Shown: positions 1 through 64,000 of the stretch, piece by piece
How positions within the stretch are numbered: position 1 is the first letter of the stretch
Layout of the letters: each line of letters opens with the position of its first letter
Virus record (IMG/VR): IMGVR_UViG_3300035428_000399
Location: 1-64,000 of that record
Source: a virus
Taxonomy: Duplodnaviria; Caudoviricetes
DNA: 64,000 bases
Direction: 5' to 3' (one strand)
Made by a program: the position numbers and the translations under genes
Notes under the pieces: model-generated
What the model was told of the DNA's origin: nothing
Database searches by the model: none
What the model saw: the letters and a program-made list of their open reading frames with translations, nothing else

Positions 1-276
1 TCATTTTTTATTATTTTTTATTGAATGCAGAAGTGAATCGTCCTCGACCATAGAGTCTAAGGCACGTTCATCAAAGTACGGGCAAGACAACACGCCCAGC
101 CTTTCAGCCAGGCGATATACCCGGCTGAAGAGTTGGGCTCTTTCGTTGGTGGTAGTCGGGAGAGGATTCGGAATAACAGTTAGCAACCGACATCCCCACC
201 CCGAACATTCATTTGTAAGACGACACCATTCTGACCCGGTACGCAGACGGCAACAGTCATTTATGTTTGAGCACAT
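1..276 (-). CDS. hypothetical Cys-rich protein, co-oriented with the repressor
   Basis: 91-aa ORF with an A-rich upstream region, directly downstream of the repressor gene; no recognised motif. Confidence 0.45.
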   Translation of the reverse strand: MCSNINDCCRLRTGSEWCRLTNECSGWGCRLLTVIPNPLPTTTNERAQLFSRVYRLAERLGVLSCPYFDERALDSMVEDDSLLHSIKNNKK

Positions 277-324
277 CTTTTAGTTTTCTTAGAAGGATGT
301 TGCGATAGTGCAACTGAAGAAATG

Positions 325-822
325 TCATACCGTTTTTTTCTCAGCCATTCCGAGTTCGTCCTCGCGTTGCTCGATGTCCAGTTCGCGGGCATTAAGAGCA
401 GCCTCGCGCTCATTAAGTTGTCGCTCGAAATCAGCGAGGCGCGCGGATCTTTCGTTTACCTGGCCCAGCATATCCACGAGGCGATGGAAAAGTGCGCTGA
501 TTTCAGCAAGACCACCGCCATCGGATGCCGGTTCTGCCGGCACATGCTCAACCGGAACTGCGTCCTCAGTCTCGACGAGGACGCTCCCCTCGCCAGTAAA
601 GAGATAGGACTTGTTGATTTGAGGAAATTTCTCGCAGATCAGAGCCGCGATATTGGGGTTGAATTTCTTCGTCCGGCCGCGTTGGAGGTCGAAGATGCGC
701 TGATAGTTTATGCCCAGCGCTTCGGCGAACTTTGGGGCTGTCATGCCGACGGCCTCAAGCACGTTCTTGATGATGCTGCGAGTCACCGGAATGAACTCGT
801 CTTGTCTTACGTTATCCTTCAT
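325..822 (-). CDS. CI-like XRE helix-turn-helix repressor
   Basis: N-terminal HTH (MTAPKFAEALGINYQRIFDLQRGRT...YLFTGEG), coiled-coil C-terminus, divergent from the early operon. Confidence 0.75.
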   Translation of the reverse strand: MKDNVRQDEFIPVTRSIIKNVLEAVGMTAPKFAEALGINYQRIFDLQRGRTKKFNPNIAALICEKFPQINKSYLFTGEGSVLVETEDAVPVEHVPAEPASDGGGLAEISALFHRLVDMLGQVNERSARLADFERQLNEREAALNARELDIEQREDELGMAEKKTV

Positions 823-947
823 ATTTGCAATAAAATTATTTTTCGCTATGGCGAGTAACCATTCTCACAACCAACACTTATGAAAGTTGCAAAGATGATT
901 AAAAAGTGTTAAATCTTAGCGTTAATTGCAAATATGATTATTTTCGT

Positions 948-979
948 TTTGGTAAATATTGCGAAAATGATTATTTTTG
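948..979 (+). promoter_or_regulatory. rightward early promoter (Bacteroidota sigma-A type)
   Basis: TTTG 948-951, 20-nt spacer, TATTTTTG 972-979. Confidence 0.65.
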
Positions 980-1004
980 CACAACTAAAACTACTAAGAC
1001 TACG

Positions 1005-1036
1005 CAAAGGTAGTCAAAAACTCGCTCAAATGCAAA
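1005..1036 (-). promoter_or_regulatory. leftward promoter, probably for the repressor
   Basis: minus strand TTTG (1036-1033), 20-nt spacer, TACCTTTG (1012-1005). Confidence 0.65.
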
Positions 1037-1159
1037 TAAGTATTATATCAAAAATCCGCAGGAAATGAAAACGACGATTAACAAACATCGTAGATTCACC
1101 GAGTGTGGCTATCAAATGTCACACTCGGCTCCTGCCGCAGTTATGGGAAAGGAGGCGGT

Positions 1160-1363
1160 ATGGAGCAAGTAGCAAAGATTCCTATATCCCCAACATTGAG
1201 GAAGCTCATGCCGGGAGAAAAGGCTGTGTTCCCTATTGAGCAATGCAGCTCGGTAACAGCAATCGTTAGCAAGTTCCGCAAAGACTTAGCAAGAATAGGC
1301 TGGGACGCCGACGTAAAAAGCGACACCAAGGAATACACCGTGACGGTATTCCGCACGAAGTAA
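1160..1363 (+). CDS. small protein in the Cro position
   Basis: 67-aa ORF (MEQVAKIPISPTLRKL...) that is the first clear gene of the early operon. Confidence 0.6.
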   Translation: MEQVAKIPISPTLRKLMPGEKAVFPIEQCSSVTAIVSKFRKDLARIGWDADVKSDTKEYTVTVFRTK

Positions 1364-1422
1364 ATGCAAATAAGGTATCTGCCCTTAGCAGACAAATTAA
1401 ATATCAATAAAAATAGTTCAAC

Positions 1423-2373
1423 ATGGGACTCATCAAGAAATCCAATGAATTGGTCATCCCGCAAACGGTCAAGATGATGATCTACGGCCAAGCCGGTATG
1501 GGTAAGACCACTGTGGCGCTCAGTGCGCCGAAACCTCTCCTCCTCGACTTCGACAATGGCGTAAAGCGCGTCAATCTCGCTCATCTGGAGAACGTAGACA
1601 TCGTTCAGGTCGATAATTGGAAAGAGATTCAGCAACTCCTCCAGCAAGACCAGGCAGACATCACACCCTACCAGACAATCGTTGTAGACACCATCGGTAA
1701 GATGATGGACTACATTATCACTCACTGCTGCGGCACGCGCCAGCCGCAAATCAAGGATTGGGGCCGCATCAATCAGGAGTTCACATGGTTCACCCGTGCA
1801 CTCTCTTCCCTCAACAAGCACATCGTCTTTGTCGCCCACCGTGATAGTCGCAAGGAAGGTGACGAAACTGTTTTCATCCCGTCGCTTCGCGAGAAATCCT
1901 ACAACTCCATCGTTACCGAACTCGACCTGCTTGGCTATTTGGAAATGAAGTCGGAGCGCGGGGTACAGAGCCGTACTATCACATTCGACCCCACATCGCG
2001 CAACGACGGCAAGAATACCTGCAATCTGCCATCAGTTATGCAGGTTCCCACCATCCTCAACTCCAACGCAGAACCCACAGCCCCCAACACGTTCATTACC
2101 GAAAAGGTAATCACCCCCTATCTCACAATGCTCGATGTTAAAGCCGAAGAACGTCGCAAGTATGACGAGCTCATCGACGCCATCACAGAAGATGTCAACA
2201 ATATCACTGATGCTCAGTCGGCCAACGACTTCGCCGCGAGAATCAAGGAATACAAACATATCGGCAGTTCCATGGCGAAGGCCCGTTCTCTATTCGGTGC
2301 AAAGGTAAAAGAACTCGGCCTCGTCTACGACACCGAAAACAAGACCTACACTGATGCAGAGCCGGCCGCTTGA
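1423..2373 (+). CDS. Sak4-like AAA ATPase / single-strand annealing recombinase
   Basis: Walker A YGQAGMGKTT, LLLDFDNG, Walker B IVVDTIG, FVAH motif. Confidence 0.85.
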   Translation: MGLIKKSNELVIPQTVKMMIYGQAGMGKTTVALSAPKPLLLDFDNGVKRVNLAHLENVDIVQVDNWKEIQQLLQQDQADITPYQTIVVDTIGKMMDYIITHCCGTRQPQIKDWGRINQEFTWFTRALSSLNKHIVFVAHRDSRKEGDETVFIPSLREKSYNSIVTELDLLGYLEMKSERGVQSRTITFDPTSRNDGKNTCNLPSVMQVPTILNSNAEPTAPNTFITEKVITPYLTMLDVKAEERRKYDELIDAITEDVNNITDAQSANDFAARIKEYKHIGSSMAKARSLFGAKVKELGLVYDTENKTYTDAEPAA

Positions 2374-3196
2374 GAACGTTTCGTATAGATTCTATGCGAC
2401 GCTCCTCGATGGCTTCCAAGACTATCTGAACAGCGACATTATATACGAAAAGTATTGGGGTTACTCTGAGAACCCGCCCCATACTCCTGAGGAGTTCAGG
2501 CAGAAGCAGTTTCAATCTCTCATTGATAGAATAAACCGTGTTCCCTTTGACAGCGAAGCCGCTGACAAAGGTACGGCATTCAATGAGATTATCGACTGCA
2601 TGATTGAACACCGTAAGAGTGATAAGGTCGATGTCAGATATGCCTACGAAACCATCGTATTAGGACAGGTAGATAATTGCGAGCCGGACGAAAGATGGGC
2701 CGAAGTACAGCAGACCAACAAAATTGTCGGTCTGAACGCCACCTATAATAATAGGACGTTCTACTTCGACATCAATCTTTGCCGTGAATTCGCCAATTAC
2801 TACAAAGGTGCTTTGACCCAGCAGTTCGTCCGGGCCATTGTGCCGACACGTTTCGGAAATGTCGAGGTGTATGGGTATGTCGACGAACTCATGCCCCAGA
2901 GCATCCACGACATCAAGACCACCGGTAAATACTCAGTCGGCAAGTTCAAAGACCACTGGCAGCACATCGTCTACCCGTATTGCTATCAGCAGAACGGTCA
3001 GGACTTACGTCTATTTGAGTATAACATAGCCGAGATAGACAAATACGGACGGTGGGAGACATACACGGAATCATATATGTATAAGCCGGAGCGCGATGTT
3101 CCGAAGCTCATAGCCATGTGTGAGGAACTGATATGTTTCCTTATCGAGAACCGCCATCTTATTACCGATCGCAAAATCTTCAACCTATCGGCATGA
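2354..3196 (+). CDS. PD-(D/E)XK-like nuclease, probable recombinase partner
   Basis: GYVDELM...HDIKTT motif; overlaps the Sak4-like gene. Confidence 0.6.
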   Translation: MQSRPLENVSYRFYATLLDGFQDYLNSDIIYEKYWGYSENPPHTPEEFRQKQFQSLIDRINRVPFDSEAADKGTAFNEIIDCMIEHRKSDKVDVRYAYETIVLGQVDNCEPDERWAEVQQTNKIVGLNATYNNRTFYFDINLCREFANYYKGALTQQFVRAIVPTRFGNVEVYGYVDELMPQSIHDIKTTGKYSVGKFKDHWQHIVYPYCYQQNGQDLRLFEYNIAEIDKYGRWETYTESYMYKPERDVPKLIAMCEELICFLIENRHLITDRKIFNLSA

Positions 3197-3197
3197 A

Positions 3198-3596
3198 ATG
3201 GTAGCGACTGCCATACTGATAAAGAATGATTCCGAAGGGACACGGATTAACCGCTCTTTGGTGGAAATGATAGAGGGATTGCCTGACGGCAAGTATCGCA
3301 TCATCATTGAACCACAAAGTGTGCGTCATTCCGTGCCCCAACGGAAACTTTTGTTTATGTGGATGTCGCTTTTGGCACGGGAAACGGGCAACAGTAAGGT
3401 TAGGCTCTATAAATATTTTTGTAGTAAGTTTCTTCTCGATGATATGCCGAGTGTGTCGGAAATGTCGTCGGCGCAGTTGACCCATTTCATGCACGAGATA
3501 GAGGCCGATGTAGCGCAGAACCTTGGATTCACATTGCCAATACCCGAAGACGGAGAAGATTTCATCTCATTCTTAAAAGACTTTAAGGATAAATGA
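3198..3596 (+). CDS. NinB-like recombination accessory protein
   Basis: SVPQRKLLFMWM...SEMSSAQLTHFMHEIE...LPIPED pattern and position. Confidence 0.55.
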   Translation: MVATAILIKNDSEGTRINRSLVEMIEGLPDGKYRIIIEPQSVRHSVPQRKLLFMWMSLLARETGNSKVRLYKYFCSKFLLDDMPSVSEMSSAQLTHFMHEIEADVAQNLGFTLPIPEDGEDFISFLKDFKDK

Positions 3597-4189
3597 GTAC
3601 ATTCATTGACATACCAGGATACGAGGGATACTACCAGATAGACCGCAATGGGAACATTCGCAGTCTCGACCGATATCGCTTTGGCAAAAAAGGAAGCGCA
3701 ACTTTTTGTCAAGGGAGGTTAATGGTGTCCCGAAAAGCCAAGAATGGATATGTTTCTGTGGGGTTAAGTAAAAACAAAAGCTACAAGCTGTGGCTGGTGC
3801 ATAGACTTGTTGCGATAACATTTATTGAAAACCCGGACAATCTCCCATGTGTGGACCACATCAATGGGATTCGCGGTGATAACAGAGTAGAGAATTTAAG
3901 ATGGTGTACGAAGCGCCAGAATCTTAATTTCCAGCTCGCTAAAGAAAACATATCCAAGGCGAACAAACAGAGCGTAAAATGCCGAAAGCATATTAACGAC
4001 CTGCAACAAAAATGCAGGAAAGCGGTAGTGATTGTATTTCCCAATGGAAAGATTAAAGAATATGATTCTATCGCAGATACAGAGAAGGACGGTTTCTATC
4101 ATCCATTAGTTTCCGCATGTTGCAAAGAAAAGCAACAATCCCACAGAGGTTGCAAATGCTATTACCGGGAGGACTACTATGGAAATTAA
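3593..4189 (+). CDS. NUMOD4/HNH homing endonuclease
   Basis: IPGYEGYYQIDRNGNIRSLDR (NUMOD4); VHRLVA...VDHINGIRGDNRVENLRW (HNH). Confidence 0.9.
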   Translation: MSTFIDIPGYEGYYQIDRNGNIRSLDRYRFGKKGSATFCQGRLMVSRKAKNGYVSVGLSKNKSYKLWLVHRLVAITFIENPDNLPCVDHINGIRGDNRVENLRWCTKRQNLNFQLAKENISKANKQSVKCRKHINDLQQKCRKAVVIVFPNGKIKEYDSIADTEKDGFYHPLVSACCKEKQQSHRGCKCYYREDYYGN

Positions 4190-5399
4190 GTTAAGAGACT
4201 ACCAAAGTCAAGCTGTAGATGCTGCGATGAATTACATGAGAGCAAATTCCCAGAGAAACGGCATTCTCGTTATGCCCACGGGAAGTGGTAAGTCGTGGGT
4301 CATTGCAGAAATTGCCAACAGGCTTAACAATAATGTTTTAGTATTCTGCCCATCACGCGAGATACTGCAACAGAACTACGAAAAAATGAGCACTATATGC
4401 CCATCCGACATATCAATATATTCCGCATCGTTCAACTCCAAAGAGATAAACCGAATCACATTTGCTACAATCGGCAGTGTGAAGTCGCACATGGAGGATT
4501 TCAATCATTTCAGATACATCATAGTAGACGAGTGCCACGGTGTAAATCCGCAAGGAGGTATGTATAAAGACTTCTTTGACTGCGCCAAGAGAAAAATACT
4601 CGGTCTTACTGCCACTCCGTATCGACTGACAAGCGCCCAGATATGCCTCGATGAGAACGGCCGATATGACCCATCCTGCGAACCGCAGAATAAATGTATA
4701 TTGAAATTTCTGACCCGGATACGGCCGAGGGTGTTCCACGATGTGATATTTCAAGTCGAGATACAGACGCTGCTACAACGAGGCTATCTCTCGAAGTTGA
4801 ATTACTACGACATGACAATCCTGCCACAAGAGGGGTTGAAAAGGAATACCACAGGTATGGACTTCGACGAGAAGAGTCTGTTCGACGAGTTCCAGCGTGT
4901 CAACCTACAAGATCACCTTGTGAACATTGTAAGAAGACTCCAGCACCCGAAGAGTGGTATCCCGCGCAAAGGCATACTCGTCTTTACGAAGTTCCTCGAA
5001 GAAAGCGAGAAACTTTGCCAGTCTATAGATGACTGCGAAATGTTGAGTGGCGAGACACCCAAGAAAGAACGTGAAAGAATCATCAAGGATTTCAAGTCCG
5101 GAAAGATTAAAGTGCTAACTAATGTAGGAGTGCTGACAACCGGCTTCGACTATCCTGAACTCGATACCGTCGTGATGGCTCGCCCTACGATGTCGCTCGC
5201 CATGTACTATCAGATACTCGGCCGAGCGATAAGACCTCATCCCAGCAAGGAAGCCGGATGGATTGTAGACCTCTGCGGAAATATCAAACGATTCGGCAAG
5301 GTCGAGGATCTACGACTATTCGAGCGCAAACCAGGAGAATACTTTATCCAAGGCATTGCCGACAATCAGTACAAGCAACTTACCAATACATATTTTTGA
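4179..5399 (+). CDS. superfamily 2 DNA helicase (RadD/YejH-like)
   Basis: MPTGSGKS, IIVDECH, LTATP, VLTTGFD, YQILGRAIR. Confidence 0.9.
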   Translation: MEIKLRDYQSQAVDAAMNYMRANSQRNGILVMPTGSGKSWVIAEIANRLNNNVLVFCPSREILQQNYEKMSTICPSDISIYSASFNSKEINRITFATIGSVKSHMEDFNHFRYIIVDECHGVNPQGGMYKDFFDCAKRKILGLTATPYRLTSAQICLDENGRYDPSCEPQNKCILKFLTRIRPRVFHDVIFQVEIQTLLQRGYLSKLNYYDMTILPQEGLKRNTTGMDFDEKSLFDEFQRVNLQDHLVNIVRRLQHPKSGIPRKGILVFTKFLEESEKLCQSIDDCEMLSGETPKKERERIIKDFKSGKIKVLTNVGVLTTGFDYPELDTVVMARPTMSLAMYYQILGRAIRPHPSKEAGWIVDLCGNIKRFGKVEDLRLFERKPGEYFIQGIADNQYKQLTNTYF

Positions 5400-6368
5400 A
5401 TGGAAGACTTTGAAGTACAATATCTATCCGTATTAGACGCACGGAGCGCCCTCTGGCGGCACAGAAAGCGCGAGTGGCTTGATATTATAGGACCGGAAGG
5501 GAAAAGCCGAGAAAAGGCACTCTACGGCTCCCTAGCTATGAGGTTCCCCGGACTATATGCACGCACTAAAGAAGAACGCGAAAAGCTCGGCATTTCATTC
5601 GATGAATATATCGAGCAGTACGGTCCTGAAGATGCAAGAGATACCAAAGAATACTCAAAGATGAGCGATGGAGTCAGTACATTCGACCCCGTCCTTGCCG
5701 AGATAATATACGAATGGTTCATTTCATGTGAGGGAGCGAAGATATTTGATTGTTTCACCGGCGGAATTACCAAGGGCGCAGTCGCTGTTGCCAAAGGACA
5801 TAGTTTCACCGGCATCGACATCAGGTCGAGCCAAGTTGAGGTAAACAATGAAAAGAGCGACGCCTTTTCGGTAGCCAACCAGTACTTACGATACTTCTGC
5901 GACGATGCCAGAAACCTCCTGAAGTACATCGGCGTTGCCACGCAGGATTTATTTATCAGCTGTCCGCCTTACTACAATCTCGAAGTTTATAGCGACCTCG
6001 CCGGCGACGCCTCCAATCAACCGACATATCAGGACTTCATTGCCATACTCCGCGACGCTTTCGAGAAGGCAGTCAAATGTCTCAAGTGGAATAGGTTTGC
6101 CATTGTCATAGTTGGCGACATCCGAGACAACAAGGGAGCATACTATAATTTCCCCGGCGATGTCATCCGTATATTCCAAAATTGCGGCTGTGCGTTCCTC
6201 GATGATATTATATTGTTCCGCCCCGATGCTACAGCGAATCTAAGAGCAAAACGGTACATGAAATCAAGGAAAGTCGTAAGAGTTCATGAGCGCGTCCTTG
6301 TGTTCTACAAAGGTAATGCGTCGGTTATCAAGAAACACTTCACACCACTAAAATCCAATGAATTGTAG
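5400..6368 (+). CDS. amino (m6A/m4C) DNA methyltransferase
   Basis: motif I IFDCFTGG, motif IV SCPPYY, phage-type N-terminus SVLDARSALW. Confidence 0.85.
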   Translation: MEDFEVQYLSVLDARSALWRHRKREWLDIIGPEGKSREKALYGSLAMRFPGLYARTKEEREKLGISFDEYIEQYGPEDARDTKEYSKMSDGVSTFDPVLAEIIYEWFISCEGAKIFDCFTGGITKGAVAVAKGHSFTGIDIRSSQVEVNNEKSDAFSVANQYLRYFCDDARNLLKYIGVATQDLFISCPPYYNLEVYSDLAGDASNQPTYQDFIAILRDAFEKAVKCLKWNRFAIVIVGDIRDNKGAYYNFPGDVIRIFQNCGCAFLDDIILFRPDATANLRAKRYMKSRKVVRVHERVLVFYKGNASVIKKHFTPLKSNEL

Positions 6369-6768
6369 AGAACCGATACAACAGAGAATCCGGGATTTAG
6401 GACTGACGCAAAGAGCCGTCAGTCATGCGATGGGAGTTACCGACCAGAGTTTGAGCAACTTTCTTAACGGGAGTCGCACTTACTCTTATTTGGCCTATGT
6501 GAAATTGCTTAGAGTCCTCGGCCTTACTCTCGGTCACGAGGGTGACAACGTCGGTGCCGCGCCCGCATTGTCCGTGCGCCGTATCATTAAAGCCGAGATA
6601 GAAAAGAGAGGGCAACCACTCAGTGAAATAGCGAAACGTTGCGATGTCCGAGGCTCTACTCTATCCTCGTTCCTGACAGGACGCCGTGGGATACGCGTAA
6701 ATTCTTTAGAAAGAATCATAACAGAACTGGGGCTGACTTACGTCAGTTTCGGCGAACCAACAATATAA
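6358..6768 (+). CDS. protein with two XRE HTH domains
   Basis: LTQRAVSHAMGVTDQSLSNFLNG and LSEIAKRCDVRGSTLSSFLTG. Confidence 0.8.
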   Translation: MNCREPIQQRIRDLGLTQRAVSHAMGVTDQSLSNFLNGSRTYSYLAYVKLLRVLGLTLGHEGDNVGAAPALSVRRIIKAEIEKRGQPLSEIAKRCDVRGSTLSSFLTGRRGIRVNSLERIITELGLTYVSFGEPTI

Positions 6769-6783
6769 CACCGAACTAAACCA

Positions 6784-7239
6784 ATGGCACCAAGAAAAGA
6801 TTCATACAATATGCTCGTGCTTCAAGCTATCAAGGAGGGGCGTGACCCTAAAACTGTGAAGAAACCACCTCGGGACCCATCAGAAGGTCCGTCTGAGAGT
6901 GAGATACAGCAATCCTGCATCAAGTGGTTCCAGCTGCAGCATCGCGCCCTATGGGCAGATGGTGTGCTGTTCCATATCGCCAACGAAGGAATACGATTGG
7001 GCGGTCAAGGACGCAGGATAAAGCGTGAGGGTATTGTTCGAGGTGTAGCCGACTTATGTCTGGCTATGCCTCGTCATGGCTATGGCGCACTTTACATAGA
7101 AATGAAACGCCCGGACCGCTATCAATCTCCGGAGCAAAGGACATGGCAGAAAAACATTGAGCGTCATGGCAATAAGTACGTTGTATGCAAATCACTTGAT
7201 GAGTTTATAAAGATTATAAACCGCTATTTAGCGCAGTAA
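6784..7239 (+). CDS. VRR-NUC domain nuclease
   Basis: SESEIQQSCIKWF, FHIANEG, GVADL, LYIEMK, QSPEQ. Confidence 0.85.
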   Translation: MAPRKDSYNMLVLQAIKEGRDPKTVKKPPRDPSEGPSESEIQQSCIKWFQLQHRALWADGVLFHIANEGIRLGGQGRRIKREGIVRGVADLCLAMPRHGYGALYIEMKRPDRYQSPEQRTWQKNIERHGNKYVVCKSLDEFIKIINRYLAQ

Positions 7240-7241
7240 CT

Positions 7242-8363
7242 ATGAAGTATCAACTCCCGGATAATATAGACCAGCATTGGCTATGGAAGGATGACCCTGC
7301 TAAATTCCAGTGGTGGCTCCTGCTTTTGCGTGAGGTAGGCGACGGAGAGACCCAGCGCATGGTCCGGGGAGTGGTCTGTAAATTCGGCTTCGGCGAACTT
7401 GTAACTACCCAGGGAGAACTTGCTAAATTGTGGGGAACGACTACTGAAAAGGCTCAGGCATTCCTCCGAAAATTGGAGTCAAAAGGAGAGATTAGACGCA
7501 AAACTGACGCAAAACTGACGCGGATATTTATATGTAATATAGAGGATTACGATATTCTTGGACGCAATCTTGACGCAAAGTTGACGCACAGACGCAAAGT
7601 TGACGCAATCTTGACGCAGTTAATAGACGCAATATCAGGCTTTTCAGAAGATGATAGACGCAATCTTGACGCAAAGTTGACGCAGTTGGCAGATTTCAAA
7701 AGAAAAGAACCAAAAGAAATATATACTACACAAATTACGTCTCCTAACGGAGACGTGCAAGAAGATGAATCTTCTTGCCCTCTTTCACGCGCGCAAGAGG
7801 TGGTTGGGGATAAAAAAGCCAAGGCTAAAAAAGAACCTAAGCCCAAAAAGGAGAAAACAAAAAAATCTCCAACCCTTGTGGCTCGGGGACGGACGGTTTT
7901 TGAAGAATTTTACCAAAAGCTGTACGACAACCCCTACTACTGGACCGCGAAAGATGGAATGCACATGAAGCAGCTGCTACAAAAAATTTCTTTCAGCCGG
8001 CAACATCGTGAAAATCCCCTGCCGATAGATGATGATTCAGTTCTCGCGGCCCTCGGTCAGTTCCTCGAAAGAATCAACAAAAGCTGGGTTATGGATAACT
8101 TCTCAGTATCGACCATAAATAGCCAGTACAACAACATTATTTCTGAAATACGAAACGCATCAAAAACAGTAACCAATGGCAGAATCCTTAATACCACGGC
8201 AGCGCAAGGACGGCCAGCAGTCGGAGCCGACCTCTCTGACAGTTATCGTCAACGAGCTTCTATCCTCGCGGACATCGAAGAGGCAGACCGAAGATACCTT
8301 GAAAAGCGTGAGTCCGTTAGCGATGTCACTTATGAAGAACTACCGACCCTCCCAGGTGGCTAA
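7242..8363 (+). CDS. phage replication initiator (lambda O-like organisation)
   Basis: N-terminal winged-helix-like region, internal iteron array, low-complexity linker. Confidence 0.7.
   Translation: MKYQLPDNIDQHWLWKDDPAKFQWWLLLLREVGDGETQRMVRGVVCKFGFGELVTTQGELAKLWGTTTEKAQAFLRKLESKGEIRRKTDAKLTRIFICNIEDYDILGRNLDAKLTHRRKVDAILTQLIDAISGFSEDDRRNLDAKLTQLADFKRKEPKEIYTTQITSPNGDVQEDESSCPLSRAQEVVGDKKAKAKKEPKPKKEKTKKSPTLVARGRTVFEEFYQKLYDNPYYWTAKDGMHMKQLLQKISFSRQHRENPLPIDDDSVLAALGQFLERINKSWVMDNFSVSTINSQYNNIISEIRNASKTVTNGRILNTTAAQGRPAVGADLSDSYRQRASILADIEEADRRYLEKRESVSDVTYEELPTLPGG
7495..7684 (+). repeat. iteron array, putative replication origin
   Basis: GACGCA at 7495, 7506, 7561, 7572, 7583, 7591, 7602, 7613, 7626, 7657, 7668, 7679 (plus GACGCG at 7517), mostly 11 bp apart; A-rich tract follows. 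Confidence 0.8.
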
Positions 8364-8937
8364 AGCATATAATCCGACACTGCAGGCTGGAGTCATGGCT
8401 GCTTTCCCGACAATACTTGAAGCTCACAACGCAAAAAACATTCCGGCAATCGTGCATTTGGCTCAAGCCTATGATGAGAATGTGGCAGTAAGATGGATAC
8501 AAGACCAGTTGCTCCAAGTCAACGAGTTTGCAGGAGTGAAATCCAAGCTCAGCGATATGCAGTTGGATGAACTTGCTATCCAAATCCGTCTGGAGTACGG
8601 GTACCTCAATCTTTTTGAGTTTATCCTCTTCTGCGCCCGGCTCCGGTCGGGGCGCTATGAAGACTTCTACGGCTCTGTCGATCCCATGAGAATCCTCAAA
8701 TCCCTCGATGCCTTTTGCGCTGACCGCAGAGCCGAAATTTGGCGCGAAGCAGAGCAAAAAGAAAAAGAGGAGCGCGATAGAGAGTATGAGGAAAGTAGGA
8801 AAAACCGTATCCCATTTGATGTTTGGTATAGAAAACTCCCTGAAGAAGAAAAAGAGAAAGTGCGTGACACTCCTTATTTGGGAGGAAGAGCCAAAGAGAT
8901 TGACGAAGAGGATAAGCATAATGATAGCTCTGCTTGA
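8176..8937 (+). CDS. replication-associated protein in the helicase-loader position
   Basis: follows and overlaps the initiator; YGYLNLFEFILFC...SGRYEDFYGSVDP; start codon uncertain (8176 or 8323). Confidence 0.6.
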   Translation: MAESLIPRQRKDGQQSEPTSLTVIVNELLSSRTSKRQTEDTLKSVSPLAMSLMKNYRPSQVAKAYNPTLQAGVMAAFPTILEAHNAKNIPAIVHLAQAYDENVAVRWIQDQLLQVNEFAGVKSKLSDMQLDELAIQIRLEYGYLNLFEFILFCARLRSGRYEDFYGSVDPMRILKSLDAFCADRRAEIWREAEQKEKEERDREYEESRKNRIPFDVWYRKLPEEEKEKVRDTPYLGGRAKEIDEEDKHNDSSA

Positions 8938-8942
8938 ATAAA

Positions 8943-9034
8943 TTGCAGATTTGATTAAAATAATTGCCCATATATTTGCGTATATGATTATTTTTGATTA
9001 CTTTTGTATATGCAAATAAGATGTTTAATCAAAA
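8943..9034 (+). promoter_or_regulatory. conserved promoter module, copy A
   Basis: TTTG 8975, 20-nt spacer containing ATGATTATTT, TACTTTTG 8999-9006, TGCAAATAAG 9011, TAATCAAAA 9026. Confidence 0.8.
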
Positions 9035-9044
9035 CTCAAAAGAC

Positions 9045-9251
9045 ATGGATAAGAAAAGAGAATACGCAGAGTACCTACAAGAGAAATACGAATCCGAAGA
9101 GTGGTACAATGAAATGTCATTCGAGGAATTCATCCGAATGGAAGTAGCTACCTGCGATCCTATCTCGAAAGAGGTTGTCATGGAATCCTGCGAAAGCGAG
9201 GAGACTGCACTCGAAGAGTTTATCCACTTCTGCGAGTACCTATACAAGTAA
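9045..9251 (+). CDS. small acidic hypothetical protein
   Basis: first ORF after promoter copy A. Confidence 0.65.
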   Translation: MDKKREYAEYLQEKYESEEWYNEMSFEEFIRMEVATCDPISKEVVMESCESEETALEEFIHFCEYLYK

Positions 9252-9284
9252 ATGCAAATAAGAAATCTAACAAAATCCGCAATT

Positions 9285-9584
9285 ATGAAAGTAGATAAAT
9301 CAAGTATCTTCAAAGTGGCGAACGCAATCCACCGCAGTCAGAATGGGCTCACAATCGGAGAAGCCCTGAAGATGGCGTGGAAAGCCGCGAAACTCCAAGT
9401 TGAACTTGCCGCCGGCGAAGTTCGGTTCCGCTACCGCAAAGTGAATGGAGAAATCCGCGAGGCCTTAGGAACACTCAAGAATATGGTGACTGACACATTC
9501 TCAGCATTCAACGGCACCGCAATGTTTTACTTCGACATCGAAAAGATGGGGTTCCGTTCATTCGTTGTCGCTAACCTCGTCTGA
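9285..9584 (+). CDS. SH3 beta-barrel (WYL_2/DUF2693-like) protein
   Basis: EVRFRYRKVNGEIREALGTL...YFDIEKMGFRSF. Confidence 0.75.
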   Translation: MKVDKSSIFKVANAIHRSQNGLTIGEALKMAWKAAKLQVELAAGEVRFRYRKVNGEIREALGTLKNMVTDTFSAFNGTAMFYFDIEKMGFRSFVVANLV

Positions 9585-9587
9585 CCC

Positions 9588-9866
9588 ATGGCAATGTCAC
9601 AGATTGAAATGGACACCTATACATCTGCTAGGAGGTTCTTCCAAACACAAGTAGAAAAGACGACAAGCTCTGAAGCCGTAAAATCCCAGCGGCGCTATGA
9701 GATTGCCAAAGAATGTCTCGCCCAGCTCACCACAGCCGTGTCAGCGCAGGTAGTTCAAATCGCCCGCAGTGGCAATGACGCGCCGTCGGTAAGGGAACAG
9801 ATATATGACTCGGCTGCCGAGGTTTCCTTAAACATGGCGGATGCTCTGCTAAAGAAACTCAAATAA
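9588..9866 (+). CDS. hypothetical protein
   Basis: tightly packed ORF; AQEIYD-like/ADALLKKL phage-type motif. Confidence 0.6.
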   Translation: MAMSQIEMDTYTSARRFFQTQVEKTTSSEAVKSQRRYEIAKECLAQLTTAVSAQVVQIARSGNDAPSVREQIYDSAAEVSLNMADALLKKLK

Positions 9867-9887
9867 CATCACTTAAATATCAATAAT

Positions 9888-10514
9888 ATGAATCTTTTCA
9901 AAACACTTTCAGAAGTGCTTGGCAACGGTTGCACAGCGACCATAACCATCGCACAGAAAGACGGCATCATGACCGTCGGCGTACTTCCAGGGAACAATCT
10001 CGTAAAGGACGGAGCCAAGAACAAAATCGTCCCCCTAAACATATCCGGCACACCTGAAGAACTCGACGAAGGATTCGTCGATGCCATCGCCGAGCCGGTC
10101 CGTAAGACCGCCGGTTTACTCGTAGATATGGCATCCTATGAGCAGGCCGCTGAAGAAGCCAAAGCCAACTCCAAAATGGAGGAAGAAAAGAAAATTGCCG
10201 AGGCCAATCGTAAAAAAGACTACGAAGGTTACGTCAATCTCGCCCGCACCAACCTGAAGGAGCAGAAATACCGCGACGCTCTAAAGTGTGTGGAATCCGC
10301 ACGCAAGGTCGCTCTTCCCTCTGATAAGACAGCCCTCGACACCCTGATGAACGAAATCAACTCTGCCTCTGGCGAGGGCGCGCTGTTCGGTCCATCCGAA
10401 GATAAGTCCGACGGTAAGAATATATCACTCAACGCCCCCAAGGGCAAGAAAGATAAGCCGGCATCCAGTGAGTGTGAAAGCGATTGTGAAACCAGCGAAG
10501 ACGAGGAGGAATAA
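9888..10514 (+). CDS. PRTRC system protein E
   Basis: VPLNISGTPEELDEGFVDAIAEP motif; first gene of the cassette. Confidence 0.85.
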   Translation: MNLFKTLSEVLGNGCTATITIAQKDGIMTVGVLPGNNLVKDGAKNKIVPLNISGTPEELDEGFVDAIAEPVRKTAGLLVDMASYEQAAEEAKANSKMEEEKKIAEANRKKDYEGYVNLARTNLKEQKYRDALKCVESARKVALPSDKTALDTLMNEINSASGEGALFGPSEDKSDGKNISLNAPKGKKDKPASSECESDCETSEDEEE

Positions 10515-10517
10515 ACC

Positions 10518-10727
10518 ATGGCACTCAATACATCGAAATTCCCGCGCGTCTTCAAGAAAAAAGATGAAATTCTTCCTGACCCGAATCCTATGCTCTCGCC
10601 GGAGGAGGTCATGGCCTACTACTCCAACCAATATCCTGAACTGACGACTTCCAACGTCTTCGGCCCCAAAATCGAGAACGACAAGGCCGTCTACGAGTTC
10701 AAGACCACCGTAGGAACAAAAGGATGA
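10518..10727 (+). CDS. PRTRC system protein C (ubiquitin-like)
   Basis: LPDPNPMLSPEEVMAYYSNQYPELTT; ends in VGTKG. Confidence 0.9.
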   Translation: MALNTSKFPRVFKKKDEILPDPNPMLSPEEVMAYYSNQYPELTTSNVFGPKIENDKAVYEFKTTVGTKG

Positions 10728-10746
10728 ATAGATCGGAATCCGAAGA

Positions 10747-11943
10747 ATGGAGACTTCTCTCAAAAATAGGAAGGATTCTACTCAAGGAGCAAGGTCGCCG
10801 CAATCATCTACGAGCCGTGGAAGAACGCGAGCCGGTTTTGTTACCGAAAAGAAAGTGCAGAATGCCTTTCTGAACGAAGTCCTCAGCCCGATACCATTAG
10901 TCAACCTGCCCGTTTGTGATAAACCATTCGGGCAGGTTACTGAAAATGGGGTTGTCTATTGGACCTATAAGAACGAGTTCAAGATAGACGCCGCCAGCAA
11001 TATCGAGTATCTCGCGGCTGCAGTTGGGGCATATTGCAATATCCAATGCGCTGAATTTGACTTTACTCCGTCCGATAACGCTTTGGCAGATTTGAGTGAA
11101 TTGCTTTGCATAGCCAAATCTGTGGCGCCTACAGACCACGAAATTAGCCTTGACTATGACGAGAAGATGAATATGGTTGTCATACTTGAGTACGACTTGT
11201 GCGATTTTGACTATAACACTATCTTCTTCTTCCCGGTGTCATTCGTAGAAAGACTTCCGAAAGAATTAAGGCCGATTGTAACCAGCGCATACAGCGTCCT
11301 CTCTATCTGCAACTACGCGCAGATGCCCGAAGACCATTGTGATGCGGCGTACACCCTGGGGCTGTGGGACGATGGCGAGCAATTAGCCGAACTGAAAGCT
11401 GAGGACGAGGAAAGATACAATGAACTAAAATCTTTTATAGACTCATACCTTGAGGGAAAAATCCATCAGCTTATATGCGAATGTCATTCTTTTCCCAGCG
11501 ATCTTGACAAGATGCGCTCAGACCTCGAAGAAGCCCGTGCCAAATATGCGGGGACTCAATATGGCCCTCTACTAAATTCAATACGAGACGGACTGATATT
11601 GAGTGAGGAAGATAAATGGATAAATTATATTCGTACACCGTCTTGGTGCAATATAGAAGATTTCGACGAACACGATGAAGGAATGATGGACCCCAGCCGC
11701 CTCTTTGTTATGGTCTACGATTTAATGGACGAGATTGTAGAAGGCATAACTGACTGCATCAACGGCGAAGCAAGTTCAATCGACGTGAGTGGTCTGTACG
11801 ACTTTAGGATACTTACTCCGGAAATAGATTCTGACTTTTGTGCATCGGACTTCCCGAAAAGGTGGGCCGAGTGGTTCGGCAGTTTCGTAGATATTACAGA
11901 ACATATAAGAAATGAGCAATCAACTGACACGAGCGCTGGATGA
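10747..11943 (+). CDS. PRTRC cassette protein (protein F position)
   Basis: acidic 398-aa ORF between the C and B genes, overlapping B. Confidence 0.6.
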   Translation: METSLKNRKDSTQGARSPQSSTSRGRTRAGFVTEKKVQNAFLNEVLSPIPLVNLPVCDKPFGQVTENGVVYWTYKNEFKIDAASNIEYLAAAVGAYCNIQCAEFDFTPSDNALADLSELLCIAKSVAPTDHEISLDYDEKMNMVVILEYDLCDFDYNTIFFFPVSFVERLPKELRPIVTSAYSVLSICNYAQMPEDHCDAAYTLGLWDDGEQLAELKAEDEERYNELKSFIDSYLEGKIHQLICECHSFPSDLDKMRSDLEEARAKYAGTQYGPLLNSIRDGLILSEEDKWINYIRTPSWCNIEDFDEHDEGMMDPSRLFVMVYDLMDEIVEGITDCINGEASSIDVSGLYDFRILTPEIDSDFCASDFPKRWAEWFGSFVDITEHIRNEQSTDTSAG

Positions 11944-12604
11944 AATGTACGACCCCAAAATGGCTATCGTCGTATATTCTTCAACCAATTCAGCCCCATA
12001 TTTGGAGCGACGCGATATTATTGACGGCAAAATGGGTGCCGGTAAGCCCCTAACCAAGAAATGTGTTACCGAAATATTCAGGGCTATCGTAGAGGACTCT
12101 GAAGACCTTTCGCAAGGTTATCACGGCGTAATCCCTAAGAACTTGCTTTATGCCGACACGACCACAGGTCGCACCAGACTTATCTGGTACAATCCTCCCA
12201 TGAAAAGGAGAATGTATTTTGTAGATTCACTTGGTATACCCGAAGGAGAGGTTGTCATGCCAGGGATAGTTTATGAAGCAAACGATAATTCTCTGAAAGT
12301 CTACTGTTTCAAAGGGAAGTCGCCTAAAGACCCTCTCTATCAGGCTCCGTTCTTCAATGTGAGCAATCATGCGGTCTGTCTTGGCACTGCCAAAACGAAA
12401 CGTCCGAAGTCTTTAACCTATACCGAGGCGATGGAGTATTGGGAGACAATGTTTTGGAACTCGGAGTTTTCCCATATCTACGGCGGTAATCCAGTGAAGG
12501 GCAATCTTGCCGTGATAACCAAGAACTGCATCGAAAAAGGCGAGCCGTTCCCGATGGACGCGCTCATAAAGTCGGAAATCAAACTGAAAGACATTCTCAA
12601 ATGA
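11912..12604 (+). CDS. PRTRC system protein B (prokaryotic E2-like)
   Basis: LIWYNPPMKRRMYF, LYQAPFFNV, VCLG, FWNSEFSH. Confidence 0.85.
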   Translation: MSNQLTRALDEMYDPKMAIVVYSSTNSAPYLERRDIIDGKMGAGKPLTKKCVTEIFRAIVEDSEDLSQGYHGVIPKNLLYADTTTGRTRLIWYNPPMKRRMYFVDSLGIPEGEVVMPGIVYEANDNSLKVYCFKGKSPKDPLYQAPFFNVSNHAVCLGTAKTKRPKSLTYTEAMEYWETMFWNSEFSHIYGGNPVKGNLAVITKNCIEKGEPFPMDALIKSEIKLKDILK

Positions 12605-13359
12605 AAACTCATTTCACGCATAACTACATCACAAATCCACGGCACCGCGTAACTGTGAACCTGATCGGAGCCGGCGGAACGGGTAGCCAAGTTGTTGGCG
12701 CCCTCGCTCGCATGGATTATGCCCTCTACAAGTTAGGACATCCTGGGTTGTTTGTGACTATCATCGACGACGATATTGTTACGGAAGCGAACATCGGCCG
12801 GCAATTATTCAGCGCGTCGGATATAGGGTTGAACAAAGCCAATGTGCTTGCAACTCGTATCAATTCTTTCTACGGGACTGATTGGGAAGCCAAGAAGATG
12901 ATGTACGATGGAAAGAACTCAGCCGCCGCCAACATTACCATAACTTGTGTCGATAGTGTAAACGCCCGCGTAGCCATAGGTAAGAACCTAAGGCAAGCTG
13001 GTGGCTTCGACGACAGGTTACAAATCTATTGGCTTGATTTCGGCAATCAGCTCGACCGAGGTCAAGTCATTCTCGGAACACTGAAAGATGTGGAGCAACC
13101 GAAAAGCCGGAAGTATAAGACCGTGAAAAGCATGAAGTGTGTAGACGAGTTCTTCAACCTTAGCGAGGTCAAGGACGAAGACAGTGGGCCAAGCTGCTCA
13201 CTCGCGGAGGCTCTGCGCAAGCAGGATTTATTTGTCAACTCATTCCTGGCTCAGACGGGATGCGCTTTGCTGTGGAAACTCTTCTATGACGGCAACATTG
13301 ATATGCAAGGTGCATTTGTCAATCTGGCTACCATGAACGTAAACCCCATCAAACTATGA
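12601..13359 (+). CDS. PRTRC system ThiF (E1-like) protein
   Basis: IGAGGTGS, DDDIVTEANIGRQLF, CVDS, SCSLAEALRKQDLFVN. Confidence 0.9.
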   Translation: MKTHFTHNYITNPRHRVTVNLIGAGGTGSQVVGALARMDYALYKLGHPGLFVTIIDDDIVTEANIGRQLFSASDIGLNKANVLATRINSFYGTDWEAKKMMYDGKNSAAANITITCVDSVNARVAIGKNLRQAGGFDDRLQIYWLDFGNQLDRGQVILGTLKDVEQPKSRKYKTVKSMKCVDEFFNLSEVKDEDSGPSCSLAEALRKQDLFVNSFLAQTGCALLWKLFYDGNIDMQGAFVNLATMNVNPIKL

Positions 13360-14102
13360 TAACGGATTACAAGAAACCGATGATTCAGGTATTCGAGAAA
13401 TACCGACACAAGTTTGAGCCTTATAGTCTGTTCGAGAGGTTCATGGAGTTTGTCATTACGGGTTTCGATATAACATTCTCGGCAATTGAGAGACCATTCA
13501 GCAAGGAAGAGTCGGAGGTGTGCCTGGAACTTCTCAATGTATGGGTAACATCAATGAACGAGGCTCTGAAACAAAAAGAGTGGTATGATCTACTCGGCGA
13601 TATGTATATGGATTATCTCTCCGGCACCATGAAGAAGCATTGGACCGGACAATATTTCACTCCTATGCACATCTGCGAATTTATGGCTAAAATTACAGAC
13701 CCTGGAGAAATAACCGATGAAAGGGTCATGGACTGCGCTTGTGGAAGTGGCCGTATGCTTCTCGCCTCACATATTCTTCATCCAGGAAATTACTGCTGTG
13801 CTCAGGATATGGATAGAATTTGCTGCCTTATGACTGTGTGTAATTTTATTATTCACGGAGTTAACGGAGAAGTGGTATGGGGAGACAGCCTCAATCCGGC
13901 TGATTATCGCGAAGGTTGGAGAACTAATGAAGCTCTAAACGTTCTCGGTGTTCCCTGTGTGAGGAAGATGGATAAAATGGAAGCCACGTCATATCTCAGC
14001 GGTCTCGCTATGCTGGCAGAGAGGAAAGAATCAGTCAAGATACCCGCCAGCAAAGCTGAAAAGAAAAAAGCAGTCGAACCCATTCAATTAAGTCTTTTTT
14101 GA
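13356..14102 (+). CDS. N-6 DNA methylase-like protein lacking catalytic motif IV
   Basis: GQYFTP and DCACGSGRML present; no NPP(Y/F) anywhere in the 248 aa. Confidence 0.75.
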   Translation: MITDYKKPMIQVFEKYRHKFEPYSLFERFMEFVITGFDITFSAIERPFSKEESEVCLELLNVWVTSMNEALKQKEWYDLLGDMYMDYLSGTMKKHWTGQYFTPMHICEFMAKITDPGEITDERVMDCACGSGRMLLASHILHPGNYCCAQDMDRICCLMTVCNFIIHGVNGEVVWGDSLNPADYREGWRTNEALNVLGVPCVRKMDKMEATSYLSGLAMLAERKESVKIPASKAEKKKAVEPIQLSLF

Positions 14103-14414
14103 ATGAAAAAGATTATCAATGTTTATGTCGGTACTGACCTGTCAATGACGACACCTACGCACCCGTTATCCTGCGCTACCGCAACCAAACGAATGATCGA
14201 CAAAATAGTGGGAATGCCAGATTCAAAGTTTGATATAAACACTAATTCTGAAGCCAGCATCAGGGTATTCCAGTTATATGGTCTTCATAAGGGGTTGACA
14301 ATAAACTTTCATATCAATGGGAAAAAGTCCTCTTACAAGGCCGTACTTGAGGATTTCAAACGAGCCGACAATTATATCAGAGAATTACAGAACCAAATAG
14401 AAAACGAGAAATGA
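14103..14414 (+). CDS. hypothetical protein
   Basis: tightly packed ORF. Confidence 0.6.
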   Translation: MKKIINVYVGTDLSMTTPTHPLSCATATKRMIDKIVGMPDSKFDINTNSEASIRVFQLYGLHKGLTINFHINGKKSSYKAVLEDFKRADNYIRELQNQIENEK

Positions 14415-14860
14415 ACCATATAGGAGAGTCCTCTTTTAAGTACATCATGCGCAAGTCTGGGCGCAAGCCAATTTCATGTCAGTGCGCGAAGTGCCAGTCA
14501 CAATGTCATACACCCTGTCTCGGTACTCCAGAAGATATTCTTAAAATAATCAAGGCCGGATATAAAGACCGAGTTGCTCCAACAGAGTGGTGGGCCGGAA
14601 TTATTATGGGAGTATGCAAGAAGCCCATCTATATGATTCAGGTCATCCAAGAGGAGAACGGTTATTGTACTTTCTTCCATGACGGGAAGTGCGAGTTGCA
14701 TGAACTCGGATTGAAGCCGACCGAAGGTAAGCTTTCTCATCATTCCATCAGAGCCGACAATTTCAACCCGAAAAAGTCCCTTTCGTGGCTTGTTGCCAAA
14801 GAGTGGCTCGAACCTAATCCAACAGAAATAGACGAGATTTGCAGAATGTTGCAAGAATGA
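14411..14860 (+). CDS. Cys-rich YkgJ-like metal/Fe-S binding protein
   Basis: CQCAKCQSQCHTPC and CTFFHDGKCELH...KP. Confidence 0.6.
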   Translation: MNHIGESSFKYIMRKSGRKPISCQCAKCQSQCHTPCLGTPEDILKIIKAGYKDRVAPTEWWAGIIMGVCKKPIYMIQVIQEENGYCTFFHDGKCELHELGLKPTEGKLSHHSIRADNFNPKKSLSWLVAKEWLEPNPTEIDEICRMLQE

Positions 14861-14879
14861 TTATTTTATAATCCCATGG

Positions 14880-14941
14880 CTTGCATATATGATTATTTAT
14901 GTTTATCTTTGCAAATGCAAATAAGATGAATTTAATCAAAA
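14880..14941 (+). promoter_or_regulatory. conserved promoter module, copy B
   Basis: CTTG 14880, 20-nt spacer, TATCTTTG 14904-14911, TGCAAATAAG 14916, TAATCAAAA 14933. Confidence 0.8.
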
Positions 14942-14953
14942 ACCGAACTTCAA

Positions 14954-15076
14954 ATGGAAACTCCAACTAACGAACAGAAACAAGCTGCGAATCAGCTTCG
15001 CAAGGAACTGAAAAAGGCGACCCCTTGTGTCTATCCCAATATATCCAGCATAGAACAATTTATAATGCAAGGATGA
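14954..15076 (+). CDS. 40-aa peptide (METPTNEQKQ...)
   Basis: ATG directly after promoter copy B; too short for the supplied ORF track. Confidence 0.45.
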   Translation: METPTNEQKQAANQLRKELKKATPCVYPNISSIEQFIMQG

Positions 15077-15158
15077 GCACGTCCCGAAAATCTCGATGTT
15101 CATCTTCTCTACGATTATCTCCTTTAGCAGGATATCTGCGAAGTTGAAGAATAAAGCC

Positions 15159-15518
15159 ATGAATTTCCACGATTTTTACGAGCCGCCGTTCTTCTCAGAC
15201 GAAGCCTATGTTTGGTCCAACAATGGCAATCTGGCACTGATGATTGCGGATATTTCCAAAGACAACACAGCAGTCCTGGACCGCCTTTGCCATATACTCA
15301 ACGGAGATATGGTGTCCGCCAAAAGTCCGGAGCTTGAGTATAAGGCCCCGGAGATTTTGCTGAACGGGCGTGCATTTCTTGTTATCAGAGGCCGTGGCTC
15401 TCTTGTAGAGAGCATTACAGACACCGACGAGTCGGCTTGTAAAATCCAGAATGACTTTGCGCATTGGGTAATCAGAAAACTGAAGGGCCATGATACAACT
15501 GTCGAACATAGATGCTGA
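15159..15518 (+). CDS. hypothetical phage protein
   Basis: ORF with A-rich start context (MNFHDFYEPPF...). Confidence 0.6.
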   Translation: MNFHDFYEPPFFSDEAYVWSNNGNLALMIADISKDNTAVLDRLCHILNGDMVSAKSPELEYKAPEILLNGRAFLVIRGRGSLVESITDTDESACKIQNDFAHWVIRKLKGHDTTVEHRC

Positions 15519-15687
15519 AAAAGTGTGCGTTCATCTTGAGAACAAACTGGCCTGCATGCGAGAGTCATTCAAATGTCGGAGCGAGGTCTCGACAAGTGAA
15601 TTTAATGAAGCTCGCCTCCTAGGACTTCTTATCAACAAAATCAACCGAAAATTAGATAAAGAGTGCCCTGACCGGCACAGTAAATAA
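15490..15687 (+). CDS. hypothetical protein
   Basis: overlapping, coupled ORF. Confidence 0.5.
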   Translation: MIQLSNIDAEKVCVHLENKLACMRESFKCRSEVSTSEFNEARLLGLLINKINRKLDKECPDRHSK

Positions 15688-15947
15688 TGAGATCACAGAC
15701 AGAAAAAGACAAACTGAGGTCGAGCGTGATAGACGAGCTTATTTCTGCTAAGAACTGGTTTACACTGGCTACTGACGAGAATAAGGTCAAAGTATTTTCA
15801 TGTACGGATGCGCCCACCCTCAAACGAGGAATAGTGAATATCATGCTTCAGGAGCCGGCCTATGCCAGTCTATTCGTAGATGCGGTGGGCGACTATGTGT
15901 CGATTATGAGGCGCCGAGAGATAAAAAATGGAATTTCATTAAACTAA
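15687..15947 (+). CDS. hypothetical protein
   Basis: TAATG coupling with the previous ORF. Confidence 0.55.
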   Translation: MRSQTEKDKLRSSVIDELISAKNWFTLATDENKVKVFSCTDAPTLKRGIVNIMLQEPAYASLFVDAVGDYVSIMRRREIKNGISLN

Positions 15948-15952
15948 TCATC

Positions 15953-16747
15953 ATGGCATTCAACGGGAAAGCAATTTACCAACCTAAAGGCCGTGCCGGG
16001 GAATACTCGGCGTGGGCCTGCAATTTTTATACCGGCTGTTCCAATGACTGTCAGTATTGCTATTGCAAGAGAGGCGTTATGAGCCATGTGTGGGACACTA
16101 AGCCCCATCTGAAGAAATGCTTCAGTAGCGAAGAAGACGCTTTGAGAGTCTTCACAGAAGAGGCTGTGAAAAACCTCGACCAGTTAAGGCAGAAAGGGAT
16201 ATTCTTTAGTTTCACAACGGACCCCATGCTCCCGGAAACTATAACGTTGACAAGTTGTGCTGTTGCAGCCTGCATGGAGTTGGATATACCAGTCAAGATT
16301 CTGACGAAACGGGCTGACTGGTTGCTTGAGTTGTCTTGCGACCCTGATAAGGCCAGGAAGTTATTGGCGTTCGGATTTACGTTAACCGGGCATGATGAAT
16401 TAGAGCCTCATGCTTCTACAAACATGGAACGTGTAAGAAAGATGCTCAATCTTCATAAAGACGGCTATAAGACTTTCGCGAGCATAGAGCCGGTTATTGA
16501 TGTGCCGACTTCGTATGCTATGATCAATGCCATATCCGGTTGGTGCGAGCTAATTAAGGTAGGTCTGCTTAGCGGCGGCAAGCGAACCTACAAGGAGGGA
16601 GAGGTAGAATTTCTATACGAAATGATATGGGGGGATACTCGCGGCAGTAAATTCTACATAAAGGATAGCGTCGTTAAGTATCTGGAGCTTGACCGCGCCA
16701 CTTTTCCCGACCATCTTGTAGACTCAAACTACAATATTTTCGCATAA
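15953..16747 (+). CDS. radical SAM protein
   Basis: CxxxCxxC (GCSNDCQYCYC), FSFTTDP, FASIEP. Confidence 0.85.
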   Translation: MAFNGKAIYQPKGRAGEYSAWACNFYTGCSNDCQYCYCKRGVMSHVWDTKPHLKKCFSSEEDALRVFTEEAVKNLDQLRQKGIFFSFTTDPMLPETITLTSCAVAACMELDIPVKILTKRADWLLELSCDPDKARKLLAFGFTLTGHDELEPHASTNMERVRKMLNLHKDGYKTFASIEPVIDVPTSYAMINAISGWCELIKVGLLSGGKRTYKEGEVEFLYEMIWGDTRGSKFYIKDSVVKYLELDRATFPDHLVDSNYNIFA

Positions 16748-16748
16748 T

Positions 16749-16943
16749 ATGAAAAGAAGACCGAAAATCACAATCATGTGGGGGCGTGTAATCGCGTCTC
16801 TGCTATCATATATCCTTTTGCCTATTCTGTTGCCGGTTACGATAATAGCGTCCATCTGCGAGAATATCCTGATAGCGTGGGGCCAGTTCAGGCATTGGAT
16901 AATCACAAAACTCGACATCAAAAGGACTAATCGACATGAATAA
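16749..16943 (+). CDS. small membrane protein
   Basis: hydrophobic core (VIASLLSYILLPILLPVTIIASI). Confidence 0.5.
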   Translation: MKRRPKITIMWGRVIASLLSYILLPILLPVTIIASICENILIAWGQFRHWIITKLDIKRTNRHE

Positions 16944-17355
16944 AATCGTACAACTCACAGACTATGAATATCAGCAGCTCAAAAAGGAAGCTGATATGAC
17001 CTGCGCCGCAATGGAAGCAGAGATAATGCGTGGCATCGAAGAACACAGCAAACTATCCGTTGACCTCAAACTCGATGTCGGACGCGACTGGGACGATGTG
17101 TTCCACATAAAGCCGGTAGTATATGTATCCTCATCTCACTATGACGCCGGGCAAGGATTCAATAAAGTAAAGTACGCCGTATCTTATGAAGCCTGCCGAA
17201 AGATTAGTAAGCACGTTGAGAGGTGGCTGGACAATCAAATCCGGACAAGATATAAGATTGACATCGACACAATAAACAAGTACAACGAGAGAATGAACAA
17301 TCAAGCCAAGTGGAATTATGCCTATGCACTCATAGCTCTTTCTATATTCCTCTGA
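16936..17355 (+). CDS. hypothetical protein with C-terminal hydrophobic tail
   Basis: coupled ORF. Confidence 0.6.
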   Translation: MNKIVQLTDYEYQQLKKEADMTCAAMEAEIMRGIEEHSKLSVDLKLDVGRDWDDVFHIKPVVYVSSSHYDAGQGFNKVKYAVSYEACRKISKHVERWLDNQIRTRYKIDIDTINKYNERMNNQAKWNYAYALIALSIFL

Positions 17356-17356
17356 T

Positions 17357-17626
17357 ATGGCACAGATAGTAAGCGAAGCTGCTGGCTTCAAGGTCGCAGA
17401 AGTGAGTCGAACTGAACTTATGGATAAATTGGGCCCTCTGGGTGCCGTGGGAGTCTGTGATTATTGTATGTCCCAACCCAAAATTGGCTATTACGTTGCA
17501 GTGCTCGACCAGTGGCTTTGCCCTAAATGTTATGACGAATTCATCAAAAATAACAGTCCAAACCCTCGTGACACATGGTTCGAGGACGAGAGGTTCGCAT
17601 GGTTCAAAACACAATTTCAACTATAA
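17357..17626 (+). CDS. zinc-finger-like hypothetical protein
   Basis: CDYC...WLCPKC. Confidence 0.65.
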   Translation: MAQIVSEAAGFKVAEVSRTELMDKLGPLGAVGVCDYCMSQPKIGYYVAVLDQWLCPKCYDEFIKNNSPNPRDTWFEDERFAWFKTQFQL

Positions 17627-17666
17627 CAGCCCTGGAGCGGCTAAATAAACTCCAATCAAAAATCAC

Positions 17667-18377
17667 ATGAAAAAGTATATTGGCAAAGAAGAGATTTCTG
17701 CAGAACCCATGACCTATGGGGAGGCATTCAAAGACGGCATTATTCCGGAGAACGCATACGTCGAAGAGCTCTCTGACAGTAAAGGGTACAAAATAGTCGG
17801 AGTCGACAAAGCTGTCGGCTGGTTACCCAAGGATGACTTCGAGTCTTTATATCGCGTAGCCGAAACGCACCTCGACCGCATCAACATCGAGGACAAAGAC
17901 CTGCGCGAGAAATGCTGTCGTCTCTCGGATTTCATCAACAACAACGATAAATTCAAGGGACTGTCTCTGGGGGACAAGGCTATGCTTGTGGCACAGTTCC
18001 ACATGATGAACGCTTACTCCAGCATTCTATCGCTGCGCCAGTCTACTATTGAAGGCGGCGTGAGTGGTCGCCCATACGGATTCTCCTTCGAGCAGGTACT
18101 TCCTCTCATACGTGAGGGATACGCAGTCCGACGTAACGGATGGAACGGAAAGGGGCTCATGGTGTTCAAGCAGATCCCGGCTCATATCGGCTCCGACATC
18201 ATCCCCAAGATGCAGTCCCTCCCCAACGAGGCCAAGAGGCTCATCCTGGCTCATGGGGACCACATCGACTATGTTTCTCAGTGCCTCATCTTCAATGCCG
18301 ATACCGGCGAAGCCAATTCGTGGGCGCCATCCATCAGCGATGTCTTTGCCAACGACTGGGAACTTGTCGTAGAGTAA
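17667..18377 (+). CDS. three-domain fusion: KYIG...WLPKDDFE domain + Acb2-like + Tad2 (DUF2829)-like nucleotide-sponge candidate
   Basis: aa 138-236 FSFEQVLPLIREGYAVRRNGWNGKG...WAPSISDVFANDW; aa 66-125 RINIEDKDLREKCCRLSDFI...AQFHMMNAYSSILSLR. Confidence 0.75.
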   Translation: MKKYIGKEEISAEPMTYGEAFKDGIIPENAYVEELSDSKGYKIVGVDKAVGWLPKDDFESLYRVAETHLDRINIEDKDLREKCCRLSDFINNNDKFKGLSLGDKAMLVAQFHMMNAYSSILSLRQSTIEGGVSGRPYGFSFEQVLPLIREGYAVRRNGWNGKGLMVFKQIPAHIGSDIIPKMQSLPNEAKRLILAHGDHIDYVSQCLIFNADTGEANSWAPSISDVFANDWELVVE

Positions 18378-18560
18378 ATGTCCCGGGCACTCAGCACAAC
18401 TGCTCATTGTCTAATCTATCGTCTAAGGAAGAAAGGTATTCGCGTAAACACTAAAGAGCGAGTAATCTTTCTCCCTTACGGCGAGAAGATTGATGACTAT
18501 ATACAAATTGTGCGGTTGCATAGAGAATTTTATTTGAATGTTCAGTTTATAATAACTTAA
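18378..18560 (+). CDS. small basic hypothetical protein
   Basis: LIYRLRKKGIRVNTKERVIF. Confidence 0.6.
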   Translation: MSRALSTTAHCLIYRLRKKGIRVNTKERVIFLPYGEKIDDYIQIVRLHREFYLNVQFIIT

Positions 18561-18562
18561 CT

Positions 18563-19207
18563 ATGAAACGAGAAAAAGACTTCTTTGAGTGCTTTATGGA
18601 TGTTGAAGATGATTATCTGCCATCTTTTTGTCATAAGGCTTTTTATAAGGACGGTTATGTCGTGGCAACAGATAGAATTATTCTGGTACGAGTCCCATAT
18701 AATAGCTTGGAAGGTATATATGACAAAGAGGATACACCAAAGAAATTGCCAATCTTTCCTGCACCAAATTGCAACTTACATCTCCCTCTTTCAGTACTGG
18801 TAGACACAATCAAAAGCATTCCTGCAGAAGAAATGGTGTCAGTGGAAGGAGCTGCCGCAGAATGTGACGAATGCGAAGGTACTGGTTTAGTGGAGTGGAC
18901 CTATGAAGATTGTGAAGGTAAAGAGCACCTTGAAAACTTCGATTGCCCTATCTGTAATGGTTGTGGCCGTGTGAAAACAAAGAAATATCACAGGGAATGG
19001 AGGTGTATCTCTATAAATGGCTCCATCTTCTCAGTTCGTCCTCTAATGAAATTGGCTAAAGCAATGGATATAGCTGGATTTGATTCAGTGAACGTCAGAA
19101 ATCTACCACAAGAACCTACTCCAGCATTGATGAGCTTAGACGGTGGAATTGATGTTATCATAATGCCGTGTCCGGATGCTAAGCCAATTCGAGATATTAA
19201 GTTATAA
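18563..19207 (+). CDS. beta-clamp-like fragment with inserted CxxCxGxG zinc finger
   Basis: VVATDRIIL, CDECEGTG...CPICNGCG, C-terminal VIIMP. Confidence 0.55.
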   Translation: MKREKDFFECFMDVEDDYLPSFCHKAFYKDGYVVATDRIILVRVPYNSLEGIYDKEDTPKKLPIFPAPNCNLHLPLSVLVDTIKSIPAEEMVSVEGAAAECDECEGTGLVEWTYEDCEGKEHLENFDCPICNGCGRVKTKKYHREWRCISINGSIFSVRPLMKLAKAMDIAGFDSVNVRNLPQEPTPALMSLDGGIDVIIMPCPDAKPIRDIKL

Positions 19208-19225
19208 AATTGAATCAAAAATAAT

Positions 19226-19711
19226 ATGGGAGTATCAATAAGAGCGCTCAAACCTACTGAGTATGTTGCCGAAATAACAGCCGATTATATTGATGGTTGT
19301 AAACCAATATATACACTTGACTTCTCACCGATAAAGCACCTTACGCGTTTCAAAGAAGGATGGTATAAATATGAGGCATCTGGAAAAGCTAATCTATCAA
19401 TATCGTGTAGCACCTTAAATGACTTCCGAAGGGTATTGTGTGGTCAGGTACATGGAGATTGGGATGATTATTGTCTCAAAGTAGAAACCGGAGAGGAACC
19501 TGATAACGGCGCATTTGCGGAGTTCCTTTACTTTGCAGACAATGAAGGTTGTTTCGATTATTCAATTGCGGAGAAACTTTTTAAAGATTTCGAGAAGTAC
19601 AGAGACAAGATATATCCTACACTAAATAAATGGTATCGATGGTGCTATGATGTTTATTACCACATACTCAATGAATGTGTGGAATGTAGAGGTGTGGTCT
19701 ATTACTCTTAA
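19226..19711 (+). CDS. hypothetical phage protein
   Basis: AFAEFLYFADNEG motif; packed ORF. Confidence 0.6.
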   Translation: MGVSIRALKPTEYVAEITADYIDGCKPIYTLDFSPIKHLTRFKEGWYKYEASGKANLSISCSTLNDFRRVLCGQVHGDWDDYCLKVETGEEPDNGAFAEFLYFADNEGCFDYSIAEKLFKDFEKYRDKIYPTLNKWYRWCYDVYYHILNECVECRGVVYYS

Positions 19712-19713
19712 GT

Positions 19714-20382
19714 ATGAAAAAGATAATGTTCTCAGATAAATTCGGACTCACCGAAGCCGTATTGAGCGGTCGGAAGACACAGACGAGACGGATAGTGCCT
19801 CAAAAAGTCTTAGATAAGGCATGTGAGTTTGCGATAGCGTACTTCAACGAAACATTTGATGTATTTGCAGACGATAAAGAGGTTTTACAACATTACTTCT
19901 TTGTAGAGAAGATTGGCAAACTCCCCTATGCAGTCGGCGAAGTAGTAGCCATAGCGCAAAGCTACAAGGATTGTGGATATAGCTCTGATGCTATTGACCG
20001 AAGTCCAAAAGATTGGAGAGATATCAGAGGTACTTTGGGAGAGTCCAAAGGATGGAACAATAAGATGTTTGTGAGAAGTGATTCTTGCAAGCATCATATT
20101 CGCATTATCAACGTGCGAGTGGAGCGGTTGCAGGATATATCCTACGAGGACTGCTTGGCTGATGGTGTCTATATTTTAGATGAAGATCCGATGAACCCAC
20201 AGGCATATATTCACTCGTTCCCTAATTCACCTGAATCATACTATCATCCCCGCGAAGCCTATGCCGCCTTGACAGACCGCATATCCGGCAAAGGAACTTG
20301 GGAGTCCAATCCGTATGTATTTGTTTACGAATTTGAATTAGTGGAGATTTTCAATTACAGAAAGAAGAATGGCACAACCTGA
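19714..20382 (+). CDS. ASCH/PUA-like phage protein
   Basis: AVLSGRKTQTRR...WNNKMFV...VRVERLQDIS...WESNPYVFVYEF. Confidence 0.75.
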   Translation: MKKIMFSDKFGLTEAVLSGRKTQTRRIVPQKVLDKACEFAIAYFNETFDVFADDKEVLQHYFFVEKIGKLPYAVGEVVAIAQSYKDCGYSSDAIDRSPKDWRDIRGTLGESKGWNNKMFVRSDSCKHHIRIINVRVERLQDISYEDCLADGVYILDEDPMNPQAYIHSFPNSPESYYHPREAYAALTDRISGKGTWESNPYVFVYEFELVEIFNYRKKNGTT

Positions 20383-20617
20383 AAGCAATGGACTGTTTGA
20401 GGTCAATTCCAACCGCAAGGTCGTAGAAAGGGGTTTCTTCTGTATGATGTTAATTGATTTCCTCAATGAAGAAGTCTCAATGGGTACAGAAGAATATGCG
20501 AATTTGTGGAAGGAGAGGTTCGACCAAGCAAAAGCCGGCGGTTGCGCCTATCGGGAGAAATGCCCCATCTATTCCAAGACAGTTAAGAATAAACCAATAC
20601 AACTCAAACTCTTTTAA
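20369..20617 (+). CDS. hypothetical protein
   Basis: coupled ORF; CAYREKCPIY; ends QLKLF. Confidence 0.55.
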   Translation: MAQPESNGLFEVNSNRKVVERGFFCMMLIDFLNEEVSMGTEEYANLWKERFDQAKAGGCAYREKCPIYSKTVKNKPIQLKLF

Positions 20618-20618
20618 T

Positions 20619-20846
20619 ATGACACCAGAAAAGGCATACCTTATTGGTCGTCTCGGCGGTTACGGTGCCGCGTCTATGCTGTTAGCCGCAATCCTCACCT
20701 GGTGTTCTACCGGGAAGAATGCGTGTGAACCACAGCCAATCCATTATAAAGTGCCGCAGGCCCATATGGAAATGCATGCGCGCATGATGGCAGGACAGCG
20801 TCAACTTATAATTTCAAACAAGACTGATGAAAGCACTGACGATTAA
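20619..20846 (+). CDS. small membrane or exported protein
   Basis: hydrophobic N-terminal segment followed by Cys. Confidence 0.45.
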   Translation: MTPEKAYLIGRLGGYGAASMLLAAILTWCSTGKNACEPQPIHYKVPQAHMEMHARMMAGQRQLIISNKTDESTDD

Positions 20847-21218
20847 GCAGCCGTGGGCCGACCTCATTATTGCCGGCGTCAAAGATATAGAGAATCGTAC
20901 ATGGAAAAAAGCTACCGTGGGCGTGTCCTCATACATACATCAAAATCGCCGTGTTCACGTGGGGATCTTGACGCTTACCCTCTTTCAGCACTTTCAGAGA
21001 ATATCAATCTTGACAAGTATGCTCCTGGTCGATTTACCAATGGAGCAATTATAGGCAGCATTGATATCGTGGACTGCGTAATGAACCATCCTTCTGAATG
21101 GGCCGAGAAAGGAGTCTACAACTGGGTTTTGGCAAACCCAGTGAAATTTGAGAAGCCAATCCTTAATGTCAAGGGTCTGCTGGGCTTGTGGGATTATAAA
21201 GGAAATATTAACAACTAA
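20827..21218 (+). pseudogene. ASCH domain gene split by a 1-nt frameshift
   Basis: MKALTIKQPWADLIIAGVKDIENRTWK in one frame continues as SYRGRVLIHTSK...KGLLGLW in another; break at the A6 run 20905-20910. Confidence 0.8.
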
Positions 21219-21388
21219 GCCGAGACACCCGCTAAAAATCAGTCGTCTACACTCTGCCGGTAGTGATTGCCCTACATAGAACGGAAGAACAGACCTACCG
21301 CATAAGTCCTCGCCAGCGCAATTTCAGTACGAGATACCAATGGCCTCGGAAGGTCGCGGGAAGTAGGCGGCGGGAAATCGGCATTTTT
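21219..21388 (+). ncRNA. candidate structured RNA / leader of the radical SAM gene
   Basis: GCCGA/TCGGC and CCCGC/GCGGG close the whole interval; internal helices; T-run 21384-21388. Confidence 0.4.
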
Positions 21389-21399
21389 AACTAACAATC

Positions 21400-22476
21400 A
21401 TGAAAACAGAACAGAGTAAGTTCTCAGTCCTTCGCGGCCGACGTCAGGAAGACTTTCATGCAGAGAACTACACTACGAAGCCGTTTGTGTTTGACGGCAT
21501 ACAGAAATCAGTCTATGACAATGCGAATCTATCGATATTTGTCAACGAATCCTGCAACGCAAATTGTAAGTTCTGCGTCGATCAGTTGCGCTTCGAGGGA
21601 AAAGGGAAAATGTTTGTCAAGGGGAGATTGTCAGACGATGAAGAATACTTCGCACGTCTTGAGGAAGTTCTTCATACGTTGCGCCCTCTCAATACTTCAA
21701 TCTCGATAACCGGCGGCGAGCCCACGAAATCGCCCCGTCTTCCTCGCATCCTACAACTGGTATCGAAGTACAATTTTAGAAAGAGGGTAATCACTACCAA
21801 CGGTAGTGGGCTTCTTGATGTTGTCGCCGGGAAACGCGTAATAGACCATATAGTCGAGAACGAATTCCATCATCTAAACATATCCAAGACGCATTACCTG
21901 GAGAACGTCAACGCGGAGGTCATGCAGTTCGACAATAGCTATTTCACGAATGAGCAAATGGCAGAGGTCGTGGAGATAGCAATGTCGGGAAACGTGCGCC
22001 CACGATTGAGTTGCCTTCTCTTGAAGAGCGGAATCCACGATGTCGAAGGAATGATGCGCTATCTGGACTTCTTCAGCGCGATGGGAATAGACAATATCAT
22101 CTTCAGAGAGACGATGGATTATGACAAGTCTGCGATGCACAACTTACCGAAATTGCGCTTTCTCGAAGAGAATAAGATACTTCTAAACGACATGTGGAGC
22201 CAGATAGACCTGATGCCAAGCATATTCAAACCGATAGTGCAGGTATTGGGCTATTACTACTATTGCGAGGTCTACAAGTACAAGGGCATCGACATGGTGA
22301 CGGAGAGTGCAAATCTCGCCGCCATCGACCCACAGAAAGCCAAGGCTCCGGATACGGTCTTTGAAATGGTATTCCACCCTAACGGCAATCTCAATGGCTC
22401 ATGGATAGAGGACGAAGATGTGCTTCTCCATTATGCCGGCAACAGCTGTATTAGCTATTCAAATCGAATTAAGTAA
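21400..22476 (+). CDS. radical SAM protein
   Basis: CNANCKFC, SITGGEPT, ITTNGS. Confidence 0.9.
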   Translation: MKTEQSKFSVLRGRRQEDFHAENYTTKPFVFDGIQKSVYDNANLSIFVNESCNANCKFCVDQLRFEGKGKMFVKGRLSDDEEYFARLEEVLHTLRPLNTSISITGGEPTKSPRLPRILQLVSKYNFRKRVITTNGSGLLDVVAGKRVIDHIVENEFHHLNISKTHYLENVNAEVMQFDNSYFTNEQMAEVVEIAMSGNVRPRLSCLLLKSGIHDVEGMMRYLDFFSAMGIDNIIFRETMDYDKSAMHNLPKLRFLEENKILLNDMWSQIDLMPSIFKPIVQVLGYYYYCEVYKYKGIDMVTESANLAAIDPQKAKAPDTVFEMVFHPNGNLNGSWIEDEDVLLHYAGNSCISYSNRIK

Positions 22477-22496
22477 CTTTTCATTCAGAGAACGAT

Positions 22497-22865
22497 ATGC
22501 GTAATTGTAAAAATGTATCAGTTGGCTCATACGACAATCAAATAGAGATTGATCATCCGAGCCTTCTGCACCCAATATGGGTTGATGCCTGCATAGCAGA
22601 TGAGGTAATTTATCTGCTCCATCACAGAGTGAAGACCATAGGAAGCTGTTGCGGGCACAATAAGACGGTGCCGTCTATAGCCGTGGCACCGGAGAGTGTA
22701 AAACGCATGGAAGAACTGGGGTATAAGCACCACCTCAACGCTTGTGTCCGGCGCGGACCATATTCACGGTCGTATTTCTATGCCAAGTCGGTTAAATGCT
22801 CGCTATGGATAAAACTTACGAAAGTATGGCTACCATATCTGTGGCGCGAGATAATAGACGGCTGA
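22497..22865 (+). CDS. hypothetical phage protein
   Basis: VDACIADEV...KTIGSCCGH motif. Confidence 0.65.
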   Translation: MRNCKNVSVGSYDNQIEIDHPSLLHPIWVDACIADEVIYLLHHRVKTIGSCCGHNKTVPSIAVAPESVKRMEELGYKHHLNACVRRGPYSRSYFYAKSVKCSLWIKLTKVWLPYLWREIIDG

Positions 22866-22882
22866 TAGCGGTCCTTCACAAC

Positions 22883-22913
22883 AAAAACGAGTCTACCCTC
22901 CCGGGCAAACTCG
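22883..22913 (-). terminator. intrinsic terminator (minus strand)
   Basis: CGAGUUUGCCC-GGGA-GGGUAGACUCG-UUUUU: 11-bp stem, GNRA loop; two G-U pairs form only on the minus strand. Confidence 0.8.
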
Positions 22914-22999
22914 CTCATATGCAAATAAGATATCTAATCAAAAATCCGACAAGATGCTTTCCCTAAAGAGCGCATCAGGGACTCAAAATTAAATATCAA
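22883..22999 (-). ncRNA. candidate trans-acting antisense sRNA (5' end approximate)
   Basis: minus-strand promoter at 23005-23036 and minus-strand intrinsic terminator at 22883-22913; body complementary to repeated gene-start motifs. Confidence 0.65.
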
Positions 23000-23004
23000 T
23001 GCTG

Positions 23005-23036
23005 CAAAGGTACTAAAAATGCAGCACATTATCAAC
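23005..23036 (-). promoter_or_regulatory. leftward promoter for the sRNA candidate
   Basis: minus strand GTTG (23036-23033), 20-nt spacer, TACCTTTG (23012-23005). Confidence 0.65.
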
Positions 23037-23115
23037 ATTTTGAGGAGAAAAATCAGCAATCTAACATGGGTGGTGTTGCGCGAATAATCATATTGATTAT
23101 TTTTAATCAGACAAA

Positions 23116-23146
23116 TTGCGTAACTCCCGATTTTTGATTAACTTTG
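23116..23146 (+). promoter_or_regulatory. promoter of the ParB/methyltransferase cluster
   Basis: TTG 23116-23118, 20-nt spacer, TAACTTTG 23139-23146; TGATTA/TAATCA boxes nearby. Confidence 0.65.
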
Positions 23147-23171
23147 CGCTTATGGAATTATCATAAACACA

Positions 23172-23843
23172 ATGACTAAAAAGGATATACGAAAACTAAA
23201 AGCCAATCCCGATAATCCGCGTACCATGAGCGAGTTTATGGAGGGCAAGTTGATAGAGAGCATCCTGGTTTTCCCGAAGATGCTTGAGCTTCGCCCCATA
23301 CTCATCAACAAGGAGGACGTGATAATCGGCGGTAACGGACGCGTGGAGTGTCTTAACAAGATCCTCGAACTCGATGACAACGAAATCGAGGATTACATGT
23401 TCAATCAGAAGAAATTCCGAATGGCTACATCGGAAGAGCAGACCGCATTGCTCGCATTCTGGGCCAAATGGAAGAATAAACCCGTGGTGCCAGTCCGGGT
23501 GCTCGATGATGTGTCAACCGAGGAGGAAAAGGAAATTCTCGTGAAAGACAATCTCCACTACGGCGAGGACGACATCGAGATTATGAAGCGCCATTTCGAG
23601 CGCGAGGCAATCGGTGATTATCTTGGAGCCGTTGCTTGGAACCTCTACGATTACGACGACAAGATCAACGACAAAAACCTCGACTTGACAAAGACTTATC
23701 CGGAGAAATTCAAGTGTGGCTATGTTGAATGCCAGATGACCGACCAAGAATTCAAGGGACTGTGCGCTCGCCTTGAGAAGTATCTTGAGGAACACGACGG
23801 CATAAGCGACGGATTTTTAACCTCATTACTTCTCGGCAAATGA
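23172..23843 (+). CDS. ParB-like N-terminal domain protein
   Basis: LKANPDNPR...RPILINKEDVIIGGNGRV. Confidence 0.8.
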   Translation: MTKKDIRKLKANPDNPRTMSEFMEGKLIESILVFPKMLELRPILINKEDVIIGGNGRVECLNKILELDDNEIEDYMFNQKKFRMATSEEQTALLAFWAKWKNKPVVPVRVLDDVSTEEEKEILVKDNLHYGEDDIEIMKRHFEREAIGDYLGAVAWNLYDYDDKINDKNLDLTKTYPEKFKCGYVECQMTDQEFKGLCARLEKYLEEHDGISDGFLTSLLLGK

Positions 23844-24562
23844 AAAAGGACGTAAAAGAACTGACAATAAACCCTATCAATCCCCGCAAGATTGTCATAG
23901 GGCAGAAACGCCGTCTTCAGCAGAGCATCATGCTCTTTCCGAAGATGCTCACATACCGCGACATCATCGTCAACAAGGATAACGTAGTGCTTGCCGGCAA
24001 CCAGCGTACTACGATTCTCAAGGAAATTCTCACTTCCACTCCAATGGATTGGATGGTAATTCTTCAAGAGAATGAGAAGTGGCAGGAGTTGACCGAGAAG
24101 CAGCGCGACGCCGTAATCGAATACTGGAAAGCATGGGTCGAAAATCCTCTCATCGAAGTAACAGTCGCCGATTTGTCCGAAGAGGAAGAGAAGGAACTCA
24201 TCATCAAAGATAATAACGAGTTCGGCGAGTTTGATTATGGCAAACTCCAGCAAATATACGACGAAATCAATCTCGTAAACTTCGGCTTCGACGAGGGACT
24301 TTTCTATAATCCCGACGAGGATGAGACCGTAATGACGAAAATCAAGGGCTCCACTCCGAAGAAAATCAATATGCTTACATTCGGCAAGAATGTTGTGTCT
24401 GTAACCAAGGAAGAATACGACACACTCGTGAATCGCTACAACGATTATGTGGACGAAACCGGGGTAAACTTCGGCTTTGTCAAGAGCTTGCTGGAGAATA
24501 GCGCTGCTGAAGAGGAAGAAGAAAGCGATGATGACGACACAGTTTTTGAAATGCCTCAATAA
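23840..24562 (+). CDS. ParB-like N-terminal domain protein (paralog of the preceding gene)
   Basis: LTINPINPR...IIVNKDNVVLAGNQR; shared FPKML and EEEKE-x-I-x-KDN. Confidence 0.8.
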   Translation: MKKDVKELTINPINPRKIVIGQKRRLQQSIMLFPKMLTYRDIIVNKDNVVLAGNQRTTILKEILTSTPMDWMVILQENEKWQELTEKQRDAVIEYWKAWVENPLIEVTVADLSEEEEKELIIKDNNEFGEFDYGKLQQIYDEINLVNFGFDEGLFYNPDEDETVMTKIKGSTPKKINMLTFGKNVVSVTKEEYDTLVNRYNDYVDETGVNFGFVKSLLENSAAEEEEESDDDDTVFEMPQ

Positions 24563-24582
24563 CAATCTCTAATTTCAAGCAC

Positions 24583-25971
24583 ATGGAAAGAGTTAAATTC
24601 GCGGACATAAAGCCCGCATCCTACAACCCCCGCAAAATCTCGGAAGAGGCTTTCGTCGAACTCCAAGGAAGCCTCAAGACTCTGGGATTCATTCTACCGA
24701 TTATCGTCAATCGCGATAATATGACAATCGTCGCCGGCCACCAGCGTACTAAGGCAGCTACCGCTGTAGGTATTGCGGAAGCACCGGCATACTTCATCAG
24801 CGGCGTTGATATCGAGTCGGAGATTCTATTCAACCAGATTCACAACGGTGTAGAATTGGAGCCTGAAACTCACAGTGAATGTCTGTTTCCTCGTGAATGG
24901 GGGACATTCCATGACGACGTATCCGTCAGTGACTTCAAAATCGCCGAGTGCAACGCCTCTATCGTGAAAGACATCTGCCGGCTAATCGTCAAGCATGGAG
25001 ACGCGCTCTGTGCAATCGTGTGTGGCAATGAGGTTGTGTTCGGCAACAACTACATCAAAGCCGCGTCAACAATCGGCTATCCCGTTCACTGCTATTTTCT
25101 CGATCCTGCGAAGAAAGCCATATTCGACTACTACTTCAAGAAAGACTACGGCGTGTTCAACTATGAGCACATCGAGCGCGCTGATTTCATGCAGGGCCGC
25201 GCTCAGCCTCCACGTCATAAGGGTATAGACTGGTCCGTGCTATATCGCGAGGTAGTACCTCACCTGGAGAAAGAAGACCGTCGCAAGGTCAAGATACTCG
25301 ACTTCGGTTGTGGCAAAGCTATGTTCATTAACAAGCTCTGCCGCGAGCTGGGATATCGCTATGCCATCGGCTTGGAGTTCTTCAATCACAATCTGAAAGG
25401 TATCTCCATTGCGAAGGGACATGAAATGATAGACGCTTTCATCGCCTACATAAAAGAGAATGGCATACACGACGGCGGTGTGTTCGATTACACTATCTGC
25501 GATGCAGTGCTCAATTCGGTAAACACTCAATTCGCCGAAGACGCCGTTCTTACCTGCCTCAATCTATTTACGAAGATGGGTGGCAAAGTGTTCGTTTCCG
25601 GGCGTTCAAAGGAGGTTGCGGAGAAGCAATATAAGGCAAAACGCAACACCGTTGACAGCACCACGACGGTTCAGTTCTTCGACGAGAACGGTCTGACTGC
25701 TTTTATGCAGGAGGGACAGTGGTTCTTCCAGAAGTTCCTCACGAAAGAGCAGGTCCAGGCAATGTTCGGCCGGTTCGGCTTCGAGCCATTTATGCAGTAT
25801 AACAAGTCCGGCTACTGGGGATGGGGAGCATACAAGGTTCGTGAGCTGACCCGTGAGGAATACATCGCTGCCATCAACTACGAGTTCAATCTCAACCTGC
25901 CTAACAATCAGTCCTACAATCGTCAGGGAGACGTTCTCCCTCTCTTCGGACTGACCGACGAGAACGCCTGA
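24583..25971 (+). CDS. ParB domain + class I SAM-dependent methyltransferase fusion
   Basis: IKPASYNPRKI...IVAGHQR; ILDFGCGK; CDAVLNSV (atypical motif IV-like). Confidence 0.8.
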   Translation: MERVKFADIKPASYNPRKISEEAFVELQGSLKTLGFILPIIVNRDNMTIVAGHQRTKAATAVGIAEAPAYFISGVDIESEILFNQIHNGVELEPETHSECLFPREWGTFHDDVSVSDFKIAECNASIVKDICRLIVKHGDALCAIVCGNEVVFGNNYIKAASTIGYPVHCYFLDPAKKAIFDYYFKKDYGVFNYEHIERADFMQGRAQPPRHKGIDWSVLYREVVPHLEKEDRRKVKILDFGCGKAMFINKLCRELGYRYAIGLEFFNHNLKGISIAKGHEMIDAFIAYIKENGIHDGGVFDYTICDAVLNSVNTQFAEDAVLTCLNLFTKMGGKVFVSGRSKEVAEKQYKAKRNTVDSTTTVQFFDENGLTAFMQEGQWFFQKFLTKEQVQAMFGRFGFEPFMQYNKSGYWGWGAYKVRELTREEYIAAINYEFNLNLPNNQSYNRQGDVLPLFGLTDENA

Positions 25972-26008
25972 AAAGGCTTGCAGATAGGATTAAAAATCTG
26001 TGCTGAAA

Positions 26009-26067
26009 TTTGCGTAATTGATTAAATTTCAGTATATTTGTAGTTGCAAATAAGATACTAATCAAAA
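26009..26067 (+). promoter_or_regulatory. conserved promoter module, copy C
   Basis: TTTG 26009, 20-nt spacer, TATATTTG 26033-26040, TGCAAATAAG 26045, TAATCAAAA 26059. Confidence 0.8.
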
Positions 26068-26072
26068 ACAAA

Positions 26073-26543
26073 ATGGTCGAAATAGAATATTGCTACTTCC
26101 GCAATACCTACAAAATAATATGGTTGCGGTACGTCTATGGAGTAGACCTCAACACGCACTGCATGAAAAGTCTTCTTGGGCACAATGACAAACGTGTCAA
26201 AGGCTTTATGCGGTCTCTTCCTCCCAACATGGAATTGGAAGAAAGCAGGTTCTACTATCTCTGCGGAGTCGATAAGGATTTCAATTGGAACAAAAACCTC
26301 CATATTCCCTTTGTCCGCAGTGTGGGACAGACTCTTGAGATTGACAACGAGTTTGTCAAAATCAAGATTAACAATGCCCGAATGATTCACATTGATACGA
26401 GCTACATCAATTGGAATCTTCCGCAAGCCCGAAACAAGCTCTTCAACACCTGCAGGAATTGGCAGTTTGCGAATATGCTGGCGTCAATTCCCAGTGTGCC
26501 ACAAACTCCTACACAATCCCAATTAGGACTTTTCGATAAATAA
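26073..26543 (+). CDS. uncharacterised Cys/His-motif protein, paralog of 41311-41814
   Basis: WLRYVYGVDLNTHC, YYLCGV, NLHIPF, NTCR. Confidence 0.7.
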   Translation: MVEIEYCYFRNTYKIIWLRYVYGVDLNTHCMKSLLGHNDKRVKGFMRSLPPNMELEESRFYYLCGVDKDFNWNKNLHIPFVRSVGQTLEIDNEFVKIKINNARMIHIDTSYINWNLPQARNKLFNTCRNWQFANMLASIPSVPQTPTQSQLGLFDK

Positions 26544-26555
26544 ACCAATTCTGTT

Positions 26556-26954
26556 ATGAGAAAACCCTCTCTTGACGAATTTGAAGACGCCATCCGAAAG
26601 ACCGGCGGCAATCTCTCGCAGACTGCCGGTCTTCTCGGTGTGACCCGGCAGACAGTCCACAACTGGGTCCGAGAAGACGGCGAATTCAAAAGCGTTGTGC
26701 AGGATTCCCGAAAGAAACTCTTCGACCAGTGCCTTGATGCGGCCCGCATTGTTGCTCTTGGTGTTCCACACATCGATCCGGCCACCGGGCATATTCTTGG
26801 CTGGAAAGAGAAGCCCGACGGACAGATGCTCCGTTATCTGCTGTCAACACTTGGACGTGATGAGGGCTTCGGCGAATCCGTGAATGTAAATCTTGAGAAT
26901 CCTTTACCAACAGTGATAAACATCGTAAGAGATCCGGACGCAAAACGTGAATGA
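26556..26954 (+). CDS. terminase small subunit-like HTH protein
   Basis: GGNLSQTAGLLGVTRQTVHNW; YLLSTLGRDEGF; upstream of terL. Confidence 0.6.
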   Translation: MRKPSLDEFEDAIRKTGGNLSQTAGLLGVTRQTVHNWVREDGEFKSVVQDSRKKLFDQCLDAARIVALGVPHIDPATGHILGWKEKPDGQMLRYLLSTLGRDEGFGESVNVNLENPLPTVINIVRDPDAKRE

Positions 26955-29634
26955 AATATACCTCATAGAGAAGGACGCGGAGGGCTATTATGAATTGTAT
27001 TTTTATAATAGCCCTGCTTTGGCATACTTTATCCAGAAGATACCGTCTGCCCGCTTCATCATGCGCGACAGATGTTGGCGCGTGAATCTCCAAGACCGCC
27101 TATTCGTCCGCGAATTCTGTGATTATGCTGTGCGGCGCCGGCTAGCATCTTCAGTATGCCGTGTCGGCGACCGTGCGGAGGTGCAGGGCTATCCCGACAA
27201 GATGCCCGACCTGCAATATCCAATTACCCATCTGAAGCTTCAGCCCTACGACTATCAAAGGAAAGGGATTCAGTACATGGTGGACCACAAGAGGTGTTTC
27301 AACGGCGACGATATGGGTCTTGGTAAAGATCAGCCCTACTCTGAGCCTATACTAACCCCTCATGGATTTGTGCCCATGGGAGACTTGAAAGTCGGAGATA
27401 ATGTCGTAGGCGCAGATGGTAAAGCGGCAAAAGTGCTCAATATCTTTGAGCAAGGTATAAAAGATGTCTACACAGTCAGGTTTAGCGATGGGACGCAAAC
27501 CCGGTGTGGATTAGAGCATCTGTGGAATGTAATAACGCCTAATTGGAAACGGAGAGGAAGTGGGTACAAAGTGCTCCAACTTTCGGACATAATTGGTGAC
27601 CTATGCTACGAGGTGGTAGATAAGCGAGATAATATAACGCGAAAGAATTACAAGTATTCTATCCCGTTATGCCGACCGGTAGAGTTTTCAAGTGCGGCGA
27701 ATCTACCTATTCCACCGTATGTGCTTGGCGTTATCATAGGCGACGGATGTCTTACAGCTCATGGTACAAGAATATCGAAGCCGAATATTAACGTCAGAGA
27801 CGCCGTTGTTTCCGAACTAAGAATTGTCGGCTCGAATGACGTTGTAGGTGGTTTTACGAAAGACGGAATGTCGTTTACCATAAAAAACAAAATTGGCAAC
27901 CGACCCAGTAGTACGACGGAGGCTTTGAGGGAGCTCGGTCTATTTGGAATCACATCTAAACGCAAGTATATCCCTGATGTATATAAATATTCAACCGTGC
28001 AAGATCGCCAGGATTTATTGCGGGGCTTGATAGATACGGATGGGCATGTCGTGAAAACTGATTTCATAGAATATAGCACAGCCTCGCCAAAATTAGCAGA
28101 AGATGTGGCTTTTGTCGCACGCTCATTGGGCTATATGGCTCGATGTGAATACAGAGAGTCCGCATACAACAATGAAGGAAAGAAATTCGGTAATTACAGA
28201 GTTTATCTGTATGGAAGAACGTGCAGAAAAAATAAGACTATCACTAGCATAGAGCACTTTGGAAAAGAATTATCTCGATGCATAGTTGTAGATAATGAAG
28301 ATCACCTCTATCTGACGAGAGATTTTATTGTGACGCACAACACATTCCAGTCAATCGCGGCCGTCTCGATTGCGCGGGCTTATCCTTGCCTTGTGGTGGC
28401 GCCGGCGACAATGAAAGTAACCTGGCAACGGGAGTTTCAGCGTTTCATCGGCAAGCAGGCTATGATTCTCTCCAATGAGAACAAAGACACATGGCACCGC
28501 CACATGGAGACGGGCACCTGCAATATCTTCATCACGAACTATGAGAGTGTCAAGAAATATTTCGTGAGCCGGATCCGTGGCCGGACTACCGTCAAGAATA
28601 TCGTCCTCGATAAGAGAGCCGCCATGTTCAAGTCGGTAATCATTGATGAATCCCATCGGTGCTGCAACAACACTGCGTTATGGTCGATATATCTTGAGGC
28701 TATATGCGCAAACAAGGAATATGTATGGCTATTGACTGGTACTCCTCGCATAACGAGCAATGTTGACTTGATTCAGCAGCTTCAGATAATGCGGCGACTT
28801 GAAGACTTCGGCGGAGCCGCAAGATTCAGGGAACGCTATTGTCAAGGACCGGATAAATCGTCCAATCTCTATGAGCTACACTACCGCCTATGGGAAATAT
28901 GCTACTTCCGAAGGGATAAAGCTATCGCTCTGAAAGACCTCCCGGAGAAAACCCGCCAATATCTCACTGTGGATATCGATAACCGCAAGGAGTATGAATT
29001 TGCCGAGAATGACCTTATCCGCTATCTCGAGGAATATGAGTCTGCTTCCGATGCCACTCTCAAGAGTGCTGCCAAGGCTACGGCTATGGTACAGATTAAC
29101 CATCTGCGTCAAATATCTGCTCGTGGCAAGATGAAAGAGGCGAAGCAATTCATTCACGATGTTATCGACGGCGGCGACAAGCTAATAGTATTCGCTTTCC
29201 ACAAGTCGGTAATGTCGGAGATAATGGCTACGTTCCCCGGCAGTGTCTCCGTGACGGGCTCCGATTCGCAGGAGAAGAAGCAGGCGGCTATCGACAAGTT
29301 CCAGAATGCCCCCGACTGCAAGCTGATTGCCCTCAACTACAAGTCCGGCGGCGTGGGCATCACCTTGACTGCGGCATCGAGGATATTGTTCATCGAGTTT
29401 CCCTGGACTGCTTCGGACTGCGAGCAGGCGGAATGTCGAGCCCATCGCAACGGCCAGAAGAACGCTGTCAACTGCTACTATCTTTTGGCGCGGAATACTA
29501 TCGATGAAAGAATACTTGAGATCATTCAGAAAGAGCGCGAAGATTCAAGCGTCGTTACCGGCGCTATCAACAATATCGAGGAAAGCATTGTGGACGCGAC
29601 CCTCAGACACTTTAAAAGCAAACATAAAATTTGA
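26947..29634 (+). CDS. SNF2-family helicase interrupted by an intein
   Basis: GDDMGLGK|T, IIDESH, LLTGTP, GVGITLTAAS, QAECRAHRNGQ. Confidence 0.9.
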   Translation: MNEIYLIEKDAEGYYELYFYNSPALAYFIQKIPSARFIMRDRCWRVNLQDRLFVREFCDYAVRRRLASSVCRVGDRAEVQGYPDKMPDLQYPITHLKLQPYDYQRKGIQYMVDHKRCFNGDDMGLGKDQPYSEPILTPHGFVPMGDLKVGDNVVGADGKAAKVLNIFEQGIKDVYTVRFSDGTQTRCGLEHLWNVITPNWKRRGSGYKVLQLSDIIGDLCYEVVDKRDNITRKNYKYSIPLCRPVEFSSAANLPIPPYVLGVIIGDGCLTAHGTRISKPNINVRDAVVSELRIVGSNDVVGGFTKDGMSFTIKNKIGNRPSSTTEALRELGLFGITSKRKYIPDVYKYSTVQDRQDLLRGLIDTDGHVVKTDFIEYSTASPKLAEDVAFVARSLGYMARCEYRESAYNNEGKKFGNYRVYLYGRTCRKNKTITSIEHFGKELSRCIVVDNEDHLYLTRDFIVTHNTFQSIAAVSIARAYPCLVVAPATMKVTWQREFQRFIGKQAMILSNENKDTWHRHMETGTCNIFITNYESVKKYFVSRIRGRTTVKNIVLDKRAAMFKSVIIDESHRCCNNTALWSIYLEAICANKEYVWLLTGTPRITSNVDLIQQLQIMRRLEDFGGAARFRERYCQGPDKSSNLYELHYRLWEICYFRRDKAIALKDLPEKTRQYLTVDIDNRKEYEFAENDLIRYLEEYESASDATLKSAAKATAMVQINHLRQISARGKMKEAKQFIHDVIDGGDKLIVFAFHKSVMSEIMATFPGSVSVTGSDSQEKKQAAIDKFQNAPDCKLIALNYKSGGVGITLTAASRILFIEFPWTASDCEQAECRAHRNGQKNAVNCYYLLARNTIDERILEIIQKEREDSSVVTGAINNIEESIVDATLRHFKSKHKI
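27328..28341 (+). mobile_element. class 3 intein with LAGLIDADG homing endonuclease (338 aa), inserted in Walker A
   Basis: starts D-QPYSEPILTP, block B EHLW, block F SRCIVVD, ends IVTHN/T; LGVIIGDG and LRGLIDTDG motifs. Confidence 0.9.
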
Positions 29635-29637
29635 ATA

Positions 29638-29877
29638 ATGGCAACCGTAAGAGACAAAATCTTCCTTCGCATGAAGGAACTCGACGTTAAGCAGACCGAG
29701 TTGAGCGAGAAAGTCGGTATCAAGACTCAGAACCTCTCAGCCTACCTCCGAGGAAAGCGCACGATTCCATTCGATGTGCTTGAGAAAATATGTATGGTGC
29801 TGGGCTTGACCCTCGGCAGCACCGATGTTGTGTATCAACCTTCTAAACCCAATCCCGATGTTCAGAGAAAAGATTAA
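29638..29877 (+). CDS. XRE HTH protein
   Basis: VKQTELSEKVGIKTQNLSAYLRG. Confidence 0.8.
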   Translation: MATVRDKIFLRMKELDVKQTELSEKVGIKTQNLSAYLRGKRTIPFDVLEKICMVLGLTLGSTDVVYQPSKPNPDVQRKD

Positions 29878-30094
29878 AGGAAAGATGAACGAGTGCGGCA
29901 TTTCCGTAAAGGAACTGTCTGAGCAGACGAAGATTAACCCCAGCACAATCTCGTCATTTCTAGTTGGCAACCGCGCTATCAGCAACGAGAATCTTGACAC
30001 GATTCTCGCGGCACTTGAACTCACGTTGGTGCCGAAGGCGAAGTTCACATATCAGGGCAACGAACCCCAGATTGACCCCGGTGTAAAGGTGTGA
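29858..30094 (+). CDS. XRE HTH protein
   Basis: ISVKELSEQTKINPSTISSFLVG. Confidence 0.75.
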   Translation: MFREKIKGKMNECGISVKELSEQTKINPSTISSFLVGNRAISNENLDTILAALELTLVPKAKFTYQGNEPQIDPGVKV

Positions 30095-30168
30095 TGTCTT
30101 ACGTCGAGTATTTACAAATTTTACAGTATCCATGAAATAGGCTAAAGTTGTCAAAATATCAGCAGTGA

Positions 30169-31530
30169 ATGAGTGCGGTCGAGGTCCACGTTTTCAGCAA
30201 GCAAGCTCAGGCACTTGACTATCTGTCTCCCGACGATAGTGAGGTGTCCGAGGTGCTGTATGGTGGCGGAGCGCGTGGAGGTAAGACCTATCTCGGTTGC
30301 CTATGGCAAATACTGCGGAGAATAACGATGGCCGGATCCGTAGGCTTCATCTGTCGAGAAGAGAGTGTGAAGCTGCGTGATACGACTGTCGTTACTTTTT
30401 TTGAGGTTTTGACAGACTTACGCCTGAACTCGGTAGTAGAATTCAACTCGACGCGACTTATAGCCAATTTCTCCAACGGGAGCGTGATATATTTTCGCGA
30501 CCTGAAGCTCATGCCCTCCGACCCGGAGTATGACCGTCTCGGTTCCTATGGTATCACGGACTGTTTCATCGACGAAGCCCAGCAGATATGCGCCAAGGCT
30601 ATCTCGGTTCTCAAAGGACGTTTCTCTGTTCTTAGTGGCAAGAACCCAGACGGCACTAGATGGCATACCATCCCGAAAGCCCTTTACACTTGTAACCCCC
30701 GCCGTAACTGGATATACACGGACTTTGTGAAGCCGGCGAAGATGGGAACGATGGCGCCGCACCGACGTTTCATCAAATCCCTGCCTCTTGACAATCCCCA
30801 TGTGGACCAGGCTTACATTGACAACTTGCTCAAAGCGGACAAAGTTACAGTGCAGCGTCTATACTTTGGCAATTTTGAATATGATGACGACCCGGCGACG
30901 CTCTGCGATTTCGATGCGATCAACGACCTCTTCACGAATGAGCATGTTCTCCCCAAGCCTGCGAGGTCTTGCTCGGCCGACATAGCCCTGAAAGGACACG
31001 ATAGGTTTATCGTAACTGTATGGGAAGGAAATGTATGCCGTATCGTTGTCGATGAGGCCTATTCCCCCGGTAAGCAGGTTTACGAAACTCTGCGCGATGT
31101 TCTCAAGAAAGAGAAGGTCCCTCGTTCTTACACGATAGTCGATGCCGACGGTGTGGGCAGCTATCTGGAGAGTTTCTTGCCGGGCATCAAGGAATTTCAC
31201 GGCGGAGGTCAGCCCAACAACCGGGCCAAGTATGAAAACCTGCGAGCTGAGTGCTACTTCAAACTGGCCGAGCTTATCAACGAGCGCAAGATTCGTGTAA
31301 TATGTACCGATGAGCAACGCGAAAGGCTGATGGAGGAACTGGGTGCCCTCAAGCAGGCATACATCGACAATGATGTGCGCCGTAAGGGTATCATTCCGAA
31401 AGAGACTATGAAGATTATCATAGGTCGTTCTCCAGACTATATGGACGCGCTTATGATGAATATGTTCTTCCGCCGGACCAAGCCTACCAATGGGGCGAAG
31501 ATGGCAGTTAAGTCGTACAGCACTGAATAA
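30169..31530 (+). CDS. terL: terminase large subunit
   Basis: LYGGGARGGKT, FIDEAQQ, TCNP; nuclease motifs SADIA, IVDADGVG, SPDYMDAL. Confidence 0.92.
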   Translation: MSAVEVHVFSKQAQALDYLSPDDSEVSEVLYGGGARGGKTYLGCLWQILRRITMAGSVGFICREESVKLRDTTVVTFFEVLTDLRLNSVVEFNSTRLIANFSNGSVIYFRDLKLMPSDPEYDRLGSYGITDCFIDEAQQICAKAISVLKGRFSVLSGKNPDGTRWHTIPKALYTCNPRRNWIYTDFVKPAKMGTMAPHRRFIKSLPLDNPHVDQAYIDNLLKADKVTVQRLYFGNFEYDDDPATLCDFDAINDLFTNEHVLPKPARSCSADIALKGHDRFIVTVWEGNVCRIVVDEAYSPGKQVYETLRDVLKKEKVPRSYTIVDADGVGSYLESFLPGIKEFHGGGQPNNRAKYENLRAECYFKLAELINERKIRVICTDEQRERLMEELGALKQAYIDNDVRRKGIIPKETMKIIIGRSPDYMDALMMNMFFRRTKPTNGAKMAVKSYSTE

Positions 31531-31595
31531 AATCATGCAGTTAGTAATCACAAACGTCTGGGCATCACCCGGAGTAATGTAAGTAACTTTGAGAT

Positions 31596-32198
31596 ATGAA
31601 TAAGAGCCGAAATAGCAAAAAACGCAGAACGCGGACGCAACGCCGGTACACCTATGGGGAGTTTCTGGTGCTGTTCCCTTGTTGTCGCAAGACGCACCAG
31701 GACGAGCTGATGGCTACTCTCGCGAAGGCGAAGTGTCCCGGATTTATCTGTGGTAAGGAAGTTCCAAAAGACCTTTTCGCCATAAGCTACGGCAAGCTCG
31801 ATGAACTGCGTAATGCCGCGAGTGCCGATGATCCTGCCGCCGAGTGCCTGAGAATACTTCTCGGTATAAATCCCGTTGAGGTTTATCGCTTGAACGTATT
31901 CGATGTTTTCGGCTTCATGCACTTTTGCAAGGACCAGATAGAGAAAATCAACAAACTCTTCTCGTCGCTGAAAGTGAATTACTCTTCCGAAGAACTGTCG
32001 GCCGGTGTGAAAGACTTACAGTTCGGTCCGTTTGGAGTCCTTGACTGGTACGCTCGCCGCATGGGTATCACGAATCAGAACGAGGTTCGCGAGGTAGCGT
32101 GGGTGCGTATCTACAATTGCATGAAGAATGATACGGAGCAGAACAATTATGAGCGCCGTCTTCACAAACAGTATATGAACCAAGCGAAAAGAAAATGA
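31596..32198 (+). CDS. virion morphogenesis protein (function uncertain)
   Basis: position between terL and the tail genes. Confidence 0.5.
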   Translation: MNKSRNSKKRRTRTQRRYTYGEFLVLFPCCRKTHQDELMATLAKAKCPGFICGKEVPKDLFAISYGKLDELRNAASADDPAAECLRILLGINPVEVYRLNVFDVFGFMHFCKDQIEKINKLFSSLKVNYSSEELSAGVKDLQFGPFGVLDWYARRMGITNQNEVREVAWVRIYNCMKNDTEQNNYERRLHKQYMNQAKRK

Positions 32199-32692
32199 GC
32201 AATCCGGCATTCGATACTGACAAAACACTCGGCACGGTCGAGGGCAAAGTGCGCGACATCGTAGAGAAGATGGGCGAAGACGTAGAGTACCGTTTTTACA
32301 ACTGGGCGAAGCTCAATGTGGAAATGGATACCATTACGAAGCCTACGATTGTGTATGTCCTCCCACCATCGGGCGACTTCTATGTAGATTTATATGCTCA
32401 AGAGATACGCGACTATCCCGAAGCTCAGATTGCTTTTCTTTGCTCAACGGAGTTTGACTTCGAGAGCGAAGAGAATGATGCTCTTATCGAGCAGATGAAG
32501 CGACTGTGCTACAAATTCATCAAGGCGGTCAACGAGAGTGGCTATTTCTCGCAGTTGGATGGCAAGCTCCCTTACCAAGTTCTATACGACCACCTCGACG
32601 AGAATGTGACCGGGGTAGTAATTACGCCCGTTCTCGAAGAGGAAGTGGGGGTATCTATTTGCGATGAGGGATACAAGAATCCTGAAGAATAA
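32195..32692 (+). CDS. probable neck / tail terminator-like protein
   Basis: acidic 165 aa in the structural cluster. Confidence 0.45.
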   Translation: MSNPAFDTDKTLGTVEGKVRDIVEKMGEDVEYRFYNWAKLNVEMDTITKPTIVYVLPPSGDFYVDLYAQEIRDYPEAQIAFLCSTEFDFESEENDALIEQMKRLCYKFIKAVNESGYFSQLDGKLPYQVLYDHLDENVTGVVITPVLEEEVGVSICDEGYKNPEE

Positions 32693-32703
32693 ACATATAG
32701 GAT

Positions 32704-33183
32704 ATGGCAGATAGCAACGAAATACTCAGGCAACATCTGACGAATATCAAAAACCGTATTGCGGAGCGAATGGCGGCGAGTCATCGTAACGCCAGCGGCC
32801 GCAGTGTGGCTTCGCTCAAAGTTGAAGTGGACGACGGTCATGCCGTTCTGTGGGGAGCCAAGTCTTTCCTTGTGATGGAGAAAGGTCGTGGACCTGGTGC
32901 TGTCCCGGCGGGATTCATTGAAATCATTATGGACTGGGCCAAAGCGAAGGGTATATCTGCCAGTGCTAAGTCCGGACAGAATGTGAGCAAGGAAACCGCC
33001 ATGCGCTCGTTTGCCGGCGCGGTGGCTTACAATATCATGAAGAAGGGCACGAAGATACATAGGACCAAACAGTACGACGACATTTTCACAACAGTGCTAA
33101 ATGAAGAGCTTGATAAGATGAGCGAGGCTATGGCTATTAATCTGCTCGACCAAGTGTCGACCATAAATGACAGTACGCAATGA
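32704..33183 (+). CDS. probable neck / tail-completion protein
   Basis: ASGRSVASL...EKGRGPG...IMDWAKAKGI pattern typical of phage neck proteins. Confidence 0.55.
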   Translation: MADSNEILRQHLTNIKNRIAERMAASHRNASGRSVASLKVEVDDGHAVLWGAKSFLVMEKGRGPGAVPAGFIEIIMDWAKAKGISASAKSGQNVSKETAMRSFAGAVAYNIMKKGTKIHRTKQYDDIFTTVLNEELDKMSEAMAINLLDQVSTINDSTQ

Positions 33184-34652
33184 GAAAGCAAGAGATTTCA
33201 ATAAATGTGAACTCCATGTATTTGGGGCAAATGCACATCGAATATCCAGACGAAGTTGTGTTTGTCTTCAACCCTCTTTATATAGGGCTGACGCTTGAGC
33301 CCATTCAGGATGCTTACAAGTTCTCATATCTTAAATTTTCAATCAGCACCGGCTCCAATAATAGCGGTACTTCTAAGATAATCGAGGCCTATCTCTACAA
33401 TGGTAAGACGCGCCTCTATATGTCGAAGATAATGGAGTTATTCTTTACTGATGCGCGTTTTGAGAGAAGCAAAACATTGTTCGCCAACATTATCGTAAGC
33501 GGTAAAGTCGTATGGAGCGTTTCATTCATCTGCATCTGGGGAAATCTCGCAGTCGGCGACCGTTTCGCCCACTATGGTGCGTTCAAACTGGATAAGAACA
33601 GACCTTATTTCGAGAGGAAGCGTATATGGTTCAGGAATTACCCATTCACAGTTTCTCTATTTGCTCATGGTTGGGGTTCCAAAGATCGCGGTGTGAGTGC
33701 GAGATACGACGGCAAAGCCTATGACAAGAGTCTGCAAATTCACTATCCCCCTATTTGGGGTGTAATCAACAGCATCGAAGATGAGTGCATTAACGGTCTG
33801 TATGAAGCCGATACCACAGGAGACGGCGACTTCCTTGAAGGTGCGGTTTTTGACAAACAAGAACAATGTTTCTATGGATCTTCTGATGATTATATCTTAT
33901 ACAAGAATTGGACGGCCGGTATTCTTATGCCTGGACCAGAGGAATTCAACCTCAACGGTAAGGCAAGAACAGATAGAATATGGGCGATGCAGTCCGGGCG
34001 CTTAGTCCGCTATGATTCTCGCATAGGAGAACTTGTTGAGATTCCCTATGGAAGGAGCAGTGAAATCGGCATATACGAAATATGCCCTGAACTTGCTTTC
34101 CCGCAGGCGAAGAAGACAGTTACTCTTAAACAGAAAGGCGAGCAGGTTGAAGTTAAGACCAGCCCGTTTGATGCTTCATTCGATTATACCTTCTGGTTAT
34201 CCAATGAAATGTCAACAATAACGGAATTGACAATCGATTATTCCACTGTCGGTCATTACCTGCGGTGGATTGATCGCTTCGGTATGTTCCAATATTTTCT
34301 TTTCGTAAAGGGCAAGGAGACAATGAAGAATAAACTAAGCTCGAATACCGTGGTCGAGGACTACACTGTCGGTGGTATGTATTTCGCTAACCATGAGCGT
34401 AACATTCACATTGAAGGTACGAAAACAGTCAAGTGTTGCGCTGTATCGTTGCCCCAGGAGATATACGACTATGTGTCATCAATCATCGCGTCGCCTATCA
34501 TTGACCTTTATATGGGAAAGACCCGATTTGGAGACGAAATGTGGGTACCCGTCAATATAGTTGCTGCCAATCACGATTTCAAGCCTGACGAGCTACTTCA
34601 CGACCTCGAAATATCATTCACATTGCCACCCGTTAACGCGCAAACGCTGTAA
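33180..34652 (+). CDS. tail structural protein
   Basis: YLRWIDRFGMFQYFLF motif; structural cluster. Confidence 0.6.
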   Translation: MRKQEISINVNSMYLGQMHIEYPDEVVFVFNPLYIGLTLEPIQDAYKFSYLKFSISTGSNNSGTSKIIEAYLYNGKTRLYMSKIMELFFTDARFERSKTLFANIIVSGKVVWSVSFICIWGNLAVGDRFAHYGAFKLDKNRPYFERKRIWFRNYPFTVSLFAHGWGSKDRGVSARYDGKAYDKSLQIHYPPIWGVINSIEDECINGLYEADTTGDGDFLEGAVFDKQEQCFYGSSDDYILYKNWTAGILMPGPEEFNLNGKARTDRIWAMQSGRLVRYDSRIGELVEIPYGRSSEIGIYEICPELAFPQAKKTVTLKQKGEQVEVKTSPFDASFDYTFWLSNEMSTITELTIDYSTVGHYLRWIDRFGMFQYFLFVKGKETMKNKLSSNTVVEDYTVGGMYFANHERNIHIEGTKTVKCCAVSLPQEIYDYVSSIIASPIIDLYMGKTRFGDEMWVPVNIVAANHDFKPDELLHDLEISFTLPPVNAQTL

Positions 34653-36883
34653 TGTACGAAGAATTATACATAATCAAAGACGGAGAGCGTCACAAGTTAG
34701 ACCTGAACTGTCCGAGTGGGATTACTCTAAACTTCAAGAGTAATCTCTTCGGCGATTTGTCTAAAATTTCAGCCTCGTATTCATATACATTCAAGTTGCC
34801 TATGACATTGAATAATCGATTGGCACTTGATACCCCTGAAGATATTCGACGTAATTCCACGACAACACGTCATAAATATAAATGTGAATTTTGGCAGAAC
34901 GGTGTCGATCTATTTAGTGAGGCCAATCTTTACGTTGACACTACGGATTCTCAAAACTACAATGCTGTAATGACATGGGGCGTTGTCGCCGGATTTGAGG
35001 CTCTGAAAGATAACGACCTTTCACTACGAGAAATTGGCAACGGAGTGAATGAACTTGGAAGATACGGTAGTATTTGGCTCCCGACTCCGGATGATTTCGA
35101 CAATGATACTTTGCTGTTGCATCCATACCGGGGATTAGGTATCTATGAAGAATCAAAAGGAAAAGTATGGTGCCTTGTCAATTCCGAAAACAAGCCGGTC
35201 AGCGGAACCAATATACCAGTTGTTCCAATTCAATATATAATTGACAGAATAAATCGTACCTACGGCACTCGCTTTAATCTTGGTAATATTTACGATGGGC
35301 GTAGCTGGGATAATAATACTCATTCCTACATACCAAATGGGGACAGTGTGATTATAAGCCGAGGCGTAGTGCCATTGGTTAAAACTGGTTTGACCGATGA
35401 ACAATATGCCGTAAGGACGGCAATTCTTACAAACTTCCAATCCCACAACTATAAACTCGTTTTAGGAAGTCTGGAAATCAATCTGCCATTTGATGCTTGG
35501 GATGGTAATAAATATCCACAAATAATATCGTTCGATATCCAGCAACCGCAGAATAACAACTATTTCACAGTTGGTAGCGGGGGCAACGTAACCCCCTCCA
35601 TTAACTGGGTTTTTTATAAGAAGAACTCCACCGGCAGTAAGATCGTATTAGTAGAAAAGTTTAAACTTGACGGCCATATTCGCGTGGTATTTGATGGTTG
35701 GACAACAGCAGAGTCTAAAATGAGTGTATACCACCGTGTAGCTGAGATAGACAACGACGATCCAACAAAAATCAATTACACCATGAAAGAGGTAGGTAGT
35801 GTTACCGGTCGTTTCGTGTCCTACGAAAATATTGATGGAAAAACTTGTGATGTAATAGAATTCGATTTCAGAAAAAGCCATGGTCTAAGCTCTATCGAAA
35901 TTGAAGACGGAGGCAGTTCTAGTGCCTATCCTTTCTTCTTCAATTTTAACAGGACTGTGAAACGAATAGTTGAGGGTAGAGTTGAAATCACACCCATGGG
36001 AATGCTTTCAGACGATGTTGTCAATAAAGGATACGAAACTGATGTCTTCAGTAATCTACCAGACATTAGCTGTCTGGAATTCATGAAATCGTTATTTTAT
36101 GTTATAGGAGCATTCCCCGGCTTATCACGTGATGGAGAAATAATTCCTCTCCGTTACAGCACAATTCGCAAAAACATAAGCAATGGTAATGTTGCTGACT
36201 GGAGCGAGAAAATTATCACTGCAGTCCATGAGAATCCCGAAAAGATAGCGTTTAAAGTGAGCGGCTTCGGACAGAACAATTACTTTCTCATGAAAAACGA
36301 TGATCTCGACCATACGGAACCGGAGGAAGGAGAGGATGTATATGAAACTGGAAAAATGAAAATTGTTTGCGACAATAATTCATTGGAGAGAAACAAAACG
36401 ATAATTCAAATTCCTTGGTTCGGTCCATACCTCAAAAGTGGTAAGTGTCCGTCATTGGCAACTGAAAAGGATATGAAGTATCAAGAGTTTGACCCTAACG
36501 ACTATAAATATTCTAACTGCGAAGCTAAGCCGGCACTCGGACTCATTGTGCCTGGAGCCGAAGGAACATATAAATCCTCATATGATAGCAGTGGCAATTT
36601 ATTAAGTGAGACCTATACTCCGAATGGGATGTACCGAATGTTCATGGTTGTTCTAAATCCATTTCGCGATGTGTATGAAAGTGATGACTATGACTATCTC
36701 CAAGAAATAGTATATCACCCGTACATAATCACGGAAAGTTTTAGACTCGACGAATTCGATTTGAGAGATATAGATTTCACGCGCCCTGTATATCTGGAGA
36801 AGTACAATGCCTATTTCGCGATTGTATCAATCCAGCGTGATGCCAATGGCAAATGTAAATGCGAACTTATAAAACTCCCGTGA
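34652..36883 (+). CDS. tail / baseplate hub-like protein
   Basis: ISASYSYTFKLPMTLNNR N-terminus, PVYLEKYNAYF C-terminus, AT-richer central region. Confidence 0.65.
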   Translation: MYEELYIIKDGERHKLDLNCPSGITLNFKSNLFGDLSKISASYSYTFKLPMTLNNRLALDTPEDIRRNSTTTRHKYKCEFWQNGVDLFSEANLYVDTTDSQNYNAVMTWGVVAGFEALKDNDLSLREIGNGVNELGRYGSIWLPTPDDFDNDTLLLHPYRGLGIYEESKGKVWCLVNSENKPVSGTNIPVVPIQYIIDRINRTYGTRFNLGNIYDGRSWDNNTHSYIPNGDSVIISRGVVPLVKTGLTDEQYAVRTAILTNFQSHNYKLVLGSLEINLPFDAWDGNKYPQIISFDIQQPQNNNYFTVGSGGNVTPSINWVFYKKNSTGSKIVLVEKFKLDGHIRVVFDGWTTAESKMSVYHRVAEIDNDDPTKINYTMKEVGSVTGRFVSYENIDGKTCDVIEFDFRKSHGLSSIEIEDGGSSSAYPFFFNFNRTVKRIVEGRVEITPMGMLSDDVVNKGYETDVFSNLPDISCLEFMKSLFYVIGAFPGLSRDGEIIPLRYSTIRKNISNGNVADWSEKIITAVHENPEKIAFKVSGFGQNNYFLMKNDDLDHTEPEEGEDVYETGKMKIVCDNNSLERNKTIIQIPWFGPYLKSGKCPSLATEKDMKYQEFDPNDYKYSNCEAKPALGLIVPGAEGTYKSSYDSSGNLLSETYTPNGMYRMFMVVLNPFRDVYESDDYDYLQEIVYHPYIITESFRLDEFDLRDIDFTRPVYLEKYNAYFAIVSIQRDANGKCKCELIKLP

Positions 36884-36884
36884 T

Positions 36885-39800
36885 ATGGCTGACAACGATG
36901 TAAGAACGAAAATATTGGATATTCAGGTGCGTTATCAGGACGCACTTGATAAGATTGCGAAGTATCGCAAGGAAGTTGCCGACGCTATGGCCCGGCAGAA
37001 AGACCTCAAGAAAGAGTTGGATGCCGGCAGTATTACGCAGGAAGAGTATGCCCGTCAGGTTGAGACCACTCGCATATTCATCACACAACAGAACACTGCG
37101 ATTAACACCCTCACTCGCCAAATCAACAACCAGGAGAAAGCCCAGCAGGAAAACCTCGGCTCCCTCGTACAGTGGCGAGCAGAGCTGTCTAACCTTACGG
37201 CCGAGTATGACCGACTGAGTGAGGCAGATAGGACCGGAGAAGTCGGTGAAAACTTAAAAGCCCAGATTAACGACCTCACAACGAAACTCAAAGAGGCTGA
37301 GCAAGGCACGCAACGATTCTTCCGAAACGTCGGCAACTATCCCAATGCAATGGGGCAGGCTGCCAGTGCGACGAATGGACTCGTGGAAGCTCTATCGAAA
37401 GAGTGTAAGACAGCCGAGGATGCGCAAGACGCTAACGAAATACTGAAACGTGCGCTTGCCGGTATAGACCCGTCGGCCGAGGGAGCCACTGATGCGATTG
37501 AAACCCTCAACAAGAAGATTGAGGAGAACAACCAGATTATTAAACAGCACGAAGAACAGAGCGAAGGCCTTGTAGATTCTCTCGGCGATCTCGTTGGCAT
37601 CAATACCAAGTTCGGCAGCTCACTTGAGAACCTATCAAAAAACTCTGCAGGCTCCGTCATGGAGGGTTTGAATGTAAAGGCTAAAGCATTGTGGCAGACT
37701 CTGACTGGGCTTCTTGCGAATCCTTACGTTCTTGCCTTTCTTGGCATTGCTGCAGCGGGCATGGCTGTGAAATGGTGGTATGACTATAACAAAGGTCTCG
37801 TAGAAGCTACGAAACTTACTGGTGATCTTACCGGAAAGACCGGCGATGACCTTAAGAATTTCAGGAATGAGGTCCAAGCGACCGCCGACACCTTCAACCA
37901 GGATTTTGAAACAGTTCTCGAAGCTGCGAATAACTATGCCCAGCAATACGGCATCAGCGTTGATGAAGCCCTTAAAAAAATACAAGATGGCTTTATATCA
38001 GGAGCCAATGCTAACGGACAGTATCTTGATAGTCTGAAAGAGTTCCCGGCGTATTTCCGCGAGGCCGGCGTAAGTGCCGACGGTTTTGTTGCCATCATGT
38101 CTCAGACGAGCAAGATGGGCGTAACAAGCAACAAGGCTCTCGATACCATCAAGGAGGGCAATATTCGTATTCGCGAAATGTCCACTGCCACGGCAGAAGC
38201 CCTAGACAATCTGGGACTCAACTCCAAGAAGATTCAGCAGGAGTTAGCAGCCGGCACTACTACCACTTTTGAAGTGATGCAAAAAGTCAGCACAAAACTG
38301 TCTGAAATCCCTGAAAGCGCGCAAGTTGCCGGCGAAGCCATCACAAATATCTTTGGCGGTCCTGGTGAGGATGCCGGCTATAAGTATCTCACGACTCTCA
38401 AAGACATCAGCACCAATCTCGACGATGTGAAAGAAAGGTCCGGAGAAATGGGACGTCTTCAGCAGGAGCAATTGCAGAGTCAGGTAGAACTTGACAATGC
38501 AATCTCCGCATTGTTTGATGCAACCGGCGGAACGTTTGAGTCCATGACCACGCAGGCGAAGACGTTTGTCAATAAGGGCATTGTATCAGTCATCAAGGGC
38601 GTAGTGGATATATGCAATTGGTTTATTGACATGTATAATAAATCAGTCGTTGTACGCGCCGGTGTCGCAGGGTTAACCGCAAGTTTCAAAATGAGTTGGT
38701 CCATTATCAAGAATGTCTGCAAACTAATTGTTGACGAGATAATGGCCCTCGGTAAAATAATCAAGGGTGTATTAACCCTCAGTTGGGATGATGTAGCTGC
38801 CGGTTGGAACCAGTTCAGAAAAGCCTCCACTCAAGCAGTCAAGAATATCGCTAAGGACTATGTAGATGGGGTTGGCGACGCTGTTGATTCAACGTTGCAT
38901 GGGCAGATGGAGAAGATATCCCTCGACCTATCCAAATACGGTACCGAGAATACTCCTGCCAGTGACGGAAACGCTGGTGGTGGCGGAGGAGGTAAAAAAC
39001 ATGCCACGAAGAAGACAGGTAGCGGAAAGACCGGGACCACCAGCAAAGGTTCGTCTGCATCTGATCCGGCCAAGGTGGAAGCTGAATTACTGCGCAAGGC
39101 TGAGGATGAACTGTTGAAGATAACGAAGCAGTCCGCCGAGACGCGCCGTAAGCAGCTTGAGCTCTCGTATGATCGTCAGATAGAAGATTATAAGAAGAAA
39201 CTTGCCGAAGATAAAACCCTCACTGAACAGAGCAAGGCTGCTATTCTCAGCATTATAGATTCACTCGGCCAGCAGAAAGCCAAAGCTATTGCGGAGTTCG
39301 ATGATGAGGAACTGCGCAAACAGATTGAGCACAATACTAAACTCATTGAACTGAAGCTCTCTGCCGCAGAGGAAGGAACTAAGGAAGAACTTGAGCTGAA
39401 ACTCCAAGCTATCGACCAAAAGGAAAAACTTGACCTTGCTCAAGCCGAAAAAGACTATGAAAATGAAATAGAACGTCAAGAGGCTCTTGCTGCCATCCGT
39501 GAGAAATACCAGAAAGAGCGAGAGGAGGCTGAGGACGCCAGTAAGACACTCACTTATGAGAGGCAGAAGCAGGTTCTCGAGAATGAAATTGAGCAACTTG
39601 ACATTGCTGAAACTGAAAAGCAGCTACATCGCGACGGGTGGCGCACCATGACCGATGAGGAAATGGAAGCTGACCAAGAACGGAAATTACAGTCGATAGG
39701 TGGGTATGAAGCTGAAAAACTTCGTATGGAGAGGGATGCGGCCGAACAAGCATATCAGGCATTGCTTGAACGCGGTCAGCTATCTACACAAACCGAAGCG

Positions 39801-40466
39801 GAATGGCAAAATGAACAGAATAACGCCAAACAAGAGTGGCTGAATAAGCAAGTTGCAATAAATGAGGCGTATGTCAAAAATGAGCAAGCAAAGGCTCAAG
39901 CCGCCAGAGCTGTATCGAATAGCTTAATTAGTCTATTAGAGGCAGTCGGTGAAGAAGGGTCTGCTGCTGCAAAAATGGCAAAGGTTATTGCTTTGGCACA
40001 GATAGCCATTGATACCGGTAAAGCGTTATCCGCAGGTATCGCCAGCGCCTCGGCTGTCCCATTCCCCGGCAACCTTGTAGCAATTGCCACAACCGTTGCA
40101 ACTGTCCTCGCAAACGTCGCTACGGCTATTTCCACGGTCAAGAGTGCGAAATTTGCCACGGGTGGTAAAGTTAATGGTCCGGGGTCAGGAACGAGCGACA
40201 GTATACCCGCAATGCTCTCTAACGGCGAGTATGTAATGACAGCACGAGCCACAAGGCTGTTTGAGCCCCTCCTTGCCGCTATGAATGGCATCGGCGCCGG
40301 CGTACCGATTCAGGTAGCCAACTCTTATCAGAGTGTTGATAACGCCGAAATGATGACGGACTCGTTCAAAGAAGCCGCACGAGAGATTAAACCAGTGGTA
40401 TCGGTAGTCGAGATTACCGAGGCACAGGAGAGAGTAGATATGATTGAAAACTTAGACAACTTCTAA
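36885..40466 (+). CDS. tail tape measure protein
   Basis: 1193 aa, coiled-coil, RFFRNVGNY, C-terminal GTSDSIPAMLSNGEYV. Confidence 0.9.
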   Translation: MADNDVRTKILDIQVRYQDALDKIAKYRKEVADAMARQKDLKKELDAGSITQEEYARQVETTRIFITQQNTAINTLTRQINNQEKAQQENLGSLVQWRAELSNLTAEYDRLSEADRTGEVGENLKAQINDLTTKLKEAEQGTQRFFRNVGNYPNAMGQAASATNGLVEALSKECKTAEDAQDANEILKRALAGIDPSAEGATDAIETLNKKIEENNQIIKQHEEQSEGLVDSLGDLVGINTKFGSSLENLSKNSAGSVMEGLNVKAKALWQTLTGLLANPYVLAFLGIAAAGMAVKWWYDYNKGLVEATKLTGDLTGKTGDDLKNFRNEVQATADTFNQDFETVLEAANNYAQQYGISVDEALKKIQDGFISGANANGQYLDSLKEFPAYFREAGVSADGFVAIMSQTSKMGVTSNKALDTIKEGNIRIREMSTATAEALDNLGLNSKKIQQELAAGTTTTFEVMQKVSTKLSEIPESAQVAGEAITNIFGGPGEDAGYKYLTTLKDISTNLDDVKERSGEMGRLQQEQLQSQVELDNAISALFDATGGTFESMTTQAKTFVNKGIVSVIKGVVDICNWFIDMYNKSVVVRAGVAGLTASFKMSWSIIKNVCKLIVDEIMALGKIIKGVLTLSWDDVAAGWNQFRKASTQAVKNIAKDYVDGVGDAVDSTLHGQMEKISLDLSKYGTENTPASDGNAGGGGGGKKHATKKTGSGKTGTTSKGSSASDPAKVEAELLRKAEDELLKITKQSAETRRKQLELSYDRQIEDYKKKLAEDKTLTEQSKAAILSIIDSLGQQKAKAIAEFDDEELRKQIEHNTKLIELKLSAAEEGTKEELELKLQAIDQKEKLDLAQAEKDYENEIERQEALAAIREKYQKEREEAEDASKTLTYERQKQVLENEIEQLDIAETEKQLHRDGWRTMTDEEMEADQERKLQSIGGYEAEKLRMERDAAEQAYQALLERGQLSTQTEAEWQNEQNNAKQEWLNKQVAINEAYVKNEQAKAQAARAVSNSLISLLEAVGEEGSAAAKMAKVIALAQIAIDTGKALSAGIASASAVPFPGNLVAIATTVATVLANVATAISTVKSAKFATGGKVNGPGSGTSDSIPAMLSNGEYVMTARATRLFEPLLAAMNGIGAGVPIQVANSYQSVDNAEMMTDSFKEAAREIKPVVSVVEITEAQERVDMIENLDNF

Positions 40467-40472
40467 CCCGAT

Positions 40473-40706
40473 ATGAACTGCTACGAACTAATTAAGAGCA
40501 ACTCCAGCCTGCTCCAAATCCTGAAAAACAATCAGATTAGCGTGAACGACATCGACAATCTCCAGATATACGAAGAGTTTCGCGAAATGAAGAAACAGAA
40601 TCACAAGACCGTGTACTGTGTGTATGTGCTTGCCGACAAATACGGCAAATCACAGCGCACGATATACAATATCATTGATCACTTCCGTAGCAACGTCGCG
40701 ATATAA
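40473..40706 (+). CDS. small HTH protein (Mor-like late regulator candidate)
   Basis: VLADKYGKSQRTIYNII. Confidence 0.6.
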   Translation: MNCYELIKSNSSLLQILKNNQISVNDIDNLQIYEEFREMKKQNHKTVYCVYVLADKYGKSQRTIYNIIDHFRSNVAI

Positions 40707-40750
40707 TAAGAGCCGGCAGAGTGTGTACCAGCCCTGTATAGTGCGGATTG

Positions 40751-41314
40751 TTAGAAGCCGTCCGAGAATGAAGTCTTTGAATTCTTGCCAAGAGCATCAG
40801 TTATAAGTGTGTGCTCTTTGGCAAGAATCTTGCCGACTTTATCTTTCTTCCATTCCTTTTCATACATTTTAGAATCGCCAAGCTCAATCCTTATTTTAGC
40901 GATTCCTGACTGGATCTGTTCAAGTTGTTCAGGTGTGATAGAGTATTGGGCCGATACCTCCCATATATTGATTCCGGAGATTGTTTTTAGCTCATCTGTG
41001 CCACCCATATAGGTAGACAGTTCGACTACGTTACCTGCCGTAGTTTTTATGAGCATTCGGCCTCCCTTGTGGATAGTTGTTACTTCCCCGCAGTTCAACT
41101 GGATACAGAGGGTATATAACCCCTCTCTCGATACTGGTTGCATATAGCTTAGCCCGATAAAGAGCTTCATTTTGTCGGAAAATCCTCCGACATTCTCCTT
41201 CGAGCAGAAGATATATCTATTGCCATCAGCAGGAGTGTCGTCTGAAATAATTTTCTGTGCGAATGCTGATGCCCCAATCAATAGGCACGCAAGCAGGGAC
41301 ATAACCTTATTCAT
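40751..41314 (-). CDS. secreted protein (moron)
   Basis: signal peptide MNKVMSLLACLLIGASAFA; opposite strand to the flanking virion genes. Confidence 0.75.
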   Translation of the reverse strand: MNKVMSLLACLLIGASAFAQKIISDDTPADGNRYIFCSKENVGGFSDKMKLFIGLSYMQPVSREGLYTLCIQLNCGEVTTIHKGGRMLIKTTAGNVVELSTYMGGTDELKTISGINIWEVSAQYSITPEQLEQIQSGIAKIRIELGDSKMYEKEWKKDKVGKILAKEHTLITDALGKNSKTSFSDGF

Positions 41315-41814
41315 ATCGTAGTCTTTAATAATTCAGGGTGGAAGAAACCAATCATCCAGCGGAAGATGCGGCAGGTATAGTAATGGTAGTCGTATGGAGC
41401 CTCAAAGAATCTTCTGTTCAATTCATCTTCGGCAGGTATACGGTCAACGTAACCGCCGTCAATCTCGATATGCCAGCCATCGAAATCGAAAGTGTCAGTC
41501 GCACCCTCTTTAGGAATTATTGGCAAGTGTAGGTTGTGGGGGTAGTTCTTCTTGGTAGAAAAGCCAGCTTTGAATACTCCACATACATAAATCGCCTTGT
41601 AGCTACCATCGGGTTGCTCATCAAAGGTTATTTCGTTTGGGAATGGCGCGTACTCGCCGGACACCTCATCTTTGTTCCAGGCTGCGCAGAACTTTTTACT
41701 CCACGAGCCTTTTACGCAAGCGGCACAATGGTGTCTTATATCTCCCTCCCGGACATATTTGGTCCAGAAGTATTTGAATTTTGTCGGGTCGATGTTATGT
41801 CTGATAGTTACCAT
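41311..41814 (-). CDS. uncharacterised Cys/His-motif protein, paralog of 26073-26543
   Basis: WTKYVREGDIRHHC, YVCGV, NLHLP, YTCR. Confidence 0.7.
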   Translation of the reverse strand: MVTIRHNIDPTKFKYFWTKYVREGDIRHHCAACVKGSWSKKFCAAWNKDEVSGEYAPFPNEITFDEQPDGSYKAIYVCGVFKAGFSTKKNYPHNLHLPIIPKEGATDTFDFDGWHIEIDGGYVDRIPAEDELNRRFFEAPYDYHYYTCRIFRWMIGFFHPELLKTTI

Positions 41815-41855
41815 AGTCACTTCATATTTGCGGTTCAACATAGGCAACCACCCAC

Positions 41856-42016
41856 AAAAAGACGCAGGACAGGAGCCTAACGTCGTCCGGCCTACCACAG
41901 CCGTTTACCCAATAGGTCGTGTCCTGCGCGTATATGCACACAGAGCCACTATGCCCAGTGGGTAAACTTTCGATAGCCCGATGTTATCAGTGTGGTAGTT
42001 CGACGACGATTAGGCT
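41856..42016 (-). promoter_or_regulatory. structured leader / attenuator (C4-like architecture)
   Basis: nested complementary blocks AGCCTAA/TTAGGCT, CGTCGTC/GACGACG, CTACCACA/TGTGGTAG, TTTACCCA/TGGGTAAA; alternative CGCAGGACA/TGTCCTGCG helix followed by U5. Confidence 0.6.
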
Positions 42017-42071
42017 ATAGTATGTCTGCTGATTTACTATTCAGCTCGCTCGCCAAGTTCCTCAGCGACTG

Positions 42072-42079
42072 CAAAGGTA
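42072..42079 (-). promoter_or_regulatory. -7 element driving the leftward moron operon
   Basis: TACCTTTG on the minus strand; -33 box degenerate. Confidence 0.5.
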
Positions 42080-42119
42080 CGAATAATCCGCGACGTGACC
42101 TAATCAGAGCGAGAAAAAT

Positions 42120-42214
42120 TTGCAGATTTGATTAAAATAACGGCTATAAAAGTTGCAGGAATGATTATTTTTGATTATCTTTGCGTATGCAAATAAGATA
42201 AAACTAATCAAAAA
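42120..42214 (+). promoter_or_regulatory. conserved promoter module, copy D
   Basis: GTTG 42152, 20-nt spacer, TATCTTTG 42176-42183, TGCAAATAAG 42188, TAATCAAAA 42206. Confidence 0.8.
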
Positions 42215-42225
42215 CATCGGACACG

Positions 42226-42510
42226 ATGAGCAATCAAATCAATACACCGGCGCCCAACGAGGGCACATATAAGGCGACAGTGGTCGAATATGACGACTTT
42301 GCTGTGAAGAGAGAGTTTGTAGCTGAAGCTCCCACCAAAGAGGAGCTGTTCAGAAGATTCTACGAATGGAACCGCACACTCCGCTACTGTAACGGCTGCT
42401 ATTTCAAGTTCTTCGATGAGAACGTTAAGGCCGAGTACCACTCGTGGTACGAGTCTCTTTCCGAAATGACAAGATTTGATATGTATTATGGCGATGGAAT
42501 CGTTGACTAA
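42226..42510 (+). CDS. hypothetical protein
   Basis: first ORF after copy D; RTLRYCNG motif. Confidence 0.65.
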   Translation: MSNQINTPAPNEGTYKATVVEYDDFAVKREFVAEAPTKEELFRRFYEWNRTLRYCNGCYFKFFDENVKAEYHSWYESLSEMTRFDMYYGDGIVD

Positions 42511-42901
42511 TGCCCCGGTAGTGGATTGCCAGGAGCTACGCTCCCTCATTACTTGCGCTATGGACTACGGCTATCAGTTTGGCCTCGCCAATCTGTTGGC
42601 TATCGAGAACCCCATCGACGCGGATCCTTACTTTGAGCAGACCGTAGACGCAATTTTCGATGGGCGAGACATCTTCTTCACGGATGTGGAGAATGGCAAG
42701 AGATTCCGGCTCTGCAAAGATTCTCTTCTCAAAGCCGCGTATGAATATGCCAAGATGTATCCCGAAATCTATTCCGAGATCGGTGGTGCTGATGGCTATA
42801 TTCCACAAGTCGGCATGAAGATTCTTCTTTGTGCTTTGTATGGTTGGCCGATGGTTATCACAGAAGTAGGTACTCGCTTTGAGAGATTCCTGAAGTTATG
42901 A
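42488..42901 (+). CDS. hypothetical protein
   Basis: coupled ORF; start uncertain. Confidence 0.55.
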   Translation: MAMESLTNAPVVDCQELRSLITCAMDYGYQFGLANLLAIENPIDADPYFEQTVDAIFDGRDIFFTDVENGKRFRLCKDSLLKAAYEYAKMYPEIYSEIGGADGYIPQVGMKILLCALYGWPMVITEVGTRFERFLKL

Positions 42902-42986
42902 CTACACATAAGAAACTTATAGACACCCTGAAAAGGATTACCAATCACGCAAGTAAGATATTCCCAATCAAAAAATTCACCGCAAT

Positions 42987-43253
42987 ATGGCAAGAGATTT
43001 AGGGCACTTTAAGTATGCTCCCAACAAAATTTATCGACTGAAAGTGCTGGCAATACACGCAGACATCAACGAAGAAGAACTCTACGATGATTACGAAGAG
43101 GCCCGACACGATTATGAAACATGGAAATACGACCAGCGCGTAATGGACGCGCATGGTTGTGTATCGCTCGTAGAAATGAGCACTAACCCTATGTCCGAAG
43201 ACAAGCCGAATAAGTTCATTGTCACCAAAGAACTTGGCGATCACCAATGGTAA
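42987..43253 (+). CDS. hypothetical protein
   Basis: preceded by a variant leader GCAAGTAAGAT...AATCAAAAA. Confidence 0.6.
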   Translation: MARDLGHFKYAPNKIYRLKVLAIHADINEEELYDDYEEARHDYETWKYDQRVMDAHGCVSLVEMSTNPMSEDKPNKFIVTKELGDHQW

Positions 43254-43271
43254 CCCTCAACTCAAAATAAA

Positions 43272-43646
43272 ATGTCAGCAACAGCAGAACTTATGGAAAT
43301 TGGTCTGGCTCCTGGGTGTGTTCATACCAATGCACGAGAGAAGAAATACTATCTAATGAAACGCTTTGTCAGAGCCGCAATCCAGTACGCAGAGCGTGTC
43401 CAAAAGACAACAGTGAAAATCGTGGCTTTCTTCCTCTATGAGACACCTTTCAACAGCATCGTTATGGTGAACAACGAAAGCACATTCAACGACGTGTCGG
43501 ACATCTTCTGCACGCCCGAATTTACCAACGATGAACGTCGGGAAATCCTCATAAACCTCAAAGTCACAGATAACGAGACGTGCGAAGCAGCCTCTCGTGG
43601 ATATCGACTCTCTTCGGCTCCAGTTTTAGCAGTAATAACATTCTAA
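43272..43646 (+). CDS. hypothetical protein
   Basis: A-rich start context. Confidence 0.55.
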   Translation: MSATAELMEIGLAPGCVHTNAREKKYYLMKRFVRAAIQYAERVQKTTVKIVAFFLYETPFNSIVMVNNESTFNDVSDIFCTPEFTNDERREILINLKVTDNETCEAASRGYRLSSAPVLAVITF

Positions 43647-43659
43647 ATTAAATATCAAT

Positions 43660-44367
43660 ATGCCAAACCACATCACAAGTCGCCTGACAATCACAGGCGA
43701 GGCTGCAGAAGTAGCAAAAGTGTTCGCTTTCATCAAAGCCGACGAACCCGATAAAGACGGATCATATCGTCTAATGGACCTCAACAAAATCGTTCCGATG
43801 CCTGAAGAACTTGACATCGAAAGTTCTACACTCGTTGAAGACGGCGCCGACTACCTCTTAGGGCTTTCGGGGAATTGCCTTGAAGTTGCGGACTTCAAAC
43901 AGACTTCCAAATACCAGCGCATGGCAAAAATGGAAAAGGAGAACCCCAAAATGTTTGAACAGGCAATAGAGCTCGGCAGAAAGAAATTGCATAACATCGC
44001 CAACTACGGAGATGGCGATTGGTATAGTTGGAGAATATCAAACTGGGGAACCAAATGGAACGCCTACAGCCACCATCAGGTGGACAAAAACACAATCGAA
44101 TTCCAGACGGCGTGGAACGGAATCCCACAGATTATCGCACTCATCGCTGAGGAATTCCCCACTGTCTTCATCGAATATAAATTTGCCGACGAAAACGCCG
44201 GCTACAATGTCGGTCACTTCAAATTCCACGACGGAGAGATAGAAGACCTAAGCCCGGAGGACGACACGCCCGAAGCGTGGGAGCTTGTTTTTGAACTCGG
44301 CGTAAGAGACAGAGAAGATTATGTTCAACTGCCCAACGGCTCGTGGGAATATCGCAACGATGAATAG
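43660..44367 (+). CDS. DUF1281/YubB-like ferredoxin-fold protein
   Basis: MPNHITSRLTITG...WYSWRISNWGTKWNA...FQTAW. Confidence 0.8.
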   Translation: MPNHITSRLTITGEAAEVAKVFAFIKADEPDKDGSYRLMDLNKIVPMPEELDIESSTLVEDGADYLLGLSGNCLEVADFKQTSKYQRMAKMEKENPKMFEQAIELGRKKLHNIANYGDGDWYSWRISNWGTKWNAYSHHQVDKNTIEFQTAWNGIPQIIALIAEEFPTVFIEYKFADENAGYNVGHFKFHDGEIEDLSPEDDTPEAWELVFELGVRDREDYVQLPNGSWEYRNDE

Positions 44368-44761
44368 AGAGAAAAACTCACACCCGAAACTTGTGGCATT
44401 CATAAACTCCGACGTGAACAAACGTAACAACGAAAGCCCGGAGTTTATGATGCTACAGAGCGGATATGCGAACGGATACGTCGCTATTCCGCCGTCACAT
44501 CCTGACTATGGGAAAAATCTAATGGACGACGAATCGATCGAAGTCCATGGCGGCGTAACTTTCTGCGAGTCATATGCAACCTGCAAGAAAAGCTTCAAAA
44601 ATATGGAATTTATAGGTGAAGCATCAGGAGTCAAAGGACATTGGTGGGTGATTGGTTTTGATACCTGCCACTTCTCAGACAGCCTTGAGCGATGCCCTCG
44701 CGAATATGTAATCAAAGAAGTCAATCATCTTAAATCTCAACTCGAACAAAGATGGAATTAG
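44360..44761 (+). CDS. conserved phage protein
   Basis: GYANGYV...VHGGVTF...WVIGFDTCH. Confidence 0.7.
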   Translation: MNREKNSHPKLVAFINSDVNKRNNESPEFMMLQSGYANGYVAIPPSHPDYGKNLMDDESIEVHGGVTFCESYATCKKSFKNMEFIGEASGVKGHWWVIGFDTCHFSDSLERCPREYVIKEVNHLKSQLEQRWN

Positions 44762-45162
44762 GCAAGCACATTGGCGATGGAGAATGGGTCTACGGGTCGT
44801 TACTTCAGGAGCAGATAAGTGGATGCACAACCGAGAGCATTATTGTCGATCATGGTTTCGTCCGAAAGTACAAGCAGGCCCAGGTTGGCACCGTCGGACA
44901 GTTTACCGGTATGACCGACTGCGACAAGAGGGATATCTATGAGGGCGATACTCTTATTGAGCCATCCGTTGCAACAATTCCTCTTGAAGTGAAGTACAAC
45001 GAGAAGCAATGCGCGTTCTGTCTCATCGAGCACACCCACACCGAAGGGCCATTGCTGGGAACGTGCCCTCTGGGCGATATGCTCCGGCATTATCCTTCCA
45101 TGAAAGTGGTAGGTAACATACACGATAACCCCGAAATTTTAACAAAATGGCAAACGAAATAA
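44752..45162 (+). CDS. YopX family protein
   Basis: WVYGSL...TVGQFTGMTD...IYEGD...VVGNIHDNPEIL. Confidence 0.9.
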   Translation: MELGKHIGDGEWVYGSLLQEQISGCTTESIIVDHGFVRKYKQAQVGTVGQFTGMTDCDKRDIYEGDTLIEPSVATIPLEVKYNEKQCAFCLIEHTHTEGPLLGTCPLGDMLRHYPSMKVVGNIHDNPEILTKWQTK

Positions 45163-45350
45163 CACCAGCCGAAGCAAGGAAAGCGATGATTTACTGCATC
45201 GACCAACTCATTGCCGGACTCCAGCGTAACCGCGAGATTTTAGCATCGGGCGGTCGTCTTGAGAACGAGCATTGGACTGACATCGCCGGAATATTGCGCG
45301 AGAATATGAATCTGCTGGGGAACCAGGACAAATACCTTACAGAAGACTGA
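45147..45350 (+). CDS. hypothetical protein
   Basis: coupled ORF. Confidence 0.5.
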   Translation: MANEITPAEARKAMIYCIDQLIAGLQRNREILASGGRLENEHWTDIAGILRENMNLLGNQDKYLTED

Positions 45351-45354
45351 TAGA

Positions 45355-45618
45355 ATGGTACGCAAAGTATGGTACGAGGCCATAGACCCCTATTACTCTG
45401 ATTGTGTGCAAACATTTATCGGCGCAAGCTGGGAAGATCTCGACAATCAGGAATACGAGCATGATAAATGGCTCGGTCGGGAACACCCCGCCGGCATTAG
45501 ATTTATCTACAATAAGCATACAATCTATGAAAGTGATTGTTCAGACTATGAAAAGGAGATTCACGAGACTTACTACAAAAAGTATCTCCAGAAGAATAAA
45601 TCCCGTGAGGAAGATTGA
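45355..45618 (+). CDS. hypothetical protein
   Basis: packed ORF. Confidence 0.6.
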   Translation: MVRKVWYEAIDPYYSDCVQTFIGASWEDLDNQEYEHDKWLGREHPAGIRFIYNKHTIYESDCSDYEKEIHETYYKKYLQKNKSREED

Positions 45619-45699
45619 ACGAAGCAAGTTAACCACATCGGCGCAGCTTTATCGTGAGATACGGCTGCATCATTATTTATGCGTAAGACTCTAAAAGTC

Positions 45700-45792
45700 T
45701 TGCAGATGCGATTAAAATAGTTGCTCTAAAATTTGCGTATGTGATTATTTATTGCTACTTTTGTATATGCAAATAAGATGATTTAATCAAAA
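45700..45792 (+). promoter_or_regulatory. conserved promoter module, copy E
   Basis: TTTG 45732, 20-nt spacer, TACTTTTG 45756-45763, TGCAAATAAG 45768, TAATCAAAA 45784. Confidence 0.8.
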
Positions 45793-45803
45793 CCGAAAAG
45801 ACC

Positions 45804-46022
45804 ATGATAGAGAAAGCCAAAATCCTCAAAATAGAGAACGCCAAACAGAGTATGGCAAACCTCCTGATGGCACTGAACGTCAAGTTCGCCTACGACTTCG
45901 GAACGTTCTACATCCTCAATACCCACAACCCCGAAAAGTTCCGCAACTTCTGTATGAAAAACGGAGTGAGTGAGTCCGAGTTAAACTCGATGACTATTAC
46001 AGAAGTAGAAAACGAATTATAA
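45804..46022 (+). CDS. hypothetical protein
   Basis: first ORF after copy E. Confidence 0.6.
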   Translation: MIEKAKILKIENAKQSMANLLMALNVKFAYDFGTFYILNTHNPEKFRNFCMKNGVSESELNSMTITEVENEL

Positions 46023-46037
46023 GAATTACACTTCATC

Positions 46038-46063
46038 TTAGGCCCTGCTTCGGCGGGGCCTAA
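46038..46063 (+). terminator. stable UUCG hairpin (terminator or RNA-stability element)
   Basis: TTAGGCCCTGC-TTCG-GCGGGGCCTAA; no strong U-tract. Confidence 0.5.
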
Positions 46064-46085
46064 TACTTCACACCCCTACGCAAAT

Positions 46086-46328
46086 ATGAGCGCACAAAAC
46101 GAAAAGAAAAAGTATCTCCGTTGCGTCAAGGAATTCCTCTGCCGCGTGAATGTTCCCGGAGCGATGAACCATATCGATGATGATGCTTTCATGATGGAGC
46201 GAGTGTTCCCCATCGCAAACGAGCAATTCAAAGTCGAGTATTGGCGATATAAAAGTGCCGACCATTACCTGCGCAATAAGGATTTCTACGAGAATCCTGC
46301 AAACTACGAAATTCACCCGATTTTTTAA
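46086..46328 (+). CDS. hypothetical protein
   Basis: packed ORF. Confidence 0.55.
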   Translation: MSAQNEKKKYLRCVKEFLCRVNVPGAMNHIDDDAFMMERVFPIANEQFKVEYWRYKSADHYLRNKDFYENPANYEIHPIF

Positions 46329-46346
46329 CAACATAATCATCCGAAC

Positions 46347-46979
46347 ATGGAAAAGAAGATTATCAAAGCGATGTACTCAACCATCGTAAGCAAGGACCCC
46401 GTCCGCCCGACCATGACGGGAGTGTTCTTCGACAAAGACTGCTGTGTCGCAACTGACACGCACATTCTTGTGGTATACCACCACGCCAACCCCAAGCACA
46501 CCGGCAAGATCCTCGACGCCGCCGGAGAGGAAATCAAGGGCACATTCCCCAACTACAAGCGTGTGTTCCCGTCAAAGGAACGCATGAACCATTACCACCC
46601 GCGTATAGACCTCGTCCAACTCCAGAAAGCCTGCGCATGGTTTACCCGTCAGCCCGGCTTCACTGACAAGGATGTGGTAGTGATACGCGGAAAGGGTCTC
46701 TCCATCAAGTATCTCTCCACCCTGCTCAATCTCTTCGCTCTTACGCCGGAAATAAAGTCGGCCGAGATATTCCAGACTCCTGAAGCCAACGCCGCCGTCA
46801 TCAAGTCCAAGAACATATCCGCGCTGCTTATGCCCATGATGGTGGAAGAAGCCAAGGTCGACGCGCCCCGTGCCGACGACTGCCCCGTAGTTCTCACTCT
46901 CGAGAACCTCATCAACCAGTTCGTATTCGAGGGTTGGAAGCCCAAGCCAGTGGAAGACCCGATGGCGTGGCTCGACTAA
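46347..46979 (+). CDS. short beta-clamp (DnaN)-like protein
   Basis: SKDPVRPTMTGVFF, VATDTHIL, GTFPNYKRVFP, LLMPM. Confidence 0.65.
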   Translation: MEKKIIKAMYSTIVSKDPVRPTMTGVFFDKDCCVATDTHILVVYHHANPKHTGKILDAAGEEIKGTFPNYKRVFPSKERMNHYHPRIDLVQLQKACAWFTRQPGFTDKDVVVIRGKGLSIKYLSTLLNLFALTPEIKSAEIFQTPEANAAVIKSKNISALLMPMMVEEAKVDAPRADDCPVVLTLENLINQFVFEGWKPKPVEDPMAWLD

Positions 46980-47016
46980 TCAGCAATAGAATCACTCAAA
47001 ATTAAATATCAATAAA

Positions 47017-48849
47017 ATGCAAGTAAGAAATATCGCACTCAGCGAGATTGTTCCCAGCGAACTCAATCCTCGCAAGACGTTCAGCCAGGAAGAACTCGAA
47101 GAACTCGCCCAGAGTATCAAGGAGAACGGCCTCATTCAGCCCATCACTCTCCGCAAAATCGGCAACAAGAAAGACTCCAAGTATGAAATCGTGTGTGGCG
47201 AACGCCGTTTCCGCGCCTGCCAGCTCATCGGAGCCAAGGACATCCAGGCCGTCGTCAAGGAACTCAACGACAAGCAGGCTTTCGCTTGCATGATTATCGA
47301 GAACCTGCAGCGCAAGGACATCGACCCGATGGAAGAAGCCGCCGCCCTTAACCGCCTCTACGCCGAAGGCACCGTAACGGTAGTGGAAATGGCGAAGATG
47401 CTCGGCAAAAGTACAAGTTTCGTTTCGGGTCGCATCCAGCTCCACAATACCATCGAGCCGTTTGTCAAGCTCATGCGCGACGGCGTTCTGGTCCTGACAC
47501 ATCTTCTCGACATCTGCAAGCTGCCCGCTGAGCAACAGCAGACTCTCTACGACTCGTGTTTCACCGAGGCAAGCCGCGAGCGTTGGCCGTACAAATTCCC
47601 CAACATGCCCCAGCTCCACGAAATGATAGACGAGCATGTCATGAACCATCTGTCTACGGCCCGATTCAGTCTTACAGACGACACCCTCGCCGGCGCGTGT
47701 GCCTGCGACAAGTGTCCTCTCAACACCGCCAACAATCCCGACAATGCCCGCGATGTCAGCACTCCGCGTTGCATGAAGCGAGAATGCTTCCTCGCCAAGG
47801 CCCGCGAGTCAATCTTCCGCGAGGCTAAGGAAGCCTCCAAGAACGGCATCAAGATTGTCTTCGCCGGTGATTATGCGGAGAGCGAAGCGCTCCTGCAGGC
47901 CGCAGATGAATATGGTCTGGTCGTTTCGGGTCTCGGCAACCGTCAATATGTGGCGGAGCCGGTAGCTCCTGACCCCGCGCAGTATAAAGACGAAGAAACC
48001 TATGCAATCCGCAAGGCGAACTACGACAAGGTCCGCGCCGTCTTCGACGACAATCTCAAGGACGGCACCATCACCCCGGTCTACGAGATATGCTTCAGCG
48101 GACTTCTCAGTGGCGAAACCAAGTATGTCTACTATGTGCCCGACACTGAGGAAGAGCCGTTTGCCGGCAACAAGCTCGCCGACAACAATCGTCGTATCTC
48201 CGAACTCAAGGTCAAGCTCCACGAAGCCAACGAGCACCGCAAGGAAGAGTTTGTTGAACGTCAGCGCTCGTTCATGGAATCGGCCGAGTATTCCACGCTC
48301 AACACCGACCTCTCACCCGTAGAATCGCTCATTTTCCGTGCGCTCGTCCTCAAGCGTCTGCCCGTGGCATTCAAGGAATCCATCGGCTGTGGCGAAGCCC
48401 AGGCCAAAGACTTCCGCGAAGCCGGCGGATCTGTCGAAAAGAACTTCAACGCCATTGCCCGCGAATTTATTCGCTCAATTCTTTCCGAAAAGAGCGTGAA
48501 CTTCTCGCCTGAATTGGCAGAAATGCTCTCAGCAATCATGGAAGACCGCTACGCTCATAACGTCGATGAGATTGCCAAACAGCTCGACGCACGATATAGC
48601 CAGTCTAAGGCCGGCATTCAGGCCAAGATCGACGAACTCCGCGAGGAGAACGAGAAAGAAATCCAATCGCAAGCCGCTATCAGTCCCGACGCTAAAGCCG
48701 AAGAAGCAACCGAAACCGGCGAAGCCGAGCCGACCGACACAACCGAGGTAGAAGAGGCGGAATCGCCCAGTGTGCCGGACGCACCCGAAGAAGTCGAAGA
48801 AACTCCTGACGCTACAGATGCGGCCGAGGACACCGACAAGGAAGAATAA
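47017..48849 (+). CDS. ParB/Spo0J family protein (PRTRC ParB-like)
   Basis: NPRKTF...LAQSIKENGLIQPI...VCGERRFRA...ENLQRKDI; CACDKCPLNT...RCMKREC; acidic tail. Confidence 0.88.
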   Translation: MQVRNIALSEIVPSELNPRKTFSQEELEELAQSIKENGLIQPITLRKIGNKKDSKYEIVCGERRFRACQLIGAKDIQAVVKELNDKQAFACMIIENLQRKDIDPMEEAAALNRLYAEGTVTVVEMAKMLGKSTSFVSGRIQLHNTIEPFVKLMRDGVLVLTHLLDICKLPAEQQQTLYDSCFTEASRERWPYKFPNMPQLHEMIDEHVMNHLSTARFSLTDDTLAGACACDKCPLNTANNPDNARDVSTPRCMKRECFLAKARESIFREAKEASKNGIKIVFAGDYAESEALLQAADEYGLVVSGLGNRQYVAEPVAPDPAQYKDEETYAIRKANYDKVRAVFDDNLKDGTITPVYEICFSGLLSGETKYVYYVPDTEEEPFAGNKLADNNRRISELKVKLHEANEHRKEEFVERQRSFMESAEYSTLNTDLSPVESLIFRALVLKRLPVAFKESIGCGEAQAKDFREAGGSVEKNFNAIAREFIRSILSEKSVNFSPELAEMLSAIMEDRYAHNVDEIAKQLDARYSQSKAGIQAKIDELREENEKEIQSQAAISPDAKAEEATETGEAEPTDTTEVEEAESPSVPDAPEEVEETPDATDAAEDTDKEE

Positions 48850-48908
48850 ATCATCAATCTCATTCATGGGTGCGGGCACCTCGCTCGCACCATAAACCTA
48901 TTTCAAAA

Positions 48909-49514
48909 ATGAAATTAACATTACAGAAACTGACTCAATGGCACCACAACGAGTTGTACAACATCGCGCTCTCCGGCCCTATGTCTCCAATGTCTGCGGC
49001 GAAAGACTTTGTGTCGAAAGTCTTTGAGGAAGGCAACATGGTTATCACGGGCCTTTTCAGAATCCAAGGCGACGGAGAGACAACCTTCACTACATGGGAG
49101 AACGCTGACATCGAGCCGGTGCAAGTGGACGTAATCTGTTGTATCCTCAACTTCCGGCACATGGCTGTCTTCGGAGAAATCGGGAGTCGCTATATGCCAA
49201 TCGCCCTCATTCTTGATGGCGAAGCGCAGTTCAGCGAACTATACACCACCTACAAATGGGAATCGGCACCGACCATTCAGGAGGTTGCCGATGTCCTCAG
49301 CACAATCAATCTCGCCGAACTCAAGAAGCAATTCGAGGACTATCGGTGGACTGTCAAGGGCCTGCAAGCCGATGATTGGATGCTCGACCAGCCAATGAAA
49401 TCCCAGCTTACAATCCTTGGCGAGAAAATCCCCCGCGACGCCCTAATTAAATGGGATGCCATGAGCCCTCAAGAGAAATATAAAATCTATAAACAATGGA
49501 CGGCGAAGTCATAG
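48909..49514 (+). CDS. hypothetical protein
   Basis: A-rich start, packed. Confidence 0.65.
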   Translation: MKLTLQKLTQWHHNELYNIALSGPMSPMSAAKDFVSKVFEEGNMVITGLFRIQGDGETTFTTWENADIEPVQVDVICCILNFRHMAVFGEIGSRYMPIALILDGEAQFSELYTTYKWESAPTIQEVADVLSTINLAELKKQFEDYRWTVKGLQADDWMLDQPMKSQLTILGEKIPRDALIKWDAMSPQEKYKIYKQWTAKS

Positions 49515-49756
49515 TTCTTCAGGCAGGCGATCCCTAGCTCTCCACGAGCAGCCTGCGTACCGTCGGCATATTCTCCGATGAGGAACACTTCACGGAGTTT
49601 GCCGACAAAATGCTTGAGAAAGGAATTATATCCGATTGGGGCTACAAGAGCCTCACGGGATATTATGGCATGGGCCGGCAGTGCGACATCAAGAATGGCG
49701 CTCTTCTGGTAACGAAAGAACCCGTCAATCCCTCCATTGATTCCGTTGACCTCTAA
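49496..49756 (+). pseudogene. 86-codon ORF with internal TAG at 49535-49537
   Basis: MDGEVIVLQAGDP*LSTSSLRTVGIFSDEEHF...VDL stop; followed by a terminator. Confidence 0.55.
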
Positions 49757-49762
49757 TTGTTC

Positions 49763-49791
49763 GGGGCGTATCCGTTTGGGTGCGCCCCTTT
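49763..49791 (+). terminator. intrinsic terminator
   Basis: GGGGCGTATCC-GTTT-GGGTGCGCCCC-TTT. Confidence 0.7.
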
Positions 49792-49817
49792 GCTTTACTA
49801 TCAATCGCCCGAATAAA

Positions 49818-49909
49818 TTGCAGATTTGATTAAAACAACCTCTCTAAAATTTGCGTATATGATTATATTTGATTACTTTTGTATATGCAAATAAGATGTT
49901 TAATCAAAA
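49818..49909 (+). promoter_or_regulatory. conserved promoter module, copy F
   Basis: TTTG 49850, 20-nt spacer, TACTTTTG 49874-49881, TGCAAATAAG 49886, TAATCAAAA 49901; nearly identical to copy A. Confidence 0.8.
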
Positions 49910-49920
49910 CTCAAAGAACG

Positions 49921-50262
49921 ATGAAACTAAAGAAAATCACTCTCTACTACCGAGAATTGAAAGAATGGCTCGAAATGACAGACTCAGAGCTTGACGGTAA
50001 GAATGTGATAATATTCAAGACCCCGGAAGGTGGTCTGGGAATCCGTGAACAGTGCCACGGTTGGAAAACCGGCGATTGCGTCTGGACCGCAGACGGGCAG
50101 AAGCCCTCTACTGTAATCGCCGTCGCCTCTCACAAGGTCATCGAGAAACTGCTTGAAGTCTTCGGGAGAGCAACCTACATCGTCAACCGATTCATCTGCG
50201 AGGCAGAACGTATGGCTTACCTCGCCGACATGGAAAAGGAATTATTAACCATAGCTGCCTAA
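49921..50262 (+). CDS. hypothetical protein
   Basis: first ORF after copy F. Confidence 0.6.
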   Translation: MKLKKITLYYRELKEWLEMTDSELDGKNVIIFKTPEGGLGIREQCHGWKTGDCVWTADGQKPSTVIAVASHKVIEKLLEVFGRATYIVNRFICEAERMAYLADMEKELLTIAA

Positions 50263-50266
50263 CTTC

Positions 50267-50692
50267 ATGGACGCATCACAAGAAATAAAGATTCTCCAAT
50301 CACTCAAAGGAGACACCTACTTCGCACAGGTATTCAAGCCGGAGACCATCGACGCTATGTGCGAGAACATTCGCAAGGACTTTATGATAGACTGCGGCGT
50401 AGATGTATTCGAGAACTGCCACGCAGCAACCAAAGCAAGAAGCGAGGCGAATATATTAAAAGGACAGCTCGATGAGAGGGATAACGAGGTAGAAGACTTA
50501 CACCAGCAGAAAGATGAAGTGGTGGATTTCTTGATAGAGCAAGCTTGTCTTTCATCTGATTCAACCACGAAGAAGCATCTCTACGAGAAAGCATCCGAAA
50601 TAATTGGTACTAAAGAAGTAATCCGACGCAAAATTAAAGCCGGCCATACTCTTAACAACCACGACTTAGAGTGGCTGGCTCAAAATCTATAA
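50267..50692 (+). CDS. hypothetical protein
   Basis: EIKILQSLKGDTYFAQ; coiled-coil. Confidence 0.65.
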   Translation: MDASQEIKILQSLKGDTYFAQVFKPETIDAMCENIRKDFMIDCGVDVFENCHAATKARSEANILKGQLDERDNEVEDLHQQKDEVVDFLIEQACLSSDSTTKKHLYEKASEIIGTKEVIRRKIKAGHTLNNHDLEWLAQNL

Positions 50693-50697
50693 AGATA

Positions 50698-51030
50698 ATG
50701 AACACCACACCTATATCATTCGCTGACCTCCGCAAGATAGATGTCAGCAACACTGCCGTGATGTTAGCCCTATATATCCCCGAAGATCAGGATTGGGATG
50801 AGGCTAACCGTTACTTCCAAGAAGACACGGGATTTGCCCCAGGCAAGAACCTCACCGGATGCCGACGCATAACTGGCAATATCCTTGGCGACGAGGGCCG
50901 ACATGATTATCTTCTAGAATTCGATCACCCTGAAATTCCGTTCAATCCCATTGCTCGTCTCATGTTCAACGACATCAAGTGGACGGACGACTTTATCAAT
51001 AACTACGCAAAAGACTACGAAGATGATTGA
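50698..51030 (+). CDS. hypothetical protein
   Basis: IKWTDDFINNY motif; packed. Confidence 0.6.
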   Translation: MNTTPISFADLRKIDVSNTAVMLALYIPEDQDWDEANRYFQEDTGFAPGKNLTGCRRITGNILGDEGRHDYLLEFDHPEIPFNPIARLMFNDIKWTDDFINNYAKDYEDD

Positions 51031-51322
51031 CAACGAAGAATATACCCTCGAAGACCTAAAAAAGTCTATGATGAATGAGGCATGTCCTCGAATGAAAGCA
51101 TTCTTCAGTGACCTGCTCGACGATTTTAAAAGATTAGACAATATGAAGATCGGGCAGACTGCACAGTGGTTTTACCGCGTAAATGGCACAGCCCTCAGCA
51201 TTGAGGATCCCGAAGAATTCCAGCGCAACTACAATTTCTGGGAAAGGCAGGTATTCAAAGTATTCACCATTCTCTGCACAGGTAAAGATTCTTTCTCTGT
51301 AATGGAGAACCCAAAGCACTAA
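51023..51322 (+). CDS. hypothetical protein
   Basis: coupled ORF. Confidence 0.55.
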   Translation: MIDNEEYTLEDLKKSMMNEACPRMKAFFSDLLDDFKRLDNMKIGQTAQWFYRVNGTALSIEDPEEFQRNYNFWERQVFKVFTILCTGKDSFSVMENPKH

Positions 51323-51326
51323 AGAC

Positions 51327-51526
51327 ATGGAGACAACCTATTATAATCCAAAGACACAGCAGGTCAACAAAAAAACTATTGAAAAGCCCTGGGCCATCCC
51401 CTCAATTACGAAGAGGAAGAGTACGCAATCTATTATTACGAATCCGGCTACGAAGGTATGCCCCGATTTCGGCTCGGAAAGAATGTCAGACTTCTGCCAG
51501 ATGCTATATGGAGGATAAGACTATGA
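51327..51526 (+). pseudogene. small ORF probably frameshifted at the A4 run 51382-51385
   Basis: METTYYNPK...TIEK continues plausibly as ALGHPLNYEEEEYAIYYYESGYEG...RIRL* if one A is added. Confidence 0.45.
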
Positions 51527-51996
51527 CAAGCGAAGAAAGTTTTGCCCGCTATGAGGCAATCAAAGCCGAAGAATATCCCGACCGCGAGAAAGAACGCGAG
51601 GAATGGAAAGCGGCTTTCGGAGACGCCAAAAGGCGTCAGGAGATAAGCAAGCGATACTCTGCGTGGCGCGATGATAAAGAACGGCGTGAGAACGAAGCCT
51701 TAAAAGCCCTTGTGCCGCGTGTAGGACTGCCGTGTACTGTATATTTCTATACAGACAGACACGCCGCCACAGTAACGCGGATCATTAGCCCCTGCAAGGT
51801 TGCCGTCCGCGACAATCAGGTGGAGTGTATTGATTACCATGCCGGCAGGTATAAGATTCTCCCTGAATTGGAAGGCGGAGAGTACATATTCACGAAGCGT
51901 TCCAACGGCAAGTGGATTATGGAAGGCCACCATTCCAAAGACGGAGTGCGGTTACTCCTGCATTATCAAAGTCATTATATAGACCCGGAATTCTAA
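51523..51996 (+). CDS. conserved phage protein
   Basis: VGLPCTVYFYTDRHAATV...FTKRSNGKW...YIDPEF. Confidence 0.7.
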   Translation: MTSEESFARYEAIKAEEYPDREKEREEWKAAFGDAKRRQEISKRYSAWRDDKERRENEALKALVPRVGLPCTVYFYTDRHAATVTRIISPCKVAVRDNQVECIDYHAGRYKILPELEGGEYIFTKRSNGKWIMEGHHSKDGVRLLLHYQSHYIDPEF

Positions 51997-51997
51997 C

Positions 51998-52264
51998 ATG
52001 GGAAAGTTTATCGCTTATATAATCGAGGACGGTGAGGTAGAATCTCTCGTCGATGATAATGATATAGAGGGTTTCCGTGAACATGTCACGGACGACAGTT
52101 TCCTTGACTATGACAAAGAGGAGTTTGACTCGGAGGAAGAGCGTAGCGGCTTTCTTCGGGGATTCTTCCACGGCTGTGATGAAAGAGCTCCAGCCGGGAA
52201 GGTTGTACTCCTAAGCGACAACGAATATTACGAACCATTCATAGAAATATTAGAGAACCTATAA
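51998..52264 (+). CDS. acidic hypothetical protein
   Basis: packed ORF. Confidence 0.6.
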   Translation: MGKFIAYIIEDGEVESLVDDNDIEGFREHVTDDSFLDYDKEEFDSEEERSGFLRGFFHGCDERAPAGKVVLLSDNEYYEPFIEILENL

Positions 52265-52279
52265 AGAACGCTAAGAATC

Positions 52280-52435
52280 ATGGAAGGAAAATCAGCAACT
52301 CTCAAGGTTCCGTACCTCGGCTACCGAAATATAGTGCTAATAGAGTATTGGCCCACGATGTATAAGTGGGAAGTAGAAATTTGCGGCTCCGGCAAGCATA
52401 TATGGGTCTACGCAGATGAATTTGAATTAGACTGA
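52280..52435 (+). CDS. 51-aa hypothetical protein
   Basis: MEGKSATLKVPYLGYR...EFELD*; below the ORF-track cutoff. Confidence 0.5.
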   Translation: MEGKSATLKVPYLGYRNIVLIEYWPTMYKWEVEICGSGKHIWVYADEFELD

Positions 52436-52447
52436 ACGTTCAAAGGT

Positions 52448-52624
52448 ATGATTGTAAAATCTTACGCCGTCTACTGCGATATTTGCGAAAGACCCCTCGG
52501 TTGCTACTACAACTATAAGCCAACCGCAACAAAACTACGCGCGGAAGGCATCAAGATAGTCATCAACAATGGCAAGGCTCAAACACTTTGTGCCGGGTGC
52601 TACAATAAATTAGAGAAAAAATGA
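52448..52624 (+). CDS. 58-aa zinc-finger-like protein
   Basis: YCDICE...LCAGCY; stop overlaps the next ATG. Confidence 0.55.
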   Translation: MIVKSYAVYCDICERPLGCYYNYKPTATKLRAEGIKIVINNGKAQTLCAGCYNKLEKK

Positions 52625-52911
52625 GACAGATTTATACCCTATGCCATTCTTTTGAAGAGGCGAATGCCCTCGGCCACTTCATCATGTCTAAAGGCTATGA
52701 GGGGGTGCAGAACGACAGTTACCGATACTGCAAAGAAGCCATAAAATGGGCATTAAAAGAAAATGCCCGTCACCATCGTGATTATTGTTTCATCGGTGTA
52801 AATGGAGGTAGACTTGTAGTCGGTCAGAACAAAAAGGCAATGCGTAGGCAGCTATCATTGCATTACATAGAGAAAGAACGAATTTTCAGAGAATTAGTGT
52901 CGCAGATATGA
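52621..52911 (+). CDS. hypothetical protein
   Basis: GYEGVQNDSYRYC motif; coupled. Confidence 0.65.
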   Translation: MRQIYTLCHSFEEANALGHFIMSKGYEGVQNDSYRYCKEAIKWALKENARHHRDYCFIGVNGGRLVVGQNKKAMRRQLSLHYIEKERIFRELVSQI

Positions 52912-53273
52912 AAACTATTCTTACGATAGAGCAATCAGCAGTGCTTACCAAGCATGGGGTGAAAGCAAGCAAGGCGCACGAAATCAAAGTCTACAATGAC
53001 CCAATATCAGAATGGACCCATAAGGGGTGCCCACTATTCACTCTCGCCGATTTGCTCTCGCTCCTGCCGAAAACTATCAATCCCGGACGCTACTACCTTG
53101 ATTTGAGTTACGGCTTCGGTGATTGGACTGCATCGTATATCCTTTGGGATAATTGCGATGAGGGAACCTACATTAGAGACACGCAAGGAGAAAAGACCGC
53201 AGATGAATTAGTGGACGCACTCTATAAGTTACTCCTGTGGGCAATCGAACACAGCCACGTTAAACTTGACTGA
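52908..53273 (+). CDS. conserved phage protein
   Basis: FTLADLLSLLPKTI...ELVDALYKLLLW. Confidence 0.65.
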   Translation: MKTILTIEQSAVLTKHGVKASKAHEIKVYNDPISEWTHKGCPLFTLADLLSLLPKTINPGRYYLDLSYGFGDWTASYILWDNCDEGTYIRDTQGEKTADELVDALYKLLLWAIEHSHVKLD

Positions 53274-53309
53274 TGATGGGAAAGTAAACTAAAATTTATC
53301 TTCAATGTA

Positions 53310-53528
53310 TTGGCGTGCACATTCGCCATGACAATCTTTGTTAGCTTGGTTATGGTGTTGAGTTCAATCGCTATGATATTGCTCCAAAAATTAGGAGGCT
53401 GGATTGGAATAGGTGATATTATTTTCACATTTATCGCTGCGTTCTACATAGTTAAAAAAGTATGGAATGTATTGGCTTGGGGCGTAGACAAACTTGCCCC
53501 CGATCACGAAACCGAAGATACTGAATGA
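53310..53528 (+). CDS. two-helix membrane protein (start uncertain)
   Basis: two hydrophobic segments. Confidence 0.5.
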   Translation: MACTFAMTIFVSLVMVLSSIAMILLQKLGGWIGIGDIIFTFIAAFYIVKKVWNVLAWGVDKLAPDHETEDTE

Positions 53529-53536
53529 CAAAGATA

Positions 53537-53774
53537 GACCAAGTGGCGGAATTGGCAAACGCTATTAAGCAGTAGGCTGATGCTCTAAGCTGAGGACGGT
53601 AGGAAATGACCGTCGGGAGAGTCCGGCGAAAAAGAGACCGGAAGAAAGCGGGTGAACGAAGCGGGAATCCGTGGATACCAAAACCTACAACAGCGGGACG
53701 TATTGATACCGTCCATAAAAGGTATCTAAGTGAGCAGCACAACAGCTTTGCAGGTTCGAGTCCTGCCTTGGTCG
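53537..53774 (+). ncRNA. tRNA-shaped RNA with about 187 nt replacing the anticodon and variable arms
   Basis: acceptor GACCAAG/CTTGGTC, U8, D-arm GCG-GAATTGGCAAA-CGC, T-arm GCAGG-TTCGAGT-CCTGC. Confidence 0.75.
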
Positions 53775-53798
53775 CAAACTTTAAACAATGAAACGACA

Positions 53799-54077
53799 AT
53801 GAGAATAACTGAATTAAAACCCGAATACGTTGACCTCATTCCACCGGTTGCGGATATGAAAGAGGGAGTGCTGTATATCAGCAGACCGTTTATGACAACC
53901 TCGCATCTTTGCGCTTGTGGATGCGGCAACGAAGTCATATTGCCGTATGGTTGTAGAAGGTTCTGGATCCTGACCGAAAGACTGTCGGGCGTTACCATAC
54001 GTCCCTCCGTCGGCAGCTTCAATCTACCGTGCAAGTCGCATTATTACATCACCGACAATAAAATTGAATGGTTATGA
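53799..54077 (+). CDS. DUF6527-like Cys/His protein
   Basis: GVLYIS...HLCACGCG...TIRPSVGSFNLPCKSHYYITDNKIEW. Confidence 0.8.
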   Translation: MRITELKPEYVDLIPPVADMKEGVLYISRPFMTTSHLCACGCGNEVILPYGCRRFWILTERLSGVTIRPSVGSFNLPCKSHYYITDNKIEWL

Positions 54078-54490
54078 ACGAGGATTATGTAAGCTATGAA
54101 TTAGCGGTAAAACTCAAAGCTGCCGGGTTCGATGAGCCGTGCCACTATCATTATGACTGTGATAGGGGGTCTCATATCATAGAGCCGAATTACACCATTA
54201 ATGACGGCGAGGGTTGTAAATACATCACCGCTGACGACCTTTTAGAAGATAATAATGCCTGGCAATATTGCTCTGCGCCAACTTTAGCTCACGCCCAGAA
54301 GTGGCTGCGAGAGAAACATCAAATCAGCGTCCGTGTGAGCTACATTTCCTACCATAAAGTTTGGTTCGCTGATTGGCTTAATCTTGACAGCGGAGAATTT
54401 GACGATACTGACGCAACCTTTGACACTTACGAGGAAGCACTCACTGAGGGTATAAGGTCCGCGCTAGAACAGATAAAGAAAGTAGATTAA
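54074..54490 (+). CDS. conserved phage protein
   Basis: EDYVSYELAVKLKAAGFDEPC...APTLAHAQKWLREK. Confidence 0.7.
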   Translation: MNEDYVSYELAVKLKAAGFDEPCHYHYDCDRGSHIIEPNYTINDGEGCKYITADDLLEDNNAWQYCSAPTLAHAQKWLREKHQISVRVSYISYHKVWFADWLNLDSGEFDDTDATFDTYEEALTEGIRSALEQIKKVD

Positions 54491-54491
54491 T

Positions 54492-54929
54492 ATGGCAGTA
54501 GATATTAGAACACTGAGGATCGGTAGCCATGTGCTTGTCAACAGCGTAAGAGCGACCGTTGAACGTCTGGAAATTCGCAAATGGCAAGATGGCATTCAAC
54601 GTCCGTGGGGATTTTTCCACGGCATAGTAAACGGAACTTACCGCGAGTGCGGAGGTTTCCTTGATATCGATAATGTGATGCCGATTCCAATAACTCCGGA
54701 GTTGTTAGAGGAACTCGGATTTGAGGAAATGTATTGGAGTTACGAAAAGTCATTCGTGAAGCCCCTGCAAGGAAAAGGCTTTGCCGTAATCCAAGACGAA
54801 GACGGCGAGTGGAGAACAAAATATTATCCTTACAAAGGTTGCAGCTACGGCGAAATTCGCGATACCAAATACCTCCATGTGGCAGAATCATTTATAGCCT
54901 TACACGGACTCGAACTTATTACTGATTAA
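54492..54929 (+). CDS. conserved phage protein
   Basis: LRIGSHV...PIPITPELLEELGF...KYLHVAE. Confidence 0.65.
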   Translation: MAVDIRTLRIGSHVLVNSVRATVERLEIRKWQDGIQRPWGFFHGIVNGTYRECGGFLDIDNVMPIPITPELLEELGFEEMYWSYEKSFVKPLQGKGFAVIQDEDGEWRTKYYPYKGCSYGEIRDTKYLHVAESFIALHGLELITD

Positions 54930-54939
54930 AATCATAAAA

Positions 54940-55241
54940 ATGGAACAAACTATGTCTATATTCTCGATTTTACGCAAGGAATCCTGAATATAATTCACCT
55001 GACCCCCGAAGAGGTCAAAGCCTCCGAAAGCTACGAATCTTTTGAAGAATTCCTTGCGACTCTTGAAGAAAAGTACGGATTCTCGTTATCCAACTGTCAA
55101 TGGATGTGTAGCGAGACCCTAAAAGTCTATCTCTACGAAAATGGTAAAGAAGCCGATGCGCCCCTCACAGATTACGTCAAACAGATGCTTCAGAAGAGCG
55201 AGAACGACAGACCCTTAAACTTCCATCGTAAGAATATGTAA
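54940..55241 (+). pseudogene. ORF frameshifted just after its start codon
   Basis: ATG GAA CAA A(A)C TAT GTC...: adding one A at 54947-54949 gives MEQNYVYILDFTQG...EKYGFSLSNCQWM. Confidence 0.55.
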
Positions 55242-55253
55242 CACTATAATCGC

Positions 55254-55706
55254 ATGAAAGAAACGACCACCACCATTGTAACTACCGAGGTTACAAGACG
55301 TGCCCCAAAGAAAAAGACCATTGTCGGTGCAGACCATATCGTGTCCGATGGCCGGGCATATATCGTGGAGCACCATGCCGCTCGTTGGCCCGGCGAAGGC
55401 AAAGGAATCCCACGAGTATCAGTTCAGGAAACAAAAGCCAAAATGCAGGCAGGGCTATCCAACAGTATGGGTCCCAAGCAGACCGAAGGTAGAATGTGTC
55501 TCGCGACATCGCTATTGCATCTGTCGGCTATCAGGAATGGGCTTTGCGACATCGCATCACATCCGGACCTAAGCCTCCTCGATAACGATGATTGCGAAAG
55601 GCTCCAGATTATCGCCGTCCAACTCAACGAGTTCATCCCCATATTAAGAGACATCATGACTAAACGCGTCTCTCTGTTCGCCAACTACCAATTCCCAGCT
55701 TTCTAA
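55254..55706 (+). CDS. hypothetical protein
   Basis: A-rich start context. Confidence 0.55.
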   Translation: MKETTTTIVTTEVTRRAPKKKTIVGADHIVSDGRAYIVEHHAARWPGEGKGIPRVSVQETKAKMQAGLSNSMGPKQTEGRMCLATSLLHLSAIRNGLCDIASHPDLSLLDNDDCERLQIIAVQLNEFIPILRDIMTKRVSLFANYQFPAF

Positions 55707-55765
55707 TCATTAACGAAGCGTCCGAAAGAGTTAAGGATATTGCATCAGATATTCCCACAAGGCCA

Positions 55766-55987
55766 GTGGAAGAGCTGATGAAGTATTATTTCACCACATT
55801 CGTGGACAAGGACGGAAAAATACTCTCAATAAAAATTGACGAGTGCGATTACCAACTATATTTCGACATCGAGAGACAATCCGATAACACGTATGCCCTC
55901 ATGGGCGAGGTGGAAATCTTCATTAATTCCACATACATCGGAATGTTTGACAAAGACATGAATTATATACCCCCGAACGAAGAATAA
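55766..55987 (+). CDS. acidic hypothetical protein
   Basis: last ORF before the terminator. Confidence 0.45.
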   Translation: MEELMKYYFTTFVDKDGKILSIKIDECDYQLYFDIERQSDNTYALMGEVEIFINSTYIGMFDKDMNYIPPNEE

Positions 55988-56032
55988 ACGCCTCAAAAAT
56001 GGGTAAAAGAGTGAAGTTGCAATTTCACTTTC

Positions 56033-56061
56033 AAGGCTCGGCTCAACGCCGGGCCTTTTTT
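56033..56061 (+). terminator. intrinsic terminator ending the accessory block
   Basis: AAGGCTCGGC-TCAAC-GCCGGGCCTT-TTTT. Confidence 0.75.
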
Positions 56062-56221
56062 GTTTCATTTTCTTCGCAAACGGTAGCCTTGACACATCAC
56101 TCAGTGAGTAAAACAAAACGTGGTTCTATTAAAACTACCGCGTGTCCATTCAACTTGCCTGCGACAAAATTTCTTGACACTCAAATTATTAGCCTTAGCC
56201 TCCATTTACAGATTTACTGCA

Positions 56222-56285
56222 CTCACGGTTGCACCTTATTCTCTTAACACCTTGATATTTAGCTCATAAACCGTGAGTAACTTTG
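56222..56285 (+). promoter_or_regulatory. head-operon promoter with flanking inverted repeat
   Basis: TAACTTTG 56278-56285; CTCACGG 56222-56228 / CCGTGAG 56271-56277. Confidence 0.55.
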
Positions 56286-56318
56286 ACATTGAATTAAACT
56301 AATAATACCAATCCCGCA

Positions 56319-57644
56319 ATGGCAAAACTCAAAATCTACAGCGATATAGTCGATGAGGAGCAGAAGCTTTGCATGGAGTCTTTCGGCGGTCCCGAAGGGG
56401 TTTGCTACAAAGACGTCCAGGAATTCATCGAGGCTATTCCGGAGGATGATAACGCCATAGACATCCGCCTGCACTGTTGCGGCGGCGACTGTGGCGAGGG
56501 ATGGGCCATTTATGATGCTCTCCGCCGGTCCGGCAAGACCATTTCTGCCACCGTAGAGGGCGAGTGCTCATCCATTGCATCTGTCATACTTCTTGCGGCT
56601 CCGGCAGAACGTCGGTACGCCAACAAGAATATGCGTATGTGCCTGCACAATCCGGCATACGAGTACCTGATGACAGATATGCCCGTCCGCTATACTCCCG
56701 ATAAACTCGACGCTCTCATTTCCGACCTGGAGGTTCAGTCCAAGTCCCTGCGTGAGGAGCAGGACAGGATTCTCGACTTGTATGTGGAGCGCACCGGTGC
56801 CAACCGCAAGGCGCTTCAAACTCTCATGGATAAGGACACTTTCATCGACGCAAACCGCGCTCAGGAGCTTGGCTTTATCACTCATATTCTCGTTCCTACG
56901 ACCGCTCACAGATTCAGGAAACGCAATATCAAAACCAAATCAAATAACAAAACTATGGCTAAACCCAACCCCACTGCAGGTACTCCTGCAAAGAAGCCTT
57001 CGGCCCTTTCCCGTTTCCTCGCGAAAGCCGGACTGGCCCGCGCAAAGGCTCAGGTCGTAACAGCCGCTGACGGCAACGAGTTTACCGTCGAGCGAGAGGA
57101 CGGCGACCCGCAGATCGGTGACGTTGCATATCCCGACGGCACCTATGTGCTCGACGACGGCCTCAAGATTGTGGTCGAAGGCGAGATTATCACCGACATC
57201 ATCCAGCCCGAAACGGAAGGTGGCAACGGCGACGACCCTGACCCCGTCGACTCCATGGATGATCCCGATGAAATCCGCGCCATTATCGCAGAGCTTCAGG
57301 GACGTCTCCAGGAAATCGACCCGGATGCAACACCCGAAGAGACCGCTCCCCAGGTCGAAGAACTCCAGAAGACCGTCGAGGAACTCCAGCAAACGGTAGA
57401 AGAGCAGAAGACCGAGCTCAAGAACGCCCGCGCAATCGTCGCCAAGGTCAACAAGGCCGGCGGTATGCCCTGGCTCGACGCAGCTCTCGGTATGCGCTCA
57501 TCTTTCACGCCTCAGAACCGTCGATTCGTCTCCCACGGTGCCCCCGCCGGCAAAGCCCAGGAGGAGTCCACCGAGTCCAAGACGCAGAAGGCAATTCGCG
57601 AGCGTCGCGAAGCCGCTGCTGCCAAGCGCGCAAAGCGCAACTAA
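56319..57644 (+). CDS. ClpP-like prohead protease fused to a scaffold
   Basis: IRLHCCGGD...IYDAL...VEGECSSIASVI...MCLHNP; acidic coiled-coil C-terminus. Confidence 0.88.
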   Translation: MAKLKIYSDIVDEEQKLCMESFGGPEGVCYKDVQEFIEAIPEDDNAIDIRLHCCGGDCGEGWAIYDALRRSGKTISATVEGECSSIASVILLAAPAERRYANKNMRMCLHNPAYEYLMTDMPVRYTPDKLDALISDLEVQSKSLREEQDRILDLYVERTGANRKALQTLMDKDTFIDANRAQELGFITHILVPTTAHRFRKRNIKTKSNNKTMAKPNPTAGTPAKKPSALSRFLAKAGLARAKAQVVTAADGNEFTVEREDGDPQIGDVAYPDGTYVLDDGLKIVVEGEIITDIIQPETEGGNGDDPDPVDSMDDPDEIRAIIAELQGRLQEIDPDATPEETAPQVEELQKTVEELQQTVEEQKTELKNARAIVAKVNKAGGMPWLDAALGMRSSFTPQNRRFVSHGAPAGKAQEESTESKTQKAIRERREAAAAKRAKRN

Positions 57645-57675
57645 TCTCAATCGTGTAACAATTTAATCCGAAGTT

Positions 57676-58740
57676 ATGATTAACTGGAATCAATTTACCG
57701 TAGACAACGGGGCGATTAACGACCTTCGAGAGTTGCTCTTTCTCACGGTGTATGATGACCCGGACATCGACCTGACGGTAACGACCAAGACTGGCGTTAC
57801 CAACGGCCAGAAGCTCGGCTACATCAACGACCTCGGCGATGTCGGTGAAAAGGGCGGTGGTTGCGACCCCACTTACACGTCTGTGAACATCACCGGCATT
57901 CAGAAGGAATGGGAACTCGGTGGCTGGGAAATCCCCAAGGAAATCTGCTACGAAGACCTCGAGAACACCATCGCGGAGTCGTCCCTCAATACTGGCACCG
58001 ACATCGCATATCTCCAGGACACTCCATACTGGGACCTCGTGCTCATGCCTCTTCTCGAAAAGGCTATCCGCGAAATGTTTTGGCGTATCGCGTGGTTCGG
58101 CGACAAAGACGCCAATAATCTCACTGACGGTGGTATCCTCAAGGCTGGCATCAAACCCTCGCTCTTCACAATGTGCGACGGTCTTTGGAAGCGCCTTCAG
58201 GCCATCATCGCTGCCAATAACAATCAGAGGACTATCATCGCGGCTAACGAAGAGACAACTTACCAGGCTCAGAAGAATGGGTTGCTCACTCCGGGCACCG
58301 CGATCAAGATTTTCGACACGCTTCTGTCCGACGCAGACTCTCGCATCTTCGACGACAGCAAGGCTGCCATCTTCTGTACGACCTCTATGTTCAAGGCTCT
58401 CCGCACCGATATCGTGGAACGCTACGGCAAAACCACAATGCCTTTCGAGAACGTAGGTTCCGGCATCACACTCTCAGAGTATGACGGCCGTCCCATCTAT
58501 GCCATTGACATCTGGGACCGCATGATTGCTAAGTACGAGGACACTGGGACTGCTCTGAACTGTCCACACCGCGCTATCGTCTGCTCCCCCGAAAACCTTT
58601 TCGTGGGTACCAACGATAAGGACAAGATCGCTAACCTCAGTATCTCTTTTAACGACAAGGACCGCAAGAACTACATCTACGCCGCTTCCAAAATCGGTAC
58701 TCTTGTAGGTGAAGACGCACTAGTCCAGGTTGCAATCTAA
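57676..58740 (+). CDS. major capsid protein
   Basis: 354 aa directly after the protease/scaffold; strongly biased codon usage. Confidence 0.8.
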   Translation: MINWNQFTVDNGAINDLRELLFLTVYDDPDIDLTVTTKTGVTNGQKLGYINDLGDVGEKGGGCDPTYTSVNITGIQKEWELGGWEIPKEICYEDLENTIAESSLNTGTDIAYLQDTPYWDLVLMPLLEKAIREMFWRIAWFGDKDANNLTDGGILKAGIKPSLFTMCDGLWKRLQAIIAANNNQRTIIAANEETTYQAQKNGLLTPGTAIKIFDTLLSDADSRIFDDSKAAIFCTTSMFKALRTDIVERYGKTTMPFENVGSGITLSEYDGRPIYAIDIWDRMIAKYEDTGTALNCPHRAIVCSPENLFVGTNDKDKIANLSISFNDKDRKNYIYAASKIGTLVGEDALVQVAI

Positions 58741-58751
58741 ATCGAGAAGCT

Positions 58752-59348
58752 ATGGCTGCAGAAAGTTGTGATTACCAGTTGGCCGCTGACCTGGTGGCCA
58801 GCTGTACCGTAAAGCCGGTTAAAGGTATCAAGTCCCATGGTTTCATCATGAACTACAACGATATTGACATGGAGGCCACCGCACGCGATGAGAATAACCC
58901 CAATATCGTGAAGTCCCTCATTTTGAAGACCGGTAAGAAGGCCTACAAAATGTATGTTCCGGGCAAGAGCCCATACACTGGCACGAAAAAAACTATGTCA
59001 GCCGGAACATACCGTAACCGATTCAACAAGGACGTATCCATCGTCATCCTCGACAACGGACCCGATGTGTCGCACAACATCATCGACCAGCTCGCCAACG
59101 GCACTTTTGTAATCGTGCTTGAGAACAAATTCCCAGGCTCGGATAACAAGAACACTTTCGAGATCTATGGACTCGAAGCCGGCCTTACCGCGACTGCGCT
59201 CGACGATGATAAGTATTCTGACGACACCGAAGGCGGTTGGCTTGCAACCCTTCAGGAAGAGAATGCCCCGACTTCAGGCATCTTTTTGTTCGGCGAAAGT
59301 CTGTCAGCAACTCGCACAGCCCTTGAATCTCTCGTCAGCGGTTCATAA
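58752..59348 (+). CDS. structural protein (major tail protein-like)
   Basis: FVIVLENK...FEIYGLEAGL motif; follows the capsid gene. Confidence 0.6.
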   Translation: MAAESCDYQLAADLVASCTVKPVKGIKSHGFIMNYNDIDMEATARDENNPNIVKSLILKTGKKAYKMYVPGKSPYTGTKKTMSAGTYRNRFNKDVSIVILDNGPDVSHNIIDQLANGTFVIVLENKFPGSDNKNTFEIYGLEAGLTATALDDDKYSDDTEGGWLATLQEENAPTSGIFLFGESLSATRTALESLVSGS

Positions 59349-59356
59349 TCTGCCAT

Positions 59357-60169
59357 ATGGGAAGCTACGAAGATACAATGTTGCAAATGTCTGAAATGAA
59401 AAGCCGTTTCCAGAGCGGCTTTTCATCTTCAGATAGGTTGCTTCTTGATTCGTTACATCGGTTGCTGTTTGGTAAGGAGATTACCAACACCGGCTGTAGT
59501 GACTGCTATCGTGACGCTTACGTCATCATTTACAACCACCTCAAAAAAAGTAAGACTATGCCCGAAAAGCCTAATTATGTACTCAAGGCCGGTGCCCTCA
59601 TACACCCGGCCGGCACGTCAAATTTCTATGTAAATCCCATTCCGGATGAGGTTGCCGAGGAACACCTCAGCAAATATCCCAGCGAAGTCAACAAATTCGC
59701 TCACCTTCCTACGGACTGGGAAGACCGCGTAGCCGCATATAAAGCCCGCAAACTGGCTCAGACAAAAAAGAAAGCCGAGGAAGCCAATAACGAAGTTCCG
59801 ACAACTTCTGCCGAGGATGCCGAAAAAATCAAAGCCCTCGAAGCACAGCTCACCGAAGCGCAGGAGGCTGTGAAGAAATCCGACGCACTCCACAAAGAGG
59901 CAGAGGAAAAAATCAAGACCCTCGAATACGACAAATCCACGCTTGAGCAGGAAATCGAAGGGCTCAAAGCCGCACTCGAAGGTCGGACCGTAACCGACGG
60001 CGAGGGCGAAGAGTCCGATGAACTGGCCGAAGTCCGCATGGAACTGGCGACCACAAAAGCCGAACTCGAATCCGCCAACGAGGAGATTGCCTCCCTAAAA
60101 AGCGATAACCGCGCACTCAAAGCTGCCAACACCCGGCTCAAAAACAACGGTGCCAAGGACACCGAGTAA
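59357..60169 (+). CDS. coiled-coil hypothetical protein
   Basis: GCSDCYRDA near the N-terminus; heptad repeats. Confidence 0.6.
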   Translation: MGSYEDTMLQMSEMKSRFQSGFSSSDRLLLDSLHRLLFGKEITNTGCSDCYRDAYVIIYNHLKKSKTMPEKPNYVLKAGALIHPAGTSNFYVNPIPDEVAEEHLSKYPSEVNKFAHLPTDWEDRVAAYKARKLAQTKKKAEEANNEVPTTSAEDAEKIKALEAQLTEAQEAVKKSDALHKEAEEKIKTLEYDKSTLEQEIEGLKAALEGRTVTDGEGEESDELAEVRMELATTKAELESANEEIASLKSDNRALKAANTRLKNNGAKDTE

Positions 60170-60181
60170 TACCCGCGCTCG

Positions 60182-61381
60182 ATGAATATAACCAACGTCA
60201 AACGTTCTCCCAAGCGCCTCACAACCGCCTACTGGAGTACTCTCAATATCCAGGCATATGGTAGGGATAATCTCTACCCCCAGCGTATGCTTGACTTGAT
60301 ATTGAATAGTCCGACGGGGGGAGGATGTTGTGAGCGTTACCAAACATTCATCGAAGGGAACGGCCTTAATGACACCAAATTCTCCGAGTATGTGGTAAAC
60401 CGCGCAGGAGATACAGTGGACGACATCTTTCGTCTCATCGCTCAGGATATGGCACAATTCCACGGGTTCGCCTTACACGTCAATTATAATCTTGCCTGTG
60501 AGGTTGTGGAACTGCACCATATTCCATTCCAGAACTGTCGGCTCGAAGAGGAAACAGAAAACGGCAGCGTTATCTTCATCAACGTACATCCCGATTGGAC
60601 CGGTAACAAAACTCGCAAGGGCAATAAAATCCTCGTAGATAAAAAGCATGTCGATAAAATCTACACTTTCAATCCCATAAAGGAAGTAATTTTATCTCAG
60701 ATAGTCGAGTCAGGCGGCATAGACAAATACAAGGGCCAGATTCTATGGTTCTCCATGGACGGTCGATTTGAATATCCTAAGCCCATCTACGACAAGGTCG
60801 TGACTAACCTTTCTACAGACGAAGGACTCGACAATGTGAAGTACCGCAATACGCGCAACAACTTCCTGATGTCGGGTATGCTCATGCACAAAAAAGGAGT
60901 GGCATCCGGACTTGACGATAATGGCGATACAAATCAGGATTCTACGCTCGATGATGTAGACTTCGCGCAGAGTCTCGATGCATTCCAAGGCGATGTAAAT
61001 GCTTGCTCTATCATAGACGTAACATACAACTCGGAGGAAGACAAGCCTGATTTCGTACCCTTTGAATCCACGAATTTCGATGACAAGTTTGACTCTACGG
61101 AGAAGAGTGTGACGGAAAGAATTTACTCTGCTTTCGGTCAAGAACCTTGGTACTTGATTCGTACCGGCAAAACTGGATGGAGTGGCACCGCCGTGCAGGA
61201 GGCATACGAATACTATAATTCCTATGTCGCGAAAGAACGACGAGCGATCTCAAGAGAACTGAAGAAAATATTCGACCATTGGTTTGAGGATGTCAATCCC
61301 AGCGGAGATTACTCTGTCCAGCCTTTAGTCTATGTCACCAATCAATCCAACGAAAGTAATGGAGCACATAATAAGTCCTGA
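60182..61381 (+). CDS. portal protein
   Basis: AYGRDNLYPQ...SPTGGGC...HIPFQNCRL...IYSAFGQ. Confidence 0.8.
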   Translation: MNITNVKRSPKRLTTAYWSTLNIQAYGRDNLYPQRMLDLILNSPTGGGCCERYQTFIEGNGLNDTKFSEYVVNRAGDTVDDIFRLIAQDMAQFHGFALHVNYNLACEVVELHHIPFQNCRLEEETENGSVIFINVHPDWTGNKTRKGNKILVDKKHVDKIYTFNPIKEVILSQIVESGGIDKYKGQILWFSMDGRFEYPKPIYDKVVTNLSTDEGLDNVKYRNTRNNFLMSGMLMHKKGVASGLDDNGDTNQDSTLDDVDFAQSLDAFQGDVNACSIIDVTYNSEEDKPDFVPFESTNFDDKFDSTEKSVTERIYSAFGQEPWYLIRTGKTGWSGTAVQEAYEYYNSYVAKERRAISRELKKIFDHWFEDVNPSGDYSVQPLVYVTNQSNESNGAHNKS

Positions 61382-61874
61382 TGAGGTCGTAAAACTCGGC
61401 CGCCCAATCGGGAAAGTCGAAGAAGCCAAATTACTCGCCTATATCACCGAGGCCGAACAGATGAACATCAAACCGGCCCTCGGTGACGAACTGTTTCTAA
61501 GCATTTTGACCGAGGGAGAGGAAAACGACCTCTATAAAGTTCTGCTTAATGGCGGTACTTACAAGGATGCGAATGAGTGTACCCGCACTTTCGTGGGATT
61601 GAAAGTCACTATGTCCTACTATGTCTACGCGCAGAACGTCATGAGTGGCGATTTCCAAAGCACCAGATTTGGCATCGTAGTCAAGCAGGGGGATTATTCA
61701 CGCGAGATCTCCAGCAAAGAGAGGTCCGATTGCTACAACAACGCCCTGGAAGTGGCTCATCACTATCTTCAGGAGTGTGTTGCATACTGCAAAGCCAAGA
61801 GCCTTTTCAAATCGAATAAATCCCGCCGTGTGGTTTCCACGGGCGGATGCACCATACGCAAAATCGGAAACTAA
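61359..61874 (+). CDS. head-tail adaptor-like protein
   Basis: YITEAEQMNIKPALGDELF...YYVYA; follows the portal. Confidence 0.65.
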   Translation: MEHIISPDEVVKLGRPIGKVEEAKLLAYITEAEQMNIKPALGDELFLSILTEGEENDLYKVLLNGGTYKDANECTRTFVGLKVTMSYYVYAQNVMSGDFQSTRFGIVVKQGDYSREISSKERSDCYNNALEVAHHYLQECVAYCKAKSLFKSNKSRRVVSTGGCTIRKIGN

Positions 61875-61886
61875 ATCAATCTGACA

Positions 61887-64000
61887 ATGGGTCTGAATAA
61901 TAAAACCAATCTCAAAAGTCAGGCCGACCTTATCAGATATGAGGACGGCGAGGGAAAAAATACAGCTGAACGTGTCGGCAAGGTAATTGCCGAGATTATC
62001 ACAAATGCCGATCTGTCTCTAACGACAGAGACTACCGAGCGCGTTGCAACGGATAATGCGCTCCAGCAGAGTGTGACGATAGCATCAAACACCGCAACTA
62101 CGGCCTACAATGAGGCTAAAGACGCTAAGACCAAAGTCTCGGCGGCTCAGTCAACAGCCAATGATGCCAAAACAACTGCTAATGCAGCAAAAGCTGTTAC
62201 AGATACGAAAGGACGCCCGGGTGGTCTTGCGACACTTGACTCCGATGGGAAAGTGCCGGCGAATCAACTTCCAGGATATGTTGACGATGTAGTTGAGTTC
62301 AATGCCACAGTAAGTGGCGTAACATCCCAAATGGCATCAAGTGCACATAAATCAACTGATGCCGGATGTATGGTAGTGTATGACACAGACCATGATACAT
62401 TTATACTCGCTGTATCCAAAATTGCCATATCCGATGCAACCGAATGGAGCGCCGTAAAGCGTCCGATTAAGGGCTCCAATATTGCCACTTCAGACTTAGA
62501 AGTAGGAGAGGCACAGAAACTCAATGTCACTGATTATTGGCAAATAAACGACGGCAGCGCAATTCTGCGTCCATCACAGTTTACTTATTACAACAACTGG
62601 CTTGATGGAGACTCTTTCGGAGAGGGAACGCTGAATGGTCGCGTACCCAAAGCCGGGAAAATCTACACATGCACCTCAAACAACAAGACTTTCCGTTGGA
62701 GTGGTTCGGAACTCGTTACAATCGGCTCTGACCTCGCGCTTGGTCGCACGGCCAGCACAGCTTTTCCCGGAGATGCAGGTGCACAGCTCGAAGAAACGGT
62801 TAGCAATTACGGTAACTTGATTATTCAAAACGAAAGCCATATCAATAGCATTGGCATTCTTCCCTGCGACGGCCAATGGGACGGCAAAGGAACCGCTCCA
62901 ACGTCAGGTGTATGGCTTATTCCAAGCGAAGCGTATGAAAACGCCGTATGCTTTGAATCTTACGGTAATACCGATTTCTATGGCTATGCCCCCGAAGTCT
63001 ACAATTCTGACGAGCAATACAATCCAGGCTACATCTACCGTATCGGGGACGGATTATTCCGCATAGTCAATAACAAATTAGAGTCAACATCCGGCTCCGC
63101 TGTTGGCAATACCTACAATGCAACGGTCGAGATACCACTGCCTGCCGGAGAGTATTACTCCGACATTATGGCTGAGACACAGACGCATAACGTTCTCACA
63201 GCTGTATTCAACGAGGGTAAGGCCTCTCTCGGTCTGACTATAACATTCGCCATCGGTCCCAGCTCATGGAAAACCTACCAATATGTCGGTCCGAACACAA
63301 CCAGTCCGCAGTTTCTCAATGTCAACAACTGGATTGACATGGCTGGTATGTCGGCCGGTGCCGAAGCCATTATCAATGTCGATGCACTATGTCCTCGCAA
63401 AGTTGCCGGATATTATGACAAAGGAAGTGCCATTGACGCCATCCTCGAATTGCAGAACGCATCAGGCATCAAATATGCGAAGAGTGGTCTTGTCATCACA
63501 TTCCGCACGGGCGAATACGCATGGGAAGCCTACCAGTTCACCGGCGAGGTTTCCGACTTCTCCAACAAAGACCTTTGGAAGCAGTTTGGTGGAGGTGGAA
63601 CGGTAAAGACGTCCGCAACCCCAGAAAAAGACGGCAAGGATGCATTCTCTACCGGTGGCGCATACGATATGCAACAGAACGCTTTCGATCATCTTGACGT
63701 AGACCAAGATGCCGAGAACCACATCATCAAAGCCATCAACAAGCTCGGCAACGAAATGGGCCAATCCATCTCTATCCCCAAGAGTAATGGAGGAGGCTCT
63801 GTGTCCGGCTCGTCGCTTAATATCTATTTGGAAAACCCGGCGGTTTATGCTGCATTTGGCTCCGAAATTTCAGTTCGAGCAGCCATCAAGTCTGTAACAT
63901 TCGATGGACAGGGAAGTAACGTGACCGAGGTGCTCGGTGTAATCCGCCGTCTGGAAATCATCGATGCTACTTCCGGACTTACCTTATGGAGCGAGGCTAT
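61887..64000 (+). CDS. tail fibre / large virion protein, truncated by the window end
   Basis: frame appears open from ATG 61887 to the end (not fully translated by hand); GLATLDSDGKVPANQLPGYVDDVVEF and KTFRWSGSELV...ALGRTASTAFPGDAG motifs. Confidence 0.7.
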   Translation, partial: MGLNNKTNLKSQADLIRYEDGEGKNTAERVGKVIAEIITNADLSLTTETTERVATDNALQQSVTIASNTATTAYNEAKDAKTKVSAAQSTANDAKTTANAAKAVTDTKGRPGGLATLDSDGKVPANQLPGYVDDVVEFNATVSGVTSQMASSAHKSTDAGCMVVYDTDHDTFILAVSKIAISDATEWSAVKRPIKGSNIATSDLEVGEAQKLNVTDYWQINDGSAILRPSQFTYYNNWLDGDSFGEGTLNGRVPKAGKIYTCTSNNKTFRWSGSELVTIGSDLALGRTASTAFPGDAGAQLEETVSNYGNLIIQNESHINSIGILPCDGQWDGKGTAPTSGVWLIPSEAYENAVCFESYGNTDFYGYAPEVYNSDEQYNPGYIYRIGDGLFRIVNNKLESTSGSAVGNTYNATVEIPLPAGEYYSDIMAETQTHNVLTAVFNEGKASLGLTITFAIGPSSWKTYQYVGPNTTSPQFLNVNNWIDMAGMSAGAEAIINVDALCPRKVAGYYDKGSAIDAILELQNASGIKYAKSGLVITFRTGEYAWEAYQFTGEVSDFSNKDLWKQFGGGGTVKTSATPEKDGKDAFSTGGAYDMQQNAFDHLDVDQDAENHIIKAINKLGNEMGQSISIPKSNGGGSVSGSSLNIYLENPAVYAAFGSEISVRAAIKSVTFDGQGSNVTEVLGVIRRLEIIDATSGLTLWSEA

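Follow-up and report, generated by a model that had tools for sequence, protein, structure and literature searches.

The asymmetric C1 operators of phage P1 are dispersed and overlap the -35/-10 region, and the T4 late promoter TATAAATA requires the phage proteins gp55 and gp33. We know of no immunity repressor or operator that has been defined for temperate phages of Muribaculaceae or of Bacteroidales generally, and to our knowledge almost nothing is known about regulation in these phages. Among the closest described systems is that of the cluster A mycobacteriophages, in which the L5-type repressor binds as a monomer, via two DNA-binding domains, to more than 20 asymmetric 13-mers; these occur at promoters as well as in small gaps between genes and are oriented along transcription (PMC9283540). 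In Bacteroidetes, the sigma-A promoter consensus comprises TTTG at -33 and TAnnTTTG at -7 (PMC7366714).

The window analyzed here covers positions 1 to 64,000 of an IMG/VR provirus record of 89,123 bp and contains ten exact copies of TGCAAATAAG, at positions 1031, 1365, 9011, 9253, 14916, 22920, 26045, 42188, 45768, and 49886, all on the + strand as the initial annotation had listed them. The word consists of the core GCAAATAAG, mostly followed by ATA. Over the whole record we counted 14 copies, every one of them on the + strand, whereas dinucleotide-preserving shuffles of the window yielded a mean of 0.18 and a maximum of 1. When up to two mismatches were allowed, the enrichment disappeared (67 observed vs 70 expected), showing that the signal is an exact or near-exact word. 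Long ORFs contain no copy, and the copies at 1365 and 9253 adjoin the stop codon of the preceding gene; the earlier description of the motif as phage-wide, strand-specific, and intergenic thus holds. The ten-base word tags the start of nearly all transcription units in this 89-kb gut Muribaculaceae prophage and in its relatives and is not used by the host. It is an asymmetric, phage-family-specific signal that always points along transcription. We did not find TGCAAATAAG in such a context in the literature searched. Since Rfam gave no hit for the window at gathering score and tRNAs are absent from it, a known RNA family or tRNA was discarded as the identity of the motif. A small upstream ORF or leaderless AUG was rejected as well: an A precedes TGC in 12 of the 14 copies, but relatives have AGC and the reading frames disagree.

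Six copies in the window begin 4 nt past a TAnnTTTG -7 box, and upstream of each of these boxes lies TTTG, CTTG, or GTTG at a spacer of exactly 20 nt. These near-identical cassettes are of the Bacteroidetes sigma-A type in six out of six cases (a TTTG-like -33 and a TAnnTTTG -7 element about 19-21 nt apart), which agrees with the initial annotation, where six copies had been placed at about +1 of consensus promoters with 20-nt spacers. The transcription start is predicted at the first base of the motif or at most 2 nt away, and the motif forms the first ten bases of a predicted leader of 35-45 nt that is A-rich and unstructured. Related TTGC-N6-GATTA boxes are found at about -33 and -66 of the cassettes, which are arranged as follows, together with one motif-free promoter for contrast:

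8943..9044, + strand: promoter cassette with distal box at 8943, proximal box with -33 at 8976, and -7 box at 8999-9006; downstream part with motif at 9011-9020, TAATCAAAA at 9026, and start codon at 9045
14849..14953, + strand: promoter cassette with boxes at 14849 and 14881, -7 box at 14904-14911, and motif at 14916-14925
25978..26072, + strand: promoter cassette with boxes at 25978 and 26010, -7 box at 26033-26040, motif at 26045-26054, and start codon at 26073
42120..42225, + strand: promoter cassette with boxes at 42120 and 42153, -7 box at 42176-42183, and motif at 42188-42197, divergent from the leftward genes 40751-41898
45700..45803, + strand: promoter cassette with boxes at 45700 and 45733, -7 box at 45756-45763, and motif at 45768-45777
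49818..49920, + strand: promoter cassette with boxes at 49818 and 49851, -7 box at 49874-49881, motif at 49886-49895, and start codon at 49921
23116..23146, + strand: sigma-A-type promoter without the motif, belonging to the ParB/methylase operon, with -33 at 23116 and -7 box at 23139-23146

The cassettes are clearly homologous repeats and showed no similarity to isolated phage genomes in blastn. In the provirus, the 15-mer at the +1 of promoters resembles the boxes at -33 and -66 (GCA.AT..GAT), and a matrix derived from the -33 boxes ranks the promoter copies in the top 0.04-0.6% of genome positions. The described Bacteroidetes sigma-A promoter (PMC7366714) and the Bacteroides phage promoter P_BfP1E6 from synthetic biology, which we likened by description and not by sequence, share with the cassettes the -33/-7 consensus, a spacer of 20 nt, upstream boxes that are conserved, and a leader of small size. 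The described sigma-A consensus, however, has neither a conserved word at +1 nor promoter-less copies.

Such copies make up four of the ten in the window (1031, 1365, 9253, and 22920). We confirmed that 1365 and 9253 lie within operons without a promoter, as stated in the initial annotation, and found that 1031 and 22920, which had been left unclassified, likewise have no adjacent promoter. For the exact 10-mer, the provirus holds eight promoter copies (six in the window) and six non-promoter copies (four in the window); counting the 9-mer core gives eight non-promoter copies. Of the variants, the one previously reported at about 42948 exists, and a further one was detected at 47018:

887..1040, + strand: atypical unit with three TTGC-N6-GATTA boxes (887, 926, 959), -7 box at 972-979, and motif at 1031-1040, about 45 nt into the predicted transcript, past a small hairpin and the word AACTCGCTCAAA
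1365..1374, + strand: isolated copy right after the stop codon of ORF 1160-1363, with the AAA_24 gene (1423) 48 nt on and TTAAATATCAAT at 1397
9253..9262, + strand: isolated copy adjoining the stop codon of ORF 9045-9251, with the WYL_2 gene (9285-9584) 22 nt on
22886..22929, + strand: two-tier stem-loop (22886-22915) that is kept via compensatory changes, then an isolated motif copy at 22920-22929 without adjoining promoter
42948..42957, + strand: variant isolated copy CGCAAGTAAG with 2 mismatches, 29 nt upstream of ORF 42987
47018..47027, + strand: variant copy TGCAAGTAAG, located where a ParB-like gene is annotated to begin, and preceded by TTAAATATCAAT

In isolated copies the GAT half of the 15-mer is often missing, and their score with the box matrix reaches only the top 1-3% of positions. 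A few of them, relatives included, lie directly downstream of strong terminators. We gave up a general rule of terminator followed by motif because a detector that under-calls hairpins found strong ones upstream of just 6 of 55 isolated copies, compared with 27 of the 70 promoter cassettes; when the whole region is folded, roughly 15 isolated copies have a stem-loop that ends no more than about 15 nt ahead of them.

Across nine related phage genomes, the core GCAAATAAGA shows a strand bias of 127:5. We collected 68 distinct cassettes by the presence of the core, whose conservation there is consequently the selection criterion; the free sequence between TAnnTTTG and GCAAATAAG measures 5 nt in 51 and 4 nt in 17 of them, and in this motif-selected set the bases flanking the core (ATA after it) reach about the same conservation as the -7 box. 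The spacer bases beside the word drift freely while the word stays, and isolated copies sit at orthologous places in different lineages. Some genes are preceded by tandem copies, and in a sister lineage one copy lies upstream of a lone gene on the opposite strand. An 18-bp palindrome of the word in G012 was dismissed as evidence for dimer binding, as it arises where the T-rich tail of a terminator meets the motif and its G011 orthologue lacks the palindrome. A family member is also carried by the isolate listed as Barnesiella sp. WM24 (contig NZ_SPPC01000011.1). The word is restricted to the prophage in five host genomes, with 0-7 occurrences elsewhere compared to 1-6 for the reversed word as control. 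The promoter-plus-motif arrangement was found inside prophage contigs in 21 of 21 cases, and the exact word was not found outside the prophage in host G007. An equal frequency in host promoters, named in the initial annotation as a refuting result, was thus not observed.

With a probability of roughly 40%, we favor the reading that the motif is a dispersed asymmetric DNA site of one phage-encoded regulator, which would serve as operator at start sites and act in a stoperator-like manner inside operons. A single phage-encoded, sequence-specific protein would read the word as DNA. Bound at promoters, it would cover the start site in operator fashion, where the TTGC-N6-GATTA boxes at about -33 and -66 may assist it; bound at isolated copies, it would act on the transcribing polymerase in an orientation-dependent way, as at the stoperators of mycobacteriophage L5. 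One factor could thereby switch all transcription units of the prophage together. The position of the motif at +1 points to repression rather than activation.

This regulator reading is favored by the number, strand bias, and position of the copies, their fixed distance from the -7 box at promoters, their restriction to the phage, the resemblance of the +1 15-mer to the -33 and -66 boxes, the L5 precedent, and the XRE-type HTH proteins of the phage. Three observations from relatives also argue for it. First, in the G011/G012 lineage a box at about -66, upstream of the promoter, is identical to the +1 copy over 14 nt; it is present in at least six cassettes, some of them directly past strong terminators, and in arrays with a spacing of 57-67 bp, which together suggest that the word is read at the DNA level. 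Second, the distance of 53 non-promoter copies (relatives included) from the start codon ranges from 11 to 89 nt, and 12 have no nearby ORF, arguing against a tie to translation. Third, position 9 of the motif is T or A instead of G in the sister lineage, and promoter and non-promoter copies agree within a genome; this change in step suggests one reader for both classes. The preference of the initial annotation for a role at the level of RNA or elongation over an operator is not borne out by the first two observations, although an effect on elongation exerted by a DNA-bound protein is possible.

Several findings speak against parts of the regulator reading. The 9-10-base core is identical among phages whose proteins are only 30-70% identical, and immunity operators mostly diverge faster than this; the operator reading is further weakened by the frequent lack of the GAT half and the poor box-matrix scores of isolated copies. 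At copies just past strong terminators a DNA roadblock is redundant and a promoter makes more sense. In the provirus, moreover, all copies are transcribed or lie at the predicted start of a transcript, which would also be compatible with a role at the RNA level.

Candidates for the reader of the word are XRE-type HTH proteins encoded by the phage (6358-6768, 29638-29877, and 29886-30094), the first of which has two tandem HTH domains. The gene for this tandem-HTH protein is part of a rightward lytic-type operon, which counts against a role as repressor, and we found no other repressor among the phage proteins. The leftward genes 40751-41898 beside the 42188 cassette were rejected as immunity repressor, as one resembles a secreted protein with a signal peptide and the other a Cys/His-rich protein, with no family or PDB match.

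The phage resembles cluster A mycobacteriophages (PMC9283540) as a temperate siphophage with many copies of a short, asymmetric, phage-specific word, placed both at promoters and in small gaps between genes, and the strand ratios of 14:0 and 127:5 correspond to the co-orientation described for stoperators. In contrast to cluster A, the majority of copies mark promoter start sites and not operon interiors, the host is a member of the Bacteroidota with -33/-7 promoters, a gp71-like repressor was not recognized, and the core has stayed more constant among divergent relatives. A bound protein and an orientation-dependent block belong to the mycobacteriophage system; here both are putative. With phage P1 the provirus shares a size of about 90 kb, a temperate lifestyle with ParB functions, and one putative repressor word over many promoters, but the P1 operators are at -35/-10 and the word is at +1, and no C1 homologue was seen.

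A word that tags transcription units can be used as bait for finding the regulator and for recognizing prophages of this family in metagenomes. Its variants AAG, AAT, and AAA would allow immunity groups to be predicted, and the cassettes are candidate strong, switchable promoters for gut Bacteroidales. If isolated copies block or modify elongation, stoperator-type control would have arisen a second time, independently. An improbable but far-reaching extension is that this family of Bacteroidota phages independently evolved a genome-wide, orientation-dependent control of its own, in which one protein reads a 10-13-base tag at unit starts and at checkpoints in operons, either as DNA, in a stoperator-like silencing unrelated to that of mycobacteriophages, or as a 5' RNA tag that labels phage mRNAs as 'self'.

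We regard as doubtful the possibility that the word exerts its effect within the nascent RNA or, in the transcription bubble, within the non-template strand. In that case it might serve as a nut/boxA/ops-like site where antitermination or processivity factors load, as a processing site, or as the site of a phage RNA-binding protein, placed at the 5' ends of units and repeated in long operons. Strict co-orientation with transcription, the position at the extreme 5' end of the predicted leader, the copies within operons, and the structured element that directly precedes the 22920-type copy and shows compensatory changes all fit such a signal. So does the family-wide, Sm-like WYL_2 gene: of the seven relatives with this gene, six have it behind a motif copy, and in the present provirus (G000) it comes after the copy at 9253. 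The 14-nt identical copies that one lineage has at about -66, some just past terminators, do not fit, nor does the lack of an antisense copy in the genome, which also removes the partner for the antisense target proposed initially. Some copies directly downstream of strong terminators would be on the wrong side for the loading of an antiterminator.

The boxA/ops-like antitermination site of the initial annotation is likewise not supported. Lambda nut/boxA and RfaH ops are likewise orientation-specific leader words repeated along long operons, but RfaH/ops or UpxY-type systems employ a dedicated NusG paralogue, whereas Pfam searches of nearly all ORFs of at least 50 aa gave no match to NusG/RfaH-like (NusG, KOW), Q-like, or N-like proteins, and in one lineage copies lie upstream of promoters. 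In boxA/nut the boxB hairpin is downstream, whereas the conserved hairpin here is upstream of the word. The word was rejected as a mimic of rRNA boxA because the rRNA leader of a family relative of the host (one genome, 700 nt ahead of the 16S gene) contains no match to it with at most one mismatch. Complementarity to host 16S rRNA is no better than in shuffles: a translation enhancer that pairs with 16S rRNA was excluded because the longest complementary run lies in the variable part of the leader and is equalled by 3 of 30 shuffles.

Copies past terminators also bear on an alternative that we consider unlikely, namely that the word functions as a promoter element in its own right, in the manner of the T4 late promoter, used by host polymerase with a sigma-like or appropriating factor of the phage, so that all copies, whether or not sigma-A boxes accompany them, would start transcription a few bases on. 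A strand-specific, AT-rich 10-13-mer upstream of genes, tandem copies, the copy before the lone opposite-strand gene, and conservation in the family but not in the host are consistent with this. As with the T4 element, a single short AT-rich word is conserved in the family and recurs on many transcription units; gp55/gp33 were not detected, however, and in most copies the word is locked to a host-type promoter. An independent promoter would have no use for a fixed distance of 4-5 nt to the sigma-A -7 box. Hairpins scored as strong by the under-calling detector precede few isolated copies (6 of 55), and whole-region folding places a stem-loop ahead of roughly 15. Pfam gave no match to a sigma- or polymerase-like protein among nearly all ORFs of at least 50 aa, a search that divergent factors may escape, and the largest ORF (2721 aa) was dropped as a phage polymerase for want of a Pfam match.

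The homology of the cassettes raises the alternative, which appears quite unlikely, that no dedicated reader exists: the word would be the optimized initial transcribed sequence and 5' leader of a duplicated strong cassette, and isolated copies would be pieces of it kept for translation or stability. A-rich, unstructured leaders are typical of efficient Bacteroidetes leaders (PMC7366714), and the tools in use already include a strong promoter from a Bacteroides phage that brings along its ribosome-binding region (PMC11554821; bioRxiv 10.1101/2025.03.18.644028). Against a factor-free leader stand the orthologous placement of isolated copies, which are not bound to start codons, the change in step of both classes of copies, the copies at -66, the constancy of the word next to drifting spacer bases, and its absence from host promoters.

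The phage also encodes four ParB-like proteins, two of which are conserved throughout the lineages, and the copies might be loading or partition-type sites of a ParB-family protein with KorB-like global control. This is very improbable: parS and OB sites are palindromes, whereas the word lacks symmetry and its placement follows start sites and the direction of genes.

The initial annotation had read ten copies of the ten-base word TGCAAATAAG in the window as the mark of a phage-wide regulon; all ten coordinates proved exact and every copy lies on the + strand. Dinucleotide-preserving shuffles of the window gave a mean of 0.18 chance copies and a maximum of 1. The enrichment is limited to the exact word, as allowing two mismatches yielded 67 occurrences against 70 expected. 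The full 89,123-bp IMG/VR provirus record, of which the window forms the first 64 kb, contains 14 copies on the + strand and 0 on the - strand, with those beyond the window at genome positions 74209, 74996, 81699, and 86211. Almost all genes of this prophage (G000) are on the + strand. Its long ORFs contain no copy, those at 1365 and 9253 adjoining the preceding gene's stop codon.

Eight copies in G000 each sit at the end of a recurring cassette, about 110 bp long, which is composed as follows:

Window 9011, 14916, 26045, 42188, 45768, and 49886, + strand: the six promoter copies in the window
Cassette part 1: distal box TTGC-N6-GATTA
Cassette part 2: proximal box of the same type, about 33 bp downstream of the distal box, its TTG being the -33 element
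Cassette part 3: spacer of exactly 20 nt
Cassette part 4: -7 box TAnnTTTG
Cassette part 5: four free bases, then the motif
Cassette part 6: 2-6 bases after the motif, TAATCAAAA and the start codon

This layout matches the consensus Bacteroidetes sigma-A promoter (PMC7366714). Judged by sequence, the cassette belongs to this class, which places the beginning of the motif at the predicted +1 (±2 nt). With a strand bias of 23:1, the box word TTGC-[AG]-N5-GATTA marks 11 cassettes in G000, two of which carry degenerate motifs (genome positions 73460 and 80404). In another of them, at 887-979, the predicted start precedes the motif (1031) by 45 nt. The leaders are nearly devoid of structure (-1 to -3 kcal/mol across some 55 nt) and A-rich, the last 20 nt ahead of the start codon containing 10-13 A versus a genome mean of 8.3. 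The +1 15-mer of G000 resembles the boxes (GCA.AT..GAT), and the cross-lineage comparison lends partial support to the view that the motif is a degenerate third box.

Six further copies have no adjacent promoter. When G000 positions were ranked with a -33-box matrix, promoter copies fell in the top 0.04-0.6%, with isolated copies reaching just the top 1-3%. A second word, TTAAATATCAAT, occurs in five exact copies, 0-14 nt ahead of start codons. The isolated motif copies and TTAAATATCAAT are placed as follows:

Genome 1031, 22920, and 81699, + strand: isolated copies with a common AACTCGCTCA-W-A immediately upstream
Genome 1365 and 9253, + strand: isolated copies directly after a TAA stop codon
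Genome 74996, + strand: isolated copy upstream of a holin-like gene
Window 1397, 9873, 22989, 43648, and 47002, + strand: TTAAATATCAAT

Even with one mismatch allowed, only 0.57 matches to TTAAATATCAAT are expected. It shares ATCAA with TAATCAAAA; both words behave like the translation-start part of leaders, and TTAAATATCAAT probably provides translation-start context inside operons. The copy at 22920 is preceded by a two-tier stem-loop with compensatory changes in 6 of 10 pairs among orthologues. Since it has an A-run on the 5' side and no U-run on the 3' side, this is not a canonical rightward terminator.

Equal frequency in host promoters had been named as one finding that would speak against the regulon. 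A scan of one genome per species for the motif plus TAATCAAAA gave multi-copy matches only in Muribaculaceae and unclassified Bacteroidales assemblies, among them an isolate labelled Barnesiella sp. WM24. Across five host genomes (2.1-3.5 Mb), copies of the word cluster on one strand of a single stretch of about 90 kb; four of the genomes have 10-15 copies there, and the fifth, which is fragmented, has 4-6. Outside this stretch we counted 0-7 copies on both strands, on par with the reversed-word control (1-6); two apparent outliers in the host genome G006 come from the prophage's own left end, which is on a separate contig. Four hosts together contain 21 instances of the pattern "-7 box, 3-4 nt, W, GCAAATAAGA", 21/21 inside prophage contigs. 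With host copies at control level and all 21 instances in prophage contigs, the motif is phage-specific and not equally frequent in host promoters.

Conservation was analyzed in nine genomes with TerL identities of 62-99% and many other proteins at 30-70%. The core GCAAATAAGA occurs 127 times on the coding strand versus 5 times on the opposite one. In 68 distinct promoter copies, the unconserved gap between the -7 box and GCAAATAAG measures 5 nt (51 copies) or 4 nt (17 copies), and the start codon lies 34-47 nt from the G of the core. These cassettes were chosen by the core word, so that its own conservation is not independent evidence; among them, the ATA after the core and the -7 box are conserved to about the same degree. 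All that the 53 distinct non-promoter copies have in common is aaaT-GCAAATAAG-AtA, with the start codon 11-89 nt away and 12 copies without a nearby ORF. The fixed gap to the -7 box, together with the variable start-codon distance or missing ORF, indicates that the word is tied to the predicted transcription start and not to the translation start. The word is specific to this phage family, co-oriented with transcription, and marks the predicted +1 at almost all host-type promoters. Rare reverse-oriented copies (reoriented coordinates 31667 in G003, 62968 in G012, and 5630 in G014, all related genomes; loci L087, L216, and L218) lie between a gene end and the terminator before the next cassette, pointing back into the upstream operon.

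The relatives G011 and G012 belong to a lineage whose distal box, at about -66, reads TTGCAAATAAGATAAAC and shares 14 identical nt with the +1 copy. It is found in at least six cassettes, sometimes about 25 nt after a strong terminator, and the lineage also has arrays in which four copies follow each other at intervals of 57-67 bp. A leader role is hard to reconcile with a copy that precedes the start site, which favors a DNA-level reader; a signal acting on RNA or during elongation is a somewhat unlikely alternative. A sister lineage (GC 40%, TerL identity 63-65%) has the word as G[C/T]AAATAATA or G[C/T]AAATAAAA, and within each genome the base at position 9 is shared by promoter and non-promoter copies. 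The word also occupies conserved places inside operons, and both copy classes evolve in concert. This agreement implies one lineage-specific partner reading both classes, which argues against a universal host reader. It also argues against a leader module that works without any factor, an explanation we regard as quite improbable, also because the TTGCAAATAAGATAAAC copy cannot readily act as a leader.

We infer, with a probability of about 0.4, that the word is recognized at the DNA level by a single phage protein. Bound at start sites, this protein would make the word an operator, and at isolated copies it would act like the stoperators of cluster A mycobacteriophages, in which a monomeric two-domain repressor uses more than 20 asymmetric 13-mers, co-oriented with transcription and located in short gaps between genes as well as at promoters (PMC9283540). 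With its 11 near-consensus promoters, the prophage needs some global silencer of this sort. Counting against this reading are the unusually constant core across divergent relatives, the absence of part of the 15-mer from isolated copies, and the few copies right behind strong terminators.

The element is a temperate siphovirus-like prophage. It encodes a large terminase, head protease, tape-measure-like protein, amidase, and holin as well as an integrase, excisionase, reverse transcriptase, PRTRC cassette, and several ParB-like proteins; that the word represents ParB-type sites is very improbable. Among nearly all ORFs of at least 50 aa, no sigma factor, RNA polymerase, NusG, Q, N, CI, or S24 family was detectable, and we consider a promoter for a phage-modified polymerase unlikely. 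Besides the excisionase, the recognizable regulators are:

6358-6768: tandem-HTH XRE-type protein
26556-26954: HTH_8 protein
29638-30094: two small XRE-type HTH proteins

The two adjacent single-HTH genes just before TerL resemble a split version of the tandem-HTH protein, and homologues of these XRE-type proteins occur in most relatives. A small WYL_2 gene (PF10902, Sm-like barrel; window 9285-9584) follows the copy at 9253. Homologues exist in 7/8 relatives, with a motif copy directly upstream in 6/7, and its product is a candidate motif reader, or the gene is tightly co-regulated.

The logic of a conserved +1 word with promoter-less copies recalls that of stoperators, of the C1 operators of phage P1, and of T4 late promoters, but the word is assignable to none of these systems, since the proteins that define them were either not found or not testable. 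In the literature library searched, no paper mentions the word in such a setting. Bacteroides phages are already known to provide a strong, repeated promoter that serves as a tool; the motif system described here is robust, family-wide, and open to direct test in an available isolate.

Pfam matches to PRTRC_E, Prok_Ub, Prok-E2_D, ThiF, Tad2-like, and crAss001_48 domains were found in ORFs of the first third (window 9888-13359 and 17667-18377). The promoter of the ParB/methylase operon (window 23085-23146) has -33 and -7 boxes without the motif and contains a perfect palindrome, TAATCATATTGATTA, built from the GATTA half of the boxes; this operon is a candidate for a differently regulated unit, possibly expressed in the lysogen. 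The -7-box-like (G/A)TAACTTTGA, without a -33 element or TGCAAATAAG, is located at window 31583-31592 and 56277-56286 and at genome position 77214, 3-45 nt ahead of the gene that follows TerL, the gene for the head protease, and a SAM synthetase gene. It may represent a second, activator-dependent promoter class, its count alone being not above chance. Beside the 42188 cassette lies a leftward two-gene unit (window 40751-41898, - strand), conserved in the family and encoding one protein with an N-terminal signal peptide and one that is Cys/His-rich. Both lack matches to protein families and PDB entries, and the unit is likely a lysogenic-conversion unit and not an immunity gene.

Follow-up and report, generated by a model that had tools for sequence, protein, structure and literature searches.

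The window, a 64,000-nucleotide stretch (IMGVR_UViG_3300035428_000399:1-64000) of an 89,123-bp phage record, carries terminase, tape measure, head protease and portal genes. The element is a temperate phage of the gut Muribaculaceae, and its earlier description as a virion-encoding phage was borne out by these genes. Five co-oriented and tightly packed genes, E, C, X, B and ThiF, occupy positions 9888-13359 of the plus strand (Table 1). All five open reading frames were recovered where the first-pass annotation had placed them, and the family matches and ORF positions agreed with its gene identities and its order of E, C, F-position protein, B and ThiF. Comparison with close relatives indicated purifying selection on all five genes (dN/dS 0.00-0.13).

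Table 1. Features of the PRTRC cassette, its surroundings and the distant ParB gene (window coordinates).
Feature	Position	Strand	Details
Repeated promoter/leader element, upstream boundary of the cassette's transcription unit	8976..9023	+	48-nt direct repeat, 85% identity with 14881-14928
Leader/start region of E	9873..9890	+	TTAAATATCAATAA, one base, then ATG; 12-mer
PRTRC protein E	9888..10514	+	208 aa; PF19556 4e-39, 134.5 bits; TIGR03741 52.4 bits, cut-off 37.95
PRTRC protein C	10518..10727	+	69-aa Ubl; Prok_Ub PF14454 1e-24; TIGR03738 69.2 bits, cut-off 45.95
X	10747..11943	+	398 aa; occupies the PRTRC F position; no family match
PRTRC protein B	11912..12604	+	Prok-E2_D PF14460 5.5e-33; TIGR03737 95.3 bits, cut-off 131.45
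PRTRC ThiF	12601..13359	+	252 aa, E1-like adenylating enzyme; TIGR03736 252.4 bits, cut-off 144.75
N6 DNA-methylase-like gene	13356..14102	+	PF02384 3.5e-13; start overlaps ThiF stop by 4 nt
Next promoter/leader element copy, downstream boundary of the unit	14881..14928	+	48-nt direct repeat
610-aa ParB	47017..48849	+	TIGR03734 130.6 bits, cut-off 278.6; TIGR00180 140 bits; leader same as E

The PRTRC HMMs, which the first-pass annotation had proposed as a check, gave a divided answer; ThiF, C and E scored above their curated cut-offs, B and ParB scored below theirs, and A and F gave no match. Protein B was aligned over nearly its full length with TIGR03737 and is clearly homologous, although it falls outside the equivalog. 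With A and F absent by HMM, B and ParB under the curated cut-offs and ParB 33 kb distant, the description of the cassette as a complete PRTRC set could not be upheld. A possible alternative start of B lies at 11945.

The middle protein, X, had no match in Pfam, NCBIfam, PHROG or PADLOC. In nearly all related loci C and B are separated by an ORF of 357-421 aa, and a profile search with X retrieved 1189 representatives. Assignment of X to PRTRC_F (TIGR03742; PF14456) was not supported, and X may at most be a very distant homologue; there was no NCBIfam match even at E values up to 10, while the F protein of phage Dina scores 353 bits, and hhalign comparison of X with 15 PRTRC_F proteins (E 0.14) or with two F proteins was not significant. 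A related-locus search with two F proteins found one locus, and with Dina F as the tblastn query only two plasmid records came up. The AF2 model of X (pLDDT 87, pTM 0.79) is mostly helical. Foldseek against the PDB returned nothing at E <= 0.001, the matches from VIA-align, run over 48,161 chains, were generic helical ones with Z no higher than 5.3, and the ESM Atlas yielded no usable match. On this model X is a confidently predicted fold with no PDB match, and it is the fastest evolving protein of the cassette; no prior description of either property was found.

Relatives were identified by profile patterns in 553 species genomes and on 121 viral (IMG/VR) contigs; a related-locus search with the single ThiF protein found nothing. 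The order E-C-X-B-ThiF was observed in nearly all of 160 loci examined, 80 from IMG/VR and 80 from Bacteroidales genomes. At least 30 of the 80 IMG/VR contigs examined also carried a large terminase, and two contigs were closed by terminal repeats. PRTRC genes have already been annotated in Bacteroides thetaiotaomicron, phage Dina, phage AB2 and a prophage of P. vulgatus. The premise of the first-pass annotation that a phage location is unusual was therefore not supported; the cassette occurs frequently among the phages and conjugative transposons of Bacteroidales. In the ThiF tree the phage forms were basal to the ICE clade, a placement for which no prior description was found, and the ThiF of the window fell within a phage/prophage clade.

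The cassette shares repeated regulatory elements with the rest of the phage. The core of the promoter/leader element, ATGCAAATAAGA, was found in 11 copies on the plus strand, compared with 0.5 expected, and two 48-nt copies of the element delimit the transcription unit, to which the N6 DNA-methylase-like gene also belongs. This gene was kept 3' of ThiF in the related loci L089-L095 and L097. A 12-mer, TTAAATATCAAT, was present in exactly five plus strand copies (0 expected by chance), four of them before the genes at 1423, 9888, 43660 and 47017 and one within an sRNA candidate at 22989; the copy ahead of E was kept in L089-L092. The earlier proposal that the start regions of E and ParB match the sRNA candidate holds as sequence, the exact 12-mer being present at all three.

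The 48-nt repeats bracket a 5.9-kb block and the nearest named systems reside on ICEs and plasmids, as would be seen if an unrelated ICE or plasmid fragment had landed in a prophage. This explanation is largely refuted, and we give it scarcely any credence. The bracketing repeats are copies of a regulatory element present 11 times across the phage and are therefore not insertion boundaries, the G+C content is even over the region, ThiF overlaps the downstream gene by 4 nt, and the window ThiF lies apart from the ICE clade. The same flanks also recurred in diverged relatives with only 75% ThiF identity, and the cassette is native to the phage.

The shared leader also bears on a second explanation, that the cassette is a partition or maintenance module acting with ParB. 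The 610-aa ParB carries the exact leader of E and weakly matches PRTRC ParB, the family name itself implies partition, and some papers refer to a ParB/ThiF partitioning cassette (PMC13366799). No test of a partition role was found in the literature, the ParB gene lies 33 kb from the cassette, and in 47 viral loci the genes that recurred near the cassette did not include ParB. To our knowledge E1-E2-Ubl sets have no part in partition, and we consider this explanation very unlikely.

Protein C ends in the residues VGTKG followed by a stop codon, leaving an exposed C-terminal Gly, and its dN/dS was 0.00. The first-pass annotation had seen no JAB peptidase in the window; this was confirmed and extended, as neither PF14464 nor TIGR03735 matched anywhere in the whole 89,123-bp record, while both models matched the positive controls, phages Dina and BgVeeders33. 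Among 80 related viral records no Prok-JAB match was found above cut-off, and the four sub-threshold signals (12-14 bits) included three in a 154-aa ORF of one sub-lineage. The Ubl again terminated in Gly followed by a stop in 143 of 145 related loci with no JAB gene, whereas in the two JAB-bearing proteobacterial phage cassettes, those of Dina and BgVeeders33, the Ubl motif RAVG(R/T)KG was followed by ~60 further residues. As far as the sequences go, the presence of JAB is correlated with a Ubl tail. No prior description of this pattern was found, and it supports the earlier suggestion that, with its Gly already terminal, the Ubl may require no processing; C would be translated to end exactly at its reactive Gly, so no JAB maturase would be needed, and none is encoded. 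Because a conserved Lys immediately precedes the terminal Gly, trypsin would be expected to leave just one Gly (+57 Da) on modified proteins, so that conjugate proteomics could be designed easily.

Residues expected of conjugating enzymes were conserved in B and ThiF. Across 40 B sequences, including those of Dina and BgVeeders33, Asn149 and Cys156, the latter the candidate catalytic residue, were invariant in the context N-V-x5-V-C-L-G, and His188 was nearly so. ThiF showed an invariant GAGGTGS loop, Arg67, Asp118 and Cys199 in SGPSCS, Cys199 being its candidate catalytic residue. Cys156 and Asn149 of B and Cys199 of ThiF were invariant over ~135 sequences, proteobacterial phage cassettes included. 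The ThiF profile matched the adenylation domains of Uba1, Uba6, UBA3, ThiF and Uba5. Single-query sequence searches with E, C, B and ThiF matched no solved structure and the B profile matched no solved E2; assignment to the Pfam family Prok-E2_D predicts an E2 fold for B. The genes for B and ThiF overlap by 4 nt here, as in most loci.

These data suggest that the cassette is a native operon, expressed as a unit, which probably encodes a reduced PRTRC system of the Bacteroidota type for thioester-type E1-E2-Ubl protein conjugation; such chemistry is the likely one. ThiF would adenylate the C-terminal Gly69 of protein C and take the Ubl onto Cys199, from which it would be handed to Cys156 of B and transferred to a lysine on a target. 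E and X may be accessory or specificity subunits, or substrates; the alignments of E, X and B contained no invariant lysine marking a built-in acceptor. ThiF is minimal (252 aa) and has no recognisable ubiquitin-fold domain for E2 recruitment, so that transfer of the Ubl to B is presumed. Judging from the gene neighbourhoods, the first candidates for targets are DNA-replication or DNA-processing proteins, whether of the element or its host. Bacterial Ubl pathways that have been characterised seldom do without a deconjugating peptidase (PMC11601596), and its absence counts against this reading. In the literature searched no biochemical characterisation of any PRTRC system was found, nor anything useful on Prok-E2 or Prok_Ub.

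A non-conjugating adenylation pathway, such as sulfur carriage of the ThiS/MoaD-ThiF type, might draw on the same features, since sulfur carriers also require a Gly C-terminus and ThiF gave weak matches to thiamine and molybdopterin adenylyltransferases. Nevertheless, the cassettes always included a separate E2-like protein whose Cys is invariant, the unit has no sulfurtransferase, rhodanese or cofactor-synthesis gene, and its setting is a mobile element; we judge such a pathway highly improbable.

The cassette was compared with systems already described. The canonical PRTRC set (TIGR03734-03742: ParB, ThiF, A, B, C, E and F), as annotated in Ralstonia phage Dina (NC_055026) and in proteobacterial ICEs and plasmids, corresponds to operon type 6d of Iyer, Burroughs and Aravind 2006 (PMC1779556). 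It is likewise borne by mobile elements, its E, C, B and ThiF are homologues arranged as E-C-(F/X)-B-(A)-ThiF, its Ubl shows the motif RAVG(R/T)KG, and B has the same invariant Cys and Asn. As here, the central position is taken by what Iyer et al. (PMC1779556) describe as a 'rapidly diverging alpha-helical protein'. The present cassette differs in having no JAB protein A, a Ubl that stops at Gly with no ~60-residue tail, a middle protein with no PRTRC_F or PF14456 match, and B and ParB below their curated cut-offs, with ParB unlinked. The PRTRC locus of Bacteroidales conjugative transposons (for example B. thetaiotaomicron BT2645-BT2649 and locus L142) shares the JAB-less five-gene operon, the Gly-ending Ubl and the 4-nt B/ThiF overlap. 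However, in this ICE form E is long (~320 aa), carries an insert rich in Gln and Pro and has the tail Y-x-D-F-P, the cassette is placed after DUF4099/DUF3945 and topoisomerase III, and ThiF forms its own clade, near-identical across bacterial families.

Among the characterised Ubl pathways, Bil (types I and II) similarly has a separate Ubl, E2 and E1 and no E3, with the E2 presumed to choose the target and thioester chemistry expected (PMC11601596). Bil is a host defence that includes a JAB peptidase, and its E1 is large, with adenylation domains in tandem, whereas the present cassette is carried by a phage; E, C, X and B matched no PADLOC model. Bub (6E/DUF6527) is also a bacterial E1/E2/Ubl set, the type II form of which usually has no JAB peptidase either. 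Bub forms oxyester intermediates because its E1 and E2 have no catalytic cysteines, and it has a DUF6527 serine protease; here both cysteines are invariant, and Pfam detected no DUF6527 in the cassette proteins. Type II CBASS Cap2, which occurs with the JAB protein Cap3, shares the ThiF-type adenylation domain, and ThiF weakly matched the PADLOC 'E1-E2' models and NF058523 over only ~70 Rossmann residues. Cap2 is, in contrast, an E1-E2 fusion which conjugates the cGAS-like enzyme itself, with no separate Ubl. CBASS Cap2, Bil and Bub have been mechanistically solved in an active field and all three are read as host defences, while PRTRC is a major family that is uncharacterised in the literature searched. 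The reduced JAB-less form is a standard component of many gut Bacteroidales phages and conjugative transposons, and PRTRC is thus carried by the invaders and not by the defenders.

The AF2 model of E (pLDDT 80) comprises a small N-terminal beta head, a 70-residue helix, a helical hairpin and a disordered acidic tail, and Foldseek against the PDB returned nothing significant. The predicted architecture resembles that of a coiled-coil scaffold bearing short linear motifs. A conserved motif, G-x-[LM]-F, lies between the helical hairpin and the disordered tail, and F167 was invariant in the alignment. The gene directly upstream of E was dnaN (beta sliding clamp) in 25 loci, co-oriented and at a distance of at most 120 nt; dnaN was present somewhere in the cassette neighbourhood in 31 loci, spread across several deep ThiF lineages. 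No prior description of dnaN upstream of E was found. Other replication genes also recurred, with DnaB or Lin1244 downstream in some loci and topoisomerase III upstream in the ICE form.

A sub-case of the conjugation reading would account for this association, namely that E tethers the pathway to the clamp and that the clamp itself, or proteins bound to it, receive the Ubl. The invariant motif of E resembles the clamp-binding pentapeptide, which is Q-L-[SD]-L-F, and eukaryotic PCNA is ubiquitylated or SUMOylated. Yet the strict motif Q-x-[SD]-[LM]-F occurred in just 18 of 122 E proteins, the E of the window having EGALF; no dnaN was found in this phage itself, nor is one beside the cassette in the ICE forms, and adjacency to dnaN may reflect mere placement in a replication module. 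We therefore regard modification of the replisome as a speculative and rather improbable sub-case. Equally speculative is the wider scheme in which PRTRC would be a mobile-element Ubl system aimed at the replisome, E docking on the clamp through G-x-[LM]-F and B modifying the clamp, or host or element proteins bound to it, with the Ubl; in Bacteroidota the system would have been carried by phages ancestrally, and conjugative transposons would have acquired it later. If true, a replisome-directed PRTRC would be the viral and bacterial counterpart of PCNA ubiquitylation and SUMOylation. Conjugation by the cassette has several experimental handles: a processing-free Ubl, two defined putative catalytic cysteines, an accessory protein predicted to fold confidently with no solved-structure match, and the recurrent sliding-clamp link.

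The early region around the cassette also contains DNA methylases and a Sequestin-Tad2 sponge gene, a setting which would suit counter-defence, an idea of the first-pass annotation, whereby host immune proteins would be tagged with the phage Ubl, or host Ubl-based defences such as Bil blunted, early in infection or on induction. Divergence is much faster in X, E and B than in ThiF and C, which is what would be expected if these proteins faced variable partners, and a preprint (10.64898/2026.10.01.756045) reports PRTRC protein B of a P. vulgatus prophage to be a recurrent hotspot of mutation in the course of host switching. Against this, the recurrent families among 178 flanking ORFs of 47 non-redundant viral loci were those of replication (beta clamp, DnaB, Lin1244 and SNF2) and not known anti-defence genes, conjugative transposons carry the same operon, dN/dS was low with no gene-level sign of positive selection, and no DGR template-like repeat is aimed at the cassette here. 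Counter-defence is consequently a tentative explanation, unlikely but not far-fetched. In the DGR search, made with B as the candidate target, no template-like repeat matched 9.5-14.2 kb and the best match was at chance level (E 0.39). A reverse transcriptase is encoded near 71 kb in the phage record.

The five cassette genes at 9888-13359 of the window lie in one orientation and are tightly packed (see the table), with overlaps of 4 nt both between B and ThiF and between ThiF and the next gene, which encodes an N6-methylase-like protein. Profile matches confirmed in full the gene identities and order proposed in the first-pass annotation, as well as the lack of a JAB peptidase (protein A): neither PF14464 nor TIGR03735 had a match anywhere in the 89-kb record, and both matched in the positive controls, the proteobacterial phages Dina and BgVeeders33. 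The operon belongs to the known PRTRC family as a reduced variant.

Genes of the PRTRC cassette, with window positions (+ strand)
Gene	Position	Profile matches and product
E	9888-10514	PF19556, 4e-39; TIGR03741 above cut-off
C	10518-10727	69-aa Prok_Ub protein (Ubl); PF14454, 1e-24; TIGR03738 above cut-off; C-terminus GTKG, then stop
X	10747-11943	398 aa; without match in Pfam, NCBIfam, PHROGs or PADLOC
B	11912-12604	Prok-E2_D, 5.5e-33; TIGR03737, 95 bits (below 131-bit cut-off)
ThiF	12601-13359	TIGR03736, 252 bits

By ThiF profile search, 121 IMG/VR contigs and 553 stretches of the species-genome collection hold relatives, and 80 loci of each were kept for comparison. Nearly all of these have the order E, C, an ORF of 357-421 aa, B, ThiF, and most share the 4-nt B/ThiF overlap. 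A phrog_2-type large terminase was present in 30 of the 80 viral records and also in the window's own record, and direct terminal repeats close two viral records (G023, 97.9 kb; G066, 48.4 kb). The same genes are listed in a transcriptome paper as BT2645-BT2649 of B. thetaiotaomicron (PMC10434189), and row 6d of Iyer et al. (2006; PMC1779556) holds an operon type that includes 'Bthe' and a 'rapidly diverging alpha-helical protein'. Annotated PRTRC genes already exist for Ralstonia phage Dina, those of Burkholderia phage AB2 have been discussed (PMC13366799), and protein B is reported as a mutational hotspot in a P. vulgatus prophage (10.64898/2026.10.01.756045). Given these earlier annotations and the many viral relatives, the family is known and its phage location, previously regarded as unusual, is not new. 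No experimental test of PRTRC function was found in the published literature searched.

The window, which encodes terminase, tape measure, head protease and portal, covers the initial 64 kb of an 89,123-bp IMG/VR provirus record rated 100% complete. The phage's nearest relatives are prophages of Muribaculaceae MAGs with ThiF 94-96% identical and flanks that are the same; the flanking WYL_2, methylase-like and downstream genes are retained even in relatives with ThiF only 75% identical, and G+C is flat over the cassette region. The cassette is thus native to the phage and not inserted. Two copies of a 48-nt element, at 8976-9023 and 14881-14928, flank the cassette block. These were considered as att-like insertion boundaries and rejected, because they belong to a phage-wide repeated element. 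Its core, ATGCAAATAAGA, was counted 11 times on the window's + strand (0.5 expected), at sites spanning 1030-49896 (for example 9010, 9252, 14915, 22919, 42187, 45767 and 49885). The repeat is the phage's own promoter/leader-like element and seems to delimit phage transcription units. A second shared element, TTAAATATCAAT, has five copies on the + strand where chance predicts none; four precede the genes at 1423, 9888 (the start of E), 43660 and 47017, and one falls within the sRNA candidate region at 22989. The similarity noted earlier between the start regions of E and of the ParB gene (47017) and the sRNA candidate was therefore borne out, the element being present at all three.

Some other features of the record were also observed. 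The phrog_2 terminase match at 29956-31530 begins ∼200 nt upstream of a 453-aa ORF and crosses five TGA codons in that upstream stretch; the start may be misplaced, or the gene may be split or interrupted. At 17667-18377, 4 kb downstream of the cassette, crAss001_48 (Sequestin-type) and Tad2-like domains are fused in a credible anti-defence sponge. Outside the window, a reverse-transcriptase-like ORF (G000:C1:71077-71361, in the phage's own record; 539-aa open frame; RVT_1 25.5 bits, below cut-off) is possibly part of a diversity-generating retroelement, and no template-like repeat directed at the PRTRC genes was found.

In comparison with two related loci, L089 and L090, dN/dS was lowest for C (0.00) and highest for X (0.11-0.13), with ThiF at 0.05, B at 0.06-0.07 and E at 0.07; purifying selection acts on all five genes. 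The operon is real, constrained and phage-native. The uneven dS of the operon shows that related phages have recombined, and the breakpoint falls between C and X: by dS the window has recent X and B in common with L089 and recent WYL_2 and E in common with L090, and this split places the breakpoint within the operon. L089, the closest relative, carries an extra 0.5 kb between C and X (7615-8127), holding a 170-aa ORF.

The residues GAGGTGS, Arg67, Asp118 and Cys199 (within SGPSCS) of ThiF are kept in ∼135 sequences, and its profile matches the active adenylation domains of Uba1, Uba6, UBA3, ThiF and Uba5. In B, Pro46, Gly72, Trp92, Pro117, Pro146, Asn149, Cys156, Gly158, Glu178 and Phe181 are kept, also in Dina and BgVeeders33, and His188 is nearly invariant, in agreement with the conserved His after Cys described by Iyer et al. 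(PMC1779556). The Bub system uses oxyester chemistry, with E1 and E2 that lack the cysteines (PMC11601596), whereas ThiF and B of the cassette keep them; because both are present, Bub-like oxyester chemistry is not expected. Of 145 Bacteroidota-type loci, 143 encode a Ubl that ends in G-[TVKD]-K-G, with the stop immediately after; the Ubl of the two JAB-bearing proteobacterial phage cassettes has the same motif, RAVG(R/T)KG, and continues for ∼60 residues beyond it. The simplest reading of this comparison, which includes only two JAB-bearing examples, is that protein A would mature the Ubl of canonical cassettes and that both tail and peptidase would have been lost in the Bacteroidota type. 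The comparison, with the same two examples, supports the earlier suggestion that a Ubl ending in Gly needs no processing. The operon very probably encodes a thioester-type Ubl conjugation pathway in which the Ubl is made already mature. Prok-JAB was above cut-off in none of the 80 viral records. Below threshold, Prok-JAB has a weak match of 13-14 bits (model positions 69-95) in a 154-aa ORF in the records of L064, L072 and L075, a few kb upstream of the cassette in one viral sub-lineage (e.g. G056:C1:3135-3239).

Divergence is strongly ranked among the cassette proteins. Where ThiF is 50-60% identical, C has a median identity of 58%, B of 40%, E of 33% and X of 22%, and a BLAST match for X is absent in 27% of these pairs. 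The X family comprises 1189 representatives at 50% clustering, and its predicted fold is confident (pLDDT 87, pTM 0.79); structure comparison of the model found no PDB counterpart. Profile similarity between X and PRTRC_F was not significant, the best such alignment being collinear with the few conserved acidic motifs paired. In the predicted model of E, a small beta head, a helix of 70 residues and a helical hairpin are accompanied by an acidic tail that is disordered. E carries the motif G-x-[LM]-F, with Phe167 invariant; the strict motif Q-x-[SD]-[LM]-F is found in only 18 of 122 E proteins. ICE-type E is ∼320 aa long, with a Gln/Pro-rich insert.

For 47 non-redundant viral loci, the neighbourhood survey took in two ORFs per flank of the cassette, and the DNA polymerase III beta clamp was the sole strongly recurrent family (16 loci). 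A counter-defence role is possible, but drew no support from this survey. By direct search, co-oriented dnaN lies within 120 nt upstream of E in 25 loci (L014, L018, L024, L026, L033, L066, L074, L080, L086 and 16 others; e.g. L014:1404-2534) and in the neighbourhood in 31, and the six-gene unit dnaN-E-C-X-B-ThiF occurs in several deep lineages. DnaB and Lin1244 are among the downstream genes in some loci; the window's phage lacks dnaN. The replication context, together with the clamp-like motif of E, makes the replisome the most interesting candidate target.

In a ThiF tree rooted on Dina and BgVeeders33, the dnaN-linked viral forms are basal. Above them are a 56-row short-E phage/prophage clade, which includes the window, and a 60-row long-E ICE clade (SH-aLRT 95) with near-identical members across bacterial families. 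This branching may point to phage first and ICE later, a lead rather than a result, as the root lies on a very long branch. At L142, on a Bacteroides chromosome, DUF4099/DUF3945 and topoisomerase III precede the operon, which places it in a conjugative-transposon setting. Three cassettes (L121, L130 and L145) are near-identical to Bacteroidales ICE-type cassettes, yet lie in MAGs labelled Clostridium sp. or Lachnospiraceae, reflecting either binning error or transfer beyond the phylum.

Follow-up and report, generated by a model that had tools for sequence, protein, structure and literature searches.

A gut Bacteroidales provirus encodes a putative counter-defence protein that joins Sequestin and Tad2 sponge domains to a widespread N-terminal phage module

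The gene and its genomic setting

The window, that is, the whole stretch of DNA analysed here, comprises positions 1 to 64,000 of the IMG/VR record IMGVR_UViG_3300035428_000399, and the record containing it consists of an 89-kb provirus only. On the plus strand of the window, an open reading frame running exactly from the ATG at 17667 to the end of the TAA stop codon at 18377 encodes a protein of 236 aa. Homologues of this protein also begin with MKKYIG, which indicates that the start codon at 17667 is correct. In the full-length model (pLDDT 88.7) the protein folds into three separate domains, all encoded on the plus strand: a five-stranded SH3/Tudor-like β domain of an unnamed phage family (aa 1–63, 17667..17855), referred to hereafter as the N-module, a Sequestin domain (aa 66–124, 17862..18038) and a Tad2 domain (aa 140–234, 18084..18368). 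The original prediction had placed a three-domain protein here; its coordinates proved exact, and the three modules were recovered by Pfam, the structural model and the family profile. Its description of the protein as a candidate multi-domain anti-defence sponge was borne out as well, with two genuine sponge domains and a third conserved phage module found.

The gene lies in a dense block of small accessory genes on the plus strand. The stop codon upstream is at 17626, and the following ATG at 18378 directly adjoins the TAA. From 15096 to 21218 the neighbours match only PHROGs of unknown function and weak Pfam families, so that an ‘anti-defence island’ around the gene receives no support from them. 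Megablast of positions 14000–22000 against cultured phages gave no match. Upstream, the ORF at 15950–16747 (plus strand) carries a weak radical SAM/DUF5131 signature (E 1.4e-4, under the cut-off). Two genes downstream, a 214-aa ORF (18563–19207, plus strand) with CxxC...CxxC motifs has a weak HYR_4C match and corresponds to phrog_20807, annotated as function unknown.

The central domain is a Sequestin

The assignment of aa 66–124 to the Sequestin family PF21825 (crAss001_48) is based on Pfam, BLASTP and the structural model. The Pfam match (E 1.3e-12) scores 47.9 bits against a cut-off of 24.8, and the excised segment scores 52 bits. BLASTP of aa 65–129 against SequestinA, whose sequence was taken from Table S1 of 10.1101/2025.07.12.664507, gave an ungapped alignment with 38% identity (E 1e-10). 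In the model this region forms a hairpin of two helices, residues 68–92 and 101–130, with pLDDT above 90. All four ligand residues of SequestinA, R8, E12, Q47 and R61, are kept as R71, E75, Q110 and R124, respectively; in 24 homologues of the window's protein E75 is invariant and the other three are nearly so. The domain thus shares with the Sequestin family, which includes SequestinA and phage T4 Y16O, the HMM and the helical hairpin, and with SequestinA the conserved R8, E12, Q47 and R61. In contrast to stand-alone Sequestins of about 65 aa, however, it is internal, flanked by two other domains.

Sequestin is a dimeric sponge that sequesters 3'cADPR, the type I Thoeris signal, by means of a two-helix hairpin forming an antiparallel dimer (10.1101/2025.07.12.664507). 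Tal et al. discovered it when looking for Pfam families that occur as fusion partners of Tad2 and Acb4; PF21825 was the commonest, with 60 and 91 fusions, respectively, and proteins in which Sequestin is joined to Tad2 or Acb4 work as sponges (10.1101/2025.07.12.664507). In SequestinA, the substitutions E12A, Q47A and R61A abolished activity. Type I Thoeris was blocked by 10 of the 13 PF21825 proteins tested, three being inactive, whereas type II Thoeris, 3'3'-cGAMP CBASS and Pycsar were unaffected by any of the 13 (10.1101/2025.07.12.664507).

This segment had originally been described as a crAss001_48-like helical hairpin resembling Acb2. The hairpin and its kinship with crAss001_48 stand, as both PF21825 and the model attest, whereas the equation of crAss001_48 with Acb2, a sponge of CBASS signals, does not. 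No Acb2 chain was matched at E≤10 in searches of PDB sequences with either the protein or the family profile; Sequestin chains gave no match among the PDB sequences searched. We accordingly rejected the Acb2 identity of aa 66–124 and assigned the segment to PF21825, a separate dimeric family. The proposed CBASS block through an Acb2 domain falls with it, given that the segment is a Sequestin and that 0 of 13 tested Sequestins inhibited CBASS. Since the middle domain is not Acb2, any blockade of CBASS would need the second pocket of Tad2.

The Tad2 domain retains the gcADPR pocket and a conserved insertion

A Tad2 domain of the long-insertion type (PF11195/DUF2829) occupies aa 140–234 according to Pfam, PDB sequence and Foldseek searches, and the DUF2829/Tad2 signature originally noted at aa 138–236 is thereby confirmed. 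The Pfam match has E 2e-16 (60.7 bits, cut-off 25), and a DNA-level scan of the record returned identical coordinates. In the PDB sequence search the domain aligned without gaps over 94 aa to SptTad2 (8wjd, E 7e-13) and also matched HgmTad2/AcrIIA7 (8kbi, E 6e-12). Foldseek placed 8wjd, 8kbj and 8kbk at the top (TMt 0.67–0.72), with E 6.5e-8 and TMt 0.72 for 8wjd and TMt 0.71 for 8kbj; ModTad2 and SPO1 Tad2 appear among the lower matches, and entries 9eib, 8sme and 8v3e also match. Thus, in the comparison with Tad2 that had been proposed as a check, both the profile and the fold agreed.

Pocket residues were mapped by reading the PDB-search alignment against the HgmTad2 residue lists in 10.1101/2023.11.15.567273. 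Structures of HgmTad2 show gcADPR and cGG bound in dedicated pockets, and W21/N22 and S90/T92/D93 of the gcADPR pocket have been validated by mutation (10.1101/2023.11.15.567273). This pocket is kept in the window's protein: W21/N22/G23 correspond to W159/N160/G161, W87 to W219, and S90/T92/D93 to S222/S224/D225, with a single Thr-to-Ser replacement. The second pocket, which takes cGG and cGAMP, is present only in some Tad2 proteins, where it is made by a long insertion between β2 and β5 and includes R31, S47, F70 and N85; R31A/N85A abolished cGG binding (10.1101/2023.11.15.567273). Here S47, F70, N85 and L36 of HgmTad2 correspond to S184, Y202, N217 and I174, and the guanine-reading Arg31 is replaced by Gln169, which is invariant in the homologues. 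Across the 24 homologues (54–87% identity), V166–Q169, I174, P180, M182 and S184–P186 are invariant, and no other part of the protein family is as well conserved as the insertion.

Such conservation of the insertion suggests that the second pocket probably binds a further nucleotide, conceivably a cyclic dinucleotide, for example the c-di-GMP of Bacteroidota CBASS. Its specificity, however, may be altered, as the guanine-reading Arg has become Gln. Of the original idea that a single polypeptide blocks both Thoeris and CBASS through two sponges, the CBASS part is consequently left to the Gln169-bearing Tad2 pocket alone.

Overall, the domain resembles in fold (TMt about 0.7) HgmTad2 (AcrIIA7, 8KBI–8KBM) and SptTad2 (8WJD), two long-insertion Tad2 sponges from phages of Bacteroidota. 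It has an insertion identical in length to that of SptTad2 and keeps the gcADPR residues and most of those in the cyclic-dinucleotide pocket. It differs from HgmTad2 and SptTad2 in sequence, with identity of only 26–33%, in having Gln169 in place of Arg31, and in being fused behind two domains.

The N-module belongs to a large phage family

The N-module was delineated with hhalign, the structural model and a profile. Modelled alone with AlphaFold, aa 1–65 form a small five-stranded barrel with two short helices (pLDDT 88). No Pfam family matches aa 1–63, which do match PHROGs bearing the N-module either alone or with Sequestin and Tad2. A profile built from 22 N-modules of related viral loci retrieved 3,769 clusters (50% identity) at E≤1e-3; together with the independent folding of the segment, this upholds the view that aa 1–63 are a third conserved phage module. 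By comparison, only two matches came from a word-indexed search aimed at short N-modules standing alone, and tblastn among cultured relatives found only five phages of Bacteroides and Parabacteroides.

The N-module is nearly always N-terminal. Among the top 149 of the 3,769 cluster representatives, domain profiles recognised nothing further in 59 proteins, Sequestin in 54, both Sequestin and Tad2 in 21, Tad2 in 12 and a tandem arrangement in three; the N-terminal N-module directly adjoins Sequestin in 75 and Tad2 in 12. Pfam applied to the same 149 found PF21825 in 67, PF11195 in 41 and WDGH (PF25311) in two. Free-standing N-module genes also exist (e.g. L087). In one metagenomic locus (L088:518-727 and downstream), an N-module and a Sequestin are in the same frame with a stop codon between them; the gene could be split there, or the stop codon could stem from a nonsense mutation or from an error in sequencing.

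Phages N4 and CB1 carry homologues. Aligned with hhalign, the N-module profile matches gp49 of phage N4 (Prob 98, E 1.3e-13) and gp68 of Pectobacterium phage vB_PatP_CB1 (Prob 96.5, E 9.7e-10, 57 columns), the latter described in a June 2026 preprint as RyR Tad (10.64898/2026.06.04.730250). In the crystal of RyR Tad, the N-domain forms a domain-swapped dimer that completes a five-stranded sheet (10.64898/2026.06.04.730250); the five strands modelled in aa 1–65 correspond to this dimer sheet. The N-domain alone (gp68_N, aa 1–86) was without apparent effect on type I Thoeris, the sole system tested (10.64898/2026.06.04.730250). The N-domains of RyR Tad, N4 gp49 and the window's protein are homologous and have the same N-terminal place directly adjoining a sponge domain, but the C-terminal partner is RyR or Tad2 alone in the former two, whereas the window's protein has both Sequestin and Tad2. 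In the BFVD, fold matches of the N-module reach TMq 0.74–0.84, among them an RyR-domain protein of Yersinia phage TG1 (TMq 0.81).

Among the 149 diverse representatives, the aromatic residues Y4, Y41, Y45, Y49, W52, F58 and Y62 reach a conservation of 90% or more; P54 is likewise near-invariant in the family. The window's N-module, which is acidic, keeps about 13 of the 18 positions conserved at this level in the family and departs from the consensus at K8E, Y45G, G48K, Y49A and S51G. N4 gp49 keeps all five of these near-invariant residues and CB1 gp68 keeps four, its G48 being Glu.

Several candidate identities for the N-module were rejected or not adopted. Acb4 (PF13876) gave no match at E≤10, nor was it found among the 149 relatives, and hhalign against a bona fide Acb4, Ab09 gp59 (PF13876, E 1.6e-23), returned E 0.7. 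Sequence and profile comparison with Acb2 and Acb4, which the check proposed at the outset had also named, was thus negative for both (Acb2 at E≤10). A likeness to the OB-fold of phage L Dec (6E3C), hinted at in a methods note from the Sorek laboratory, was weak and was not adopted: hhalign aligned 24 columns (E 0.044, Prob 1.2), Foldseek gave E 1.0 and TMq 0.44, and Dec is absent from the top 50 of both VIA structural-match lists. The descriptions of TadIV-1 and Lockin give no sign of kinship to the window's protein. Against PDB sequences the N-module produced only noise (E>1), and Foldseek on the PDB found no match at E≤1e-3.

Distribution and published fusions

The three-part architecture is common. 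A search at E≤1e-3 recovered it from 1,056 protein clusters, and the best 120 of these are aligned over their full length, all but one having both Pfam domains. The relatives include proteins from Muribaculaceae and Lachnospiraceae MAGs annotated only as DUF2829. Among viral contigs, the architecture is present in at least 418 IMG/VR loci, and the exact 236-aa protein is encoded on 427 contigs.

Fusions of sponges have been reported before. They comprise Tad2–PF21825 in an element of Comamonas sp. 26, Acb4–Tad2 in Pasteurella phage Pm86 and Acb4–Sequestin in Pseudomonas phages YH6 and Ab09 (gp59); moreover, fusions of the N-module with Sequestin are present in the Sequestin table of Tal et al. 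(10.1101/2025.07.12.664507). Like the window's protein, the published fusions place two sponge domains on one polypeptide, and in the Pseudomonas Acb4–Sequestin proteins a domain of about 65–85 aa at the N-terminus immediately precedes the Sequestin, a layout similar to the one here. The window's protein differs in that its N-terminal domain is not Acb4 and in having three modules rather than two. The gene is therefore not a new kind of counter-defence gene: Sequestin–Tad2 fusions are published, the three-part form is abundant, and the architecture is not new.

Other arrangements of the N-module were seen in the course of this survey. In phage N4 (L085), gp48 (133–501) is a strong match to PF13876 (Acb4) and gp49 (504–983) consists of an N-module and Tad2; the two form a two-gene sponge cluster adjoining the virion RNA polymerase gene. 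Elsewhere the N-module is joined to WDGH (PF25311) in proteins P0142 and P0196. In P0205, P0221, P0228 and P0236 it is followed, with or without Sequestin, by a C-terminal domain without a Pfam family, and in P0164 and P0177 it is likewise fused to domains outside the known sponges. Because the same logic of fusion uncovered Sequestin, these non-sponge C-terminal partners are candidate new anti-defence modules.

Proposed function and alternative explanations

Judged by its sequence, the protein is a credible, putative counter-defence gene product containing a fused immune-signal sponge. From the domain identities, folds and conserved ligand residues, together with the homology of the N-module to a dimerizing domain, we infer its binding properties, oligomeric state, role in vivo and target system in the host. 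We consider it likely that Sequestin and Tad2 sequester gcADPR made by TIR proteins and so disarm type I Thoeris, with the N-module serving as a dimer interface. During infection or induction, the protein would oligomerize through a Tad2 tetramer and antiparallel Sequestin dimers, with the N-module contributing an extra dimer interface. The oligomer would then sequester the TIR-made gcADPR signals, and the second Tad2 pocket would probably take up a further nucleotide. Depletion of the signal would keep the type I Thoeris effector from firing. Of the Tad/Acb homologues tested, about a quarter showed no activity in the assays employed. Aimed at the same signal class, the two sponge domains look redundant; His-ADPR, N7-cADPR and cUMP are reported ligands of Tad2 homologues, and one of the two domains may therefore have another specificity.

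HgmTad2 has been deposited as ‘Inhibitor of Type II CRISPR-Cas system/AcrIIA7’ (8kbi, 9kzr), and these entries are among the closest solved relatives of the window's Tad2 domain (E 6e-12 and 1e-11, respectively), so that an AcrIIA7-like inhibition of type II Cas9, instead of or besides a sponge function, has to be weighed. We regard it as very unlikely: HgmTad2 itself binds gcADPR and cGG in dedicated pockets (10.1101/2023.11.15.567273), the gcADPR pocket is conserved here, and the presence of a second Thoeris sponge in the same protein favours sequestration of signals. For the N-module, an analogy with RNA polymerase-interacting domains would make it a Tudor-like module through which the sponge attaches to RNA polymerase, as in CarD and Mfd. 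Indeed, its best match in structural alignments (VIA-align) is the Mfd RID (6m6a_M, Z 5.6, rmsd 1.6, 50 aligned residues), and the N-domains of CarD and CdnL and the C-terminal Tudor domain of UvrD follow with Z 3.9–4.8. In the calibration of VIA-align, however, Z below 8 falls in the range of generic fold resemblance, identity to these domains is 8–14% with no sequence-level relation found, and the RyR Tad structure explains the N-domain as a homodimer interface (10.64898/2026.06.04.730250), all of which makes docking to RNA polymerase extremely improbable.

A more serious, although still unlikely, alternative to a dimer interface is that the N-module is a third ligand-binding or anti-defence domain directed at a signal or host factor outside the assays performed so far, such as His-ADPR, N7-cADPR, Pycsar cNMPs, cyclic oligoadenylates or Panoptes decoy nucleotides. 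The N-module recurs before Sequestin, Tad2, RyR and WDGH and also stands alone, and the same reasoning by fusion uncovered Sequestin (10.1101/2025.07.12.664507). Its seven aromatic positions are conserved more than a fold usually needs, its barrel is of the Tudor/SH3-like type, in which aromatic cages are often used, and gp68_N was assayed only against type I Thoeris (10.64898/2026.06.04.730250). That the aromatics are so strongly conserved between distant phages suggests a role beyond that of a passive dimer interface. Weighing against a ligand-binding role, gp68_N showed no apparent inhibition of type I Thoeris and forms a dimer interface in the crystal (10.64898/2026.06.04.730250), the N-module is acidic rather than having the positive pocket typical of sponges, and the window's copy is without K8, Y45, G48, Y49 and S51, so that any site formed by them would be altered. 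The original prediction had taken fusion to two sponges as a sign that aa 1–63 also bind a signal; the apparent inactivity of gp68_N against type I Thoeris and the erosion of this copy at conserved tyrosines speak against that. Given its kinship with the RyR Tad N-domain, which is domain-swapped, the N-module is most likely an extra homodimerization and scaffold element. Taking the family as a whole, we also entertain, with considerable doubt, the notion of an unrecognised and very large phage counter-defence family that acts either as a sponge or binder for an unassayed signal or as a universal adaptor setting the oligomeric state of many unrelated sponges. If this were so, the C-terminal domains fused to the N-module, namely WDGH and several without a Pfam family, would be new sponge families.

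Significance

The protein is a further example, from a gut Bacteroidales prophage, of the increasingly numerous multi-domain sponges for immune signals, and its analysis corrects a tempting mis-annotation, crAss001_48 being Sequestin and not Acb2. In practice this is of modest value, both sponge domains and their fusion having already been described. Few partners of phage sponges are as widespread as the N-module, which is found even in the model phage N4, while the support behind its role so far consists of one structural observation and one negative assay, both on RyR Tad (10.64898/2026.06.04.730250). Once worked out, that role would throw light on the way phages build and tune their sponges, and fusion to the N-module could flag new sponge domains.

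A repeated leader motif upstream of the start codon

Just upstream of the start codon, the sequence AATCAAAAATC (17654..17664, plus strand) ends 2 nt before the ATG at 17667. By exact 11-mer count, it occurs in three copies in the window versus 0.15 expected, the other two being at 22936–22946 (plus strand) and 23129–23139 (minus strand). The original prediction had pointed to a sequence in the start region that matches an sRNA candidate, and the copy at 17654–17664 agrees with this. The 11-mer is also found both inside and beside the region proposed there as a candidate antisense sRNA. Leaders resembling AATCAAAAAT(C/A)-NN-ATG precede three gene starts on the plus strand, 17667, 19226 and 26073, at 17654–17669, 19213–19228 and 26060–26075, respectively. 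With up to two mismatches allowed, the leader motif has six matches versus 0.9 expected; it could be a translation-initiation leader shared by genes of this Bacteroidales phage, or an sRNA target.

Follow-up and report, generated by a model that had tools for sequence, protein, structure and literature searches.

The window, i.e. the whole stretch of DNA analysed (64,000 nt), consists of the first 64 kb of one 89,123-bp virus record. Long ORFs were located almost all on the plus strand (ORF survey); the gene names of the initial annotation were borne out by Pfam, which gave a Sak4-like ATPase (AAA_24) at 1423, PRTRC-E at 9888, a DUF1281_C protein at 43660 and ParB at 47017. A 306-nt spacer between ORF 22497–22865 and ORF 23172–23843 contains a unit on the minus strand (23036–22883), composed of a promoter, a long stem-loop, a linker and an intrinsic terminator (Table 1), from which the phage very probably makes a predicted sRNA of ~118 nt. 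All coordinates given in the initial annotation, in which this unit was proposed as an antisense sRNA gene, were found to hold.

Relatives of the neighbouring gene were found in 18 IMG/VR contigs, some of them classed as provirus, and in genomes titled Muribaculaceae, Barnesiella, Porphyromonadaceae, Bacteroidaceae and Prevotella; the source phage is therefore a temperate phage of Bacteroidales. ORF 328–822, a putative repressor, showed no HTH domain and no significant Pfam domain in the Pfam search. The palindrome between the sRNA promoter and the divergent promoter is probably a protein operator; its core is kept in the close relatives L001–L006, and L007 is a variant. One relative of the neighbouring gene was located on a short contig labelled Eggerthellaceae.

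Table 1. Positions of the minus-strand unit, adjoining elements and predicted target sites (window coordinates; cofold gain in kcal/mol)
Feature	Position	Strand	Details
Early rightward operon 5' UTR, strongest predicted target	1016–1064	+	duplex −62 kcal/mol; net cofold gain −24.9
Predicted intercistronic target ahead of the Sak4-like ATPase gene	1364–1408	+	seed complement plus AAATTAAATATCAAT; cofold gain −17.5
Class I leader	9008–9037	+	~5 nt past the −7 box of module 8976–9006; cofold gain −21.5
Predicted intercistronic target	9252–9275	+	no promoter box; cofold gain −17.1
Class I leader	14915–14941	+	cofold gain −19.0
Intrinsic terminator	22883–22916	−	14-bp stem incl. G-U pairs, GGGA (GNRA) loop, U5 tract
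Predicted sRNA transcript, ~118 nt	22883–23000	−	start inferred ~5 nt past the −7 box
Predicted seed	22917–22931	−	invariant block UCUUAUUUGCAU at 22930–22919, between stem-loop 1 and terminator
Stem-loop 1	22929–22997	−	5' arm pairs with 3' arm; apical hairpin GAUGC/GCAUC; MFE and centroid folds
sRNA promoter	23005–23036	−	−33 GTTG 23036–23033, 20-nt spacer, −7 box TACCTTTG 23012–23005
Palindrome between sRNA promoter and divergent plus-strand promoter	23083–23101	.	AATAATCATATTGATTATT; read from sequence
Divergent promoter of ParB-like/methyltransferase operon	23116–23146	+	leader without seed complement; cofold gain −2.3, as background
Class I leader	26045–26068	+	28 nt before ATG 26073; cofold gain −18.1
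Class I leader	42186–42214	+	cofold gain −21.1
Class I leader	45765–45792	+	cofold gain −23.9
parB translation-start region, predicted target	46994–47013	+	20-nt perfect complement of the sRNA 5' end; cofold gain −15.2
Class I leader	49883–49909	+	last before the long block ~50 to 74 kb; cofold gain −22.0

Architecture of the minus-strand unit

The reverse complement of 23005–23036 reads GTTG-N20-TACCTTTG, as claimed for the promoter; its −7 box fits the sigma-ABfr consensus (TAnnTTTG at −7, PMC7366714). A terminator scan of 22000–24000 returned a single site, on the minus strand only (22916–22885; 14 pairs counting G-T, GGGA loop, T run), which upholds the claim of a terminator for this strand alone. 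The sole overlapping ORF is one of 41 aa that starts with TTG upstream of the sRNA promoter, in agreement with the claim that the unit holds no meaningful ORF. Indels among the homologues are not multiples of three and the stem changes are compensatory, which marks the unit as non-coding; the small plus-strand ORFs of the spacer were discarded, the compensatory variation of the stem region being unlike that of a coding sequence.

The minus strand folds with −45.9 to −49.4 kcal/mol (z −6.7), vs −24.0 kcal/mol (z −2.8) for the plus strand of the unit. The initial annotation had assumed two free seeds, one at the 5' end and one further on, separated by a small hairpin. This was not confirmed: seed 1 is paired to the distal half of seed 2 in one stem-loop, and GAUGC/GCAUC is the tip of its long stem. 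According to the partition function, nt 73–84 (22928–22917; UUAUUUGCAUAU) are unpaired (P ~0.99) and form the sole long single-stranded stretch, and opening would cost ~10 kcal/mol for the 5' arm and ~13 for the 3' arm. Since nt 73–84 alone are both long and unpaired, and the arms are costly to open, the functional seed in the folding model is predicted to be the invariant linker, rather than the two stem arms.

The plus strand of the locus is a promoterless copy of the consensus leader of the phage, and therefore the sRNA is antisense to the leader; the terminator hairpin occupies the place that the promoter takes in the other leader copies. Rfam 15 gave no family at gathering scores in the whole window (FopS RF04319 and c4 included); a local Rfam scan at permissive E-values gave chance-level matches only (≤19.4 bits, far under threshold).

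Conservation and distribution

The sRNA unit is kept in ~25 related Bacteroidales phage or prophage loci, one copy per phage; most of the 18 loci related through the neighbouring gene carry it in the upstream region, and further, more distant copies were found by a search for the pattern of seed plus loop. At least eight diverged lineages share the −7 box together with the stem, the seed and the GNRA terminator. In every homologue lineage examined, the TAnnTTTG box lies 7–8 nt ahead of the stem base, despite diverged flanks. The long stem-loop 1 forms in all homologues and is built from unrelated sequences; the UCUUAUUUGCAU block shows no variation in either alignment (11 and 12 sequences), and the terminator loop is GNRA (GGGA, GUGA or GCGA) in every phage homologue and is followed by a U-rich tail. 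Three GC-rich contigs from the pattern search (L038, L044, L053), having neither the −7 box nor the long stem, were left out of the members. In the promoter-to-terminator folds, the sense strand was more stable than the antisense one in 15/16 homologues, by 3.5 to ~26 kcal/mol; the exception is L040, where the fold of the other strand is the more stable.

Stem-loop 1 could not be aligned with MAFFT over all lineages, and RNAalifold recovered the terminator only; the analysis therefore relied on folding each sequence singly and on a covariance model derived from six close homologues. The model (R1) scored 137 bits at the sRNA locus and detected diverged homologues at 27–61 bits, one copy per phage. 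On the alignment fitted to the model, which leans toward structure and from which the covariation counts are taken, 91.5% of cells were paired, vs 73.7% after shuffling (reached by 0/500 shuffles) and 35–54% with slid partners, and both-side changes were found in 32/33 pairs. Helices 1–3 were 77–93% paired, with 21/22 pairs changed on both sides; helices 4–5 (terminator) were 95–100% paired. Compensatory changes on both sides were also present in 7/11 terminator pairs in the unfitted MAFFT alignment. G-U cells far exceeded A-C cells (107 vs 18), and therefore the minus strand of the window is the RNA strand. Together, the comparative evidence strongly favours a non-coding minus-strand RNA gene that extends from promoter to terminator.

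Host genomes with the prophage contain exactly one copy of the sRNA each; Barnesiella sp. WM24 (133-bit model copy) and Muribaculaceae IMSAGC_006 are cultured lysogens, with model scores of 133–136 bits between them. No model match was obtained in the 150 other Bacteroidales genomes sampled (0/150), and an sRNA family of the host chromosome was ruled out on this count. INPHARED phage records gave no DNA match to the sRNA locus. Two further model hits in the window, at 1325–1409 and 978–1079 (E 0.4–0.8), were rejected as extra sRNA genes; they are leader-like target sites without promoter or terminator.

Complementary sites and their co-variation

Perfect complementarity to the sRNA over at least 13 nt was found at 15 sites on the plus strand and at none on the minus strand of the whole phage genome; six relatives gave the same plus-strand bias. 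The seed complement ATGCAAATAAGA occurs on the coding strand only, 16–47 nt ahead of start codons. Over seven genomes its 10-nt core lies mostly 16–47 nt before the next ORF-opening ATG; the distance of the core from a promoter box is 4–5 nt or undefined, and none of the copies in the G009 lineage is at +1. As the distance from the promoter varies, what stays constant is the placement of the core with respect to the start codon. The recurrent leader motif of the initial annotation was recovered as the pattern GCAAATAAGA-N-TAATCAAAA, which matches exactly 7 times in the window (0 expected) and 11 times in the 89-kb genome, on the plus strand throughout.

The sites fall into two classes. Class I copies (9008, 14915, 26045, 42186, 45765, 49883, 74206 and 86211) start ~5 nt past the −7 box of a repeated promoter module, i.e. 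at the predicted 5' end of the mRNA; class II copies (1018–1061, 1364, 9252, 74995, 81684–81736 and 87621) have no promoter box and lie inside 5' UTRs or between cistrons. The net cofold gain, in which the structures of both partners are counted so that the opening of the stem is paid for, was −17 to −27 kcal/mol for the leaders vs ~−3 for random windows; promoters without the word gave −2.3 (leader of the neighbouring operon) and −2.9 (P73424). The early leader (1016–1064), served by the promoter at 949–979, pairs almost continuously over ~45 nt with sRNA nt 46–96, up to the ATG at 1065. A 19/20 match of this leader (1021–1040) to the second seed had been reported; the match is real, but it aligns with 22910–29, which is the linker plus the terminator arm.

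The 20-mer ACTCAAAATTAAATATCAAT, complementary to the sRNA 5' end, had been described as recurring before ParB, and does so: exact copies stand at 22981 and 46994, where chance would give 0.02 matches, and a copy with 2 mismatches at 43640. TTAAATATCAAT has 5 occurrences, all on the plus strand, vs 0.57 expected, and 4/5 of these lie 3–26 nt before the starts of the Sak4-like AAA_24 ATPase, PRTRC-E, DUF1281_C protein and ParB genes. The proposal of an antisense RNA with many targets was sustained by the energetics for the leaders and for parB (−15.2), but not for PRTRC-E (−3.8 kcal/mol) and DUF1281 (−6.5 kcal/mol), which were rejected as targets of the sRNA 5' end against a background of ~−3. 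A significant match of parB to the 5' arm of the sRNA of the same phage exists in G000 (the source phage), G002 and G005, the sequence involved being another one in G005; G004, G006 and G009 show no such match. As a candidate target, parB is supported in 3/6 lineages.

Seed–target covariation in related phages had been suggested as a check, and joint changes between lineages were found. In the G006/G007 lineage the sRNA carries UAUUAUUUGCA in place of UCUUAUUUGCA, and all 8–11 leader copies read GCAAATAATA, not GCAAATAAGA (AAGA → AATA); UAUUAUUUGCA is the sole seed variant seen together with a full leader set. Class II matches are prolonged by lineage-specific sequence complementary to the 5' arm of the sRNA terminator (extensions of 27 and 25 nt in G009, 25 in G005 and 20 in G000); between genomes, the longest match of the G009, G005 and G000 sRNAs is ≤16 nt. 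The terminator arm covaries with its partner arm, and the class II flanks therefore follow an element of RNA structure. Co-variation of sRNA and targets is the strongest argument that the match matters.

Motifs equally common at host gene starts had been named as a finding that would speak against the sRNA. In three lysogen genomes (2.4–3.5 Mb) the seed-complement 12-mer was confined to the vicinity of the prophage (in or beside it) and was not a feature of host gene starts: 9/9 copies lie within ~70 kb in G015 and 7/8 within ~72 kb in G011, and the remaining copies of G011 and G013 are on short separate contigs. No host target with a perfect seed match was found in these three genomes outside the prophage or its short contigs.

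Proposed action, alternatives and related systems

The locus is probably, though by no means surely, the gene for a trans-acting antisense sRNA that pairs with phage leaders, with repression as the likeliest outcome. A host-type sigma-ABfr promoter would start the minus-strand RNA at the base of the long stem-loop. The exposed segment UCUUAUUUGCAU would then nucleate pairing with AUGCAAAUAAGA, which lies a few nt from the predicted 5' end of most plus-strand operon mRNAs (starts predicted within ~3 nt of GCAAAUAAGA) and at several intercistronic sites. Pairing may spread to the 3' arm of the stem (toward the A-rich region before the start codon) or to the 5' arm of the terminator; it would occlude ribosome access and create double-stranded RNA, so that the first cistron would be repressed directly and the rest of the operon via polarity or decay. 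The 5' arm of the sRNA may also pair with the parB start region. Since the gene lies opposite to the lytic strand and its promoter is free of the repeated boxes of the phage, the sRNA is presumably made in lysogens, where it would act on incoming related phages too. One RNA complementary to the leaders of most phage mRNAs could in this manner control nearly the whole phage genome. Bacteroidetes mRNAs use no Shine-Dalgarno sequence and rely on A at −3, −6 and −11 to −15, and Bacteroides sRNAs act free of Hfq and ProQ and may depend on extended seeds (PMC7366714).

It is unlikely, though to be taken seriously, that the repeated word ATGCAAATAAGAT is mainly a DNA operator, namely box 3 of phased protein-binding repeats round each phage promoter; the copy in the sRNA gene would then be a further operator or the relic of a duplicated cassette, and any real RNA would act only locally (against upstream read-through) or on the early leader only. 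The seed complement does resemble the third box of a TTGCnnATnnGATnA direct repeat (~−66, −33, +1); TTGC-starting boxes (TTGCnnATnnGATTA) stand 33–34 bp apart in the promoter modules, and in ~10 modules of G004 the −66 box equals the leader box over 15 nt. TGATTA half-sites recur, also in the conserved palindrome beside the sRNA promoter; an altered protein specificity could explain the genome-wide AAGA → AATA change. It also counts against the pairing model that concerted evolution of promoter–leader cassettes could keep the sRNA locus leader-like without any pairing function. On the other hand, a promoter box is missing near ~40% of the copies, and still all are on the plus strand and 16–47 nt before a start; the lack of a +1 copy in G009 also speaks against a phased operator. 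The flanks of solitary copies track the terminator arm of their own sRNA, up to 25–27 nt, where a protein site needs none, and the word occupies precisely the only unpaired stretch of the sRNA. Constraints at the DNA and RNA levels could also act together on the word.

A positive action of the sRNA, in which cover of the 5' end protects mRNAs from 5'-end-dependent decay or times lytic expression, and which would make it a lytic-phase factor and not one of immunity, is quite improbable. The pairing evidence for it is the same as for repression, and the seed target at the predicted 5' terminus, 25–47 nt from the start, is beyond a typical ribosome footprint. Extended pairing of many leaders, however, reaches to ~7–10 nt from the start and covers the A-rich −11 to −15 region (PMC7366714), pairing of the early leader ends at the ATG, and the gene, with its promoter lacking the phage box array, is directed against the lytic strand.

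There is but a slim chance that no sRNA is made and that the locus is a plus-strand element on read-through transcripts (pseudo-leader, processing site or insulator hairpin) with look-alike minus-strand signals: the plus-strand fold is also better than shuffled (z −2.8) and in L040 the more stable one, the locus is homologous to plus-strand leaders and no plus-strand terminator lies between it and the upstream operon, but in all lineages the spacing of −7 box and stem is fixed, only the minus strand has GNRA loops and U tracts, and both the G-U to A-C ratio (107 to 18) and the folds of 15/16 homologues favour the sense strand, so that a purely plus-strand element appears unlikely.

The proposed anti-leader sRNA may be compared with known RNAs, nearest to it being c4 of P1/P7, CI of P4, P22 sar and the GibS type of Bacteroides sRNA. 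The c4 RNA of P1/P7 (immI) is a structured phage RNA repressor, the short exposed segments of which pair near the ribosome-binding region; its specificity resides in a few complementary bases, so that a paired change gives heteroimmune phages. c4 is excised from its own target transcript, and a single operon (icd-ant) is under its control. By analogy, the joint AAGA → AATA change of seed and leaders parallels the paired changes of c4. The present sRNA differs from c4 in having its own promoter and terminator, in being encoded 3–59 kb from its targets, all of which are on the other strand, in matching ~10–25 sites on many operons, in the lack of any Rfam match (c4 included), and in a host phylum without Shine-Dalgarno sequences and Hfq. 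It would, on this analogy, work like c4, by short segments near translation starts, but outside the c4 family. The CI RNA of P4 is an immunity factor complementary to repeated sites in its own transcripts; it is processed from the leader of its operon, has a pair of target sites and works through premature termination of transcription. Complementarity to repeated sites in the phage's own transcripts is common to P4 CI and the present sRNA; no terminators were found after the leaders of the source phage.

GibS, an intergenic sRNA of Bacteroides (Ryan et al. 2020, PMC7366714), resembles the present sRNA in its sigma-ABfr promoter, intrinsic terminator, low GC, extended single-stranded seed and presumable independence of Hfq and ProQ; it is, however, chromosomal and controls host metabolic mRNAs, whereas the present sRNA is phage-borne and its perfect 12-nt seed matches lie in or beside the prophage only (three host genomes). 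FopS (RF04319) is a Bacteroidota sRNA family with a different seed and gave no Rfam gathering match. P22 sar, lambda OOP and BTP1 STnc6030, reviewed in 2025 together with c4 (PMC12197685), are prophage antisense RNAs that use base pairing to shape the lysis–lysogeny decision or to exclude superinfecting relatives; each of these three is antisense to one overlapping or adjoining gene, and none acts against a leader common to most operons. Bacteroidota are absent from that review, as is any RNA directed against a leader common to operons.

The idea that immunity specificity in this phage group is determined mainly by the sRNA, or by it among other main factors, is put forward tentatively and is rather doubtful. 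If true, a prophage RNA would shut down the leader-bearing mRNAs of the resident phage and of incoming relatives; immunity classes would be set by the AAGA/AATA seed variant together with the lineage-specific terminator-arm flanks, and the arrangement, working without Hfq or ProQ, would rank as the first immunity system of Bacteroidota phages to be both RNA-based and genome-wide.

To our knowledge, little is understood of post-transcriptional control in Bacteroidota, and hardly anything is known about the regulatory circuits of their abundant gut phages. Bacteroidota have no Shine-Dalgarno sequences, no Hfq and no ProQ. The locus offers a compact and easily testable system, in which a single sRNA has an invariant seed of 12 nt and its dozen natural targets are complementary to graded degrees; related phages supply natural variants of seed and target, and some of these relatives are in cultured isolates. 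If the leaders are repressed, the sRNA would show how a temperate Bacteroidales phage holds most of its genome with one RNA while excluding relatives, and would provide an orthogonal RNA switch for the engineering of gut Bacteroidales.

Promoter cassette and the palindrome beside the sRNA promoter

Promoter cassette: A cassette of about 105 nt is present in repeated copies across the phage genome (see table) and is composed, in order, of two TTGCnnATnTGATTA boxes, exactly 20 nt, a TAnnTTTG box and the leader; the TTGCnnATnTGATTA boxes are spaced by 33 bp and the second of them overlaps the -33 region. The leader word (complement of the exposed 12-nt seed of the predicted sRNA) is absent at promoters 23116 and 73424, which would escape from the sRNA; at promoter 80369 it was found as a variant with 2 mismatches.

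Palindrome: The palindrome is kept in the close relatives L001–L006, and it is likely the operator of some regulator, since its TGATTA half-sites recur in promoter boxes.

Coordinates of features in the phage record and in a related genome
Feature	Position	Strand	Remark
Small hairpin GACTAC-GCAAAG-GTAGTC	1003-1016		early leader, directly before the sRNA-complementary region
28-nt direct repeat, four copies	7495-7684		within ORF 7242-8363
Promoter cassette, window	8936-9040, 14881-14943, 26010-26072, 42113-42217, 45693-45797, 49811-49915		
Promoter cassette, beyond the window	73424, 74174, 80369, 86176		
Perfect palindrome AATAATCATATTGATTATT	23083-23101		flanked by the sRNA promoter on one side and the divergent + promoter (23116-23146) on the other
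SNF2-family helicase, 895 aa	26947-29634	+	
Module with doubled TTGCAAATAAGATAAA, G004	13850-13930		example; orientation as used in this analysis

Early leader, direct repeats and helicase ORF

Early leader: The DNA of the small hairpin carries on the opposite strand a promoter-like TTG-N20-TACCTTTG (1035-1005).

Direct repeats: The copies, built from GACGCAA(A/T)NTT units, resemble iterons, and the array could be a replication origin inside an initiator gene.

Helicase: The ORF is interrupted at aa 350–429 by LAGLIDADG_3 and Hom_end homing-endonuclease domains, the SNF2 N-terminal part lying before and the helicase C-terminal part after the insertion, which looks like an intein.

Seed-related words in other contigs and in related genomes

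L044 and L053: In these unrelated GC-rich phage contigs from IMG/VR, TCTTATTTGCAT stands directly 5' of a GCGA-loop hairpin (L044: 3508-3570), with a match of 31.7 bits (E 8e-4); neither the long stem nor the -7 box accompanies it. Either the resemblance is accidental, or this is a 3' module of similar type that is only very remotely related.

Related provirus G008: Three tandem CGTTCCTATGCAAATAA(G/A)A copies, 37–43 nt apart, were found at C1:26822-26912 (locus L080, ca. 6822-6912) with no start codon nearby; this seed-complementary cluster could serve as a sponge or decoy for the sRNA of that provirus.

Relative G004: TTGCAAATAAGATAAA occurs twice per promoter module (loci L029–L033), at ca. 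-66 and ca. +1, and this doubling is the best evidence for an additional, DNA-level role of the word.
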